In this document: positions 1-64,000 of the stretch, piece by piece
Numbering within the stretch: the first letter of the stretch is position 1
How the letters are laid out: each line of letters starts with the position of its first letter
Assembly (NCBI GenBank): GCA_026770705.1
Contig: JANJGN010000052.1
Span: 186,001 to 250,000 of the forward strand
DNA length: 64,000 nucleotides
Direction of reading: 5' to 3'
Origin: Isurus oxyrinchus
Lineage: Eukaryota
Notes under the pieces: model-generated
Seen by the model: the letters and a program-made list of their open reading frames with translations, nothing else
The model's database searches: none
Told to the model about the DNA's origin: nothing
Position numbers and translations under genes: made by a program

Positions 1-700
1 CCCCCAACTTAGTCTACTGCATTCGTTGCTCCCAATGTGGTCTCCTCTACATTGGAGAGACCAAACGTAAACTGGGCGACCGCTTTGCAGAACACCTGCG
101 GTCTGTCCGCAAGAATGACCCAGACCTCCCTGTCGCTTGCCATTTTAACACTCCACCCTGCTCTCTTGCCCACATGTCTGTCCTTGGCTTGCTGCATTGT
201 TCCAGTGAAGCCCAACGCAAACTGGAGGAACAACACCTCATCTTCCGACTAGGCACCTTACAGCCTTCCGGTCTGAATATTGAATTCAACAACTTTAGGT
301 CGTGAGCTCCCTCCCCCATCCCCACCCCCTTTCTGTTTCCCCCTTTTTTCCCCCTTTTTTTTTCCCTATAAATTTTATAGATTTTTCTTTTCCCACCTAT
401 TTCCATTATTTTTAAATATTTTAAAATCTTTTATGCTCCCCCCACCCCCACTAGAGCTGTACCTTGAGTGCCCTACCATCCATTCTTAATTAGCACATTC
501 GTTTAGATAATATCACCAACTTTAACTTTAACACCTATGTGTTCTTTTGCACCATTGTCACTGACATCTTTTGATGATCTGCTTCTATCACTGCTTGTTT
601 GTCTACACAAGCACCTCTGTCTCTCTCTCTCTCTCCTTCCCCCCCCCACACACACACCTTAAACCAGCTTATATTTCAACTCCTTCCTGGACTCGAAATC

Positions 701-741
701 AAGTTCTGTCGAAGGGTCATGAGGACTCGAAACGTCAACTC
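701..741 (+). ncRNA. Minimal type I hammerhead ribozyme motif (PLE pLTR copy 1)
   Basis: AGTT-CTGTCGA-A-GGGTC(atgag)GACTC-GAAAC-GTC-AACT: stem I AGUU/AACU, stem II GGGUC/GACUC, palindromic ACGU stem III, GUC cleavage triplet; core has U instead of A at position 6. Confidence 0.7.
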
Positions 742-875
742 TTTTCTTCTCCGCCGATGCTGCCAGACCTGCTGAGTTTTTCCAGGTAATTCTGTTTTTG
801 TTTTGGATTTCCAGCATCCGCAGTTTTCTTTGTTTTCAACTCTGTGTTTAATTGACTGCCACTGCTCTTCAAGAA

Positions 876-3632
876 ATGCCTATCTCCTTGAAGAAGTTCT
901 GTTCCTCTCTGCGACAAGATTTCCGTATCTCTCTGTTGCCTTGTTCACCTTCTTTGCTTTCCATTTCCCTCCTAGTGTTTGACAAGGTGTTTACTAAAAC
1001 CCGCTTTCACAGCCATATCTCCTTTCTCAGTGACTGCCTCCGTCTCCGACTTACCCCACGTGGATTTCAACTGAAATTCCACCCCTCATCTTTCGAACCC
1101 ACCCAGGATTACCGGTATCTCCGGGACATAAAACGTTTCTCAGACTGCTGTTCCCGTCACATTCTGAAATCCACACTCAGTGCCATGCGCCGCCATATGA
1201 ACACACTCGACCTTTCCCTCCAGCAGCACCGCCGTACCCTTTTTCAAAGCTGCGCGTGCCCCCAGTTTCATTTTATCCTTCGGCTCATCCGACGCCTCAA
1301 CAAGAAACTTTTTCTCTTTCTCTCAACTGCTAAGGAACGCAAGCTCCAACAACTCATCAACACCAACACCCATCTAGGACCCTCCACCCCAGCCTGTCCC
1401 TCCGTCCCCACCCCATCTTCCAATCCCAGCCCCAGCCGTGTATTCACTATACCCCCTGACCTTCCCCTCTCCGATGCTGAACGTTCAGTGCTCAGCAAAG
1501 GACTTAGTTTCATACCCTTACGCCCTCACCTCAATGAATTTCGGGCTCGGCATGATGCTGAACTCTTCTTTCGCCGTCTTCGTCTCCGGGCTCACTTCTT
1601 TGGGCAGGAGTCCTCTCCCAGTTCAACAGATCCTTTTACCCATCTCCAATATTCTCCCTCCACCTGGACCCCTCCCTCTGGATTCTTACCTTCTCTTGAT
1701 CTTTTCATTGAGAACTGTCGGCGCGACATTAGTCGTCTCAATTTCTCTGCTCCTCTCACCCATTCTAACCTGTCTCTCTCTGAACTTACTGCACTCCATT
1801 CTCTCAGGTCCAACCCTGACATTGTCATCAAACCCGCTGACAAGGGTGGTGCTGTTGTTGTCTGGCGCACTGACCTCTACCTCGCGGAGGCTGAGCGTCA
1901 ACTCGCAGACACTTCCTCCTACCTCTCCCTGGACCATGACCCCACCACTGAACATCAAGCCATTGTTTCCAGGACTGTCACTGACCTCATCTCCTCTGGG
2001 GATCTCCCTCCCACAGCTTCCAACCTGATAGTCGCCCAACCTCGGACGGCCCGCTTCTATCTCCTACCCAAAATCCACAAACAGAACTGCCCTGGTAGAC
2101 CGATCGTCTCAGCTTGCTCCTGCCCCACAGAACTCATTTCTCGTTATCTTGACTCCCTTCTCTCTCCCCTTGTCCAGTCCCTTCCCACCTACATCCGTGA
2201 TTCCTCTGACACCTTACGTCACATCAACAATTTCCAGTTCCCTGGCTCCAACCGCTTCCTCTTCACTATGGACGTCCAATCCCTCTACATCTCCATCCCC
2301 CACCAGGATGGTCTGAGGGCCCTTAGCTTCTTCCTCGAACAGAGGCCCGAACAATCCCCATCCACCACTACTCTCCTCCGTCTGGCTGAACTTGTTCTCA
2401 CGTTGAACAATTTCTCCTTCAACTCCTCTCACTTCCTTCAAATAAAAGGTGTGGCTATGGGTACCCGCATGGGCCCCAGCTATGCCTGTCTCTTTATGGG
2501 ATATGTGGAACATTCCTTGTTGCAGTCCTACCCCGGCCCCCTTCCACAACTTTTTCTCCGGTACATCGATGATTACTTCGGTGCCGCTTCATGCTCTCGT
2601 CGGGACTTGGAAAAATTTATTAATTTTGCTTCCAATCTCCACCCCTCCATCATTTTCACGTGGTCCATCTCTGACACTTCCCTTCCCTTCCTTGACCTCT
2701 CTGTCTCAATCTCTGGTGATAGACTGTCCACCAATATCCACTACAAACCCACCGACTCCCACAGCTACCTCGACTACAGCTCCTCACACCCCGCTTCCTG
2801 TAAGGACTCCATCCCATTCTCCCAGTTCCTTCGCCTTCGTCGCATCTGTTCCGATGATGCTACCTTCAAAAACGGTTCCTCTGACATGTCCTCCTTCTTC
2901 CTTAACCGAGGTTTTCCACCCACGGTCGTTGACAGGGCCCTCAACCGTGTCCGGCCCATCTCCCGCGCATCCGCCCTCACGCCTTCTCCTCCCTCCCAGA
3001 AACATGATAGGGTCCCCCTTGTCCTCACTTATCACCCCACCAGCCTCCGCATTCAAAGGATCATCCTCCGCCATTTCCGCCAACTCCAGCATGATGCCAC
3101 CACCAAACACATCTTCCCTTCACCCCCCTTATCGGCATTCCGTAGGGATCGCTCCCTCCGGGACACCCTGGTCCACTCCTCCATCACCCCCTACTCCTCA
3201 ACCCCCTCCTATGGCACCACCCCATGCCCACGCAAAAGATGTAACACCTGCCCCTTCACTTCCTCTCTCCTCACCGTCCAAGGGCCCAAACATTCCTTTC
3301 AAGTGAAGCAGCATTTCACTTGCATTTCCCCCAACTTAGTCTACTGCATTCGTTGCTCCCAATGTGGTCTCCTCTACATTGGAGAGACCAAACGTAAACT
3401 GGGCGACCGCTTTGCAGAACACCTGCGGTCTGTCCGCAAGAATGACCCAAACCTCCCTGTGGCTTGCCATTTTAACACTCCACCCTGCTCTCTTGCCCAC
3501 ATGTCTGTCCTTGGCTTACTGCATTGTTCCAGTGAAGCCCAACGCAAACTGGAGGAACAACACCTCATCTTCCGACTAGGCACCTTACAGCCTTCCGGTC
3601 TGAATATTGAATTCAATAACTTTAGGTCGTGA
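876..3632 (+). CDS. Penelope-like reverse transcriptase + GIY-YIG endonuclease (918 aa from first ATG), uninterrupted
   Basis: RT motifs PADKGGAVVVW, YLLPKIHK, GRPIVS, MDVQSLY, KGVAMGTRMGPSYA, RYIDD, FLDL; Cys linker CPRKRCNTC; GIY-YIG NLVYCIRCSQCGLLYIGET..RFAEH..VACHF..GLN. Confidence 0.95.
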   Translation: MPISLKKFCSSLRQDFRISLLPCSPSLLSISLLVFDKVFTKTRFHSHISFLSDCLRLRLTPRGFQLKFHPSSFEPTQDYRYLRDIKRFSDCCSRHILKSTLSAMRRHMNTLDLSLQQHRRTLFQSCACPQFHFILRLIRRLNKKLFLFLSTAKERKLQQLINTNTHLGPSTPACPSVPTPSSNPSPSRVFTIPPDLPLSDAERSVLSKGLSFIPLRPHLNEFRARHDAELFFRRLRLRAHFFGQESSPSSTDPFTHLQYSPSTWTPPSGFLPSLDLFIENCRRDISRLNFSAPLTHSNLSLSELTALHSLRSNPDIVIKPADKGGAVVVWRTDLYLAEAERQLADTSSYLSLDHDPTTEHQAIVSRTVTDLISSGDLPPTASNLIVAQPRTARFYLLPKIHKQNCPGRPIVSACSCPTELISRYLDSLLSPLVQSLPTYIRDSSDTLRHINNFQFPGSNRFLFTMDVQSLYISIPHQDGLRALSFFLEQRPEQSPSTTTLLRLAELVLTLNNFSFNSSHFLQIKGVAMGTRMGPSYACLFMGYVEHSLLQSYPGPLPQLFLRYIDDYFGAASCSRRDLEKFINFASNLHPSIIFTWSISDTSLPFLDLSVSISGDRLSTNIHYKPTDSHSYLDYSSSHPASCKDSIPFSQFLRLRRICSDDATFKNGSSDMSSFFLNRGFPPTVVDRALNRVRPISRASALTPSPPSQKHDRVPLVLTYHPTSLRIQRIILRHFRQLQHDATTKHIFPSPPLSAFRRDRSLRDTLVHSSITPYSSTPSYGTTPCPRKRCNTCPFTSSLLTVQGPKHSFQVKQHFTCISPNLVYCIRCSQCGLLYIGETKRKLGDRFAEHLRSVRKNDPNLPVACHFNTPPCSLAHMSVLGLLHCSSEAQRKLEEQHLIFRLGTLQPSGLNIEFNNFRS

Positions 3633-4027
3633 GCTCCCTCCCCCATCCCCACCCCCTTTCTGTTTCCCCCTTTTTTCCCCCTTTTTTTTCCCTATAAATT
3701 TTATAGATTTTTCTTTTCCCACCTATTTCCATTATTTTTAAATATTTTAAAATCTTTTATGCTCCCCCCACCCCCACTAGAGCTGTACCTTGAGTGCCCT
3801 ACCATCCATTCTTAATTAGCACATTCGTTTAGATAATATCACCAACTTTAACTTTAACACCTATGTGTTCTTTTGTACCATTGTTACTGACATCTTTTGA
3901 TGATCTGCTTCTATCACTGCTTGTTTGTCTACACAAGCACCTCTGTCTCTCTCTCTCTCTCCTTCCCCCCCCCCACACACACACCTTAAACCAGCTTATA
4001 TTTCAACTCTTTCCTGGACTCGAAATC

Positions 4028-4068
4028 AAGTTCTGTCGAAGGGTCATGAGGACTCGAAACGTCAACTC
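4028..4068 (+). ncRNA. Minimal type I hammerhead ribozyme motif (copy 2)
   Basis: Same sequence as 701-741. Confidence 0.7.
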
Positions 4069-4420
4069 TTTTCTTCTCCGCCGATGCTGCCAGACCTGCT
4101 GAGTTTTTCCAGGTAATTCTGTTTTTGTTTTGGATTTCCAGCATCCGCAGTTTTCTTTGTTTTCAACTATACCTTGAGTGCCCTAACATCCATTCTTAAT
4201 TAGCACATTCGTTTAGATAATATCTCCAACTTTAACACCTCTGTGTTATTTTGTTCTATTGTTGTTGACATCTTTTGATGATCTGCTTCTATCACTGCTT
4301 GTTTGTCCCTACAACCACACCAACCCCCTCCACTTCTCTCTCTCTCTCTCTATCTCCGCCCCCCCCACCTCCCACACCTTAAACCAGCTTATATTTCAAC
4401 TCTTTCTTGGACTCGAACTC

Positions 4421-4461
4421 AAGTTCTGTCGAAGGGTCATGAGGACTCGAAACGTCAACTC
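4421..4461 (+). ncRNA. Minimal type I hammerhead ribozyme motif (copy 3)
   Basis: Same sequence as 701-741. Confidence 0.7.
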
Positions 4462-4811
4462 TTTTCTTCTACGCCGATGCTGCCAGACCTGCTGAGTTTT
4501 TCCAGGTAATTCTGTTTTTGTTTTGGATTTCCAGCATCCGCAGTTTTCTTTGTTTTCAACTATACCTTGAGTGCCCTAACATCCATTCTTAATTAGCACA
4601 TTCGTTTAGATAATATCTCCAACTTTAACACCTCTGTGTTATTTTGTTCTATTGTTGTTGACATCTTTTGATGATCTGCTTCTATCACTGCTTGTTTGTC
4701 CCTACAACCACACCCCCCCTCCACTTCTCTCTCTCTCTCTCTATCTCCGCCCCCCCCACCTCCCACACCTTAAACCAGCTTATATTTCAACTCTTTCTTG
4801 GACTCGAACTC

Positions 4812-4852
4812 AAGTTCTGTCGAAGGGTCATGAGGACTCGAAACGTCAACTC
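4812..4852 (+). ncRNA. Minimal type I hammerhead ribozyme motif (copy 4)
   Basis: Same sequence as 701-741. Confidence 0.7.
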
Positions 4853-4984
4853 TTTTCTTCTCCGCCGATGCTGCCAGACCTGCTGAGTTTTTCCAGGTAA
4901 TTCTGTTTTTGTTTTGGATTTCCAGCATCCACAGTTTTTTTGTTTTTATCTCTGTAATTACAACGTGACAGTTTACATATCCAC

Positions 4985-5330
4985 ACGCAGCAAGAGCTGA
5001 GCAACACTCAGCTTGGGCTGAGAAATGACAAGTAACGTTCACACCACACAAGCACCAGGCAGTGAACATCTCCAACAAGAGAGAATCTAACCATCTCCCC
5101 TTGATATTCAATCACTTTACCATCACTGAATCCCCCACGATCCACATCCTGGGGGATGTTAACCAAACAACTAACTGGACCGGCCATAAATACTGTGGCT
5201 ACAGGAGCCGGTCAGAGGCTGGGAATTCTGTGGAGGTGAAAAACTCACCAGCACCTCCTCAAGGGCAATTAGGGATGGGTAATAAATGCTGGTCTAGATA
5301 GATACAGCCACTTCCCATGAATGTGCAAAA
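4985..5330 (+). mobile_element. Short CR1-clade LINE fragment
   Basis: Similar to the 3' part of the LINE at 12831-13890 (TITESPTIHILG; ...ttagggatgggtaataaatgctgg tail). Confidence 0.7.
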
Positions 5331-5488
5331 AGAAAAACACCGGCAGTGACCATTATAAAAGTTGACATAGGAACTTAAAACAGGACAGAAACCTTGAAAT
5401 GCACATAGACACCAAATAGAGAGAGATGTATCATGGAGTCTTGCTGTGCACTGTGTTTGCTCACAATGAAACCTTTATTTGTATTTAG

Positions 5489-5770
5489 ATGCACCACGGA
5501 ACCTATCAATTACTTCTCTTGATATGATTAACGCTTCATCGATCAATATAATTGAGGGGAATTCTGCAGTGATAATCTGCTCTGTCGAGAGCTTCCCAGC
5601 TTCTAACCTGACGTGGCGACATCTTAATGTCTCAATGAACAGAACAAGTTCCAACAATGAGCTGTGGTTGGTGATTCCTCACGTTACATCCAGGGACACT
5701 GGAGACTATCAGTGTGTGGCAGAGAATGAACATGGAGCAGTGGAGGGGTTCATAACCATCACTGTGGAAC
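5489..5770 (+). CDS. Siglec-like gene A, C2-set Ig exon (repeat 1)
   Basis: tttag|AT..GAAC|gtgagt, 282 bp, phase 1-1; APRNLSI..EGNSAVIICSVESFPASNLTW..DTGDYQCVAENEHG. Confidence 0.92.
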
Positions 5771-5796
5771 GTGAGTTACTGCAAACTTCAACATCA

Positions 5797-5834
<38 letters not shown>

Positions 5835-6113
5835 TACACACACACACACACATGTGTAAGCATACACATGCATAAGTATACACAGACAGTCATACACGTA
5901 CAAACACATACACAGGAAAATACACACCCATCTCAAACACACACACATATTCATGCCCACACAAAGACACACACATACACGTACTCTCACTCATGGACAG
6001 ACATAGACACACAGACATGCGTGCATGCGCACACACAGATACATGTGTGCATACACACACAAGCACACTCACTTGTGCAGAAACACAAACACAAACAAAC
6101 ACATACACACATG
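5797..6113. repeat. (CA)n-rich microsatellite
   Basis: Degenerate CA repeats just after the C2 donor site. Confidence 0.9.
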
Positions 6114-6545
6114 TGAGTTCCGTGTCCTCTCTCAGTGCTGCACTGGAGTCTCGGTGTCATCTCCAATTCTGTGTTGAAAGAAGGTAAACTCCAAATCAAT
6201 AAGACCCTGAATTGGATGAGCAACCTCCTGAACAGAGAAATGTAGATTTAGACCTCAGTACTCCATCGATCAAATACAATTCATTGCCTCTCAAAACCTT
6301 TGCGAAATCCTGAGGATGTGAAAGCAAGCTTCTTTCATTCTAGATGGACAACACCTCTACTGGTGGGAGAATGCAACTGCAGTGTGACAGTTTACATAGG
6401 CAGTGTCAATTATAAATGTGCCATAAGACCTTATCCTGAGGGAAGTTACCTGGAAATGCATTCAGTCATCAGATACAGAGAGATGATGCATGGAGTCTTG
6501 CTGTGCACTATATTTGCTCACATTAAAATCTTTCTATGTTTTTAG

Positions 6546-6827
6546 ATGCACCACGGAATCTCTCAATTACTTCTCTTGGTATGATTAACGCTTCATCGAT
6601 CAATATAATTGAGGGGAATTCTGCAGTGATAATCTGCTCTGTCGAGAGCTTCCCAGCTTCTAACCTGACGTGGCGACATCTTAATGTCCCAATGAACAGA
6701 ACAAGTTCCAACAATGAGCTGTGGTTGGTGATTCCTCACGTTACATCCAGGGCCACTGGAGACTATCAGTGTGTGGCAGAGAATGAACATGGAGCAGTGG
6801 AGGGATTCATAACCATCACTGTGGAAT
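6546..6827 (+). CDS. Siglec-like gene A, C2-set Ig exon (repeat 2)
   Basis: 282 bp, AG/GT, phase 1-1, near-identical to repeat 1. Confidence 0.92.
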
Positions 6828-6849
6828 GTGAGTTAATGCAAACTTCAAC

Positions 6850-6863
6850 ATCACTCTCACACA

Positions 6864-6931
<68 letters not shown>

Positions 6932-7220
6932 CACAACATGCACTCGTGTAGACACATACATGCACATTTACACACACAAACATACGCGTGCAAAAATAAA
7001 CACAGAAACATATACACACTCAACTCACACACACACACTCACACATGCACACACATACACATACACATGTACACACATTCACTCATGCACAGAAATATAC
7101 ACAAAGACACACTCACATATGCGCAAACACATACATGCACACACAGACACATGCATGCATTTACTCACACAAACATACTCACATATGTAGAAACACAAAC
7201 ACGTACACATAAACACGTGT
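6850..7220. repeat. (CA)n-rich microsatellite
   Basis: Degenerate CA repeats just after the C2 donor site. Confidence 0.9.
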
Positions 7221-7648
7221 GAGGCCCCTCTTCTCTCTCAGGGTGCACTGGAGTCTTGGTATCAGCTCCAATTCTGGATGGAACGAAGGTAAACTCCAGA
7301 TCAACAAGACCCTGAATTGGATGAGCAACCTCCTGAACAGAGAATGGTAGATTTACCCCTCAGTGCTCCATCAATCAAATACAATTCAATGGCTTTCAAT
7401 CCCTTGGGGGCATCTTGAGAGTGTTAAACGATGTTTCTTTCATTCTAGATGGACAGCAACTCTACTGGTCGGAGAATGCAACTGCAGTGTGACAGTTTAC
7501 ATAGGAAATGCCCATTATAAATGTGACAGTAATTTTTCATGAGGGAAGGTACCTGGAAAGGCATTCCAACATCAGATACAGAGAGATGATGCATGGAGTC
7601 TTGCTGTGCACTATGCTTGCTCACATTAAAATCTTTATTTATTTTTAG

Positions 7649-7930
7649 ACACACCACGGAATCTCTTAATTACTTCTCTGGATATGATTAACGCTTCATC
7701 GATCAATATAATTGAGGGGAATTCTGCAGTGATAATCTGCTCTGTCGAGAGCTTCCCAGCTTCTAACCTGACGTGGCGACATCTTAATGTCCCAATGAAC
7801 AGAACAAGTTCCAACAATGAGCTGTGGTTGGTGATTCCTCACGTTACATCCAGGGACACTGGAGACTATCAGTGTGTGGCAGAGAATGAACATGGAGCAG
7901 TGGAGGGGTTCATAACCATCACTGTGGAAC
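7649..7930 (+). CDS. Siglec-like gene A, C2-set Ig exon (repeat 3)
   Basis: 282 bp, AG/GT, phase 1-1, near-identical. Confidence 0.92.
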
Positions 7931-8420
7931 GTGAGTGTACACAGAATTCAACATCTCTCTCAGATTTGAACACATATACACAAATGCACACCCACACGCA
8001 CACACAAGCACTCACTGCACTGGAGTCTCGGTATCAGCTCCAATTCTGGATGGAACGAAGGTAAACCACAGATCAACAAGTCCCTGAATTGGATGAGCAA
8101 CCTCCTGAACAGAGAATTGAATATTTACCCCTCAGTGCTCCATCGATCAAATACAATCATTGCCTGTCAAGCCCTTGGGGACATCCTGAGGATGTGAAAG
8201 CAAATTCCTTTCATTCTAGGTGGACAGCACCTCTACTGGTGGGAGAATGTAACTGCAGTTTGACTGTTTACATAGGCAGTGCCCATTATAAATTTGACAG
8301 TGGAAGTTATATGGAGTGGAGGGACCTGGCTATGCATACAGACATCAGATACAGAGAGATGATGCAGGAGTCTAGCTGTAAACTGTGCTTGCTCACATTA
8401 AACACTTGATTTGTTCTTAG

Positions 8421-8702
8421 ATGCTCCACAGAATCTCTCATTTACTTCTCTTGATATGATTAACGCTTCATCGATCAATATAATTGAGGGGAATTCTGCA
8501 GTGATAATCTGCTCTGTCGAGAGCTTCCCAGCTTCTAATCTGACGTGGCGACATCTTAATGTCCCAATGAACAGAACAAGTTCCAACAATGAGCTGTGGT
8601 TGGTGATTCCTCACGTTACATCCAGGGACACTGGAGACTATCAGTGTGTGGCAGAGAATGAACATGGAGCAGTGGAGGGGTTCATAACCATCACTGTGGA
8701 AC
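8421..8702 (+). CDS. Siglec-like gene A, C2-set Ig exon (repeat 4)
   Basis: 282 bp, AG/GT, phase 1-1, near-identical. Confidence 0.92.
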
Positions 8703-9519
8703 GTGAGTGTGGAGATACATTTGTTTGTTTGTTGTCTCCGTGGTCTCCGTGGAGCCATTGGGATCGTGTTGTTTTTAATCCAGTTTTCTTCAATCCTCGC
8801 TCAGTCCACGTTATCCACACATCCAATTTTTCCTCTCCCTTTCTGTTTTTGCTCTCAGTTTCTCCTTCAATGGTTGTGAGGACAAGGCTGTCAGGTCTTC
8901 GTTTCCAATCTCCGTACTTGACGACCTTTCTCTCTCTAACTGTCCTGAACAACCCTTTTAATTGCTGAACTTCTCATTCTTTAATTGATAAATATTATAT
9001 ATAAATGTTACATGGATTACTTTGAAATGCAATACCTGTATTCATAAATTGCTTAGAAATTACTAAACATTCAACAGCCAATGCAGCATTATCGAAGTGA
9101 GCTCACTGTTGTAATGTAGGAAACACAGGTACTGATTTGTGCACAGCAAGATCCCGCAAACCACCGTGTGATAATGACCTGATAGTTGATTATTTCAGTG
9201 AGGTTGGTTGTTACATGTGTAGAGACTACATACCCTTTAGGGAGGGAAGCATGTCTCGATGTGTATGTGACTCCAGTCTGTAACACCAACATGGTTAACT
9301 CTTACCTGCCCTCTGAACTGGTCTCCCAGTTTGGGACAAACCAGTGGTTCAGGAGGAAGACCCCCCACCACCATCTCAAGGGGAAACTAGGGATGGACAA
9401 TAAATGTCAGCATTGCCCGAGAATGAGTATTTAAACACTGAGTGAGTGTATCGCTTCTCGAGATACATCGGAGCATCATTGTAAACCTGTAGTGCAGTAA
9501 TTAATGGCTGTTTTTACAG

Positions 9520-9616
9520 GTAGACACTCCAGTAAATGGACAGTAGGATTGTTCACGGCTGGGATCATGTTGAGTGTTTTCCTGGCTGGAATCTTCATCT
9601 GCATCTGTGTGAGAAA
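9520..9616 (+). CDS. Gene A transmembrane exon (no charged TM residue)
   Basis: ttttacag|..|gtaagt, phase 1-2; RHSSKWTVGLFTAGIMLSVFLAGIFICICVRK. Confidence 0.88.
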
Positions 9617-10129
9617 GTAAGTCTGAAGATTTAACTTGATTTTAATATAAACATTTGCTTCAATGTTCTTTCCTTAAGTCGGTGATTGTTTCCCTTGGGA
9701 TCAGCACCAGGTCCCTCTCTGTAAGTGATCCCTGTGTCCACTCTGATCCGGAGAGAACCTTTCATTGTCCTGTATCCAGTAAACAATCACGAGACCCAGA
9801 GATTCCTCACTCTGCACGATTACTCCGGGATAAATATTTGCTTCAATGTTCTTTCCTGAAGTCGGTGATTGTTTCCCTTGTGTTAAGCGCCAGATGCCTC
9901 TCCGTAACTGGTCTCTTTATCCATTATGATCCAGAGAGTGTTTTTCATTGCCCGTTATCCAGATGAATAATAATCAGTTGCTGTGATCTGGAAGGTGCTG
10001 CCTGAAAGGGCGCTGGAAGCAGATTCAATAGGATCTTTCAAAAGGGGAATTGGATAAATACTTGAAGGGGGAACATTTGAAGGGCTATGGGGGGAAGAGC
10101 AGGGGTGGAGGGGGGTAAAAGATATGGCG

Positions 10130-10380
10130 TGTCATTATAATGATATTATACCTTAGGCTTATTTACTGTACAAGAAACAAAGCACCAATCGCTCACAGGG
10201 ATTGGGTGAGAATGTTAATGATTTGTTTATCAAGACTCGGCACGAGAACAGTTATACATATGGAGAAAGATTGAAGGCATCAGAGCTGTGAGTGTGTGTT
10301 CTGCTCAAAGCAAAAGTCAAACTAAGATTGGATCACATGTCACACTTCCATTATAGTGATGTCACGCTGATATCCCTTAT
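10130..10380. mobile_element. Short LTR-like remnant related to the Gypsy LTR at 39674-41144
   Basis: Shared blocks tgtgttctgctca..aaagt..aaact..ggat/cacatg.cacacttcc..agtgatgtca.gctg. Confidence 0.45.
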
Positions 10381-10491
10381 TGGAACTAGAGACAGTCCAG
10401 TCGTTGGTGTAAGGTTACAGTGGGCTCTGTGTCTGTGCTGCACTGACTCTCTGCTATATGATAACCACAGTGTGATATTGTGTTATTGCAG

Positions 10492-10573
10492 GAGAAAGAC
10501 AGCGATGGAGGAGAGAGTTTCAGGGACCAGTGACATTGCATTGACCCCCAGTTCACTCTCTGTGAAGCACCAG
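10492..10573 (+). CDS. Gene A first cytoplasmic exon
   Basis: ttgcag|..CAG|gtacag, phase 2-0, links TM and last exon in frame; RKTAMEERVSGTSDIALTPSSLSVKHQ. Confidence 0.78.
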
Positions 10574-10789
10574 GTACAGGAGCTGTTTACACTCACTCCA
10601 AAGCTTCTATCTCAGTGTGTAGACAACACGTATACCAGATTCTCAGCCGGGTTACACATAGATATCTCCCTGTGAAGCAATGGCTCAGTGGTCAGCACTG
10701 TCTCTCGCTCCCAGCCTCTGTCACCCTCCATCACTCGCTCTTTGACCAGAAACCTGAACACAATAATGACAAGGCACCTGATGTCAGTA

Positions 10790-11205
10790 GTGAGGGAGTG
10801 CTGCACTGCCAGAGGGTCAGTATTGAGGGAGTGCTGCACTGTCAGAGGGTCAGTACTGAGGGAGTGCTGCCCTGTCAGAGGGTCTGTACTGAGGGAGTGC
10901 TGCACTGTCAGAGGGTCAGTACTGAGGGAGTGCTGCACTGTCAGAGGGTCAGTACTGAGGGATTGCTGCACTGTCAGAGGGTCAGTACTGAGTGAGTGCT
11001 GCACTGTCAGAGGGTCAGTACTGAGGGAGTGCTGCACTGTCAGAGGGTCAGTATTGAGGGAGTGCTGCACTGTCAGAGGGTCATTACTGAGGGAGTGCTG
11101 GACTGTCAGAGGGACAGTACTGAGGGAGTGCTGCACTGTCAGAGGGTCAGTATTGAGGGAGTGCTGCACTGTCAGAGGGTCAGTACTGAGGGAGTGCTGC
11201 ACTGT
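10790..11205 (-). repeat. 33-bp minisatellite (ACAGTGCAGCACTCCCTCAGTACTGACCCTCTG)n, reverse orientation
   Basis: About 12 tandem units; source of spurious TVQHSLSTDPL / RECCTVRGSVL ORFs. Confidence 0.95.
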
Positions 11206-11395
11206 TGGAGTGTGATAGAGATTAAATTATAAAGAGAGAGAGAAAGCGAGAGAGAAAGAGAGACAGAGAAAGAGAGGGAAAAAAAGGCTTAAACCCACTG
11301 AGACACGACTGACACTAACGAGGCTGCACAATAATTTAACCCTATCAGTGCCAATAAATGATGTGAGGATGTCTTCTGTTTCCATTTCTCTGTAG

Positions 11396-11644
11396 GATGA
11401 ACAGAACGTGCTGATTACTGAGCCCCGGAACACAACCAGAGACACAACTAGTGAGGGGGAGACCCCAGCTCCCCGGGGTCTCTCCGCAGGTCCAGTGGGA
11501 GGCGATGTTGGACATGGGAACCCCGACAATACCGACGAGCTTCTCTACGCCAACATCAACTTTTCAAAGCTGCCCAGCGGTGACAGGACTGTGCACAGGA
11601 GCGAGGAAACGGAATATGCACAGATCAGGTTCCAGAAAAACTGA
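11396..11644 (+). CDS. Gene A last exon with ITIM (LLYANI) and ITSM-like (TEYAQI) motifs
   Basis: Polypyrimidine tract + tgtag acceptor, phase 0; DEQNVLITE..DELLYANINF..ETEYAQIRFQKN*. Confidence 0.9.
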   Translation, partial: DEQNVLITEPRNTTRDTTSEGETPAPRGLSAGPVGGDVGHGNPDNTDELLYANINFSKLPSGDRTVHRSEETEYAQIRFQKN

Positions 11645-11832
11645 GTGTGAAACAGGGAGCGGGGCTGTGGGGTGTGTGCAGCCAACATGGCCAAATAGTA
11701 ATGAACACAAATATGATGTTGCTCAACTTTTTTTATTGGCTCTGAGTGAGCTTTCTGAATGCTGCACCTTTTTCCATGCTGTAAAAGATTGTGAGAAGCT
11801 TATGGGTTATGTATAATTTTACATCTGTTAAT

Positions 11833-13890
11833 ACAAGGTGAGGTGAGAGTGACTGCCCGTAACATTAAGGCTGCATTTGACCGAGTGTGGCCTCTAGGAG
11901 CCCGAGCATAACTGCAATCAATGAGAATCAGGGGTGGTACGAAAGTATAATAATTTGCATACTATTCTCCTGGTTTGTTGTAAACTAGGTTTATGGGTGT
12001 GAGTGTAGATGGGTCTGTCTGTGTGTCTTAATTACATCTGGAGTCAGGTAGACTTCAAGCTTGAGATTATCAAAAGAAGCTAGATGTAGAAATGTACTTG
12101 AAATGCTAATGAGAACACATGGAGGCTGTGTTAACATGTAAGGTGTGAAGGGGCTGTTTAGATTTCAAAGGGATGTCGGTCTGTTTAGGACAAGCCCAAT
12201 AAGCAAAGCTAAGGAGTTTTTTTTTAAATTTTACCCAAACTTCATTGACAATATTGGCAACATGAAAGTTTATATTATGGGAAAGGTACAGTTCCAAAGA
12301 ATTTACACATCAAAGAGAGAGAAACATGTATAAAGGAGAATGAAAGGCTATGTTGGGGGCCATGTAAGATCTAACAGGAGTGTGTGAAACAGGCTTGAAG
12401 AAGCCTCCAGGCATTTGTGCATAAGTCTGTTATGTTCAGTAAATAAAGTTGGAGAAACCCGTTTAGAATTCCAGTGTCAAGTGTGTGCTGTGTTAACTCG
12501 CTGGGTTTGTTTTTAATCTAAAATCTTATTTTGGACTGTTGCCTTAAACAGGCTCTGTAACTGGGAGTCAGGTTAATTAGGAATTTGAGAATATATTTTA
12601 GCTGTAACTAACTGTGGCATTATGTATGTGCTTGAAATCTTTTATTTTGTTAATAAATATCTTAATTGAATTTTTAAAATCACTAAAGGTTGTAGTCAAC
12701 TCATTACTCCGGAATTCAGTGCACGCATCTTGTATTAAATACAAATTGCAAAACTATTGTGATAGCATGACCAATTTTCCCTTGTGGATTTGGAGCACCA
12801 AGCACACATCATCTGCCATGTCATGTCACAGGGAAAACTCTCCACTCGTTGGATTCATACCAAGTACAAAGGAAGGTGGTTGTGGTTGTTGGAGGTCAGT
12901 CATCTCAGTTCCAGGACATCACTGCAGGAGTTGCTCAGTGTAGTGTCCTAGGCCCAACCATCTTCAGCTGCTTCATCAATGACATTCATTCTATCAGATG
13001 GTCAGAATTATGGATGGTCGCTGATGATTGCACAATGTTCAACATCATTCATGACTCATCAGATGCTGAAGCAGTCCATGTCCAAATGCAGCAAGACCTG
13101 GACAATATCCAGGCTTGGCCTGACAAGTGGCAAGTAACATTCATGCCACACAAGTGCCAGGCAATGACCATCTCCAACCACAGAGAATATATCCATCTCC
13201 CCTTAATGTCCAATAGCATCACCATTGCTGAATCCCCCACTATCAACACTCTGGGGGTTACCATTGACTAGAAACTGAACTGGACTAGCCATATAAAAAC
13301 TGTGACTATAAGAGCAGGGCAGAGCCTGGGAATCCTGTGGTGAGTAACTCGCCTCCTGACTCCCCAAAGCCTGTCCACCAACCTCAAGGCACAGGTCAGG
13401 AGTGTGATGGAATACTCTCCACCTGCCTAGGTGAGTGCAGCTCTAACAACACTCAAGAAGCTCGACATCGTCCAGGACAAAGCAGCCCCGCTTGATTTGC
13501 ACCCCATCCACAAACATTCTCTCCCTCCACAACTAACGTATAGTGGCAGCAGGGTGTGTACCTTCTACAAGATGCAACGCAGGGAGTCATCAAGCCTCCT
13601 TAGACAGCACCTTCCAAACACATGATCACTACCATCTCGAAGGACAAGGGCAGCAGACACATGGGAACACCATCACCTGGAAGTTCCCCTCGAAGTCACT
13701 CACCATCCTGACTTGGAAATATATCACCGTTCCTTCACTGTCGCTGGGTCAGAATCCTGCAACACCCTCCCAAACAGTTCTGTGGGTGTACATACACCAC
13801 AGGGACTGCAGCAGCTCAAGAAGTCAAGGAATATTAGGGATGGGCAATAAATTCTGGCCTAGCCAGTGACAGTGAATGAATACAAAAAAG
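11833..13890 (+). mobile_element. 5'-truncated CR1-clade LINE (degraded RT), interrupted by a solo LTR
   Basis: GGQSS..ITAGVAQCSVLGPTIFSCFIND..ADDC..QQDLDNIQAW..WQVTF..KCQAMTI; LINE sequence resumes across 11935-12830. Confidence 0.85.
11935..12830 (+). mobile_element. Solo LTR nested in LINE
   Basis: TG...CA ends, flanks GGGG/GGGA, internal AATAAA; homologous to the reverse complement of 57300-58224. Confidence 0.7.
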
Positions 13891-14319
13891 AAGCAATTAA
13901 AATGCCCTGACATGTCTGTACATTTTTATCAAATTAAATACGTACTCTAGTGAATAATTCCATTCTCCAAGGCACCACTTCCTGTTGTCACACGCCCTTC
14001 TGATTATTTAAATTCCTGTGTCATTGGTAATGGAACATTCCCATGTAAACATGTCACACTGTAATTACAGCCTCCTACCAGTGGTGGTGCTCTAGTGTCC
14101 TACCTTTGCTTCTCAGAGACTGGAGGAGCTGTATACTTTGTGTTTACAATATTAGTAACACTCAGGAGTGACCAAGGAGATTCTTTTGGCCAAGTTTACG
14201 ATGTTGCTAAGATACAATGGCCCCGTGGGATTTTTCCTACTGCGTTTACAAGGTTGAATTGAAGAGATTTTTGAAGTGTCTGGCACAGTTTTATTAAGAT
14301 CCCCTCACAACCAATCTGG

Positions 14320-14840
14320 AGTCACTGGGTTCAGTCCAGAACACCGCACCTCAGGGAGGATATATTGTCCTTGGAGGGGCTGCTGTGCAGAGTCACCAGA
14401 ACGATCCCGAGTCTGAAAGGGTTAAATCCCGAGGACAGGTTGCACAGACCAGGCTTGTGTTCCCTCGAGTCTCGAAGATTAAGGAGTGATCTAATCGAGG
14501 AGTTTAAGATGATTAAAGGATTCGATGGGGTCGATAGAGAGAAACTATTTCCCATGGTGATGGGGGTGAGGTGAGGGGGGGTCCAGAACAAGGGGGCAGA
14601 ACATTAACATTGGAGCCAGGCCGTTCAGGGGGTGATGTCAGGAAGCACTTCTTCACACAAAGTGGGGGTGGAAATCTGGAACTCTCTCCCCCAGAAAAAG
14701 TTGTCGAGACTGGGAGGGGTCAATTGTAAATTTCAAAACTGAGATTGGGAGATTGTTGTTGGGTCGGGGGTTAAGGGTCACGGAACCGAGGCGGGTGGAT
14801 GGGGTTAAGATACAGATCGGACGTGATCCAATCAAATGTT
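14320..14840 (+). mobile_element. CR1 LINE 3' fragment
   Basis: RLRSDLIEEFKMIKGFDGVDREKLFP; CR1-type 3' end. Confidence 0.8.
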
Positions 14841-15538
14841 AGGACGGTGAGTCTCAGGGAGGCTGGCCCAACCCCAGACGCAGCCGTCTCTGTGACCTGC
14901 TTCAACCCTGTGAGTCAGCAATGACAACATGAGTTGATGTTAGCCTGATATGTAGTGCATGGAGGGATATTACTCTCCAGGGTGTGTGTGCATCACAGTG
15001 CTCATTCACATGTGTTCCATGTGCACCTACATCAGCTGTGTAGACATACAAACCTCAATGCTGCATCCGGGGAATGTACCATGTCTCACACCTTAGCTGC
15101 AGCACGACCCTTCCCTTGGAGCTCTGTGTGCTCGAGACATATTTTGTTATTTTTTCCTGCCGTCTCTGTGTCCCCCGACCCGGGAGTGAAAATCCGGCCT
15201 TATCTTCCACTTTCTAGTGTCTGAGACAAGAGGCAATGAGTGAGTGGGCTGACGGTCAGGATTAATGCTGTTAATCTGTGTTTGAGGGGCTGTGAATTCT
15301 CGGGGGACTAGTTACTCTCTGAGCAGCAGCTTCCAAATCCTTATTTGATGCCGTGCATGTGGGGTTGGAAGATTCTTTTTAAAACCACAGGCAGTTCACA
15401 GAAACCCACAGGAAACCCACAGAGAGACAGTCACTGAGAAAGTCACTCACTCCTTGTGGTTTCACCTTTTAACCACATCCTGTCTGTGTGGCTTAAATGT
15501 TAAACACAGTGGCCAGACTCAAGGAGGTTTCACTCTGT

Positions 15539-15780
15539 NNNNNNNNNNNNNNNNNNNNNNNNNNNNNNNNNNNNNNNNNNNNNNNNNNNNNNNNNNNNNN
15601 NNNNNNNNNNNNNNNNNNNNNNNNNNNNNNNNNNNNNNNNNNNNNNNNNNNNNNNNNNNNNNNNNNNNNNNNNNNNNNNNNNNNNNNNNNNNNNNNNNNN
15701 NNNNNNNNNNNNNNNNNNNNNNNNNNNNNNNNNNNNNNNNNNNNNNNNNNNNNNNNNNNNNNNNNNNNNNNNNNNNNNNN
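15539..15780. other. Assembly gap (N run)
   Basis: 242 N. Confidence 1.
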
Positions 15781-15904
15781 CAGACAGACACAATCACACT
15801 CACATTCACACACACACACACACATTCACTCACACACTCACTCACACACACAAACACACACACAAAGACAATATCCCAACGACAACAAACTGCGATTAAG
15901 AGCT

Positions 15905-18110
15905 TCCTACAACTTAACTAACAGACCAAAGACGTATTGAACTGTCTAAAAGTGATCTGTTTTTCAAAGAAATACAAGATTGTACACAGATCAAAAATGG
16001 CTGACACAAGTCACCTGATTGCTGATACTGTGAAGTTGATCACTTCTCTGGAAAGGTTAAATGAATTGCACTGCAGACCTGTTGCATGGAAGTTCACACC
16101 TGGGGTGTGTCAGGGTTCACTTCAAACAGGGACAATCTTAAAAGGAAGGCATTAAAATGTAAAGTGCTGGACTTTGATCAGCTGTAGTTCAATCAAAACA
16201 GTGGGAACTGCTCACCAAGCGGATAATCATCAGCCATTCAAAACCCCCTGTGGAGGATACAATACCCCCATCTCCTGTTGATTTATATCTTGAAATGCAT
16301 CAAAGGTTTCAGAGATGCAAAGATAAAAAAATGGGAATATTTGGTCTATAACAATGAATGTAAAACATGCTGATTGAATTGACTTCAGGGATATACAGAC
16401 AGGAGTTTAACAAATGGTTCTGCCAAGCAGATTTCAGAGAAAGGAGGGGAAAAAGAAATATGGCAGTCTTCCACAAACACTGCTGGAAAAGAGCAGAAAT
16501 GATTTCTCCCACTCTCTCTCTCTCTGTCTGAAGCTAACAGAGTGTCTTCAACAATGTGCAAGTCTGAGCCAGATAAAATACAGGAATCTACAGAAAACCA
16601 ACTAATTTAAAACAGCTTCAAACTTCACAGCCTATGCTGCAGTACATGCAAACGACTCTTTTAATTTTTTATTGGACTCTATAATTNNNNNNNNNNNNNN
16701 NNNNNNNNNNNNNNNNNNNNNNNNNNNNNNNNNNNNNNNNNNNNNNNNNNNNNNNNNNNNNNNNNNNNNNNNNNNNNNNNNNNNNNNNNNNNNNNNNNNN
16801 NNNNNNNNNNNNNNNNNNNNNNNNNNNNNNNNNNNNNNNNNNNNNNNNNNNNNNNNNNNNNNNNNNNNNNNNNNNNNNNNNNNNNNNNNNNNNNNNNNNN
16901 NNNNNNNNNNNNNNNNNNNNNNNNNNNNNNNNNNNNNNNNNNNNNNNNNNNNNNNNNNNNNNNNNNNNNNNNNNNNNNNNNNNGTCTGTGCGTTAGTGTG
17001 TGTGTTTTGTCCCATTTTAATTATTTTTCCTCCAGTTAGGTAACTAATAAACTTACTCTTTCTTTGACTCCACCAAACATGGTTTAATTGGTTCATTCTT
17101 AACAATCAAAGAGACTTGTTTTGGAAATTGTATTTGGGGGAAAATATATTTTAAACCCTTTTTTTCAACCAACCATAATTACCTCTTAAATATCTTAATC
17201 TCATTACTACTGAATTCAAAGCCCACATCTCAAAACATACAAGTTGGAAATTAGTTGTGACAGTTGTTTCAAGTTTCCCTCCAGGATTTGAACAGCTCAG
17301 CATTTACCATCTGTTATGTCATAACAGAGCTTCCTTTAACTGAAACAACGTGCCAAAAATGTATTGAACTGTTTAAAGGAGACCTGTTTTTCAAAAGTAC
17401 TAGATTAGGCACTGATCAAAAATGGCTGTCACGAGTCACCTGATTGCTGATACTGCAAACTTGAACACTTCTCTGGAAAGCTTCAAATGAATTGCACTAC
17501 AGACATGTTGCATGAAAGTTCTCACTGAGGTGTGTCAGGGTCCACTTGAAAGAGGGGCTCCATTAAAAATGCAAAGCGCTGGACTCTGATCACTGTAGGT
17601 CTATCAAGGTAATGGGAACTGCTCACCATGCAGATATTCATCAATCATTCAAAACCCCTTGTGGAGGATGAAATGCCTCCATCTCCTGTTGATTTATATC
17701 TTGAAATGCATCAAATGTTTCAGAGATGCAAAAGTCAAAAAAGGGATTACTTGGTCTGCGACAATGAATGCAAGACATGCTGATCGAATTCCCTTTGGGA
17801 ATATACAGACAGGAGTTTAACAACAGGTTCTGTCAAGCAGATATAAGAGAAAGTAGGAGGAAAAAGAAAGATGGCAGTCACCCAAAAACACTGCTGGAAA
17901 AGAACAGAAATTCTCTCTCTCTCTCTCTCTTTCTGAAGCTAACAGAGCATCTCCAACAAAGTGCAAATCTGAATCAGATCACTACAAGGATGCCACAGGA
18001 AACCAATTAACCTTGAACAGCTGCAAATGTCAAAAATCTACGCCTCAAAGACAAGCAATTGTATTAATCATATATTCCTTTAAATTTTTATTGGACTCTA
18101 ACTTTTTAAT
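15905..18110. repeat. Two diverged ~780-bp direct repeats (about 15905-16686 and 17330-18110), LTR-like
   Basis: Colinear similarity (gatcaaaaatggctg..cacctgattgctgatactg..gatttatatcttgaaatgcatcaaa..ttattggactcta). Confidence 0.7.
16687..16983. other. Assembly gap (N run)
   Basis: 297 N. Confidence 1.
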
Positions 18111-18464
18111 TATGACTTGTGTGTCTGTGTGTGTATCTGTCTGTCTGCTTGTGTGAGTAGGTGTGTATCTGTGTGTGTGTGTCTGGGTGAACATGTGTGA
18201 GTGAGTGTGTGTCTGTCTATGTACACTTGTGAGTGAGTGTGTGTGTGTGTGTACATGTGTGCATGTGGATTGTCGCATCTTTATTATTAACGTTATTTAA
18301 AAATAGTGATCACACAAACCTGGCTTCTAAGGAGATGAAACTGCAAACAATTTACAGTAAAGTGAAATGTACAGGAATAATCTATTTATTTTGAGTTGAT
18401 GATATATAATTATACATGAGGCATGTTGCTAATTTCAAACATCATCTGAAATATGGCAGGTCTG

Positions 18465-18860
18465 ACAGAGCAGCATTCCCTCAGTGTCCACCCTCTGACA
18501 GTGCAGCACTCCCTCAGCATTGACCATTTGAGAGTGCAGCACTCCTTCAGTATTGACCCTCTGAGAGTGCAGCACTCCCTCAGCACTGACCCTCTGGAAG
18601 TGCAGCACTCCCTCAGTGCTAACCCTCCAACAGTGCAGCACTCCCTCAATACTGACCCTCTGACAGTGCAGCACTCCCTAAGTACTGACCCTCTGACAGT
18701 TCAGCACTGCCTCAGTACTGACCCTTTGATAGAGCAGGGTCTCCCTCAGTACTGACCTCCTGACAGTGCAGCACTCCCTCAGTACTGACCCTCTGACAGT
18801 GCAGCACTCCCTCAATATTGACCCTCCAACAGTGCAGCACTCCCTCAGCACTCCCTCACT
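18465..18860 (+). repeat. 33-bp minisatellite array
   Basis: Tandem CAGTGCAGCACTCCCTCAGTACTGACCCT units. Confidence 0.9.
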
Positions 18861-18924
18861 GGGGAGAGTCCTTCTGGGTTTTGAGCTGAAACCTTGAGAC
18901 GGTTTGAAAACCCCAACCTGCTGT

Positions 18925-19405
18925 CTTGGAGAGAGAGAGAGAGAGAGAGTGCGTGCGTGTGTGAGAAAGAGAGACAATGTGTGTGTGAGAGAGTGACAGT
19001 GCGTATGTGTGCGAGAGAGAAGGATAGAGAGAAAGAGAAAATGTGTGAGAGAGCGAAAGAGAGGTAGAGTGTGTGTGCATGAGAGAGTGAGGTAGCTGAA
19101 TTGTGTGAGAGAGAGAGTGTGTGTGAGAGAAAGGGAATGTCTGTGATAGAGAGAGAGCTTATGTGTGAGAGAGAAAGAAAGAGAGAGAATCTGTGTGTGT
19201 TAGATAGTGTGTGTGTGAAAGAGAGAGTGTGTATGTGAGAGAGCGTGTGCGTGAGAGCGTGTGTGTGTGTGTTTGAGAGAGAGGGTGTATGTGTTTGAGA
19301 GAAGGAGTGTGCGAGAGAGGGTGTGTGTATTTGAGAGGGAGTGTGTGTGTTTAAAAGAATGAACAAGAGAAAATGTGTGTACGTATGTGTGTGTGTCTGC
19401 ATGTG
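18925..19405. repeat. (GA/GT)n compound microsatellite
   Basis: Direct inspection. Confidence 0.9.
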
Positions 19406-19884
19406 CATTCTGACTGAGCCGAGTTTACAGTTTCACACGTTGCTAGGGACCACTTTTCCGCCTCTCTGTCAGACTGCGTGTATCTGACAGCAGGTCAGGC
19501 AGGAATAGTCCAGAATGCGCTGTGGTTTTGTAGCATTGAAACAATGACATGAACTAAATGAGTGCTGCACCAAATAAAGACATGGAGTGACCACACCAAA
19601 AAACCACGTGACTTCCCCAGTTTCACATCTCCCTCAAACACAGAAAAACTGGGTTAACACTGACCCTCCTCCCAGAGCTAGTTCACCTCGTGTCCGATGC
19701 AGTCAGGAGAGGAAGATCATCTCTCCTCCGATCCTGGTAAACTGAACATTTCCAGAATTAGATCAGCTCCCTGAAGTGTCTCCAGTTAGACATTCATCTG
19801 ACAGGATTGACTCTACAACCCTGGGGACTCATTCTCCTGTAAGTAAAACACTTGCTGCTCCTGTCAAATCTCTTCTGTACAGCA

Positions 19885-20160
19885 TGGTCTCTGGATGTCC
19901 CAGAACACTTTACAGTTGAGTTCACCCTTTTTTCGAAGTGTGGTTACTGTTGTAATGTAGGAAACGCAGCAGCCAATTAGCGCACAGCAAGCTCCCACAA
20001 ACAGCAATGTGATCATCTGTTTTTGGTGATGTTGGTTGAGGGATAAATATTGGTGCCAGGACACCGGGGAGATCTCCCCCCTGCTCTTCCTCCAAATAGT
20101 GGCTGTGGGATCTTTCACACCCGCCCGAGAGGGCAGACGGGGGTCTCGGTTTACTGTCTA
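19885..20160 (-). mobile_element. DeuSINE-type (SacSINE1-like) SINE fragment
   Basis: Reverse strand reads aaaccgagaccccgtctgccctctc..aaagatcccacagccactatttg..ggtgtcctgg..atatttatccctcaaccaacatc..acattacaacagt, matching my recollection of the Deu-domain; not database-checked. Confidence 0.65.
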
Positions 20161-20927
20161 ATATTGGACTAATCTCCAGGCGAGGTTGGCTGGATGGATT
20201 ATTGACAAGGTCCATTCACCCTGTAAAGAGTTTCTCTGGTTTGAAATACCCAATCAAACATCGAGTTCTGTCTCTAAACCTTGTGTTGAAAAGACACCTT
20301 TCCAGCTCTTCACCTGCCATTAGCTTGTTGAGTCTTCACATGCTCCGTCTGTCCGTGACCAACCCCTCTTAGCTCATCCTTTCCTTGTCGTACATCGAGC
20401 TGTTCATCCTGACGGGTTCCATCCTTCCCAGTAACACTCCAACTCCGACATCAAACTAACTCCCAACACGTTGATGAATTGTATGGATTCCAGCGTCAGT
20501 TGGTTCTGTCTGAGGCTGTTTCTCTGATCGGGGACCGAGCTGTTCTGAACGGACATTGTGTTCAGCAGTTCTTATTGCAGATCAGGCTGTTCAACCAATG
20601 CTGCTGTTCACTGAGGTGACTCCGATTCTACATTCACACATTAATGATCTCATGTCCAGCAGCAAACATCTGAATGAAGCCAGGTTCAAGAAAAAACCCA
20701 GCTGCTTGATCCGACAGTTATCTGTTCAGGCATGGCCCCTTGTTCCAAATAACAAACATTATTTAAAAATAGTCATCACATGAGCCTGGTTAACAAGGAA
20801 ATGAAACCATGAACAATTTGCAGTAAAGTGAAACATACAGGACTAATCTATTTATATTGAGCTGATGATATAGTATGTTACACGAGGCATGTTGCTAATT
20901 TCAAGCATCATCCGAAGTATGGCAGTT

Positions 20928-21152
20928 CTGACAGTGCAGCACTCCCTCAGTACTGACCCTCTGACAGTGCAGCACTCCCTCAGTACTGACCCTCTGACAG
21001 TGCAGCACTCCCTCAGTACTGACCCTCTGACAGTGCAGCACTTCCTCAGTACTGACCCTTTGACAGTGCAGCACTCCCTCAGTACTGACCCACTGACAGT
21101 GCAGCAGTCCCCCAGTACTGACCCACTGTCAGTGCAGCACTCCCTTGGTACT
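20928..21152 (+). repeat. 33-bp minisatellite array
   Basis: About 7 units. Confidence 0.92.
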
Positions 21153-21244
21153 GAATCCAGAGATACAAGGAAGAGACTGAAGAGCTGACGATTCAGCTGA
21201 ATTAAAAAACAGAGGCAGTTACAGAATCACAACAAGTTTACAGA

Positions 21245-21430
21245 GCAGAAGGAGGCATTCAGCCCCTTGAGCCTGTTACACAGGAACAGGAGAAACCATT
21301 CAGCCCCCTCGAACCTGTTACACAGGAACAGGAGGAGGCCATTCAGCCCCCTTGAGCCTGTTACACAGGAACAGGAGGAGGCCCATTCAGCCCCTCGAGC
21401 CTCTTACACAGGAACAGGAAGAGGCAATTC
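21245..21430. repeat. ~41-bp tandem repeat (aggaacaggaggaggccattcagcccctcgagcctgttacac)
   Basis: About 4 units; same family as 32945-33610. Confidence 0.85.
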
Positions 21431-21509
21431 AACTACATTCTTGACACCAAAGGATTTACCAGTTTGCTTACAGTGGAAGACAAAGAGTTGGTTTCTCAAA
21501 TTCACACAA

Positions 21510-21651
21510 ACCAACTCACATTTTGACTCACAGAGACACATTCACCCTTTCTAATTAAACACACAGAGGGAGCAGCACAGGAAGAGGTCATTCAGCCCAA
21601 GCAGAGCGTGTGGGCAGTCCCTCCCCAGGCGAGCAGTCGGACAGGTCCTGG
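21510..21651 (+). promoter_or_regulatory. Gene B putative promoter / non-coding exon 1
   Basis: Module conserved in 5 copies ending in GTCCTGG|gtaa(g/c)t; TGACTCA (AP-1) present; donor here is GTAACT. Confidence 0.5.
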
Positions 21652-22084
21652 GTAACTAACGGAACGATTGGAATTCACTTCCACGACCAACACCGTCCTT
21701 TGTTGATGTTCTGACTTTATAAAGAGAGATTCCAATGATTGATGCCTTTGAAAGATTTCTACTGATTATTGAGATCTGGGTGTGAGGCTCAAGTCTATTG
21801 TACAGAACATCTTTCTAGCTCAAGGGATGAGGAAAATGGGATGCCCTGAGCTGGTGAAAGGTGCTATAGAAATGCAAGCCCTTCATTGTTTTTCATTCTT
21901 AAAGCCTTTTAACTCTCTGCAGAACACCTATCATCCCACAGGGAATCAAATTAGTCTTTGAAGACATTGTCTAAAAGGAGTTCTGATCACTCGAGATCTG
22001 TTGGTCAAGAGGTGAGGTCTCATTAACTCCTTTCTCTTTCAGAGTTTGAGAGTGAGAAGTGGATGGAATATCTGGGAGTGGACA

Positions 22085-22124
22085 ATGATCGGGAAATCTT
22101 ACTTCCTCCTGTCACTTCTCCAAG
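22085..22124 (+). CDS. Gene B signal-peptide exon (MIGKSYFLLSLLQ)
   Basis: ATG..CAAG|gtaata, phase 1, in frame with V exon; acceptor at 22042/22043. Confidence 0.85.
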
Positions 22125-23302
22125 GTAATATCATCATCAGATTTAATGTTAATAGTCTCTGTAAAAGATCATTCTTATTGAGCTGTGATTGGGAACCGAT
22201 TCAGCAGTGACCCTGTGCACAAACTCAGACCAAGTCCCATTCACCCATCACCCCTGTGCTCACTGATATACACTGACTCCCTGTCTGACAGCAGAATTGG
22301 AAGTGATCAGAGATCTCAGAGAGTTATAGGGACTGGAGGACGTTACAAAGTTCAGCAGAATTGTAGCAGCGAGAGCAGAATCTTAAACTTCAGGTGCTAT
22401 CGGACATTGGTCAGTGAGCGATGGGGAGTGATGGGTTGAGTAGAGAAGCAAAGATAAAAACTGGGGGATGAAGTCTATTCTGCTGCGAGGTCTACGATAG
22501 CAATGGTCTGAAATTTGTGTCCTTTGCTGCCTTTATTCAAAATTTCCCATGAAGACAACACAGCAGCTCCTAGAATAGACAGGCTGTTCAGTGTCACACT
22601 TCCTGTCCATTCTCACCTTGCTAGATACTTCAATAAGGGAGCAAGATAACTGAAAGAGAGAAGGAAGGTAAAGCTGTCCGTGTGTAAAACTGTCAAATAT
22701 TCTGAGATATCATGAGTGTCTCTGATCTGCTGCAGAGTTTAAATTTCACAGAATCTGAGCACTTTGCAGCTCAGAGAGAGACCATTGACTCACTGCCTGA
22801 AAGGGCGGTGGAAGCAGATTCAACAGGAACTTTCAGAAGGGGAACTGGATAAACACTTGAAGGGAAATTTGCAGGGATGTGCGAAAGGTGCTGGAGAGGA
22901 ATTGGGAAATAACCAGCACATGCACGATGGGTCAAATGAGCTCCTCCTGTGTTGTATCATTCAACAATCAGACAATTTAAGACCCTTGTCAGCAAATCTT
23001 CAGAATCCTGCTGAATCACAGATGTTTCAGAAGGACAGGGAACAAGAAGTTTCTGGTAGCAGCGTTTCATGTGGGGCCCAGTTCAGTTTGAACAAATAAA
23101 CAACACCATCTTTGAAAGTCATGAACCCACCACAGCGGCACTTCCAACACATGCAGAGCTCAGGCTAGAGGCACTTTGTTAGTGTGTTTCACAGTCTCTG
23201 CTGGAGTAGGGTCAGTGCTGAGCTTGGGGACAAGTCAGTCTACAATGCTGCATCGGAATCAACAATACAACAATATGGGGTTTGGATCAGAAATAATCCA
23301 TT

Positions 23303-23510
23303 AGACAATGAGGATCCATAGAGATTCCTTAGACAATGAGGATCCAAAGAGATTCCTTAGACAATGAGGATCCAAAGAGATTCCTCAGACAATGAGGATC
23401 CAAAGAGATTCCTTAGACAATGAGGGTCCAAAGTGATTCCTCAAACAATCAGGATCCAAAGAGATTCCTCAGACAATGAGGATCCAAAGAGATTCCTTAG
23501 ACAATGAAGA
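23303..23510. repeat. 28-bp tandem repeat (agacaatgaggatccaaagagattcctt)n
   Basis: About 7 units; paralogous array at 35098-35248. Confidence 0.92.
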
Positions 23511-24269
23511 TACAAAGTGCACCAATCAGATTGAATCAGATTAGCCAATCAGCTGTGTTGAAGAGCAGACAGGAATGTTAGGCTAATTAGTGATTCATGA
23601 CGGTGATAATGGGGGGAGTTCTGAGGGCTCCTAATGCATTGTCCTGTCTTGTAAATCAGCACTGAATGGATCTCAATGGGTGGGTCTTGTAGAGTCTGTG
23701 TTGGGTGGAAGACTGGCTTCACTAAGGGGAAGCGGCAGTAGAGAGGCATTGTCACTGGGCTAGTATTCCAGAGGCCCAGGGTGATGCTCTGGGGCCCTGG
23801 GTATGAATCCCATCACAGCAGATGAATCGGATTAAAAAGCCTGGTTCACTGATCCCCTTCTGGGAAGGAAATCTCCACCCTTACCCAGTCTGGCCTACAT
23901 GTCACTCCAAACCCACAGCAATACAATTGATTCTTAAATGCCTCTGATGGACATGGGATGGGTAATAAATGCTGGGCACATCCCATGAACGGATAATTTG
24001 AAAAACACATGACTTGGAGACACTGTGTTGGGTGGAAGACTGGTTTCACTAAACAGGGTCCTGAGGACCATGAGCCAATGTAGAATGAACTTGTCCACTC
24101 CTGTGTCCAGGATTCTCTTCCATCCATTGTGAAACCTTGGGGAGATCCCTGTGTGTCCTGTAGATGGTCCACACTGCAGCCACTGTGCCCCAGTGATGGA
24201 GGGGGTGGATATCGAGTCTAGTGGATCGAAAAAACATCCAGAGTTAAATATTGATATTTCTCTCCCCAG

Positions 24270-24638
24270 TTGGACTGTCACAAGAGTGGAAAGGTGACAC
24301 TCCACGAGAGGTGACAGCACAGGAAGATTCGTGTGTACAGATTCCATGTCATTACAGTTATCCATCACGTTTGGAAAGCCGACCACGAGTCGGAGTCTGG
24401 TTTAATAACGAGAAACAGATTCCCTGGGCTCCCATAGCCTTTCACTCCAAGGATCACAGTCACGAGTTACCACGGTTCCACCATCGGACCCGGCTGTCTG
24501 GAGACCTGAAAGATGGCGACTGTTCCCTGATTATAAACAACATCAGACGGGAAGATGCAGGACCTTATTTTTTCAGAATAGAATTTGACAATGGTCCGAG
24601 CCATAACTATTACCCTGTAACCCAGCTTCACGTTTCTG
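24270..24638 (+). CDS. Gene B Siglec-type V-set Ig exon
   Basis: 369 bp, phase 1-1; SCVQIPC, VW, RTRLSGDLKDGDCSLII, DAGPYFFRIE with the sialic-acid-binding Arg position intact. Confidence 0.93.
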
Positions 24639-25038
24639 GTAAGTGCTGTGTTATAATTACTCAACAATTCACATTCAACACTCAATGGGAAATAACACAA
24701 ACTATGACGTTTACATATTAACACAAAATACAGTTTATTATAACAGACTGTCTGATTCTCAATAACCGGGTGATAACTTCCAGTTCAGTCCTAAAGCAAC
24801 CTCTAATACTCACTTTAATATCAATGATTAAATGTATTGACTGTGTCCATCAATGTTATCAGGTTATCCACTCCCATCGATCTCTCTAATCCTGTTTAAA
24901 ATAATTTCCTGATCATTGTAATCTCTCAGTTCTGATATCATCCTTGTAAAAGTGCTTTCTCTTGTGGGATTGTGATTTCTATTTGAACTGATGCTTCACG
25001 TTATATTTCTCTAAAAGGATCCATTCTCCGTCTGTTAG

Positions 25039-25335
25039 ATTTCACAGATAAACCCATGATATTCCCTGCTGAAATTATTGCAGGAAAGCCTGTGGATGTA
25101 AGCTGCACCTTCAACACAACGTGCAATGGAACAGCAGCACCTGTCTTAACCTGGGACATTCCCACTGACGTACCTGGATCAGTCTCAAACACTGTAAATC
25201 AGCATGGTGTCACTCTGACCTATACTTCTGTTCTGACCCTGATCCCATCACTCAAACACCATGGACACACTCTCAGCTGCAGAGTGAGATATCCATCTGT
25301 TTCATCGGAGCGTACCCTCGTACTAACTGTACAAG
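25039..25335 (+). CDS. Gene B Siglec domain-2 C2-set exon
   Basis: 297 bp, phase 1-1; KPMIFPAEIIAGKPVDVSCTFNTTC..LTW..SVLTLIPSLKHHGHTLSCRV. Confidence 0.92.
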
Positions 25336-25554
25336 GTAAGTATGGACATCCTTCATTATACATTCGCTGGAACAGTCTAGATTATGCACAGCAGGATCCC
25401 ACAGAAAGGTATTCTGATGAGAACCAGATCATCTGTAATTTACGGAAAAACACTGACCAGAAAACAGTTAATGACAGTTTCTGAACATTAACACTGGAGC
25501 TTTTTTTTCCATCCAAGAAGCTGATAGAGCAGAGCATCACTCACAATATACTAA

Positions 25555-26405
25555 CCCCCTGACAGTGCAGCACTCCCTCAGTACTGACCGCCTGACAGTG
25601 CAGCACTCCCTCAGTACTGACCACCTGACAGTGCAGCACTCGCTCAGTACTGACCGCCTGACAGTGCAGCACTCCCTCAGTACTGATCCTCCAATAGTGC
25701 AGCAATCACTCAGTACTGACCCTCCAACAGTGCAGAACTCCCTCAGTACTGACCCTCTGACAGTGCAGCACTCCCTCAGTACTGACCTGCTGAAATTGCA
25801 GCTCTCCCTCAGTACTGACCCTCTGACATTGCAGTACTCCCTCAGTACTTACCCTCTGAAAGTGCAGCACTGCCTCAGTACTGACCCTCCAATAATGAAA
25901 CAATCCCTCAGTACTGACTCTCCGACAGTGCAGCACTCCTTCACTGCTGACCCTCCAACTCTGCAGTGCTCCCTCAGGACTGAAAATCCAACATTTCATA
26001 TCTCCCTCCTGACTGACCCTCTGAAATTACAGCAGATCCTCGGTCGAGACCTTCAAACAGTGCAGCACTTCCACAGAACTGAATCTACCCCCCACCCACA
26101 GTGCAGCACTTCCACAGTACTGAACCTCTGACAGTGCAGCACTCCCTCAGTACTGATCCTCCCACCTGCAGCACTCCCTCAGTACTGACCCTCCCACATG
26201 CAGCACTCCCTCAGTACTGACCCTCCCACAGTGCAGCACTCCCTCAGTACTGACCCTCCCACAGTGCAGCACTCCCTCAGTACTGACCCTCCCACATGCA
26301 GCACTCCCTCAGTACTGACCCTCCCACAGTGCAGCACTCCCTCAGTACTGACCCTCCCACATGCAGCACTCCCTCAGTTCTGACCCTTTGACAGTGCTGC
26401 ACTAC
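25555..26405 (+). repeat. 33-bp minisatellite array
   Basis: Tandem units, partly degenerate. Confidence 0.92.
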
Positions 26406-26639
26406 CTCACTATTGGCTTTAAACTAAATAGAGTGTGGGGCGAATGTTTCTGGAGAAGGTATATGTACAGTTACAAACCAAAAGGATTTATTAGCATTGC
26501 AGGATAGCTGTTTTGGCAATGATACCCAGTGTGTGACAGGAAGGGACACAGTGTCCAAACATAAAAATACATCAGCAAATAGTGTCAGAGGGGGGGAAAT
26601 GATAAAAAGACAAAAATAATGGCTCTTTACTTAAATGCA

Positions 26640-27300
26640 CATAGTATTTGGAATGCTGACCTTTATTTCAAAGGGAATGGAGTATAAAAATAGGGAAGTC
26701 TTGCTAAAACTATACAAGGCACTAGTTAGACCACACCTAGAATACTGTGAGCAGTTTTGGTTCCCTTATCTAAGGAAAGATGTACTGACATTGGAGGCAG
26801 TCCAGAGAAGGTTCACTAGGTTGATCCCAGAAATGAGGGATTTTCATATGAGGAGAGGTTGAGTAGGATGGGCCTGTACTCATTGGAGTTTAGGAGAATG
26901 AGAGCTGACCTTATTGAAACATATAAGATTCTTAGGGTGCTTGACAGGGTAGATGCTGAGAGGTTGTTTCCCCCTGTGGGAGAGTCTAGGACCAGAGGGC
27001 ATAATCTCAGAGTAAGGGGTCACCCATTTAAGACAGAGATGAGGAGTTTCTTCTCTCAGAGGGTAGTGAATGTGTGGAATTATTTACTACAGAGAACTGC
27101 AGAGGCTGGGTCATTAATTATATTCAAGGCTGAGATACACAGTTTTTTAATCAGTCAGGGAATCAAAGGCTATGGGGAAGAGGCAGGAAAGTGGAGTTGA
27201 GGATTGTCAGATCAGCCATGGTGTCATTGAATGGCGGAGCATAGTTGATTGGCCGAATGGCCTCCTTCTGCTCTGATGTCTTGTGGTCTTATGGTCTTAT
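26640..27300 (+). mobile_element. CR1 LINE 3' fragment
   Basis: YKNREVLLKLYKALVRPHLEYCEQFW..LEAVQRRFTRLIP; CR1 3' tail. Confidence 0.9.
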
Positions 27301-27862
27301 CACCCTCCGACAGTGCAGATCTCCCTAATTACTGATCCTCCGACAGTGCAGCACTCCCTCAGTACTGACCCTCCGACAGTGCAGCACTCCCTCAGTACTG
27401 ACCCTCCAACAGTGCAGAGCTCCCTAATTACTGACGCTCCGACAGTGCAGCACTCTTCCAGTACTGACCCTTCGACAGTGCAGCATTGCCTCAGTACTGA
27501 CCCTCCAACAGTGCAGAGATCCCTAATTACTGACGCTCCGACAATGCAGCACTCTTCCAGTACTGACCCTCCGACAGTGCAGCATTCCCTATGTACTGAC
27601 CCTCCAACAGTGCAGCACTGCCTCAATACTGACCCTCCAACAGTGCAGCACTGCCTCAATACTGACCCTCCAACAGTGCAGCACTCCCTCAGTGCTGACC
27701 CTCCGACAGTGAAGTACTCGCTCAGTACTGACTATGCGGCAGTGAAGCTTTCACAGTACCCACCCACCATCAGTACAGCAGGTCCTCAGTACTCACCCTC
27801 CAACAGGGCAGCACTCCCTCAGTACTGACCCTCCAACAGTGCAGCACTCCCTCAGTACTGAA
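27300..27862 (+). repeat. 33-bp minisatellite array
   Basis: Tandem units. Confidence 0.92.
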
Positions 27863-27985
27863 CTGAAGAGTCTGCCTGAATTATGTGCTTTGTGGTGAAG
27901 GATTGATATTACACCTGTAACATTGTCAGGGTCTCTGAAAGTGCTTCACAGTCAATGTAAGTAACTGATCTTTATTCGTTTTTAG

Positions 27986-28252
27986 ATGCACCACAGAATC
28001 TCTCAATTACTTTTCATGATATGATTAACACTTCATGGATCAATATAATTGAGGGGAATTCTGCAGTGATAATCTGCTCTGTCGAGAGCTTCCCAGCTTC
28101 TAACCTGATGTGGCGACATCTTAATGTCCCAATGAACAGAACAAGTTCCAACAATGAGCTGTGGTTGGTGATTCCTCACGTTATATCCAGGGACACTGGA
28201 GATTATCAGTGTGTGGCAGAGAATGAACATGGAGCAGTGGACGGGTTCATAA
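27986..28252 (+). pseudogene. Gene B second C2 exon, 3' end and splice donor replaced by LINE sequence
   Basis: Matches gene A C2 exons up to ..GGGTTCATAA, then lacks CCATCACTGTGGAAC|gtgagt. Confidence 0.85.
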
Positions 28253-29310
28253 ACATTCTGTTTTTATTAGCTCATGGGATGTGGGTAGTGTTGACAAGAC
28301 CAGAAATGATTGCCCATCTGTAACTGCCCCTTGAGAAGGTGGTGGTGAGCTGCCTTCTTTAACCACTGCAGTCCATGTGGTGTACGCACACCCACAGTGC
28401 TGTTAGGGAGGGAGTTCCAGGATTTTGTCCCAGTGATGGTGAAGGAACGGCCGATATATTTCCAAGTCCCAGGGCAGACCACCACCTCAAGTTCGCTTCC
28501 AAATCACACACCACACTGACTTGGAACTGTCTTGGTGGAAGAGGTTAAGGGTTTGGAAGGTGCTGTCGAAGGAGCCTTTGTGAGTTGCTGCAGTGCATCT
28601 TGTAGATGGTGCACACTGCTGCCACTGTGTGCCAGTGGTGGAGGGTATGAACGTTTATGCTGGTGGATGGGCTGTCGATCAAACAAGCTGCTCCTGGATG
28701 GTGTCGAGCTTCTTGAGTGTTGTTGGAGCTGCACTTATCCAGCCAAGTGGAGATTATTCCATCACACTCCTGAAATGTGCCTTGTCCGATGGTGGACAGG
28801 CTTTGGGGAGTCAGGAGGTGAGTTACTCACCACAGAGTTCCCAGCCTCTTACCCGCATTTGTAGCCACATTATTTCCTGTTGCCGGGATGTTGCCAGGGC
28901 CAATAGTCTTTGCTGTATCCAGTATCATCAGCTGATTCCTGATGTCACGTGGAGTCAATCGAATTGTCTGAAAGCTGACATCTGTGATGCTGGGACCCTC
29001 TGGAGGAGGCCGAGATGGAGCATCCACTCAGCACTTCTGGCTGAACATGGTTGCCAATGCTTCAGCCTTGTCGTTTGCACTGATGTGCTGAGCTCCCCCA
29101 TCATTAAGGATGGGGATATTTGTGGAACATCCTCCTCCTGTTAGATCTTTAGTTGTCCATCACCATTCATGACTGGATGTGGCAGGACTGCAGAGCTTAG
29201 ATCTGACCCGTTGGTTGTGGGATCGCTTTGCTCTGTCTATAGCATGTTGTTTCCGCTGTTTGGTGTGTATGTAGTCCTGTGTGTCACCTCAGCAGCTTGG
29301 CACCTCTGTT
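28253..29310 (-). mobile_element. Rearranged CR1-clade LINE fragments (antisense)
   Basis: Reverse-complement similarity to 13300-13880; PSITDVSFQTIRLTPRDIRNQLMILDTAKTIGPGNIP on - strand. Confidence 0.8.
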
Positions 29311-29498
29311 ATATGTGAATCCTCCTTATAGAAACCTGCATGTACATGGATATTATCAATAAATATTACATAGATATATGTTATTTGTATAGACCTTTCA
29401 TGCATAGACAATATCACTTCACAAGTTCAGAATTACTACATGTACATAGGGAACCATTCTCAAACTGTACCGGAGTCATTCATTGGCTGATTTTACAG

Positions 29499-29595
29499 GG
29501 CGAGATTCCAATGAATGGAAAGCAGGATTGCTTGGAGCTGGAATCTGTTTGAGTGTTGGACTGAGTGGATTCTTCATCTTCAAGTGTGTGAGAAA
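29499..29595 (+). CDS. Gene B transmembrane exon
   Basis: Paralog of 9520-9616 (97 bp, phase 1-2); RDSNEWKAGLLGAGICLSVGLSGFFIFKCVRK|gtaagt. Confidence 0.85.
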
Positions 29596-30244
29596 GTAAG
29601 TGTGAAGGTTTAATTGGTTGTTTTTGAACATGTTTTCTTCAACCTTCTCTCCTTATAGAAAGAACTTGCATTTCTATAGCACCTTTCTCAACCGAAAACC
29701 CTTCACAACCCCTGAAGAGCTTTGATGTTCACTCATTGTTTAACATCTCATCCAACACTCAATGTTTCACAACTCAGTCCTGTAACAGGCAGTGTTGATC
29801 TGGACCATAAAATACCTTGTGACTTCCTGAGGATGTGAAAGGGGATATATAAATGAAGACATTTCTTTTGTTAGTGAATGCAATCTCTTTCCATTTTCAG
29901 TGTCTAACTCACTCTCTCTCTTACCTCCACTAATGCTCTCCTTCTCATTCTCTCTCTCTCTTATTCGCTCTCTCCCCAATCTCCACTAATGCTCTCCTTC
30001 TCATTCTCTCTCTCGTCCTCTTACACGTTGTTCAGTCTCTCACAATTTTAAGGAGCGCTGAGCAACATCTGCTCCATCAGAAGATACACCTCAACACCTG
30101 GAGTGAGCAGTGAATTGAAACTCGCTCAACGACTGTTCAGCTTTCCACAGGAATCACGACACACTCAGGACACAAAGGGTTAACAGTTTGCTTACAACAC
30201 AACACTAAGGCCCTACGTTTCAGTGAAAGGGTTTTCACAATTGT

Positions 30245-30555
30245 TCCCCAATTCCTGATTTGACTCACAGTGACACATCAACCCTTTCTCATTAAATACA
30301 CAGAGGGAGCAGCACAGGAAGAGGTCATTGAGCCCAAGCAGAGCGTGTGGGCAGTTCCTCCCCAGGCGAGCATTCGGAAAGGTCCTGGGTAAGTAACGGA
30401 ACGATTGGAATTCACTTCCACAACCAACACCATCCTTTGTTGATGTTGTGACTTTATAAAGACTGATTCCAATGATTGATGCCTTTGAAAGATTTCTACT
30501 GATTATTGAGATCTGGGTGTGAGACTCAAGTCTGTTGTACAGAACATCTTTCTGG
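30245..30555 (+). promoter_or_regulatory. Orphan copy of promoter/exon-1 module inside gene B
   Basis: Homologous to 21510-21815; donor GTAAGT at 30389; similarity stops at a CR1 fragment. Confidence 0.6.
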
Positions 30556-30569
30556 GTAAATTGTGCAGA

Positions 30570-30830
30570 CAGGTTACACACAGTCTACGATTATATTCCC
30601 TCAGGTCTAGGAGATTAAGGAGGGATCTAACTGAGAGATTCAAACTGATTAAACACTCGATAGGGTCGATAGAGAGAAGCTATTCCCTCGGGTGGGGGTG
30701 GGTGGTGGGGGTCGGGTGGAGTCCAGAACAAGGGGGCTGGAACTTCAGATTGGAGCCAGGCCGTTCAGGGGTGATGTCAGGAAGCACTTCTTCACACAAA
30801 GGGGAGTGGAAATCTGGAACTCTCTCCCCA
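30570..30830 (+). mobile_element. CR1 LINE fragment
   Basis: RRLRRDLTERFKLIK; similar to 14470-14690. Confidence 0.75.
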
Positions 30831-30899
30831 ATAATCAAACCCAACACCGAATACACATCATGTTGATTGTCACACTGTCCATTTCCATCTCTATTACAG

Positions 30900-31004
30900 A
30901 AGAGAGGCGAGGGGAAAGCAGGAATCAAATCGAACCATCATGTTGATGAATATCGAGGTCCCGTTTATGAAAACTGTGAGCGTGGTTGGGCTTTGAGGAA
31001 TCAG
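30900..31004 (+). CDS. Cytoplasmic-tail exon with PVYENC motif
   Basis: ctattacag|..CAG|gtgagt, 105 bp, open in phase 0-0; KRGEGKAGIKSNHHVDEYRGPVYENCERGWALRNQ. Confidence 0.7.
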
Positions 31005-31140
31005 GTGAGTCACACACCACAGGATCCCCAGCCTCTCAGCTGCTCCAGTAGCCTGGTTATTGATATGGCTGCTCCAGTCCTCTATCTGCAATGTTTTATA
31101 CAGTCACTCCCAAACCCAACCAAACTCACACCCAACACCA

Positions 31141-31395
31141 TTCAGAATCAATAATCAAACCCCGATCAGTATCAATAATCAAATCCTGTTCAGTATCAAT
31201 AATCAAACCCCATTCAGAATCAATAATCAAACCCCGTTCAGAATCAATTATCAAAACCTGTTCAGAATCAATAATCAAACCCTCTTCAGAATCAATAATC
31301 AAACCCCGTTCAGAATCAATAATCAAACTCCGTTCAGTATCAATAATCAAACCCCGTTCAGAATCAATAATCAAACCCTGTTCAGTGTCAATAAC
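31141..31395. repeat. 24-bp tandem repeat (ttcagaatcaataatcaaaccccg)n
   Basis: About 10 units, in the intron between the two tail exons. Confidence 0.93.
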
Positions 31396-31493
31396 TAATG
31401 TATCTATTGTGGGTGGAATTTTCAATTTGGATCAATAATACTAAACACTGATCACTCTGATTGTCACTCTGATCATTTCTGTTTCTATTACAG

Positions 31494-31610
31494 AAGAAAG
31501 ATGAGAAGGATCTGGAAATGAAATCTAACCGCGGAGTCAGTCCTGATACAGATGATGATCTTTACGCGAACTGTGATTTTGCCAAGGATTCTGTTTATGG
31601 GAATTTATAA
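31494..31610 (+). CDS. Terminal cytoplasmic exon with DLYANC and ITIM-like SVYGNL
   Basis: ctattacag acceptor, phase 0; KKDEKDLEMKSNRGVSPDTDDDLYANCDFAKDSVYGNL*; paralogous to the preceding exon. Confidence 0.72.
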   Translation, partial: KKDEKDLEMKSNRGVSPDTDDDLYANCDFAKDSVYGNL

Positions 31611-32723
31611 ACTGAGCAAGAATGAGACACACACAGTGTGGGGAGAATACAGAACGGGAGAATCATTCAAAACTCCAATTTACCTTCCTAATATCCACAG
31701 GAACTCACTCCCAGGAAATAGATTTAAACCTCTTGTTACAATCTGATGGAATTTCTTTGGAATGATCTATCCAGGATGATTGTCTGTGGGTTTCAATTCG
31801 AACATCCTCCTTCAGAATTGTCCCTCCCTGTTGGAAACATCCTTCTCTCCAATCTGATTGTAAATATCTTTAGATATCGTTCGCTGATGTAGCAGGACAG
31901 AACGGACAAATTCAATCCCGTGTCCTTGATTATGAGTTAATTTTCATTCTGTTATTCACCTTCCTGTCTGTCAGTGTTTACAGAATATTCATCAGCCAGT
32001 GTAGACTTCAGGAAATGCAGGATCGGTGGATAATTGGAGCAGAGGAGATTGGCATAATTTACTCAGCATTTTGTAATCAAATGTATTTTCAGATATATAT
32101 TTGGATTTTACACTTCATCGTTAAACAGCAAAACTAACTGCAATCCCAGAAACAGGGAAACAATTTGTTTGGAGATTTGAGAAATTCTCTGCAGCTCAGA
32201 GGATAACAGATGTGCTACAGTGCCACCACTGGTGGGAGGACATCATTTCAGCGTGACATGTTTACATTGATGTTGCCAATGAACATTGGAAATTATGATG
32301 TGAAAAATTGGTTGCAGGTTTATCTTCTTCAATATGTCATGGATGGATGAGACAGCTTTGATAACAGAATGAAATAGAGCTGCAATAAACCACCATTTTA
32401 GTCTTTCACACTTGGAGAGTACAATTTGCATCCATCCTGATGGTGAGTGGATGGGTGGACTGTTCGATCTGTTACAGATTACAGAGACCAACATCCTTGA
32501 TCCTGGTTCTGCTCTATGTTTGATGACATTCTTGGATAAAAGATTGGGAAAATAAATAATCCTCCTGCATTGATCTGTAACTGGTCTCTCCATCTGTCAA
32601 TGTCCTGAGGACAGAATTGGGTTTGAGGTCCAAATCATACACATGCTTTGACTGCCCATTGAATAGGAACAGGAGGAGGCCATTCAGCCCCCTCGAACCT
32701 GCTACACAGGAGCAAGAGAGTAC

Positions 32724-32915
32724 CTGAAATAAAAACAGAAAATGCTGGAGAAACTGAGTCGGTCTGGCAGCATCTGTGCAGAGATAAACAGAATTAACAT
32801 TTCGAGTCCGTATGACCCTTCTTCAGAGTCTCAAAGCAAAAACTCTGTTTCTCTCTTCACAGCTGCTGCCAGACCTGCTGAGTTAAGGCAGCATTTTCCG
32901 TTTTTATTTAAGATT
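32724..32915. mobile_element. Inverted PLE-end remnant with canonical hammerhead motif on - strand (about 32792-32830)
   Basis: ~70-bp imperfect inverted arms similar to the PLE 3' tail; - strand reads CTGAAGA-A-GGGTC-atacg-GACTC-GAAATGTT. Confidence 0.7.
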
Positions 32916-32944
32916 TACACCATCTGCAGTATTTATTTTTAATG

Positions 32945-33610
32945 AGAGGAGGACATTCAGCCCCTCGACCCTGTTACGCAGGAACAGGAGGAGGCCATTC
33001 AGCCCACTCAAGCCTGTTACACAGGAACAGGAGGAGGCCATTCAGCCCCATAAGCCTGTTATACAGGAAAAGGAGGAGGCCATTCAGCCCCTCAAGCCTG
33101 TTACACAGGAACAGGAGGAGGCCCATTCAGCCCCTCGAGCCTGTTACACAGCAACAGGAGGAGGCCCATTCAGCCCCTCGAGCCTGTTACACAGGAACAG
33201 GAGGAGGCCCATTCAGACTTTCGAGCCTCTTACACCAGAACGTAAGGACGTCATTTCAGCCCCATGAGCTTGATGAACAGGAACAGGAGGAGGTCCATTA
33301 AGCCCCTCAAGTCATTTACATAGGAACAGGAGAAGTCTCATTCAGCCACACAAGCATCTTATATAAGAACATGAGGGGGCCCAAACAGCCCCTCAAGCAT
33401 GTTACACAAGAAGAGGAGGAGGAGGTTCATTCAGTCCCTCGAGGCTGTTACACAGGAAAAGGAGGAGGCCCATTCAGCCACACAAGCCTCTTACACAAGA
33501 ACAGGAGGAGGTCCATTCAGCCCCTCAAGCCTGTTACACAGGAACAGGAGGAGGCCCGTTCAACCCCCTCGAGCTTGTTGCATGTGAACAGTCGATGGCC
33601 CTTCAGCCAC
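32945..33610. repeat. ~41-bp tandem repeat resembling the antisense CR1 3' tail
   Basis: About 16 progressively degenerate units; compare ggacaggagcaggccattcggcccctccagcctg at ~44790. Confidence 0.88.
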
Positions 33611-33683
33611 ATTCTTGGCACGCAAAGGGTTAACAGTTTTCTAACTGTGCGAGGCAAAGAGATGCTTTCTAACTTGGTACTAA

Positions 33684-33825
33684 CCACTTCCTCATTTTGT
33701 CTCACAGTGACACATCAACCCTTTCTCATTAAACACACAGAGGGAGCAGCACAGGAAGAGGTCATTCAGCCCAAGCAGAGCGTGTGGGCAGTTCCTCCCC
33801 AGGCGAGCAGTCGGACAGGTCCTGG
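33684..33825 (+). promoter_or_regulatory. Promoter/exon-1 module with PU.1-like site
   Basis: CACTTCCTCATTTT (= AAAATGAGGAAGTG) upstream of the conserved non-coding exon ending |gtaagt. Confidence 0.55.
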
Positions 33826-34268
33826 GTAAGTAACGGAACGATTGGAATTCACTTCCACCACCAACATCGTCCTTTGTTGACGTTGTGACTTTATAAAGAC
33901 AGATTACAATGATTGATGCCTTTGAAAGATTTCTACTGGTTATTGAGATCTGGGTGTGAGACTCAAGTCTGTTGTACAGAACATCTTTCTAGCTCAAGGG
34001 ATGAGGGAAGAGCAGGGACATGAGCTTTGGGGTGTCCTAAGCAGGTGAAAGGCGATATAGAAATGCAAGTCCTTCATTGTTTTACTTTCTTAAAGCCTTG
34101 TAACTATCTGCAGAGCACCTATCATCCCACAGAGAATGAAATTAGTCTCTGAAGACATTGTCTAAAAGCAGTTCTGATCTCTCGAGAGGTGTCGGTCAAG
34201 AGGTGAGGTCTCGTTAACTCATTTGTCTTTCACAGCTTGAGAACCAATGAAATACCTGGGAGTGGACA

Positions 34269-34308
34269 ATGATCAGGAAATCTTACTTCCTCCTGTCACT
34301 TCTCCAAG
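34269..34308 (+). CDS. Extra signal-peptide exon (MIRKSYFLLSLLQ), orphan or alternative leader of gene C
   Basis: Intact acceptor (exon starts 34236), ATG and donor; 33610-35400 duplicates the gene B 5' region but stops before a V exon. Confidence 0.65.
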
Positions 34309-35097
34309 GTAATATCATTGTCAGCTCGGACAGATTTATGGCTAATCATCTTTGTAAAACATAATTCTTATTGAGCTCTGATTGGGAACAGATTCAGCAG
34401 TGAGCCAGTGTACAATCTCACACCAAGTCCCATTCACCCATCACCCCTGTGCTCACTGATATACACTGACTCCCTGTCTGACAGCAGAATTGGAGGAGAG
34501 TAGAGGACTTTGAGGTTTGCATGGTTGGAGGAGAAAGTGATTGGAGAAGAGGAATGGAGGGAATGGAAATTGAGGATGAGAGTCTTAAACTCGAGGCTCT
34601 GCTGGACTGGGAGCCAGTGCAGGTCAGCGAGTGGCAGAGGGTGTGAGGTGCTGAGTTGAGAAACAGTGATAAATACTGTGGGATGAAGTCTATCCTGATG
34701 CTTGGACTCCGATAGCAAAGGAATGAAATTTGTGTCTTTTGCTGATTTTAATCAGAATTTCCCATGAAGACAACACAGCAGCTCCTAGAATAGACAGGCT
34801 GTTCAGTGTCACACTTCCTGTCCATTCTCACCATGCTAGATACTTCAATAAGGGAGCAAGATAACTGAAAGAGAGAAGGAAGGTAAAGCTGTCCGTGTGT
34901 AAAGGTGTCAATATTCAGTTTGTATATTTGTCTTTCTCTCAACACATGCAGAGCTCAGGCGAGAGGCGCTTTGTTAGTGTGTTTCACAGTGTCTGCTGGA
35001 GTAGGGTCAGTGCTGAGCTTGGGGACAAGTCAGTCTACAATGCTGCATCGGAATCAACAATACAACAATATAGGGGTTTGGATCAGCAATAATCCCT

Positions 35098-35248
35098 TAG
35101 ACAATGAGGATCCAAAGAGATTCCTCAGACAATGTGGATCCAAAGAGATTCCTTAGACAATGAGGATCCAAAGAGATTCCTTAGACAATGAGGATCCAAA
35201 GAGTTTCCTTAGACAATGAGGATCCAAAGAGATTCCTTAGACAATGAA
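35098..35248. repeat. 28-bp tandem repeat
   Basis: About 5 units, paralog of 23303-23510. Confidence 0.9.
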
Positions 35249-35404
35249 CATACAAAGTGCACCAATCAGATTGAATCAGATTAACCAATCAGCTGTGTTG
35301 AGGAGCAGACAGGAATGTTAGGCTAATTAGTGATTCATGACGGTGATAATGGCGGGAGTTCTGAGGGCTCCTAATCCATTGTCCTGTCTTGTAAATCAGC
35401 ACCT

Positions 35405-35582
35405 TAATACTGACCCTCCAACAGTGCAGCACTCCCTCAGTACTGATCCTCCAACATTGCAGCACTCCCTGATTAATGTCCCTCTGACACTGCAGCACTC
35501 CCTCAGTACTGACCTTACAATAGTGCAACACTCGCTCAGTAATGACCATCCGACAGTGCAGCACTCCCTCAGTACTGACACT
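35405..35582 (+). repeat. 33-bp minisatellite array
   Basis: About 5 units at the point where similarity to the gene B 5' region ends. Confidence 0.88.
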
Positions 35583-35807
35583 GGGGAGTTTCAGTCTACT
35601 CTGTGGGGCAGATGTCCCCTGAATCGGGTCTTGAACCCCACAACATTCTGACCCCCTGAATTTGGCTGTGAAACCCACTGACCCACAGGAGAAATTCCTG
35701 GTCAATGACTGTCCACCTGTGAGCAGAAATATCACCACAGGGTCAGGACACAAAGGGTTAACAGTTCACCAACATCTCAAAACATGAGCTGCTCTGTCAC
35801 TTTGATC

Positions 35808-35949
35808 CAACTTCCTCATTTTGACTCACAGAGACACATCCACCCTTTCTAATTAAACACACAGAGGGAGCAGCACAGGAAGAGGTCATTCAGCCCAAGC
35901 AGAGCGTGTGGGCAGTTCCTCCCCAGTTGAGCAGTTGGACAGGTCCTGG
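35808..35949 (+). promoter_or_regulatory. Gene C promoter/exon-1 module with adjacent PU.1- and AP-1-like sites
   Basis: ACTTCCTCATTT-TGACTCA followed by conserved exon with GTAAGT donor at 35950. Confidence 0.55.
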
Positions 35950-36399
35950 GTAAGTAACAGAACAATTGGAATTCACTTCCACCACCAACACCATCCTTTG
36001 TTGATGTTGTGACTTTATAAAGACAGATTCCAATGATTGATGCCTTTGAAAGATTTCTACTGATTATTGAGATCTGGGTGTGAGGCTCAGGTCTGCTGTA
36101 CAGAACATCTTTCTAGCTCAAGGGATGAGGGAAGAGCAGGGACATGAGCTTTGGGGTGTCCTGAGGTGGTGAAAGGTGCTATAGAAATGCAAGTCCTTCA
36201 TTGATTTATTTTTTTAAAGCTTTTTAACTCTCTGCGGAGCACCTATCATCCCACAGAGAACCAAATTAGTCTGTGAAGACATTGTCTAAAAGCAGTTCTG
36301 ATCTCTTGAGAGCTGTCGGACAAGAGGTGAGGTCTCATTAACTCCTTTCTCTTTCACAGTTTAAGAGTCAGAAGCTAAAGGAATATCTGGGAGTGGACA

Positions 36400-36439
36400 A
36401 TGATCGGGAAATCTTACTTCCTCCTGTCACTTCTCCAAG
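36400..36439 (+). CDS. Gene C signal-peptide exon
   Basis: MIGKSYFLLSLLQ, phase 1 donor gtaata. Confidence 0.85.
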
Positions 36440-37499
36440 GTAATATCATCGTCAGCTTGGACAGACTTATGGCTAATAGTCTTTGTAAAAGAACATTCTT
36501 ATTGAGCTCTGATAGGGAACCGATTCAGCAGTGAGCCAGTGTACAAACTCACAGCAAGTCCCATTCACCCATCACCCCTGTGCTCACTGATATACACTGA
36601 CTCCCTGTCTGACAGCAGAACTGCAGGACAGCAGAGACCTCAAAGGGTTTCAGGGCTGGAGGAGGTGACAGTGATAGGGAGTGGAGAGGGAGGATGGAGG
36701 GATAAGGAATCAATGAAGAGATTTTGAAAATTGAGTCATTGTTGGACTGGGAGCCAGTGGAGGACAGCGAGTGACAGGGGAGCGATTGGCTGAATAGAGA
36801 AGCAGGGATAAAAACTGGGGGATGAAGTCTATCCTGATGCAAGCACTCCGATATCAATGCCCTGAAATTTTTCTCTCTTGCTGATTTTCATCAGAATTTC
36901 CCATGAAGACAACACAGAAGCTCTTAGATTAGACAGGCAGTTCAGCGTCACACTTCCTGTCCCTTCTCACCATGCTAGAAAATTCGATAAGATAGCAAGA
37001 TAACTGACAGAGAGAAGGGAGGCAAAGCTGTCTGTATGTAAAACTGTCAAATATTCTGAGTTATCATGATGGTTTCTGATCTGCTGCAGAGTTTATATTT
37101 CATTGAATCTTATCACTTTGCAGCTCAGAGAGAGACCATTGACTCACTGCCTGAAAGGGCGGTGGAAGCAGATTCAACAGGAATTTTCAGAAGGGGAACT
37201 GGATAAATACTTGAAGGGGATATTTTGCAGGGCGGTGGAGGAGAGAGCAGAGGTTAGAGTGGGAATAATTGGACAGATCTTTCAAAGGCCCAGCACAGGT
37301 TCGATGGGCCAAATGGCTTCCTTCTGTTCCGGATCATTCTACAATCCGATAAATTAAGTCCCTTTTCAATAACTCTTCAGGCTCCTGCTGCAGGAATGGA
37401 TCTTTGAGAAGGACAGGGAGCAAGCGGTTTCTCATATCATGTTCATGTTTATTGACAATTACATAAGTGCATGGAACTGTTGAATATTTGAGTCTCTAA

Positions 37500-40400
37500 A
37501 GTGTGGATTTAACCTTCTGGTACACCCAGATCTTGTGCTGGTTACCTTGTCTGGAGGTGTCTTTAACTGCTCACCGTGATCTGTGGGATTGTCACCCTTG
37601 GATGTTGTTCCTGATTTCATGTGGAATCTTCTCCTCGATGGAATAGGAGCGGGAATGGATCTGATTTATCCTCGGTTCCGCCTCACCGCTGTGCCCTTGT
37701 GTGTTTGACTCCATAGGCCCTTGGTTCTGAACAAATCCTTGTCACCTCGGCTGGTGATCATGAACCTTCTGTGGGATCCTGGATGTGAACTTGTCCCAAC
37801 TGTAAACTTGGCAACTCTGCACCTCCATTTTTATCATGAACATTCCTTATCTTCTCTTGTAGTTTTAAAAGTTGCCCTCTGGTTTCTGAGAGATTAGAAT
37901 GGGTAAGAGTAGCGAAATTGGTCACTACTGGCCCACCAAACATGATCTCTGTCAGTGACGGAATAAGGTGAGGTGATGGTGTAGTGGTATTGCTGCTGGA
38001 TGAGTAATTCAGAGACCCAGGGTAATGTCCTGAGAATATGGGTTCAAATCCTGTCATAATAGATGATGGAATTTGAATTTAATAAAAATATGAAATTCAA
38101 AGTTTAGTGATGACCACAAAACCATTGTTGGAAATCCCACCTGGTTCACCAGTGCCCTTTAGGGAACAAAATTGTCTGGCCGACATGTGACTCCAGACTC
38201 CACGTCAAAGTGGTTAACTCTTACATTAGGGATGGGTAATAAATCCTGGCCTGGCCAGTGACTCCCACATCCCATGAATGAATTTAACAAAGTTGCAGTT
38301 GTAGGTGTCGATCTCAGATGTAACATTGCAATGTGTGGATCTTGCTTGGTCTGTCTACATTTGAGAATTAGGGATTTCACTGTGTGAATCATTCATTCAG
38401 CTAGGCTGTTAGATCTGGGGTAATGAGGAGAAGAAGTAGTGTGATTGATATTCCAGATTATCTGTAATCATGTCCCTAGTTTCACCACATAAACTGAAAA
38501 TAGTGCTTAGAGTGTGTGCACCAGTTGTGCTTGGTGTGTTGTGCTATTTTTGAATAACGGGATATCTGGTAAAGCTGTCGACGATGACGATGATGTCAGT
38601 GACATGGACATGAAAGGATTCAGATGTGATTTTGGACTAAGAATGGGCAGGAATTTCCTGTGGAATCAGTGGTTCTTTGTGTTGACTTGGCTCATCCTCT
38701 TGACAAGCCTCATACTTCCCTACAACAACTTCAAGGTCATTGTTCATACCCGGCCAGTGACTGTATCTCTTGTGAGTCTCCTTGTCTGATCTGTGCCCAT
38801 GTGTGAGGGATGAAGTTGTTGAAGAATATAGGATCACAAATGTTCCGGTATGATGCGATGCCTGCCATTAAAAATGACTCCCTGGGAGATGCCTCGCTTA
38901 TCCCGATGAGGTCAAGTTGAATCAGGCCACCCTTTCAATGATATTTCCACAGTTCCTGTAGAATTTTTCACTGTTCCCTCCTGTAGCTGCTATCATTTCT
39001 GTTGTGCTAAATATACTGGATCAATTGACAGACTTGCATTCTCCTGCAGCTGTAATGTTGCAGCTCCCTTGAAACTACAAATACTGTTGAAACTTTCTGC
39101 ATATTTCAATGTTATGGCATGAACTGAGGTGATGGGGTAGTTTCTGAGGTTGACCCATGTGATGTCTGACAAATTCCATGGATAGTCACTAGTGAGTCTT
39201 TGTTTTTTATTCAATTTGCTGTTCAACAATCTCGAAGCCGCCCGTTATAATCACTAACTTCTCTGGGCTGATTTTTATAATGGTTTTTGTGTGTTTGACT
39301 CTCCCTCGCTCACTATCGATCCAGCCCACACCCTGGTCACTCGCCTTCCCTGACTGAGCTAACCCGCTGCTGGTCCTGGCGATACACAGTGTCCCACTCA
39401 CTGACCTACAGGCCGTGTGCTGTAATCTCACCACGAGGGATCCGTCTGCTCCCCAGCTCTTTACTTGAGCTCTTTCCCGTCACTGTGTCTTCAAAGGTTT
39501 CCTGAGCAGTCAGTACACTGCGATTTCAACCCTCTCTGATGCTGTGTCTCTGTTGTGGTCTGACCGAAGCGTCGAGGGTCGTCTCATGTCATGTAGCTCG
39601 ATCTAAGGCTGTTCACCACGTCATACCTGTACTGAATCTTGCTGCCAGAATGTTTGGCCACCGCTGATCACCATGTTGTGTTTTTATAATGATATAAAGG
39701 CACCAGCCACTGATACGGATTTGGGTAAACACATTGTGGGTTCAGTTATTTAGAACAGGGACATGAGAACAGATATACAAGGATAGAAAGCTGGAAGACA
39801 CCTGCGGCCAAACTGTGTGAGCTGTGTTCTGCTCACAGGCCAAAGTGAAACTTGGACTGGATGGTGTTATCATCCCAGCTGATGTTACTACTGGGCAAGT
39901 CAGATCCCAGGGTGGAGCTCAGCTTGATAGGTCCTAACTTTTATTTATTATTTAGGAATGTGGAGTACGGCTACTGAACAGAGTCACAGGAGTCATCTGA
40001 TGATCTTCTAACAAAAGAATAAAACATTTATTAAACTAGGAAAGACAAACTATATTACATTACTCCTTCACCCAGACCTATACCTTTACAGATTCATAAG
40101 TAGAACATAAGTTACAATAGCTATCTTATACTCTCATGTTCACACTAAGTACACAGTCGATGTAAACCAATAGACGACCTGTGGTCAGGGACACCACATT
40201 CTTAAAGAAACTGACAGAACCCACTTGAAACAAATGCTATGTCTCCCTCCTCATCTGACCCCAGACGCTTGTTACACTGTGAGCCAACCAGTCTCACTGA
40301 CTCTCCAAGAACTCGCTTTGGAATCTTCTCCAACATGACACTTTCACTCAGACACCTTCCACAAGGGTCCACTTTCACTATTTCAAACTCTCCTTCCCAT

Positions 40401-41144
40401 GTTCCTGTCCCCTGGATCGCCACGTGCATTCAGCCTTCCTTCCACGCCCTGTCTCTCCAATGCTCAGCCGTGTCAATGGAACACCATGGCTTCACATGGC
40501 CGTAGTAATGAGTCACCAACCTGTGGTGTCTCCTAGGATCTTCTGGCTTCTCACAAGCCTATTTTGCTTTAGGTCTGTGTCCTGCTACTTTCTCCCTTTA
40601 AGCTTGAAGCCCTCTTCTGTTCCTCACTCTTAACTTCACTTAACAGGGCCTTTTCCAGATTTGACTAGAAGGTTTTCTTGGGCCCTTTCTCCTGTTCCAC
40701 TCGATGGTTTTGGCTTCTTCTTTACTTTGGGACTGACTATCTGTCCCGCTCCTTTGCTGCTTCTCCTGGCAACTCCTTTCAACAGAACTGAAAGTACTTT
40801 TCTGTTTTTCTCGGTCTCTGTGGGTCTTTCCGTCTGGACCACTGTTACTAGGCAACAGCACAGTTTCTTCTACCTTGTGTTTGTTTTGACTTCCCTTCAA
40901 GAGTCATAAAAACGCATTAGTTAGGCGGCTTCTTCCAAAGTGAAACCAAAACTCAAGTTCCCCCTTTTCAAAACACCCAAATACAGAAATACAAACTAAA
41001 CTTGAACTGAAAGATATACCTTATGCCTAACGCACACAAATACACAGAGAACTTCCTTTAGCCAAGCCCAACTCCTAAAAATCACATGACACACTTCCCC
41101 TCGAGTGATGTCATGCTGCTGTCCCTGAAAGGCATATTACAACA
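37500..41144 (-). mobile_element. Degraded Gypsy (Mag-like) LTR retrotransposon with nested insertions
   Basis: Integrase remnant WPGMNNDLEVVVGKYEACQE..KEPLIP; - strand ..ACAACA|TGGTGATCAGCGG LTR/PBS junction at 39674; LTR split by a ~1.2-kb insertion (about 39862-41083). Confidence 0.7.
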
Positions 41145-41145
41145 G

Positions 41146-41553
41146 TGTTATCACTTGGCAGGTGATGTGTGCCAGGCAGACCAAGTCCATGAGAGAAAGG
41201 TGGTCACACGATCATAATGATTTTGCAATTTGTATTTATTATGAGATGTGTGCACTGAATTCAGAAGCAATAATTACACCAAGACCTTTAGAGATTTAAA
41301 AAAATAAATTAAAATATTTGTCATCAAAATAAAAGATTTTAAGCACATACATAAGACTACAATGACTGCTATAATAACTCCTAAAATTCCTAATTAACCT
41401 GACTCCCAGTTACACTCCCTTTAAGGCAACAGACCAAAAATAGATGTTAGATTTAAAACAAACTCAGCAAGTTAACACAATGCCCTGGACAGTGGAATTC
41501 CAAATGGATTTTCCCCAACATCAGTTCTGTTGGATAGCAGGCTTGTGCACAAA
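41146..41553 (-). mobile_element. Partial solo LTR (deleted paralog of 57300-58224)
   Basis: Matches 57300-57715, then jumps into the pre-V-exon sequence. Confidence 0.75.
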
Positions 41554-41769
41554 CAGGGTCCTGAGCACCATCAGCCAATGTAGAATGAACTTGTCCACTC
41601 CTGTGTCCAGGATTCTCTTCCATCCATTGTGATACCTTGTGGAGTTCCTTGTGTGTCCTGTAGATGGTCCAAACTGCAGCCACTGTGCCCCAGTGATGGA
41701 GGGGGTGGATATCGAGTCTAGTGGATCTACAAACCATCCAGAGTTTAATATTGATATTTCTCTCCCCAG

Positions 41770-42147
41770 TTGGACTGTCACAAGAGTGGAAAGGTGACAG
41801 TCCCCGAGAGATGACAGCGCAGGAAGGTTCATGTGTACAGATTCCATGTCATTACAGTTACTCATCACATTTGGTAAAGAAAACACATGTCGGAATCTGG
41901 TATATGAGGAGGTACATACAGAACAAATGGTCTAAATGGTCTATAGCCTTTCACTCCAAGGATCACAGTCACGAGTTACCACGGTTCCACCATCGGACCC
42001 GGCTGTCTGGAGACCTGAAAGATGGCGACTGTTCCCTGATTATAAACAACATCAGACGGGAAGATGAAGGACCTTATTTTTTCAGAATAGAATTTGACAA
42101 TGGTCCGAGCCATAACTATTACCCTGAAACCCAGCTTCAGGTTTCTG
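41770..42147 (+). CDS. Gene C first V-set exon
   Basis: 378 bp, phase 1-1, open; GSCVQIPC..GIWYMRRYIQNKWSKW..PYFFRIE. Confidence 0.9.
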
Positions 42148-42384
42148 GTAAGTGCTGTGTTATAATTACTCAACAATTCACATCCAACACTCAATGGGAA
42201 ATAATAGTGTTTGATTTGCTTGTTTTTTGGCCGTGTTAACCAGCGTCACTATTTTTAATGATTTGTCTATTTCTGCTCCCAGATCCATGAGCTTATTGTG
42301 TGTGATTGAATCCACATCATAGCTGTAACATAAACCGAGCTGAGGGGTGATGACACTTCCCCCCTGAGTGAAGTGTCTCCTCCT

Positions 42385-44225
42385 CACTACACCTTTCACC
42401 CCTCACACTGTCCGTGTAAACCCCCGTCCCATCTCCAGCCTCTCTTTCCCCTCCAATGTCCTTGAACGTGTTTCCATCTCCCGAATCAGTCCCCATCTTT
42501 CCCGCAACTCCATGTTTGAATCCCTCCAATCAGGTTCCCACCCCAGCCACTATGCTGAAACAGCTCTTATCAAGGTCACAAATGGCATCCTGTGTGACTG
42601 TGACAAAGGTCAACTTTCCCTCCTCGTCCTTCTCGATCTGTCTGCAGCCTTTGACACGCTCGACGACACCATCCTCCTCCAACACCTCTCCACTGTCGTC
42701 CAGCTGGGTGGGACTGCTCTCCCCTGGCTCCATTCTTATCCATCTCATCGTAGCCAGAGAATCACTTGCAATGGCTTTGCAGCATCATCTGAACAGTGTT
42801 AGTTTTCACCTGTCCACTGAGGATCCCCAGCTCTACCTCACCACCACCTCTCTCGACTCCTCCACTGCTGCTAAATTATCAGGCTGCTTATCCGACATCC
42901 AGTACTGGATGGGCAGAAATTCCCTCCAATTAAATATTGGAAAGACTGAAGCCATTGTCTTCATTCCCCGCTCCAAACTCTGTTCCCTCGCTACCAACTC
43001 CATTCCTCTCCCTGGCTGCTCTCTGAGATTGAAGCCAATCTGTTCACAGCTTTGTTGTCCTATTTGATCCTGAGATGAGCTTCCGGCCTCATGTCTGCGC
43101 CCTCACTAACACCGTCTATTTCCACCTCCTTAACATCGCACGACATCACTCTGTCTCAGCTCATCTGCTGCTGAAACCCTCATCCACGCCTTCATTACCT
43201 CCAGACTCGACTGTTCCAACACACGCTCTACACTCCATAAACTTGAGGCCATTCAAAACTGCTGACCACGTCCTTACTCACACCAAGTCCCATTCCCTTA
43301 TCACCTGCTCTGCTCGATGACCGAGACTGGCTCCTGGTCAAGCAAAGTCTCAATGTCCAAATTTACATCTTTGTTTCCTCTCTATCCCTGTAATCTCCTC
43401 GTCCTCCTCCAGTACCTACAACCATCCCATTCTCTGTAACCTCTTGAAGTATCTACCGCTTCCCTATATCTGCAAATTGATCCTGCCCAACAAACCTACC
43501 AATCTCTGCAACCTCCTCCAGCCACTACAACCCTCCCTATTTCTGTAACTTCCTCCTGCCCCTAAAAGCTTCCCTATCTCTGTAGCCTGCTCCAGTCCCG
43601 ACAACTTTCCCTGCCCCTGTAACCTGCCCCAGTCACTACAACCCTCCCTACCTCTGCAAACTCCTCCAGACTCTACACTCTCCCAATCTCTCTTAACTTT
43701 TCCAGCCCCTACAACCCTCCCTATTTCTGTAACTTCCTCCTGCCCCTAAAAGCTTCCCTATCACTGTAGCCTGCTCCAGTCCCGACGACGTTCCCTACCT
43801 CTGTAACCTGCCCCAGTCACTACAACCTTCCTTCTCTCTGTAACCTCCTCCAGCCCCTCCAACCCTCTGAGGTCTCTGTGCTCATCCAATTCCAGCCTCT
43901 TGACCATCCGCCGATCCCATCACTACAACATCGGCGGCCGTGCCTTCAGCTGCCTGGGGCCCGAGCTCTGTAATACTCTCCCTCAACCCCTCTTCGTCCC
44001 TCTCTCTCACTCTCTCTATCTCTCTCTCTCTCTATCTCTATCTCTCTCTCTCTCCCTATCCATTTCATCCCTCTTTGAAGATTCTCCATAACACCGACCT
44101 CTTCTGGCCAGCTGTCGCTAATATCTCCACATGTGTCTGGGTGACATACTTTGTTTTATGAAGCTCCTGTGTAGCACCTTGGGGTGATTTGTCATGTTAA
44201 ATTTGTTGTGTAAATATAACTTGTT
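42385..44225 (+). mobile_element. L2-clade LINE fragment with internal low-complexity tandem stretch
   Basis: VLERV..LQSG..AETALIKVTNGIL.D.DKGQLSLLVLLDLSAAFDT; GGRAFS at the 3' end. Confidence 0.85.
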
Positions 44226-44764
44226 GCCCTTTGACCCTCGACCCCAGCTCGAGTCTTATTTTAGAGGGAATGTACAACCTCCTTAGATTTCTGACCAAAA
44301 TGTCATTTGATTATTTTTATTGAGCGAATGCCAAGCCCCGATACCGAGCGAGAGCCTCCTCATTTGCTGAGTTTAAGGTGATGAGTCAGCCCCTTAGTCC
44401 GTAGAGGGGATTCTCCTCGGTAATGTGCAGCCTTGTTTGTGTCTCTCCACAAGCGCATGAGGGGTTTGTACAGAGGCTGCAGCGCTGGAGGGGGTCTGCA
44501 CAGGGGTCCTGGCCTGTCCTGAGCCGGTTTTAGCAAGGACCACTCTGGCCTTGGCAGCTGAAAGCCAGCCATTGGACAGACGGGGCCTGTCACAAGGAGC
44601 CTGTTAGTCACTCCCCCCCGTGTCTCCTGTGCTCGGATCCAGACCATGTTGGCTGGTGGATCTGGCTCAGGAAGGGTCCTCCCCATGGGACCCCCAGATG
44701 GAAGGTGGGTCGAGCGGGTCATTCACTTGCATGTTTATTCTGCAGCTTTAATATTTTAAGAAGG

Positions 44765-45562
44765 TAAGAATGTAGGATCATAAGAAATAGGGACAGGAGC
44801 AGGCCATTCGGCCCCTCCAGCCTGCTCTCACTGATCTGGTTGTGGCCTTAACTCCATTTTCCTGCCTGTCCCCCAAATCCTTGACTCCCTTGTTGATCAA
44901 AAACCTGCCTCACTCAGCCTTGAGTCTATTCAATGGCACAGTCTCCACTGCTCTCTGGGGAAGAGAATTCCACAGGCTAGCGCCCCTCTGAGAGAGGAAA
45001 TTCCTCCTCATCTCAGACTTAAATGGGGGAGCCCTCATTCCGAAACTGTGCTCCCTGGTTCTAGATTCCCCCACGAGGGGGAAACATCCTCCCAGCATCC
45101 ACCCTGTCAAGCCCCCTCGGAATCGGATATGTTTCAATAAGGTCACCCCTCATTCTTCTAAACTCCAATGGATACAGGCCCAACCTGCTCAACATTTCCT
45201 CACAGGACAAACCCTTTAATCCCAGGAATCAGCCCAGTGAAGCTTCTCTGAACTGCCTGTACACAATGATCCTGTTACAATCTCACTACCGCCCTGTGCA
45301 GCTGTTGCAAGACTTACCTCCTCTTAAACTCCATCTCTTCACAATAAAGGCCAACATTCCACTTGCCTTCCTCATTCCGTGTTGTTCCTGAATGCTGACT
45401 TTCTGTGATTCATGTACAAGGACACCCAGATCCCTCTGTACTGCATTCTGCATCCTGTCTCCTTTTAAATAATATTCTGCTTTTCTATTCTTCCTGCCAA
45501 AATAATTTGTTGCCATTCTCCTCAGTATTGACCATCCCCCCAATTCAGCCACATCTGCAAAT
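44765..45562 (-). mobile_element. CR1 LINE fragment (antisense)
   Basis: VQRDLGVLVHESQKVS..FPLVGESRTREHS..SLWNSLPQRAVE. Confidence 0.88.
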
Positions 45563-45621
45563 ATCGGGTTCAGTGGATCCATAAAACATCCAGAGTTAAA
45601 TATTGATATTTCTCTCCCCAG

Positions 45622-45990
45622 TTGAACCCTCACAAGAGTGGAAAGGTGACACTCCACGAGAGGTGACAGCGCAGGAAGGTTCGCGTGTACAGATTCCATG
45701 TCATTACAGTTATCCATCGTGTCTGGAAAACCAACCGCGAGGTGGAGTCTGGTTTAATAATGAGAAACAGATTCCCTGGGCTCCCATTGCCTTTCACTCC
45801 CAGGATCACAGTCACGAGTTACCACGGTTCCACCAACGGACCCGGCTGTCTGGAGACCTGAAAGATGGCGACTGTTCCCTGATTATAAACAACATCACAC
45901 GGGAAGATGCAGGACCTTATTTTTTCAGAATAGAATTTGACAACAGTAATAGTTCCAGCTACTATCCTGCAACCCAGCTTCACATTTCTG
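45622..45990 (+). CDS. Gene C second V-set exon
   Basis: 369 bp, phase 1-1, open; GSRVQIPCHYSYPSC..PYFFRIEFDNSNSSSYYP. Confidence 0.9.
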
Positions 45991-46718
45991 GTAAGTGCTG
46001 TGTTATAATTACTCAACAATTCACATTCAACTCTCAATGGGAAATAACGCAAACTGTGACATTTACATATTAACACAAAACACAGCTTATTATAACAGAC
46101 CGTCTGATTCTCAATAACCTGGTGATAGCTTCCAGTTCAGTCCTAAAGCAACCTCTAATACTCACTTTAATATCAATGATTAAATGTATTGACTGTGTCC
46201 ATCAATGTTATCAGGTTATCCACTCGCGTCGTTCTCTCTAATCCTGTCTCGAAGTCTGACATATCGACAAAAGAAAGATTCACATTTCTATGGAGCCTTT
46301 CACCACCTCAATATGTACCAAGTCACTTCACAGCCAATGAGCTGATTCCTGAATTGTAGTTACTGTTGTAATGTGAGAAACACAGCAGCCAATTTGCGCA
46401 CAGCAATCTCCTTCCAATTGCAAAGTACTAAATGGCCCAGATCGCTGAGTGAATGATGAGGTAGTGCACTCCAAACTCTGGTCTGCTCCTCCACCCTCAC
46501 CCACTATTATCAGTTCAAGTGTCTCGGAGTGAACGTGTATTAAGCTGAGAGACAGAAACACCAAAGTCTCAAAGCAGGAAATTCTCTCCTGATCGTTGTA
46601 ACCTCTCAGTTCTGATATCATCCTTGTAAAAGTGCTTTCTCGTGTGGGACTGTGGTTTCTATTTGAACTGATGCTTCACGTTATATTTCTCTAAAAGGAT
46701 CCATTCTCTGTCTGTTAG

Positions 46719-47015
46719 ATTTCACAGATAAACCCACGATATTCCCTGCTGAAATTATTGCAGGAAAGCGTGTGGATGTAAGCTGCACCTTCAACACAAC
46801 GTGCAATAGAACAGCAGCACCTGTCTTAACCTGGGACACTCCCACTGACGTACCTGGATCAGTCTCAAACACTGTAACTCAGCATGGTGTCACTCTGACC
46901 TATACTTCTGTTCTGACCCTGATCCCATCACTCAAACACCACGGACACACTCTCAGCTGCAGAGTGAGATATCCATCTGTTTCATCGGAGCGGACCCTCG
47001 TACTAACTGTGCAAG
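46719..47015 (+). CDS. Gene C C2-set exon
   Basis: 297 bp, phase 1-1, paralog of 25039-25335. Confidence 0.9.
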
Positions 47016-47340
47016 GTAAGTACGGACACCCTTCATTCTACATCAGCACTCCCTCAGCGCTGACCCTCTGACAGTGCAGCCCGTTCTCAGTATCCACATT
47101 CTCATGCCTCTCAAAGTGCTTCACAGTCCATAGAAGTTAATTGATCTTTATTTGATTGTTGCTGAATGAAGAGACAAGCTGTTTAAACTTTAAATCTCAC
47201 ACACATGATTTTCCATGGCAACACATCCACCTATCAGAGACCACTTGCCAACCAATCAGCACTCTCTTCCCTTTAAATATAAATTGTTGTTCACTCTCTG
47301 TTGGTAAACATGCGATCTGTCTTGTTGAGTCCTGCCCTGA

Positions 47341-47491
47341 TATCTGAATATCACAATGAACAGAACAAGTTCCAACAATGAGCTGTGGTTGGTGATTCCT
47401 CACGTTACATCCAGGGACACTGGAGACTATCAGTGTTTGGCAGAGAATGAACATGGAGCAGTGGAGGGATTCATAACCATCACTGTGGAAT
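47341..47491 (+). pseudogene. Gene C second C2 exon remnant (5' half and acceptor lost)
   Basis: Only MNRTSSNNELW..ITITVE|gtgagt remains; 5' part replaced by unrelated sequence 47155-47340. Confidence 0.85.
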
Positions 47492-49174
47492 GTGAGTGTA
47501 CACAGATTTCATCATCTGTCTCAGATTGAAACATGACACAAACACACACAAATATACAGACCTAAATAGACACCTGCAGATACACAATCCCTCGTATATG
47601 AGCACACACAAAGACACAAACAAACACACTAGCACAATACTCCCCAGTGGGTTACCTGACCTCCCTCAGTGCTGCACTGGAGAGTTGACCTGGATTCTGA
47701 GATTTTTGTTCCCTTTCATGTTTATGGAAGAATATGGAAATTGCAAAGTCTATTACAGACACTCAGATGCATAGAGACACTCACAGATACTCTCTGTCTC
47801 TCCAACTCTCTATCCTCCTTTAAGAAGCTTCCTGAAACCTAACCCTTTGACCAGTCAATTGTCCCAACTCCTCCTTACGTGAATCCGTGTGAAATTTTGT
47901 TTGAGTATCTGAGAGTAAGAGAGAGGTGGAGAGGTTTAGGAAGGGAATCCCTGTTGGTGAAAAGCTTACATCATGTTCTCACTTTTCCACTGCCCGTATT
48001 TCACCTGATGTCCAATGTCCTTGTTTATAAAAGGGATTGCCTATGTAAACGTCACGCTGTAGTTACACTGTACCACCAGTGGTGCACAGTAGAACTTAAC
48101 CCTTGCATCTCTCAGCTTTTCAAGCAAATCCACTTCCCAATTTGCCTCACAAGCTGTGAGTTCATCGGAATTAAATTATTTCTAAAACGGTAGATTTGAT
48201 GCCATTTTATTGAAAACTTCCTCAGTGCCTCCCTGAAGGGTTTACACTCTCTGGGAAGCAGGAATAGGCTGGATGTTGGGGAGTTCATCTTTTCCCAGAG
48301 AGCAGTGATCCTCGGGAATGTGCTGTCTGTGGGTGTGGTGGTTGCTGTTGCTCTGTTGCCTTCAAGAGGGATCTGGAGTGGTTACTGACTGGGGGAGAGA
48401 TCATGGAAACGGAGAATGATACAGCACAGGAGGAGGCCATTCAGCCCATTGTGCCTGTGCCAGGTCTTTCAATGTTCTATCCCATCAGATCCACTAACCA
48501 CCACTCCACTTTGCCCCCATCTTCCTCCTTCAAGTGTTTATCCAATTCCCCTTTTGAAAGTTCCTATTGAATCTGCTTCCACCGCCCTTTCAGGCAGCAC
48601 CTTCCAGATCACAACAACTCGCTCTGTCAAAACAAATTCTCCTCATCTCCCCCTCCAGTTCGTCAATCCGTGTCCCTCTGGTTACTGACCCTCCTGCCCC
48701 GTAAATACATCGATACTGTTCACCTCAACCACTCCCAGTGGGAGCGAGTTCCACATTCTCCCCTCTCTCTGGGTAAAGATTGGAACTGTTTATTAAGCGG
48801 GGGGTGTAAGTCCATGGGGGATTCCATCTCGATCCTGCCCGATTCGCACACGCGTCCGAGATGGATTTCCATCCTTCACAAAACGTTTCCAGAATTTTCT
48901 ACAGCACAATCCTGTACACAGCGATGGAGAGAAACATTGGACAGGGAGTCCAACAGCACAATGATCCATTCTCACCAATGTTCCACGCTAAGGGGAAAGT
49001 TCCGATTGTCCACTCTTAGAGTGTTTACAGTGAAAACATTCATTCCACATTGAGTCCCAGTGGATGGGTCAATATTACAGCAAATGTTGCAGTGATATGA
49101 AGCTTGATTGTTCAGCCAGAGTGAGAGATTGAAAGCGGAGAGTCAGTGATGATTTCTTTCTGTGTGTTCTCTAG

Positions 49175-49314
49175 ACAGTGGAGGAGAGATTCTGCACGTG
49201 ATCCTGATCCTGGGAATACGAGCTGTGATATTCCTTGTGGCTGTGGCTATCACTATCGCTGGAGTCTGTGTCTGGGAGGAACAAACAGTGAAAGGAAGTC
49301 GACAGACTGTTTGA
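49175..49314 (+). CDS. Gene C terminal exon: TM with intramembrane Arg and short Tyr-free tail (activating type)
   Basis: ttctttctgtgtgttctctag acceptor, phase 1; SGGEILHVILILGI-R-AVIFLVAVAITIAGVCVWEEQTVKGSRQTV*. Confidence 0.8.
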
Positions 49315-49334
49315 AGCATTGTACAGCAACAATC

Positions 49335-49950
49335 TCATCATGGAACAGAAGAACGGCATTTGGCCCATCGACTCCATGCTGTCTCTCTGTAGAGCAATCC
49401 AGTCAGTTCCATTCCCCCACTCTATCCCTGTATCTCTTCAAGTTTATTTCCCCTCAAGTGTCCATCCAATTTCCTTTTGAATTCGTTCATCGTCTCCGCT
49501 TCCACCATCCTCGTAGGCAGCGAATTCCAGCTCATTACCACTTGCTGTGTAAAAAAGTTCCTCCTCACATCCCCCCTCTGCCCAAAACCTTCAATCTGTG
49601 TCCCCCAGTCCTTGTACAATCAGCTAATGGCAACAGCTTCTCTTTGTCTACCGTTATCTAAACCCATCATCATCTTGTACACCTCGATCAGATCCCCCCT
49701 CAATCTCCTTTGCTCCAAGGAGAACAACCCCAGCTTCTCCAACCCAACCTTGTAGCTAAAATCCCTCATCCCTGGACCCATTCTGCTCAATCTCCTCCCC
49801 ACCCTCTCAAGGACCCTCACTTCCTTCCCAAAGTGAGGAGACCAGAACTGGACACAATACTCTAGTTGTGACCTAACCAGAGCTTTATAAATGTTCAGCA
49901 TAACCTCCCTGTGTTTGTTCTCAATCCCTCGATTTATGAAAAGCTTATTC
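49335..49950 (-). mobile_element. CR1 LINE fragment (antisense)
   Basis: EVMLNIYKALVRSQLEYCVQFWSPH..GLFSLEQRRLRGDLIEVYK. Confidence 0.9.
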
Positions 49951-50659
49951 TTTCCATCAGCACAAACAGCAATTTCCAAGCGGACTCCCATCAGCAGACA
50001 GAGTGCAATGAAACATCGGCATGCCTGCTTCTTAATGTACGGAGAGAAACCTGGAACGAGAGATTCTCCTTCTTCTCCTCAGCAAGCTGAAACTTTTCCT
50101 TATACCTGGTGCTCCCCAGTCCTGCTGTGTGGACACATCATAACCACGGCATTGTCTGGCTGTGTGCAGCCAACATGGTCGAATAGGAATGAACAGAAAT
50201 GTGACATTGCTAAACTCTGTTCTCTGATTGGAATGTGCTTTCTGAATGCTGCACCTTTTTAATGCTGCGATAGATTGTAGGAGGCATTTGGGTTATGAAT
50301 AAAATTACATTGATTAACTCAAGTGATTAAAATGCTCAGCCTGTTCTGTAGATATTTATAGATTAAAATTCTTATTTTGCAGCCAAATTCTTGGCTCAAA
50401 GACATTACTTCATGTTGTCACATTTTCTCCATCATATGAATTCCATTGCCCATCTTTATAATAGAAATTTCCAATGTAAACATGTCACATTGTAGTTGCA
50501 CACTCCTGCCAGTGGTGGTGCCATTCCAAAGCTGTCTTGCTGCACTGACACAGTGAGAATTATTCTTGACTTGTACATGATGTTGTTGTTACACAGACAT
50601 CAGGCGGAATCTTGGGCAGTGCCTAGAATGCACTTAGGACATTGCGGACCACAATCAGA

Positions 50660-51770
50660 ACTGACAGTGCAGCGTTTCCTCAGTGCTGACCCTCCGTCAG
50701 TGCAGCGCTCCCTCATTACTGTCCCTCTGACAGTGCTGCACAACCTCATTATTGACCCTTTTCAAGTGCAGCACCCCGTCAGCACTAACCTTCTGACAGT
50801 GCAGCATTCCCTCATGGCTGACAATCTGACAGTGCAGCACTCCCTCAGTACTCACCCACCCACAGTACAGCACTCCCTCAGTACTGATTCTCTGACACTG
50901 TATCCCTCCCTCACTACTGACCTTCCGACAGTTCAGCACTCCCATGGTACAGACTCTCTGACAGTGCAGCACTCCCTCAGTACTCAACCTCCCACAGTAC
51001 AGCACTCCCTCAGTACTGATTCTCTGACACTGTATCCCTCCCTCACTACTGACCTTCCGACAGTTCAGCACTCCCGTGGTACAGACTCTCTGACAGTGCA
51101 GCACTCCCTCAGTACTCAACCTCCCACAGTGCAGCACTCTATCAGTACTCCCACTGTGCTGCGCAAGTTGTTTCAATCAAGATTGGTGCCCAAAGAGGGA
51201 GGTTTCATTGCTACATCATTGAAATCAGTGAAAATTATTTTTAGGCTTACGGGAACAAGACTTAGTTCCTCAAATCCTTTCTTTTGCAATAACACACAGT
51301 ACAAAAATCTCTGTTTAAATAAATTCCAGTTAAACTTTGCCATGAAAGGATATCTGCTCTTACTCCTCTCTACCTCAGTATTAACCATCCCACAGTCCGG
51401 CACCCCCTCAATACTGAGCCTCCGACTGTGTGGAACTCACTCAGTACAGACACGCTGACTGTTCAGCACTCCCACATTACTGACCATCTGATAGTGCAGC
51501 ACTCCCTCATTACTGACCCTCTGACAGTGCAGCACTCCCACATTACTGACCCTCTGACAGTGCAGCACTCCCTCACTACTGTCCCTCCTACATTGCAGCA
51601 CTCCCTCATTACTGAACCTCTGACAATGCAGCACTCCCACATTGCTCACCCTCTGATATTGCAGCACCCCCACATTACTGACCCTCTGCTAGTGCAGCAC
51701 TACCTCAGTACTGACCCTCCCACAGTGCAGCACTCCCACAGTACTGTCCCACTGACAGTGCAGCACTCTC
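50660..51770 (+). repeat. 33-bp minisatellite arrays (about 50660-51150 and 51380-51770)
   Basis: Degenerate tandem units with a 132-bp higher-order duplication near 50830-51110. Confidence 0.88.
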
Positions 51771-51997
51771 TCCGTAATGATAACAGGGATCGTTGAAATG
51801 AATCATAAGGCCAGAGACCTGTATTGGGAACTCTTATCGCCTGAGTTTCAGCCTCCGAGGTGAGGGGGAGGAGTCTAATCCCACGGAGCCAATGGAGAAG
51901 CTTCATGACTATAGATGCCCATATATGAGCTGACAGATCATCAGATGGTAAACGTTTTGCTGAGAGCACAAAACATCCTCGATCTTCTCACTGGTTA

Positions 51998-52140
51998 CCC
52001 ACTTCCTCATTTTGTCTCACAGTGACACATCAACCCTTTCTAATTAAACACACAGAGGGAGCAGCACAGGAAGAGGTCATTCAGCTCAAGCAGAGCGGGT
52101 GGGCAGTTCCTCTCCAGACGAGCAGTCGGACGGGTCCTGG
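51998..52140 (+). promoter_or_regulatory. Gene D promoter/exon-1 module with PU.1-like site
   Basis: CACTTCCTCATTTT; donor GTAAGT at 52141. Confidence 0.55.
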
Positions 52141-52590
52141 GTAAGTAACGGAACGATTGGAATTCACTTCCATGACCAACACCGTCCTTTGTTGATGTTG
52201 TGACTTTATAAAGACAGATTCCAATGATTCATGCATTTGAAAGATTTCTACTGATTATTGAGATCAGGGTGTGAGGCTCAAGTCTGTTGTACAGAACATC
52301 TTTCTAGCTCAAGGGATGAGGGAAGTGCAGAGACATGAGCTTTGGGACGTCTTGAGGTGGTGAAAGGTGCAATAGAAATGCAAATCCTTCAATGTTTTTC
52401 TTTCTTAAAGCCTTGTAACTCTCTGCAGAGTACCTATCATCCCACAGAGAATTAAATTAGTCTGTCAAGACATTGTCCAAAAGCAGTTCTGATCTCTTGA
52501 GAGCTGTCGGACAAGAGGTGAGGTCTATTTAACTCCTTTCTCTTTCAGAGTTTGAGAGTCAGAAGCTAATGAAATATCTGGGAGTGGACA

Positions 52591-52630
52591 ATGATCGGGA
52601 AATCTTACTTCCTCCTGTCACTTCTCCAAG
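52591..52630 (+). CDS. Gene D signal-peptide exon
   Basis: MIGKSYFLLSLLQ, phase 1. Confidence 0.85.
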
Positions 52631-53699
52631 GTAATATCATCGTCAGCTTGGACAGATTTATGGTTAATAGTCTTTGTAAAAGATCATTCTTATTGAGCTG
52701 TGATTGGGAAACGATTCAGCAGTGAGCCAGTGTACAAACACACACCAAGTCCCATTCACCCATCACCCCTGTGCTCACTGATATACACTGACTCCATGTC
52801 TGACAGCAGAATTGGAGGAGAGCAGAGATCTCAGAGGGTTTTAGGGTTGGAGGAGGTTACACAGATAGAGAGTGTAGAGGGGGGATGGTGGGGTAAGAAA
52901 TCGATGATGAGAATTTGAAATTTGAGTCATTGCTGTACTGGGAGTCAGTGTAGGTCAGTGAGTGACAGGGAAGCGATCGGCTGAATAGAGAATCAGGGAT
53001 AAAAACTGGGGGTTGAGGTCTATCCCGATGCTCGGACACGGATAACAATGCCCTGAAATTTTGTGTCTTTTGCTGATCTAAGTCAGGACTTCCCATGAAG
53101 ACAACACAGCAGCTCCTAGAATAGACAGGCTGTTCAGTGTCACACTTCCTGTCCATTCTCACCTTGCTAGATACTTCAATAAGGGAGCAAGATAACTGAA
53201 AGAGAGAAGGAAGGTAAAGCTGTCTGTGTGTAAAACTGTCAAATATTCTGAGTTATCATAATTGTCTCTGACCTGCTGCAGAGTTTAAATTTCACAGAAT
53301 ATTAGCACTTTGCAGCTCAGAGAGAGACCATTGACTCACTGCCTGAAAGGGCGGTGGAAGCAGATTCAACAGGAACTTTCAGAAGGGGAACTGGATAAAT
53401 ACTTGAAGGGGACATTTTGCAGGGCTGTGGAGGAGAGAGCAGAGGTGAGAGTGGGACTAATTGGACAGATCTTTCAAAGGCCCAGCACAGGCTCGATGGG
53501 CCAAATGGCATCCTTCTGTTCCAGATCATTCTACAATCTGACAAATTAAGCCCCACATCAATAACTCTTCAGGCTCCTGCTGCAGGGATGGATCTTTGAC
53601 AAGGACAGGGAACAAAAGGTTTCTGGTATCATTTTCATAATTCTTGACAATTACATAAATGTATAGATCTGTTGAATATTTAAGTCTCTAAAGCATAGA

Positions 53700-56600
53700 G
53701 GTAATCTGCTGTTACGCCCAGGTCTTGTGGTGGGAACTTTGTCTGGAGGTGTCTTTACTTGCTCACATTGATCTGTGGGATTGTCATTCTTCGATGTTGC
53801 CCCTTGTTTCAATTGGCATTTTACCCTTGATGCAACTGGGGAGGCTTTAAACTAACATGGCAGGGGATGGGATCCCAAGAAGAGGTTGACCAAAGGGAGA
53901 TGCACAGCCAAAATTAGAAGAGAGAGCAAATGAACCTGGAAGGCAGAGAAATTATTGGCAGAAGATAGAATGGCAAAGTTGGATTCAATTATTTTAATGC
54001 AAGGAGTCTGACAGACTTGCATTCTCCTGCAGGTGTGATGTTCCAGCTCCCTTGAAATTGCCAATATTGTTGAAACTTGCTGCATATTTCAATGTTATGT
54101 CATGAACTGAGGTGATGGAGTAGTTTCTGAGACTGGGACAGACATAAATCCTTTGGCTTTCGGCTGGTCCGGACAATCCTGGCAGTGGGTGGGGCCAGAA
54201 AATCCCACCCCTTGGGACATTTTCAGTTTATTTGATGCGCCCAGAGAGATCAATAAAGACCTCAATCCACAATTTATTGGCAAGCCACGTCAGGATATGT
54301 GTGAGAGGTAGAATATCGATCACCGCTCCTCGTCTCACCGTGCACATCATCGCCATTTCCTGGTTTGTCAGTCACCACATGTATATGTTCCTGATGGGAT
54401 AGTGGATGGTCATTCTTATTGCTTGAAGGTTCCCCGTTGTGTAGGGTTAGTTTGGATCAGCGCACGGCTCTCTGTAGCGGCATCAGCCTTTGCTCTAGTG
54501 CCCTGCCGCTGTCAATGGCCCTTTCTGCCACAAGCCTTGCAGGATTGGTGGAAAGCTGGGCATTTCCTTGGTGCTTGCAGAAGGCCACACCTTCCACACG
54601 TCTCACTAGGTCTGGATGTTCTAGTGAGTGTGTCAACAATTGATGTTGTACTGAGGACCTGTAAGCTTCGTTGACCTGCGAGGATCACTTCGTATTTATG
54701 TCCATCCTTGAGTAGCTCTTCAATGCTATAGGTTTTGGTCTTATCTAGCAGATCTTTCTGGAAGGCTTCCATGGGAGTGGATGTAATCACCAACTCAACA
54801 ACTGTGTCTGCAGGCTCTGTGTTTGAAATCACAGTGCGTACCCTTTTCTCTACATCGGCTGATGAAGTGGTCTATGGATTGTGTAAGCTGATGAAATGAC
54901 ATAAACTCTAGTTGATGAATATGAAGTTTAACCTGATTCTGAACCTGTCTTCCAATGTCGTCCATATCTATTGGGGATCCTTTCGCTCTTCTGCTGTTAA
55001 TTCTGACGTGTTCAGCCTGTGTAGACCTTCATTCCCAATCGCGAGGTGAATTTTTATGGGTGGCTCGTCTGGTTCAGTCACAGCTGAATCAGGAAACCAG
55101 AGCTCTGTACGCTGTTTAAACATTCTGAATTCAGATAGTCGGTCAGCTACATCCCAGTTCAAACTCGGGAATTTCGTGGACATTCTGACAATATTCCTTT
55201 GACCTTCCTTCTCCTACAGGATCTGGGATGAGTGTCGCTTTAGCCCCTTTCGTGCGCTTTTCCGAAGCTCCGCCCACGGAGACGGGTTGTGGCAGGAACA
55301 CACCACAGAGTAAAGGAGTCTTTGTTTTTTATTCAATTTGCTGTTCAGCAATCTCGAAGCCGCCCGTTATAATCACTAACTTCTCTGGGCTGATTTTTAT
55401 AACGGTTTTTGTGTGTTTGACTCTCCCTCGCTCACTATCGATCCAGCCCACACCCTGGTCACTCGCCTTCCCTGACTGAGCTAACCCGCTGCTGGTCCTG
55501 GCGATACACACTGTCCCACTCACTGACCTACAGGCCATGTGCTGTAATCTCACCACGAGGGATCCGTCTGCTCCCCAGCTCTTTACTTGTGCTCTGTCCC
55601 ATCACTGTGTCTTCAAAGGTTTCCTGAGCAGTCAGTACACTGCGATTTCAACCCTCTCTGATGCTGTGTCTCTGTTCTGGTCTGACCGAAGCGTCGAGGG
55701 TCGTCTCATGTCATGTAGCTCGATCTAAGGCTGTTCACCACATCATACCTGTACTGAATCTTGCTGCCAGAATGTTTGGCCACCGCTGATCACCATGTTG
55801 TGTTTTTATAATGATATAAAGGCACCAGCCACTGATACGGAATTGGGTAAATGCATTGTGGGTTCATTTATTTAGAACAGGGACATGAGAACAAGGATAG
55901 AAAGCTGGGAGACACCTGTGGCCAAACTGTGTGAGCTGTGTTCTGCTCACAGGCCAAAGTGAAACTTGGACTGGATGGTGTTACCATCTCAGCTGATGTT
56001 ACTACTGGGCAAGTCAGATCCCAGGGTGGAACTCAGCTTGATAGGTCCTAACTTTTATTTTTTATTTAGGAATGTGGAGTGCGGCTACTGAACAGAGTCA
56101 CAGGAATCATCTGATGACCTTCTAACAAAAGAATAAAACATTTATTAAACTAGGAAAGACTGATTATATTACATTACTCCTTCACCCAGACCTATACATT
56201 TACAGATTCATAAGTAGAATACAAGTTACAATAACTATCTTATACTCTCATGTTCACACTAAGTACACAGTTCATGCAAACCAATAGACGACCTGGTGTC
56301 AGGGACACCACATTCTGTAACCAAGTGATAGACCCCAATTGGAACAAATGCTATGGGTTTCAGCTCAACTGACTCCAGACACTTGTTTCACCATGAGGCA
56401 ACTGGTCTTACAAAACTGTATCTTTCACATGAGAGTTTCCAATCTCTACTCGTCAAGTGCTCTCTTTGGAATCTTCTCTAACATGACACTTTCACTCAGA
56501 GACCTTCCACACGGGTCCACTTCCACGATTTCAAACTCTCCTTCCCATGTTCCTGCCCCCTGGATCGCCACATGCATTCAGCCTTCCTTCTACGCGTTGT

Positions 56601-57297
56601 CTCTCCAATGCTCAGTCATGCCAATGGAACACCATGGCTTCACATGGTCATAGTAAGAAGACATCAACATTTGACTGTCTCCTATGATCTTCTGGCTTCT
56701 AATCAGCCTTTTTTGCTTTAGGTCTGTGTCCTTTTGCTTTTTCTCTTTTAGCTTGGATCCCTCCTCTGCTCCTCAATCTTATCTCGACTTAACAGGACCT
56801 TTTTCAGATTCCTGATCTTCTTTGGAGTAGAAGGTCTTCTTGGCTCTTTCTCCTGTTCCACTCGATAGTTTTGGCTTCTTCTTTACTTTGGGACTGACTA
56901 TCTGTCCCACTCCTTTGCTGCTTCTCCTGGCAACTCCTTTCAACAGAACTGAAAGCACATTTCTGTTTTTCTCTGTCTCTATGGGTCCGTCCCTCTGGAT
57001 CACTGTTGCTTAGCAATAGCACAGTTTCTTACACCTTGTGTTTGTTTTGACTTTCCTTCAAGAGACATCAAACCCCATTAGATTGCTAAACGAAAATGAA
57101 ACCAAAACTGAAGTTTCCCCCTTTCTTAACACACAAATACAGAAATCAAACTAAACTTGAACTTAAAGATAGACCTTAAACCCTAACACATACAAATACA
57201 CATAGAACTTACTTAAGCTATCCCCAGTTCTAAAATCACATGACACACTTCCCCTCGAGTGATGTCATGCTGCTGTCCCTGAAAGGCATATTACAAT
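53700..57297 (-). mobile_element. Degraded Gypsy (Mag-like) element, paralog of 37500-41144, retaining gag remnants
   Basis: FRMFKQRTELWF..IGNEG; zinc-knuckle CGRCG..CPAFHQSCKACGRKGH; same LTR/PBS junction near 55795. Confidence 0.75.
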
Positions 57298-57299
57298 AG

Positions 57300-58224
57300 T
57301 GTTATCACTTGGCAGGTGATGTGTGCCAGGCAGACCAAGTCCATGAGAGAAAGGTGGTCACACGATCATAATGATTTTGCAATTTGTATTTATTATGAGA
57401 TGTGTGCACTGAATTCAGAAGCAATAATTACACCAAGACCTTTAGAGATTTGAAAATTAAATTAAAATTCTTGCTCTCAAAATAAAAGCTTTCAAGCACA
57501 TACATAACTCTACAATTACCACTATAATAATTCTTAAAATTCCAAATTAACCTGACTCCCAGTTACACTCCCTTTAAGGCAACAGACTAAAAATAGATGT
57601 TAGATTTAAAACAACTCAGCAAGTTAACACAATACAATAGCAATACCCTGCACAGAGGAATTCCAAGTGGCTTTTCCCCAACTTCAGTTCTGTTGGATAG
57701 CAGGCTTGTGCACAAATGCTTGAGGTTTCATTAAGACTATATCACACACTCGTGTTAGATCTTACATGGCATTCTGACACATAGCCTTTCATTCTCCCTG
57801 ATAGATATATATTTCTCTCTTTGTAACATGAAAATTCTATTGTTCCAAATGTTTTTGAAACTGTCTCTTCCTCATAACAAATTCTTTTGTGGTGCCCATA
57901 TTGCCAGGAGCCTTTGAGAAAAATAAGCACATTCCTTAGTCTTGCTTATCTGGCTAGTTGTAAACAAGCTAAGATTCCTTTGAAATCCAACAACCCCTTC
58001 ATTGAAATAAAAATGCAAATTCTCTTCATACCTTCCATGCTAAGCAGCATCCATGTTTCCTCAATAGCATGTCAAGCACCTAGTTCCTTTTGATCATTTT
58101 AAACTTCCAATCTAATTAACTCCAAATGTATTTAAATCACATGCAGACCCATCATGCGTACCCCCATAAACCTACTTCACAATATACTATAAAATATTAT
58201 GAAAATTATTATACTTACATCACA
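57300..58224 (-). mobile_element. Solo LTR with 4-bp target-site duplication (ATAG)
   Basis: ATAG|TGTTATC...CATCACA|ATAG; homologous to 11935-12830. Confidence 0.82.
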
Positions 58225-58627
58225 ATAGGAACCACTGCCTTAGACACTGAGGATCTAGGACAGCTAGGCCAATTACTGATTCATGATGGTGATAATGGGG
58301 GAATTCTGAAGGCTCCAAATCCATTGTCCTACATTGTAAATCAGCAGTGAACTCACTTCAATCAGTGCGTCTTGTAGACACTGTGTTGGGTGGCAGACTG
58401 ACTTCACTAAATAGGTTCCTGAGGGCCATGAGCCAATGTAGAATGAACTTGTCCACTCCTGTGTCCAGAATTCTCTTCGATCTGTGGTAAAACCTTGGGG
58501 CATTCATTGTGTGACCTGTGGATTATCCAGACTGCAGCCACTGTGCCCCAGTGATGGAGGGGGTGGATATTGAGTATAGTGGATTGAGAAAACATTCAGA
58601 GTTAAATATTGATATTTCTCTCCGTAG

Positions 58628-59002
58628 TTGGACTATCACAAGTGTGGAAAGTCAACACTCCACGAGAGGTGACAGCGCAGGAAGGTTCGTGTGTACAGAT
58701 TCCATGTCATTACAGTTATCCATCATATTTAGTAGCGAGATCACCAGTCGGAATCTGGTATATGAGAAGGAATTGGGAAACATGGAATGAACGGTCTATA
58801 GCCTTTCACTCCAAGAATCACAATCGCAAGTTAACACGGTTCCACCATCGGACCCGGCTGTCTGGAGACCTGAAAGATGGTGACTGTTCCCTGATTATAA
58901 ACAATGTCAGATGGGAAGATGCAGGATATTATTTATTCAGAACAGATTTTGACAGCAGGAATAGATACAACGACCGTCCTGTAACCCAGCTTCACGTTTC
59001 TG
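58628..59002 (+). CDS. Gene D first V-set exon
   Basis: 375 bp, phase 1-1, open; GIWYMRRNWETWNER..DAGYYLFRTDFDSRNRYNDRP. Confidence 0.9.
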
Positions 59003-59239
59003 GTAAGTGCTGTGTTATAATTACTCAACAATTCACATCCAACACTCAATGGGAAATAATAGTGTTTGATTTGCTTGTTTTTTGGCCGTGTTAACCAGCG
59101 TCACTATTTTTAATGATTTGTCTATTTCTGCTCCCAGATCCATGAGCTTATTGTGTATGATTGAATCCACATCAAAGCTGTAACGTAAACCGAGCTGAGG
59201 GGTGATGACACCTCCCCCCTGAGTGAAGTGTCTCCTCCC

Positions 59240-60878
59240 CACTACACCTTCCACCCCTCACACTGTCCGTGTAAACCCCCGTCCCATCTCCAGCCTCTCT
59301 TTCCCCTGCAAAGTCCTTGAACGTGTTTCCATCTCCCGAATCCGTTCCCATCTTTCCCGGAACTCCATGTTTGAATCCCTCCAATCAGGTTCCCACCCCA
59401 GCCACTGTGCTGAAACAGCTCTTATCAAGGTCACAAATGGCATCCTGTGTGACTGTGACAAAGGTCAACTTTCCCTCCTCGTCCTTCTCGATCTGTCTGC
59501 AGCCTTTGACACGCTCGACCACACCATCCTCCTCCAACACCTCTCCACTGTCGTCCAGCTGGGTGGGACTGCTCTCCCCTGGCTCCATTCTTATCCATCT
59601 CATCGTAGCCAGAGAATCGCTTGCAATGGCTTTGCAGCATCATCTGAACAGTGTTAGTTTTCACCTGTCCACTGAGGATCCCCAGCTCTACCTCACCACC
59701 ACCGCTCTCGACTCCTCCACTGCTGCTAAATTATCAGGCTGCTTATCCGACATCCAGTACTGGATGGGCAGAAATTCCCTCCAATTAAATATTGGAAAGA
59801 CTGAAGCCATTGCCTTCATTCCCCACTCCAAACTCTGTTCCCTCGCTACCAACTCCATTCCTCTCCCTGGCAGGTCTCTGAGATTGAAGCCAATCTGTTC
59901 ACAGCTTTGTTGTCCCATTTGATCCTGAGATGAGCTTCCGGCCTCATATCTGCGCCCTCACTAACACCGTCTATTTCCACCTCCGTAACATCGCACGACA
60001 TCACCCTGTCTCAGCTCATCTGCTGCTGAAACCCTCATCCACGCCTTCATTACCTCCAGACTCGACTGTTCCAACACACGCTCTACACTCCATAAACTTG
60101 AGGCCCTCCAAAACTGCTGACCATGTCCTTACTCACACCAAGTCCCATTCCCTTATCACCCGCTCTGCTCGATGACCGAGACTGGCTCCTGGTCAAGCAA
60201 AGTCTCAATGTCACAATTTTCATCTTTGTTTCCTCACTATCTCCGTAATCTCCTCGTCCTCCTCCAGTACCTACAACCATCCCATTCTCTGTAACCTCTT
60301 CAAGCCTCTGCTGCTTCCCTATATCTGTAAAATCATCCTGCACAAAAAACCTACCAATCTCTGCAACCTCCTCCAGCCACTACAACCCTCCCTAGCTCTG
60401 CGAACTCCTCCATACCCTACACTCTCCCAATCTCTCTTAAATTTTCCAGCCTCTACAACCCTCCCTATCTCTGTAACTCCTCCAATCACTACAACCCTCC
60501 TTAACTCTGTAACCTCCTCCAGCCCCTCCAACCCTCTGAGGTCTCTGCTGTCCTCCAATTCCAGCCTCTTGACCATCCCCCGGTCCCATCACTCCAACAT
60601 CGGCGGCCGTGCCTTCAGCTGCCTGGGACCCGAGCTCTGTAATACCCTCCCTCAACCCCTCTCCGTCCCTCTCTCTCACTCTCTCTATCGCTCTGTCTCT
60701 CTCTCACTATCCATTTCATCCCTCTTTGAAGATTCTCCATAACACCGACCTCTTCTGGCCAGCTGTCGCTAATATCTCCACATGTGTCTGCGTGACATAC
60801 TTTGTTTTATGACGCTCCTGTGTAGCACCTTGGGGTGATTTGTCATGTTAAAGTTGTTGTGTAAATATAAGTTGTTGC
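59240..60878 (+). mobile_element. L2-clade LINE fragment (paralog of 42385-44225)
   Basis: Same RT remnant LLVLLDLSAAFDTLDH. Confidence 0.85.
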
Positions 60879-61416
60879 CCTTTGACCCTAGACCCCAGCT
60901 CGAGTCTTATTTTTGAGGGAATGTACAACCTCCTTAGATTTCTGACCAAAACGTCATTTGATTATTTTTATTGAGCGAATGCCAAGCCCCGATACCGAGC
61001 GAGAGCCTCCTCATTTGCTGAGTTTAAGGTGATGAGTCAGCCCCTTAGTCTGTAGAGGGGATTCTCCTCGGTAATGTGCAGCCTTGTTTGTGTCTCTCCA
61101 CAAGCGCATGAGGGGTTTGTACAGAGGCTGCAGCGCTGGAGGGGGTCTGCACAGGGGTCCTGGCCTGTCCTGAGCCGGTTTTAGCAAGGACCACTCTGGC
61201 CTTGGCAGCTGAAAGCCAGCCATTGGACAGACGGGGCCTGTCACAAGGAGCCTGTTAGTCACTCCCCCCAGTGTCTCCTGTGCTCAGATCTAGACCATGT
61301 TGGCTGGTGGATCTGGCTCAGGAAGGGTCCTCCCCATGGGACCCCCAGATGGAAGGTGGGTCGAGCGGGTCAGTCACTTGCATGTTTATTCTGCAGCTTT
61401 AATATTTTAAGATGGT

Positions 61417-62240
61417 AAGAATGTAGGAACATAAGAAATAGGGACAGGAGCAGGCCATTCGGCCCCTCCAGCCTGCTCTCACTGATCTGGTTGTGGCCTT
61501 AACTCCATTTTCCTGCCTGTCCCCCAAACCCTTGACTCCCTTGTCGATCAAAAACCTGCCTCACTCAGCCTTGAGTCTATTCAATGGCCCAGCCTCCACT
61601 GCTCTCTGGGGAAGAGAATTCCACAGGCTAGCGCCCCTCTGAGAGAGGAAATTCCTCCTCATCTCAGTCCTAAATGGGGGAGCCCTCATTCCGAAACTGT
61701 GCTCCCTGGTTCTAGATTCCACCATGAGGGGGAAACATCCTCCCAGCATCACCCTGTCAAGCCCCCTCGGAATCGGATATGTTTCAATAAGGTCACCCCT
61801 CATTCTTCTAAACTCCAATGGATACAGGCCCAACCTGCTCAACATTTCCTCACAGGACAAACCCCCTTCATCCCAGGAATCAGCCCAGTGAACCTCCTCT
61901 GAACTGCCTCCAATGCAGAGTCTATCCCTCCCTAAGTAATGAGACCAGAACTGTACACACTGCTCCTGATACAATCTCACCCTGTGCAGCTGTTGCAAGA
62001 CTTCCCTCCTTTTATACTCCATCCCTTTGCAATAAAGGCCAACATTCCACTTGCCTTCCTCATTCCGTGAATGCTTACTTTCTGTGATTCATGTGCAAGG
62101 ACACCCAGATCCCTCTGTACTGCATTCTGCAGCCTCTCTCCATTTAAATAATATCCTGTTTTTCTATTCTTCCTGCCAAAATAATTTGTTGTAGTCCTCC
62201 TCAGTATTGACCATCCCCCCAATTCAGCCTCATCTGTAAA
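61417..62240 (-). mobile_element. CR1 LINE fragment (paralog of 44765-45562)
   Basis: LYPLEFRRMRGDLIETY..SLWNSLPQRAVEAG. Confidence 0.88.
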
Positions 62241-62299
62241 TTTGAGTCTAGTGGATCCACAAACCATCCAGAGTTAAATATTGATATTTCTCTCCCCAG

Positions 62300-62668
62300 T
62301 TGGACTGTCACAAGAGTGGAAAGGTGACACTCCACGAGAGGTGACAGCGCAGGAAGGTTCGTGTGTACAGATTCCCTGTCATTACAGTTATCCATCGTGT
62401 CTGGAAAACCAACCGCGAGGTGGAGTCTGGTTTAATAATGAGAAACAGATTCCCTGGGCTGCCATTGCCTTTCACTCCAAGGATCACAGTCACGAGTTAC
62501 CACGGTTCCACCATCGGACCCGGCTGTCTGGAGACCTGAAAGATGGCGACTGTTCCCTGATTATAAACAACATCAGACGGGAAGATGCGGGACCTTATTT
62601 TTTCAGAATAGAATTTGACAATGGTCCGAGCCATAACTATTACCCTGTAACCCAGCTTCACGTTTCTG
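62300..62668 (+). CDS. Gene D second V-set exon
   Basis: 369 bp, phase 1-1, open; GSCVQIPCHYSYPSC..PYFFRIEFDNGPSHNYYP. Confidence 0.9.
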
Positions 62669-63481
62669 GTAAGTGCTGTGTTATAATTACTCAACAATTC
62701 ACATCCAACACTCAATGGGAAATAACACAAACTGTGACATTTACATATTAACACAAAACACAGCTTATTATAACACACTGTCTGATTCTCAATAACCTGG
62801 TGATAGCTTCCAGTTCAGTCCTAAAGCAACCTCTAATACTCACTTTAACATGAATGATTAAATGTATTGACTGTGTCCATCAATGTTATCAGGTTATCCA
62901 CTCCCATCGATCTCCCTAACCCTGTATGACAGTCTTACATATCGACAAAAGAAAGATTCCCATTTCTATAGCGCCGTTCAACACCTCTGTACATTGCAAA
63001 TGGATTCATAACCAATGAAATAATTCTTGAAATGTTGCCCTTGTTGTAATATGGGACACACAGCAGCCAATTTATTCACAGGAAGCTCCCAGAAACAGCA
63101 ATGTGATCAATAACCTGATCATCTGTTTTAGATGCCGGTTCAGTGATTGGTTCAAATGGATTCTCTCCTGCTGGGAACAGGATAGAATTTTAATCTGGCA
63201 GATTTCGGAGAAAGTAACAAGCCAGTGTGTCAGGAACTGTGAGCTGCTCCCCCACCCTCACCTGGGATTGTCAATTCAATTGTCTCAAAGTGGAAGTGAA
63301 TTCATCTGAGAGACAGAAACTCCACTAAGTCTGAAATTAGGAAATTCTCTCCTGATCGTTGTAATCTCTCAATTCTGATATCATCCTTGTAAAAGTGCTT
63401 TCTCTTGTGGGACTGTGGTTTCTATTTGAACTGATGTTTCACGTTATATTTCTCTAAAAGGATCCATCCTCTGTCTGTTAG

Positions 63482-63778
63482 ATTTCACAGATAAACCCAC
63501 GATATTCCCTGCTGAAATTATAGCAGGAAAGTGTGTGGATGTAAGCTGCACCTTCAACACAACGTGCAATGGAACAGCAGCACCTGTCTTAACCTGGGAC
63601 ACTCCCACTGACGTACCTGGATCAGTCTCAAACACTGTAACTCAGCATGGTGTCACTCTGACCTATACTTCTGTTCTGACCCTGATCCCATCACTCAAAC
63701 ACCATGGACACACTCTCAGCTGCAGAGTGAGATATCCATCTGTTTCATCGGAGCGGACCCTCGTACTAACTGTGCAAG
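63482..63778 (+). CDS. Gene D C2-set exon
   Basis: 297 bp, phase 1-1; carries an extra Cys (AGKCVDVSC). Confidence 0.9.
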
Positions 63779-64000
63779 GTAAGTACCGACACCTTTCATT
63801 CTACATCAGCACTCCCTCAGCGCTGACCCTCTGACAGTGCAGCCCGTTCTCAGTATCTACATTCTCAGACCTCTCAAAGTGCTTCACAGTCGATAGAAGT
63901 TAACTGATCTTTATATGATTATTACTGAATGAAGAGACAATCTGTCTAAAGTTTACAGCTCGCACACATTATTTTCCATGGCAACACCGCCTCCAATCAG

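What the first reader, a model, noticed from the sequence alone, without database searches (positions are those of the whole stretch)
5489..49314. Paired inhibitory/activating Siglec-like receptor cluster in a probable cartilaginous fish
Seen: genes built from near-identical Ig exons end in different signalling modules. Gene A has an uncharged TM plus LLYANI/TEYAQI; gene C has a TM Arg and a short tail without Tyr. Known: ITIM receptors paired with charged-TM, DAP12/FcRgamma-coupled partners (e.g. Siglec-5/14, Siglec-11/16) are kept similar by gene conversion in mammals. Inference: an independently expanded paired sialic-acid receptor family; the small TM exons are invisible in the ORF track and easily missed by annotation.
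Basis: partly seen in the sequence, partly recalled or inferred. Interest (0 to 1): 0.85.

Follow-up and report, generated by a model that had tools for sequence, protein, structure and literature searches.

The report
Shark paired Siglec-like receptor gene cluster
This stretch of a shark genome holds four neighbouring Siglec-type immune receptor genes that share almost the same outer domains but end in an inhibitory tail, an arginine-bearing "activating" membrane anchor, or a third tyrosine tail. The on/off pairing described for mammalian Siglecs is therefore also present in sharks, although gene-prediction pipelines have already modelled it there.

Summary
All exons lie on the + strand and have clean AG/GT borders in phase 1.

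- **Gene A** (5' end outside the window): four C2 exons, an uncharged TM, then LLYANI and TEYAQI before the stop at 11644.
- **Gene C**: leader, two V-set exons, one C2 exon, and a last exon (49175-49314) encoding a TM with a central Arg and a 13-residue Tyr-free tail.
- **Gene D**: a 16.2-kb tandem copy of gene C.
- **Gene B**: carries a third tail type with two YxN motifs, and is damaged.

The predicted 47015->49175 splice (GT..AG) appears in contigs of all four RNA-like runs laid on it. All five V exons match Siglec V-sets (Siglec-5, E 1.5e-15) and keep the essential Arg. The two N gaps are intergenic.

RefSeq models in other sharks already show the same design. In great white shark, a 270-aa V-C2-TM(Arg) protein is about 91% identical across the ectodomain to an ITIM-tailed neighbour. 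The claim "missed by annotation" therefore fails.

I found no paper describing shark Siglecs. Teleost literature says fish lack CD33-related Siglecs.

This scan has already reported the same system on many other pieces of this genome. Sialic-acid binding, adaptor coupling and SHP recruitment remain inferred.

The parts
5489..5770 (+). Gene A, C2-set (I-set-like) exon, copy 1 of 4; 282 nt, phase 1-1
   Evidence: AG/GT borders and translation; Pfam Ig_3/I-set for this exon type
6546..6827 (+). Gene A, C2b exon, copy 2
7649..7930 (+). Gene A, C2b exon, copy 3
8421..8702 (+). Gene A, C2b exon, copy 4
9520..9616 (+). Gene A transmembrane exon, uncharged span, ends in phase 2
   Evidence: 84% identical to the TM of the Carcharodon and Cetorhinus ITIM forms
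10492..10573 (+). Gene A first cytoplasmic exon (RKTAMEERVSG...KHQ)
   Evidence: tblastn with P0012 and P0015; borders
11396..11644 (+). Gene A last exon: ITIM LLYANI (11540-11557), ITIM-like TEYAQI (11609-11626), stop at 11642-11644
   Evidence: 85% identical to the Cetorhinus P0002 tail
15539..15780 (.). Assembly gap, intergenic between genes A and B
   Evidence: no exon hits from 11644 to 22063
16687..16983 (.). Assembly gap, intergenic between genes A and B
22085..22124 (+). Gene B leader exon (MIGKSYFLLSLLQ + 1 nt), GT donor
24270..24638 (+). Gene B V-set exon with YFFRIE Arg; 369 nt, phase 1-1
25039..25335 (+). Gene B first C2-set exon (C2a)
27986..28257 (+). Gene B C2b exon that has lost its last ~25 nt and its splice donor
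29499..29595 (+). Gene B TM exon, third type (WKAGLLGAGICLSVGLSGFFIFKCVRK)
   Evidence: 28 of 29 residues identical to Carcharodon P0017
30304..30388 (+). Gene B cytoplasmic exon with an in-frame TGA at 30329-30331; the other four copies in the window read TCA
31494..31610 (+). Gene B last exon: ...DDLYANCDFAKDSVYGNL and stop (two YxN tyrosines; third signalling module)
34269..34308 (+). Extra leader exon (MIRKSYFLLSLLQ) in a partial repeat unit; no V exon of its own
36400..36439 (+). Gene C leader exon
   Evidence: position matches gene D's leader within the 16.2-kb repeat unit
41770..42147 (+). Gene C first V-set exon (V1 type), Arg kept
45622..45990 (+). Gene C second V-set exon (V2 type, starts EPSQEW); Arg kept; first conserved Cys replaced by Arg
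   Evidence: contigs at 97-99% identity lie on it
46719..47015 (+). Gene C C2a exon; donor at 47015|GT
   Evidence: loose end at 46718 shows the first acceptor in use
47339..47499 (+). Remnant of a C2b exon: 3' half only, in-frame stops upstream, no acceptor. It is skipped in the observed splice.
49175..49314 (+). Gene C last coding exon: TM with central Arg, 13-residue tail without Tyr, stop at 49312-49314
   Evidence: spliced to 47015 in four runs; 40 of 45 residues identical to Carcharodon P0171
52591..52630 (+). Gene D leader exon
58628..59002 (+). Gene D first V-set exon (V1 type; LFRTD, Arg kept)
62300..62668 (+). Gene D second V-set exon (V2 type)
63482..63778 (+). Gene D C2a exon; the rest of the gene lies beyond the window
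   Evidence: repeat-unit offset

Best explanation
[quoted passage not shown] The genes are assembled from interchangeable phase-1 exons: a leader, one or two V-set exons with the Siglec arginine, C2-set exons, and one of three alternative end modules.

- **Gene A** ends in an uncharged TM plus an ITIM (LLYANI) and an ITIM-like motif (TEYAQI). By analogy with CD33-related Siglecs it should recruit SHP-type phosphatases and inhibit. This is inferred.
- **Gene C**, and its 16.2-kb tandem twin gene D, end in a single exon encoding a TM helix with a central Arg and a 13-residue tail. By analogy with Siglec-14 and Siglec-16 this form should need an Asp-bearing ITAM adaptor of the DAP12 or FcR-gamma type and should activate. 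This is inferred.
- **Gene B** has a third tail with two YxN tyrosines. In this assembly it is damaged.

Shown here: exon structure, reading frames, family membership by sequence, the C2a-to-TM(Arg) splice in RNA-like data, conservation of the TM(Arg) exon across sharks, and mosaic sequence exchange among the V exons. Inferred: the ligand (sialic acid), adaptor pairing, and signalling polarity.
For: - **Exon map.** AG/GT borders, all phase 1.
- **V-set identity.** Pfam V-set and Ig_CD22. PDB phmmer best hits are Siglec-5 (1.5e-15), Siglec-7, Siglec-8, MAG, Siglec-10 and CD33, with FFRIE aligned to FFRVE of Siglec-5.
- **Splice.** The joint 47013->49173, GT..AG with cut +2 (that is, 47015->49175), is seen in X1, X2, X3 and X5. 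Depth peaks on exons.
- **TM(Arg) exon in other sharks.** It is conserved in RefSeq proteins of Carcharodon (P0171, 40 of 45 residues), Scyliorhinus (P0006, P0071, P0173, P0175) and Chiloscyllium (P0022).
- **ITIM tail in other sharks.** Cetorhinus, Carcharodon, Stegostoma and Hemiscyllium proteins carry it. The same LxYAxI...TEYxxI spacing occurs in tetrapod CD33-type proteins among the hits.
- **Pairing in great white shark.** P0171 (TM-Arg) and P0151 (ITIM) are about 91% identical through V and C2a, then unrelated after LTVQ. Both come from one 1.8-Mb scaffold.
- **V-domain tree.** The window's V1 and V2 types group with Cetorhinus V1 and V2. TM-Arg and ITIM proteins interleave in the tree.
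- **Gene conversion.** V41k is 99% identical to V24k in mid-exon but 59% in the C-C' loop region, while its duplicate partner V58k is 90% in the same mid-exon stretch. Runs test p<0.001.
Against: - No adaptor gene, ligand or signalling was tested.
- The runs are contigs labelled 'RNA?' by guess, and the joint has only 21-30 letters on its shorter side. A paralogue at 95% identity or more, such as gene D, could be the source rather than gene C itself.
- Gene C's V2 exon has lost the first conserved Cys.
- Gene A's V exon is outside the window, so A and C are not shown to share a binding domain.
- Whole-exon dN/dS of the V exons is 0.2-1.2, which gives no clear sign of positive selection.
Confidence: 0.8

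Rival explanations
1. The Arg-TM, short-tail products are not activating receptors. They would be tail-less decoys or regulators, or would use the Arg for another membrane partner or for retention, with no ITAM adaptor involved.
For: - No adaptor was identified.
- The tail is conserved to its very end (KGSRQTV in window, P0006, P0071). That hints at a function of its own, for example a class-I PDZ-type C-terminus.
- The hydrophobic span is unusually long, about 28 residues.
Against: - A single basic residue in the middle of a TM with a very short tail is the standard mark of adaptor-coupled receptors such as Siglec-14, -15, -16, KIR-S and PILR-beta (established knowledge; PMC13358205, read).
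- The Arg and its neighbours (ILILGIRA) do not vary between shark orders.
Confidence: 0.12
2. Gene C in this window is a decaying copy. The spliced contigs would come from near-identical paralogues elsewhere (gene D or other clusters), so this locus itself adds no working activating receptor.
For: - V2 of gene C has Arg in place of the first conserved Cys.
- A dead C2b half-exon lies in its last intron.
- Contigs on the TM exon carry 3-4% differences (records 21 and 29).
- The family has very many copies in this genome.
Against: - All five coding exons of gene C are open and have intact splice sites.
- The V2-C2a-TM(Arg) layout without C2b is also the layout of the RefSeq models in Carcharodon and Scyliorhinus.
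- Some contigs match gene C's own V2 exon at 99% (record 9).
Confidence: 0.2
3. The family is Siglec-like in fold only. Its ligands would not be sialic acids, for example proteins or other glycans.
For: - Binding was not tested.
- Some mammalian Siglecs bind ligands independently of the Arg (PMC12953582 abstract, seen).
- The C-C' loop region differs strongly between V1 and V2 (49-64% nucleotide identity).
Against: - The essential Arg is kept in all five V exons of the window and in the shark relatives.
- The closest solved structures are all sialic-acid-binding Siglecs.
Confidence: 0.15

Closest known systems
Human Siglec-5 / Siglec-14 and Siglec-11 / Siglec-16 paired receptors
   Same: - Linked genes with highly similar V and first C2 domains.
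- One partner has ITIM plus an ITIM-like tail; the other has a basic TM residue and a short tail.
- Similarity is maintained by sequence exchange.
- Siglec-5 is the best solved-structure match to the V exon.
   Different: - Separate elasmobranch clade, not orthologues.
- Many more copies.
- Genes C and D carry two V-set exons.
- A third tail module (YxN type) is in the same cluster.
- Adaptor use is untested.
RefSeq predicted shark proteins: Carcharodon carcharias 'myeloid cell surface antigen CD33-like' (P0171, 270 aa; ITIM forms XP_041037177-79; YxN form XP_041037180), Scyliorhinus canicula 'Siglec-14 isoform X2' (P0173) and 'Siglec-13' (P0175), S. torazame XP_072326180.1, Chiloscyllium punctatum XP_072409577.1, Cetorhinus maximus 'Siglec-12 isoform X3' (P0002)
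   Same: - Same exon types, same C2a|TM(Arg) junction (LTVQ-D-SGGE...), and the same three tail modules.
- 87-96% protein identity to the window's V2, C2a and TM exons for Carcharodon.
   Different: - These are automatic models from other species.
- They are named after whichever human Siglec scored best, and I found no publication on them.
Human Siglec-XII (SIGLEC12), which has two V-set domains
   Same: Tandem N-terminal V-set domains followed by C2 domains. NCBI names several of the shark proteins 'Siglec-12'.
   Different: - Here both V domains keep the essential Arg.
- The double-V ectodomain is joined either to an Arg-TM (this window) or to an ITIM tail (Cetorhinus P0002).
- That Siglec-XII has two V-sets and lacks the Arg in humans is from my own knowledge.
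Other Ig-type paired receptor families (PILR-alpha/beta, KIR, LILR; teleost NITR and LITR)
   Same: ITIM partner against a charged-TM partner, tandem clusters, rapid lineage-specific expansion.
   Different: The V domain here is of Siglec type. PILR scores only E 7e-4 to 3e-3.

Membership tests
Siglec (I-type lectin) family | N-terminal V-set Ig domain with sequence similarity to Siglec V-sets | tested here: met
   - Pfam V-set (4.8e-11 to 3.9e-14) and Ig_CD22 for all five V exons.
- The top 18 PDB matches are all Siglecs, from Siglec-5 at 1.5e-15 to Siglec-15 at 2.4e-8.
Siglec (I-type lectin) family | Conserved F-strand arginine that binds the sialic-acid carboxylate | tested here: met
   - YFFRIE in four V exons and YLFRTD in V58k.
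- It aligns with FFRVE of Siglec-5 and FFRME of Siglec-7.
Siglec (I-type lectin) family | Siglec cysteine pattern: CxxxxC on strand B, a Cys on strand E, no Cys on strand F, and a third Cys in the first C2 domain | tested here: met
   - SCVQIPC...GDCSL in V24k, V41k, V58k and V62k. C2a has three Cys.
- Exception: V45k reads SRVQIPC, so the first Cys is lost.
- The disulfide pairing itself is inferred from the pattern.
Siglec (I-type lectin) family | Binding of sialylated glycans | not testable with these tools
   Needs recombinant protein and a glycan array.
CD33-related Siglec subgroup | Cytoplasmic tail with a membrane-proximal ITIM and a C-terminal ITIM-like TEYxxI/V about 20 residues later | tested here: met
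   - Gene A has LLYANI, then 17 residues, then TEYAQI, then 6 residues and the stop.
- Tetrapod hits have the same spacing, for example LHYASL...TEYSEI in Tupaia CD33, P0095.
CD33-related Siglec subgroup | Phylogenetic grouping with, or synteny to, the mammalian CD33-related Siglec cluster | tested here: inconclusive
   - The V-domain FastTree puts the window inside a clade whose named members are all sharks or rays (support 93). Tetrapod and teleost sequences lie outside it.
- PDB scores for CD33-related Siglecs and for MAG are similar.
- Synteny was not tested.
Paired activating/inhibitory immune receptors | Closely linked genes, one with ITIM(s), one with a charged TM residue and a short tail | tested here: met
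   Gene A's tail is at 9520-11644 and gene C's Arg-TM exon at 49175-49314, on the same strand and 38 kb apart.
Paired activating/inhibitory immune receptors | Near-identical ligand-binding domains in the two partners | tested here: inconclusive
   - In the window the ITIM gene's V exon is missing (upstream of base 1).
- Gene C and D V2 plus C2a are 93-96% identical in DNA to gene B's.
- The feature is met in Carcharodon proteins: P0171 against P0151, about 91% over V and C2a.
Paired activating/inhibitory immune receptors | The activating form is expressed as predicted | tested here: met
   The 47015->49175 GT..AG joint is seen in 4 of 4 runs, from 2 samples and 2 studies. The source may be this gene or a paralogue at 95% identity or more.
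Paired activating/inhibitory immune receptors | Association of the charged-TM partner with an ITAM adaptor, and of the ITIM partner with SHP-1/2 | not testable with these tools
   No shark adaptor sequence was on hand, and literature searches gave nothing for cartilaginous fish.

The most novel reading that the evidence does not exclude
The shark family would be the true sister lineage of mammalian CD33-related Siglecs, sharing a homologous last exon with ITIM plus TEYxxI. That would date the CD33-type inhibitory Siglec to before the split of cartilaginous and bony vertebrates, with later loss or reduction in teleosts. Sharks would then have built the activating partners on their own, by splicing a mobile one-exon Arg-TM cassette (and a third YxN tail) onto the same ectodomain exons.
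Probability: 0.4. Interest if true: 0.65.

Novelty: new member of a known kind. Interest (0 to 1): 0.5.

Why it matters
- **Gap in the literature.** Paired activating and inhibitory Siglecs are described for mammals, chiefly primates. A teleost study states that fish genomes lack CD33-related Siglecs (PMC7226832). I found no paper on Siglecs of sharks or rays.
- **Age of the design.** A large, expressed, three-tail Siglec-type family in sharks would mean the "same sensor, opposite signal" design arose about 450 million years ago, or arose repeatedly.
- **What it makes testable.** It allows a direct test of whether sialic-acid "self" sensing with pathogen-driven decoy logic is ancestral to jawed vertebrates.
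- **Limits on the value of this report.**
  - RefSeq pipelines already model these proteins in at least nine elasmobranch species.
  - This scan has reported the same system many times in this genome.
  - This window therefore adds a well-resolved locus, not a new kind of thing. What it contributes is the 16.2-kb tandem pair of activating genes, the gene-conversion mosaic, and a damaged third-module gene.

Tried and rejected
- **Leader exon search.** I first looked for it within 250 bp upstream of the V exons. The conserved stretch there has no usable ATG-to-GT exon. The leaders lie 2-6 kb upstream and were found only with N-termini of public shark proteins.
- **Direct TM-to-last-exon splice in gene A.** Rejected. 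The phases do not fit (phase 2 into phase 0), and an 82-nt exon at 10492-10573 closes the frame.
- **One gene making both forms by alternative 3' exons.** Rejected for this window. There is no ITIM-type TM or tail exon between 47015 and 52591, and no second copy of the Arg-TM exon anywhere in the window.
- **Positive selection on V exons.** Whole-exon dN/dS is 0.17-1.23, which is not decisive.
- **Literature.** Searches for shark or cartilaginous-fish Siglecs and for DAP12/FcR-gamma in cartilaginous fish found nothing relevant. PMC3015071 is not held.
- **Steps not run.**
  - Spliced gene models were searched exon by exon, by reference only. The joined proteins were never built or searched.
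  - No structure or complex prediction was run. No adaptor sequence was available, and sequence matches to solved Siglecs were already clear.

Full report
**What is in the sequence**

All features lie on the + strand. A tblastn of the open Ig exons against the window, alignment of the V exons with their flanks and inspection of the borders give these exon sets:

| Exon type | Starts | Size |
|---|---|---|
| V-set | 24270, 41770, 45622, 58628, 62300 | 369-378 nt |
| First C2-set (C2a) | 25039, 46719, 63482 | 297 nt |
| Second C2-type (C2b) | 5489, 6546, 7649, 8421 | 282 nt |

- A C2b copy at 27986 has lost its last ~25 nt and its donor.
- A 3' half-copy of C2b lies at 47339-47499.
- Every intact exon starts after AG, ends before GT, and is in phase 1 at both ends. 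Any of them can therefore be spliced to any other.
- Leader exons (MIGKSYFLLSLLQ plus one base, GT donor) were found only after public shark proteins supplied the N-terminus. They lie at 22085, 34269, 36400 and 52591.

**Gene models**

- **Gene A.** Its 5' part is upstream of base 1.
  - It has four C2b exons, a TM exon at 9520-9616 with an uncharged span, an 82-nt exon at 10492-10573, and a last exon at 11396-11644.
  - The last exon carries LLYANI (11540-11557) and TEYAQI (11609-11626).
- **Gene B.**
  - Exons: leader 22085, V 24270, C2a 25039, damaged C2b 27986, a different TM exon at 29499-29595, a cytoplasmic exon at 30304-30388, and a last exon at 31494-31610.
  - The cytoplasmic exon has an in-frame TGA at 30329.
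  - The last exon ends ...DLYANCDFAKDSVYGNL.
  - This third tail matches Carcharodon XP_041037180.1 (P0017; TM 28 of 29 residues identical). It recurs in rays (P0037, P0065).
- **Gene C.** Leader 36400, V1 41770, V2 45622, C2a 46719, and the exon at 49175-49314.
- **Gene D.** Leader 52591, V1 58628, V2 62300, C2a 63482, then it runs off the window.
- **C and D are tandem copies.** They are two copies of a 16.2-kb unit (35402-51603 against 51604 onward), 85-93% identical in DNA.
  - A scan note places a 140-nt Arg-TM exon 1373 bases beyond the window's end. That is exactly 49175 plus the unit length.
  - I could not read that sequence.

**The two signalling ends**

- The exon at 49175 follows tctctAG. 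In phase 1 it gives D-SGGE, then a hydrophobic span with one Arg (ILILGIRAVIF...), then EEQTVKGSRQTV and TGA. It has no Tyr.
- Both C2a (ends CAA G|GT at 47015) and C2b leave one base, so the frame closes either way.

**Assembly gaps**

- Both N runs lie between gene A's stop and gene B's leader.
- The first is followed by a CA-rich microsatellite. The second has AT-rich DNA on its left and GT-rich, low-complexity DNA on its right.
- No exon-like hit occurs from 11644 to 22063.
- Nothing in the finding depends on continuity across the gaps, and I did not fill them.

**Is it expressed?**

One call each of the look-up of sequencing runs and read laying was available. I laid four runs on 45400-49900: three from one sample of organism A and one from organism B. 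All are Logan contigs, and "RNA" is the tool's guess.

- Depth peaks on the V2, C2a, C2b-remnant and TM exons and is low in the introns.
- All four runs contain a joint 47013->49173, skipping 2159, with ends GT..AG and cut +2. That is exactly 47015->49175.

Limits on this evidence:
- The shorter side of the joint is only 21-30 letters.
- Contigs on the TM exon differ from the window at 3-4% of positions.
- The source may therefore be this gene, gene D, or another paralogue at 95% identity or more.

Other loose ends come from paralogues such as genes B and A:
- C2a joined to a C2b exon.
- C2a joined to a membrane-proximal exon type that is absent from this window (YKPEISQ...).
- C2b joined to C2b.

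**Family**

- Pfam gives V-set and Ig_CD22 for all five V exons, C2-set_2 for C2a, and Ig_3/I-set for C2b.
- Against solved structures, the 18 best matches are all Siglecs: Siglec-5 at 1.5e-15, Siglec-7, Siglec-8, MAG, Siglec-10, CD33, sialoadhesin and Siglec-15. FFRIE lies on FFRVE/FFRME.
- The Siglec cysteine pattern is present. The exception is V2 of gene C, where the first Cys is Arg.
- The ITIM...TEYxxI spacing of gene A's tail is the same as in tetrapod CD33-type proteins among the hits.

**Relatives**

- A full HMMER scan of 1.84 billion representatives with the V exon gave 233 proteins at E<=1e-10.
- The names I looked up show that the clade around the window's V domains (57 tips, support 93, FastTree) holds only sharks and rays. 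NCBI calls them "Siglec-8, -10, -11, -12, -13, -14, -15", "CD33-like" or "MAG-like".
  - Sharks: Cetorhinus, Carcharodon, Scyliorhinus, Chiloscyllium, Stegostoma, Hemiscyllium, Rhincodon, Pristiophorus.
  - Rays: Hypanus, Hemitrygon, Pristis, Mobula, Rhinoraja, Narcine.
- Tetrapod and teleost sequences fall outside that clade.
- The window's V1 exons group with the first V of Cetorhinus P0002. Its V2 exons and gene B's V group with the second V of P0002 and with Carcharodon. The V1/V2 split is therefore older than these species, and the window's species is a close relative of the great white shark (87-96% protein identity).

**The pairing is already visible in public models**

- Carcharodon P0171 (270 aa) is V2-C2a-TM(Arg). 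It has the same LTVQ-D-SGGEILHV junction and matches the window's TM exon at 40 of 45 residues.
- Against the ITIM form P0151 from the same 1.8-Mb scaffold, it is about 91% identical through V and C2a and unrelated after LTVQ.
- S. canicula "Siglec-14 isoform X2" (P0173) and "Siglec-13" (P0175), S. torazame XP_072326180.1, P0071 and Chiloscyllium XP_072409577.1 carry the same Arg-TM exon, with ILILGIRA invariant.
- The small exon is therefore not missed by annotation.

**Sequence exchange among the V exons**

Identity of V41k along the exon:

| Region | V41k vs V24k | V41k vs V58k (its tandem partner) |
|---|---|---|
| C-C' loop region | 59% | 64% |
| Mid-exon | 99% | 90% |
| Exon 3' end | 97% | 69% |
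| 3' flank | 92% | 100% |

- A permutation test on runs of identical polymorphic sites gives p<0.001 for V24k/V41k, V41k/V62k and V45k/V62k.
- This fits gene conversion or unequal recombination. Uneven constraint along the exon could inflate the runs.
- Whole-exon dN/dS is 0.17-1.23 and is not decisive.

**Literature**

- Searches for Siglecs in sharks, rays or chimaeras found only a passing mention in the whale shark genome paper (PMC8455134).
- A teleost study states that fish genomes lack CD33-related Siglecs (PMC7226832).
- A 2025 review treats paired Siglecs with mammalian examples only (PMC13358205).
- I found nothing on DAP12 or FcR-gamma in cartilaginous fish.

**Earlier findings of this scan**

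- The index holds 385 notes with "Siglec" for this genome. At least eight follow-up reports describe the same paired design on other DNA of the genome.
- One of them already notes three tail modules and the existing RefSeq predictions. I confirmed both here on my own data.

**Mechanism**

- *Shown:* exon modularity, three end modules, expression of the C2a-TM(Arg) form, and conservation.
- *Inferred from established knowledge of Siglec-5/14 and Siglec-11/16 and of other paired receptors:*
  - The ITIM form recruits SHP-1/2 and dampens signalling.
  - The Arg-TM form pairs with an Asp-bearing ITAM adaptor and activates.
  - Similar ectodomains let the activating form detect microbes that exploit the inhibitory one.
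  - The YxN tail would recruit Grb2-type SH2 proteins. This is speculative.

**Constraints kept**

- Spliced models were searched exon by exon, by reference only.
- The N runs were left as they are.
- No contig looked human.

Noticed in passing
window 21601, 30338, 33775, 35899, 52090 (the AERVG motif inside each ~86-nt exon-like element): The first cytoplasmic exon of the third (YxN) tail exists in five copies with AG/GT borders. Four of them sit about 490 bp upstream of the four leader exons (22085, 34269, 36400, 52591), inside the repeated promoter/leader block. Only the copy in gene B's tail (30304-30388) has a stop. The element may double as a 5' exon, or the tail may have been built from a neighbour's upstream region.
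   Followed up: partly
window 10783-11205, 18461-18852, 20927-21154, 25549-26409, 27302-27861, 35408-35579, 50663-51149, 51392-51768: A 33-nt minisatellite (unit GTCAGTACTGAGGGAGTGCTGCACTGTCAGAGG or its complement) occurs in both orientations in introns and spacers throughout the cluster (5-26 copies, 71-94% matches). It produces long false ORFs (STDPLTVQHSL...). It could promote unequal recombination between the genes.
   Followed up: partly
window 8703-8968, and the loose end at 47499: The fourth C2b exon of gene A runs on as an open frame for 88 codons into its intron (ORF 8411-8968). Contigs of runs X1 and X2 continue from a C2b exon into exactly this intron sequence (GGAGATACATTTGTTTG..., up to 255 letters). 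This is either retained intron / pre-mRNA or a soluble isoform.
   Followed up: no
window 45622-45990: Gene C's V2 exon reads GSRVQIPC where all other copies and the Carcharodon protein read GSCVQIPC. The Cys that in Siglecs links the V domain to the first C2 domain is therefore lost in this copy.
   Followed up: partly
window 49291-49311: The short tail of the Arg-TM exon ends KGSRQTV-COOH. The same ending is seen in Scyliorhinus proteins P0006 and P0071. The last three residues fit a class-I PDZ-binding C-terminus (S/T-x-V). This was not tested.
   Followed up: no
window 24013-24270 compared with 41528-41770 and 58371-58628: Gene B's single V exon has the upstream flank of a V1 exon (homology starts about 250 bp upstream) but the body and downstream intron of a V2 exon (93-96% to V45k and V62k). 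This looks like a V1/V2 recombination that deleted one V exon.
   Followed up: partly
window 1-841 / 3328-4168 and 3786-4946: An 841-bp direct repeat (98.9% identical) and a 393-bp tandem array (3 copies, 94%) lie upstream of gene A's exons. A scan note calls the array retrozyme-like. I did not examine it.
   Followed up: no
window 12849-13271, 26859-27200, 42368-43067, 49620-49991 (- strand): Reverse-transcriptase-like and other retroelement ORF fragments lie in the spacers and in gene C's V1-V2 intron. Similar fragments recur at 44846-45258 and 61497-62049.
   Followed up: no

What the first reader, a model, noticed from the sequence alone, without database searches (positions are those of the whole stretch)
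41770..62668. Two tandem V-set exons per gene (leader-V-V-C2), both keeping the sialic-acid-binding Arg
Seen: genes C and D each have two open phase 1-1 V exons with no C2 exon or leader recognisable between them. Known: nearly all Siglecs have one V domain; primate Siglec-12 is the two-V exception. Inference: either bivalent V-V receptors or alternative V cassettes spliced onto a shared constant region, giving combinatorial ligand specificity.
Basis: partly seen in the sequence, partly recalled or inferred. Interest (0 to 1): 0.75.

Follow-up and report, generated by a model that had tools for sequence, protein, structure and literature searches.

The report
Shark Siglec-like receptors with stacked V domains
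This shark genome carries hundreds of sugar-sensing immune-receptor genes, about half of those examined with two to seven binding-domain exons in a row, and the inner domains carry an extra cysteine that likely staples each one to the domain before it, which would make multivalent receptors rather than interchangeable cassettes.

Summary
Observation confirmed. Genes C and D each read leader-V1-V2-C2. All four V exons are open, phase 1-1, with canonical splice sites and the F-strand Arg. C and D are one duplicated block, so V-V arose once here.

The layout is common. The genome has at least 657 V, 485 C2a and 424 leader exons. In the contiguous 780 kb around the window, 17 of 28 units have 2-5 V; one elsewhere has 7. 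RefSeq models of 7 sharks and 2 rays show it too, as do frog, turtle, lynx and teleost models.

New clue: 38 of 39 open inner V exons carry a B-C-loop Cys, against 1 of 40 leader-adjacent ones. It sits where CD33 C169 takes the V-domain Cys. I infer one disulfide-chained V1-V2-C2 protein with a variable outer V and a conserved inner V. C and D end in a TM-Arg, activating-type exon.

RNA confirms the family is spliced, but no V1-V2 joint was among the 15 of 294 joints shown. New variant of a known kind.

The parts
35849..35950 (+). Gene C 5' untranslated exon (5' end approximate)
   Evidence: blastn homolog in every unit, GTAAGT donor
36359..36439 (+). Gene C leader exon, ATG at 36400, phase 1 donor
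   Evidence: same leader starts RefSeq shark models
41770..42147 (+). Gene C V1 exon (class a, long basic/aromatic C-C' loop; Arg codon 42084; no B-C Cys)
45622..45990 (+). Gene C V2 exon (inner type: xP start, B-C-loop Cys codon 45720, Arg codon 45927; A'/B Cys lost)
46719..47015 (+). Gene C first C2 exon (C2a) with the partner Cys equivalent to CD33 C169
47339..47498 (+). 5'-truncated remnant of a second C2 exon (C2b), probably skipped
   Evidence: Carcharodon RefSeq models join C2a directly to the TM exon
49175..49314 (+). Gene C transmembrane exon with Arg in the membrane and a short tail (activating type)
52040..52141 (+). Gene D 5' untranslated exon (5' end approximate)
52550..52630 (+). 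Gene D leader exon, ATG at 52591
   Evidence: donor used in RNA contigs of the family
58628..59002 (+). Gene D V1 exon (class a; Arg codon 58939; no B-C Cys)
62300..62668 (+). Gene D V2 exon (inner type: B-C-loop Cys codon 62398, A'/B Cys kept, Arg codon 62605)
63482..63778 (+). Gene D C2a exon; its C2b remnant and TM-Arg exon lie just beyond the window (G000:C52:250102-250261 and 251373-251508)
24270..24638 (+). Single V exon of neighbouring gene B, the in-window control: no B-C Cys

Best explanation
Genes C and D are two copies of a V-V-C2 member of a very large shark cluster of Siglec-like receptor genes, and both V exons are likely spliced into one chain in which the inner V is predicted to be disulfide-linked to the outer V. 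Steps: (1) Shown: leader, V1, V2, C2a and a TM-Arg exon lie in order and in frame under one leader. (2) Shown: inner V exons almost always carry a B-C-loop Cys seven residues after the B-strand Cys; leader-adjacent V exons almost never do. (3) Established: in CD33 and MAG the V-domain A'/B Cys bonds to a Cys of the next domain (C36-C169, C37-C165). (4) Inferred: the inner V plays the part of domain 2, giving V1-V2 and V2-C2a bonds, so any number of V can be stacked by unequal crossover. (5) Inferred: the conserved, Arg-keeping inner V binds sialic acid, while the fast-diverging outer V, which often lacks the Arg, varies the ligand. (6) Inferred: C and D signal through an ITAM adaptor via the TM Arg, paired with ITIM-bearing neighbours. 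V1 skipping may add minor isoforms.
For: B-C Cys in 38 of 39 open later V versus 1 of 40 open leader-adjacent V in 1.45 Mb of this genome; 31 of 32 versus 1 of 35 on distinct sequences. In RefSeq shark models it is 35 of 42 versus 4 of 58. An xP start replaces the signal-peptide remnant in 26 of 39 later V and 0 of 40 leader-adjacent V. The shark C2a Cys aligns with CD33 C169 (PMC6669322 passage; MAG PMC5150538 passage). First V exons stay open: 25 of 28. A substitution-only neutral simulation expects about 4 of 19 open, 16 observed, P=0.008. Class-a first V form a 99-supported clade (28 rows, 26 leader-adjacent) shared with Carcharodon and Cetorhinus. Adjacent V-V occurs in 27 of 82 named homologs. 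Arg is kept in 38 of 39 later V but 15 of 25 first V. C-V1 and D-V1 exons are 83.7% identical against 97.8% for the next 1 kb of intron. A predicted V1-V2 model of the Cetorhinus homolog P0014 superposes over both domains of CD33 at rmsd 5.3-5.9 A over 205-208 residues, against about 14-15 A for Fab chains.
Against: No leader-V1 or V1-V2 joint is among the 15 joints listed from four contig runs; 279 more were not shown. The listed splice joints are leader-to-V2-type and V2-type-to-C2a. The paralogs are not independent, so the Fisher P of 3e-20 overstates the case, and the tree is poorly resolved. The rule has exceptions: 7 of 42 later V in shark models lack the Cys, and only 3 of 12 in rays have it at that place. 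Four Carcharodon models put a Cys-bearing V directly after the leader. C-V2 has lost its own A'/B Cys. Pairwise dN/dS of class-a V1 is 0.91 (framework 0.75, loops 1.01), which alone does not separate selection from drift. With branch lengths halved, the simulation gives P=0.084. The model gave no Cys-Cys distance and its pTM was 0.48. RefSeq models are predictions, and their read support was not seen.
Confidence: 0.65

Rival explanations
1. The V exons are alternative cassettes: each mRNA mostly carries one V or a subset of V exons on a shared C2-TM, giving combinatorial specificity.
For: Carcharodon RefSeq gene XP_041037226-30 has L-V1-V2-C2 and an isoform shorter by exactly 123 residues that lacks V1. 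S. canicula XP_038670868-74 isoforms share leader, last V, C2 and tail but differ in first and middle V. The strongest exon joints in RNA contigs are leader-to-V2-type (3 of 4 runs) and V2-type-to-C2a (3 of 4 runs). All V exons are 3n, so any subset is in frame.
Against: The leader-to-V2-type joint cannot be assigned: single-V genes and many first V exons share that 5' end, and the shorter sides are only 43-78 letters, short of the B-C Cys codon. In the Carcharodon gene V1 and V2 share their first 32 residues, so the skipped isoform may be mis-mapping. A leader-V2 product would expose an unpaired Cys. Position-specific Cys and xP starts are not expected of interchangeable cassettes. In the 15 Cetorhinus LOC144671591 isoforms read, the 7-V block was the same throughout.
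Confidence: 0.2
2. V1 is a left-over exon from unequal crossover between neighbours; it is skipped or tolerated and has no function.
For: The cluster is full of debris: orphan leaders and UTR exons, truncated C2b exons, 13 of 25 single-V units broken. dN/dS near 0.9 for class-a V1. 10 of 25 first V lack the Arg. No V1 joint was listed.
Against: 24 of 28 multi-V units are intact from leader to C2a, more than single-V units (12 of 25). First V splice sites are intact. The V1 class is shared with two other shark genera. The neutral simulation gives P=0.008. Amino-acid change is concentrated in the ligand-side loops (pN 0.25 versus 0.06 in framework), though synonymous change is raised there too.
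Confidence: 0.1
3. The arrays and the copy number are inflated by assembly errors or uncollapsed haplotypes.
For: Paralogs are 92-99% identical and spread over many unplaced contigs. Some middle V exons are identical in protein.
Against: V1 and V2 in the window differ by about a third of their residues (67-69% identity), which no mis-assembly produces. The same layouts occur in independent assemblies of 9 elasmobranch species. Haplotype duplication could at most halve the count.
Confidence: 0.05

Closest known systems
CD33-related Siglecs, MAG (Siglec-4) and sialoadhesin (Siglec-1)
   Same: V-set plus C2-set ectodomain, F-strand Arg, B-E intra-sheet Cys pair, V-to-C2 Cys pair, ITIM/ITSM or charged-TM tails. 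Best PDB sequence matches are sialoadhesin, Siglec-5, MAG and CD33; fold match to the sialoadhesin V domain Z 18.7, rmsd 1.6.
   Different: One to seven V exons per gene, an extra B-C-loop Cys in inner V, and roughly 500 gene units against about 15 Siglecs in humans (human count recalled).
Primate Siglec-12 (two V-set domains)
   Same: L-V-V-C2 layout (PMC6288428 passages; Rhinopithecus Siglec-12 P0218).
   Different: P0218's second V has no Cys at the B-C-loop position (read by eye). Human Siglec-XII loses binding through R122C in the first V, whereas here the inner V keeps the Arg best. About 30% identity; orthology was not tested, and RefSeq names such as 'Siglec 12' on shark models are best-hit labels.
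Paired activating and inhibitory Siglecs (Siglec-5/14, Siglec-11/16)
   Same: Near-identical ectodomains with ITIM or charged-TM tails in one cluster (PMC4042635 and PMC5701461, search listing only).
   Different: Scale: at least 194 TM-Arg exons. The Arg lies near the outer end of the membrane segment, recalled as the FcR-gamma-type position (LILRA, NKp46) rather than the DAP12-type one.
Dscam-type or clustered-protocadherin variable exons (recalled)
   Same: Tandem near-identical exons upstream of a shared constant region.
   Different: Only 2-7 exons per gene, no promoter or leader per V, nothing found that forces one-of-n choice, and the V exons are specialised by position.

Membership tests
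Siglec family | N-terminal V-set domain of Siglec type | tested here: met
   Pfam V-set and Ig_CD22 above cut-off for all four exons; PDB matches
Siglec family | Essential Arg on the F strand | tested here: met
   All four window V exons; family-wide 38 of 39 later V but 15 of 25 first V
Siglec family | Intra-sheet B-E cysteine pair, no F-strand Cys | tested here: met
   Cys at exon residues 26 and 84-87, Phe at the usual F-strand Cys place; by sequence only
Siglec family | V-to-domain-2 cysteine pair (CD33 C36-C169) | tested here: met
   A'/B Cys in C-V1, D-V1 and D-V2, lost in C-V2; C2a partner Cys in 51 of 52 open C2a exons; alignment to CD33
Siglec family | Aromatic residues on the A and G strands of the binding site | tested here: inconclusive
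   A-strand Trp in all four; G-strand position is His, Ser, Tyr, His, with the register taken from the Siglec-5 alignment
Siglec family | C2-set domains, one TM segment, ITIM or charged TM residue | tested here: met
   C2-set_2; TM-Arg exon in C and D, ITIM exon in neighbours
Siglec family | Binds sialic acid | not testable with these tools
   Needs a glycan array or Arg mutants
Siglec-12 ortholog | Common descent of the V-V pair with mammalian SIGLEC12 | not tested
   No tree with mammalian rows was built; shark V1 and V2 are far closer to each other (60-89%) than to P0218 (30%), which points to independent origin
Mutually exclusive variable-exon loci (Dscam, clustered protocadherins) | Own promoter or leader per variable exon | tested here: not met
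   No UTR or leader exon between consecutive V exons
Mutually exclusive variable-exon loci (Dscam, clustered protocadherins) | One-of-n choice in transcripts | tested here: inconclusive
   RNA contigs could not be assigned to loci; RefSeq lists both inclusion and skipping

The most novel reading that the evidence does not exclude
Sharks run a germline innate repertoire of several hundred paired Siglec-like receptors built like beads on a string: a hypervariable, often Arg-less outer V for foreign ligands, stapled by disulfides to up to six conserved sialic-acid-binding inner V domains that set avidity and reach, with V number changed by unequal crossover and further mixed by splicing.
Probability: 0.3. 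Interest if true: 0.8.

Novelty: new variant of a known kind. Interest (0 to 1): 0.6.

Why it matters
Siglecs are taught as receptors with one ligand-binding V domain and about 15 genes (recalled). Here an early-branching jawed vertebrate has about 500 gene units, many with stacked V domains, and a sequence feature that suggests how a V domain can be made to serve as an inner domain. This gives direct tests: whether an inner V still binds sialic acid, whether stacking raises avidity, and what the variable outer V recognises. It also bears on how self-glycan sensing and paired activating and inhibitory receptors evolved beside shark adaptive immunity. Multi-V models already sit in RefSeq under best-hit names. 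My paper searches listed no paper describing the cluster or the position-specific Cys, but the library lacks most subscription journals.

Tried and rejected
RNA: 4 of 23 listed runs were laid on gene D only (51950-64000) at 90% likeness. All are contigs, RNA by guess, from two coded organisms and three studies. Only 15 of 294 joints were printed, none touching V1, so this neither shows nor excludes V1 inclusion. A V1-class position had summed contig depth 1530 in X3 against 162 and 405 for flanking intron contigs; the tool says contig depth cannot rank parts of a gene, so I do not count it.

A search for transcript-derived proteins spanning a V1-V2 junction gave only 4 NCBI models. dN/dS did not discriminate. 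Foldseek against PDB returned mostly scFv chains with rmsd about 16 A and was uninformative. The careful tree did not finish; the quick tree leaves 90 of 182 inner branches open, so I draw no order of events from it. No complex prediction was run, because V-V pairs could pass by likeness to antibody Fv. Earlier-findings look-ups returned nothing. The first automatic gene split merged two pairs of units and was replaced.

Rows dropped before counts: V hits under 85% length (3 of 101) and 4 V exons without a leader upstream; Cys, Arg and xP counts use open exons only. In one search, 21 domains with no recognisable leader (3 with the Cys), plus truncated or unparsed domains, which were not counted. 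Stretches outside C52:1-780000 were partly chosen because they showed V arrays, so the 28 of 53 multi-V figure is biased upward; the contiguous figure is 17 of 28. Supplements of papers were not read.
Full report
Setting. The window is G000:C52:186001-250000 in a 4.98 Gb assembly. Its exons are closest to models from lamniform sharks. It holds the end of one Siglec-like gene, a single-V gene (B), orphan UTR and leader exons, and genes C and D.

Observation. The four V exons are at 41770-42147, 45622-45990, 58628-59002 and 62300-62668. Each is open, a multiple of three, phase 1-1, and has AG and GTAAGT sites. Each scores as Pfam V-set and Ig_CD22. C-V1 matches sialoadhesin, Siglec-5, MAG and CD33 best, with the F-strand Arg in register; the other three have the Arg in the same motif. 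Leaders end at 36439 and 52630, and none lies between V1 and V2. The V1-V2 introns hold LINE-like fragments (my reading of the ORFs). C and D are one duplicated block, with the intron after V1 97.8% identical, so the window shows one origin of V-V. Both genes continue to a C2a exon, a truncated C2b remnant and a TM exon with an Arg and a short tail. Carcharodon RefSeq models P0111 and P0115 have the same L-V-V-C2a-TM layout.

Scale. Exact 26-base motifs give 657 V, 424 leader, 485 C2a and 194 TM-Arg exons genome-wide, with 0 hits for the reversed controls. These motifs match 84 of 98 V and 54 of 57 C2a exons in my census, which scales to about 770 V and 510 C2a exons; uncollapsed haplotypes could inflate both. 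I annotated 1.45 Mb. Of 53 units with a leader and C2a, 25 have one V, 23 two, 2 three, and one each four, five and seven. Part of this sample was picked for its arrays; in the contiguous 780 kb the figure is 17 multi-V of 28. From leader to C2a, 24 of 28 multi-V units are intact against 12 of 25 single-V units. Of units whose first TM exon is the Arg type, 11 of 12 multi-V are intact and 0 of 12 single-V.

Other species. Of 82 named homologs, 27 have adjacent V domains, from 7 sharks and 2 rays, with up to 7 V. More distant V-V or V-V-V models come from frogs (Xenopus, Bufo, Pelobates, Pelodytes, Leptobrachium, Hyperolius), turtles, geckos, lynx, tree shrew and teleosts, beside a primate Siglec-12. 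All are gene predictions. Siglec-12 is therefore the characterised two-V case (PMC6288428, passages) but not the only annotated one.

Position-specific features. Inner and outer V exons differ. A Cys seven residues after the B-strand Cys is present in 38 of 39 open later V and 1 of 40 open leader-adjacent V; the one exception sits behind a broken leader. On distinct sequences it is 31 of 32 against 1 of 35. At least 232 exons in the genome carry this motif. In RefSeq shark models it is 35 of 42 against 4 of 58, and in rays 3 of 12 against 0 of 6; the other ray inner domains have a Cys after the C-strand Trp instead. The signal-peptide remnant at the exon start becomes xPSQ in 26 of 39 later V and in none of 40 leader-adjacent V. 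The Arg is kept in 38 of 39 later V but only 15 of 25 first V, where 8 have Thr and 2 Ser. Of 25 open first V exons, 21 belong to a class with a long basic and aromatic C-C' loop, which forms a 99-supported group with Carcharodon and Cetorhinus domains.

Mechanism. In CD33 the V-domain C36 bonds to C169 of the C2 domain (PMC6669322, passage; PMC7426717, passage). In MAG it is C37-C165, which limits inter-domain flexibility (PMC5150538, passages). The shark C2a Cys aligns with CD33 C169, six residues after the B-strand Cys. The inner-V Cys lies in the same B-C loop, seven residues after it. Every open first V keeps the A'/B Cys (25 of 25), which would be unpaired in a V-V chain without this partner. 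I infer V1-V2 and V2-C2a disulfides. This predicts inclusion of both exons, because a leader-V2 product would expose a free Cys. An AlphaFold model of the Cetorhinus V-V homolog P0014 has both V domains mostly at pLDDT 72-92, with the linker near 62. It aligns over both domains of CD33, Siglec-5 and Siglec-10 at rmsd 5.3-6.1 A, MAG at 10 A and Fab chains at 14-15 A. That fits a Siglec-like stack but is loose, and no bond distance was returned. By eye, the non-shark V-V models, including primate Siglec-12, lack a Cys at this position, so this looks like a shark solution. The split into a variable outer V and a sialic-acid-binding inner V, and signalling through an ITAM adaptor, are inferences from sequence and recalled receptor biology.

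Is V1 alive? V2 has no leader, so any transcript from the gene's promoter passes through V1; the open question is inclusion. 25 of 28 first V are open. A neutral, substitution-only simulation on the tree of 19 distinct class-a exons expects about 4 open against 16 seen (P=0.008; P=0.084 with branches halved). C-V1 and D-V1 are 83.7% identical, beside 97.8% in the following intron and 86.5% in the preceding 200 bases, which suggests fast change or exon exchange. dN/dS is 0.91 for class-a V1, 0.59 for later V and 0.41 for single V, which does not decide the matter.

Transcripts. Four contig runs laid on gene D show GT-AG joints from the leader to a V2-type exon (X3, X4, X6) and from a V2-type exon to C2a (X1, X3, X6), so the family is expressed and spliced. 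No V1 joint is among the 15 shown of 294. The leader-to-V2-type joint cannot be told from single-V paralogs. RefSeq lists both inclusion and V1 skipping for one Carcharodon gene, whose V1 and V2 share their first 32 residues, and V-swapped isoforms for one S. canicula gene. In 15 of 20 isoforms read for a Cetorhinus gene the 7-V block did not vary. Cassette use therefore stays possible and unproven.

Literature. Searches for shark or chondrichthyan Siglecs, their expansion or tandem V domains listed nothing on this cluster. The whale shark paper mentions Siglecs once (PMC8455134, passages), and PMC13262535 does not cover it (passages). Subscription papers are mostly absent from the library, so I cannot say it is not in print.

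Verdict. The more notable finding is the cluster of several hundred paired Siglec-like genes with variable V number and inner V domains that appear built for stacking. It is a new variant of a known kind; interest 0.6.

Noticed in passing
window 852-3629 (+), partial second copy at 1-302: Open 926-codon frame with reverse-transcriptase and C-terminal GIY-YIG-like motifs, read by eye as an intact-looking Penelope-like retroelement inside an intron of gene A.
   Followed up: no
window 5488-8709; G000:C52:180311-194709 and 689002-697604: The C2b exon is also tandemly repeated, up to 8-9 copies per gene, so stalk length varies as well as V number.
   Followed up: partly
census, G000 C52, C71, C150: All 12 single-V units with the TM-Arg exon are broken, while 11 of 12 multi-V TM-Arg units are intact; activating receptors may survive mainly in multi-V form.
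   Followed up: partly
window 33725-34308 and 30288-30389: Orphan UTR and leader exons with no V. RNA contigs in X3 join a leader donor to a UTR exon (52628 back to 52054), suggesting orphan leaders splice into the next gene.
   Followed up: no
window 59932-59985: A LINE-like stretch in the V1-V2 intron of D, with a GT after it, appears by eye to encode the N-terminus of Carcharodon RefSeq model P0110, which is spliced to an inner V; a cryptic exon or an internal start is possible. The GT is absent in C.
   Followed up: no
G000:C52:313752, 385662, 727324, 745349 and others: First V exons that replace the Arg by Thr have a Lys two residues further on the same strand, which might compensate.
   Followed up: no
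P0150 (Xenopus), P0195, P0225 (frogs), P0199 (Scleropages): Later V domains of frog multi-V models have an extra Cys near their N-terminus and a teleost one has a Cys four residues after the B-strand Cys; possibly other solutions to the same unpaired-Cys problem.
   Followed up: no
window 63482-63778: Gene D C2a has a further Cys near its start, also seen in Mustelus and Cetorhinus models; it could allow dimers.
   Followed up: no
window 10780-11215, 25530-26415, 27300-27860, 50660-51780: A 33-base minisatellite family recurs between and within genes and may promote unequal crossover.
   Followed up: no
G000:C25:36073498 and C34:15138188-15163851: A few V motif hits lie on large contigs outside the main cluster.
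   Followed up: no
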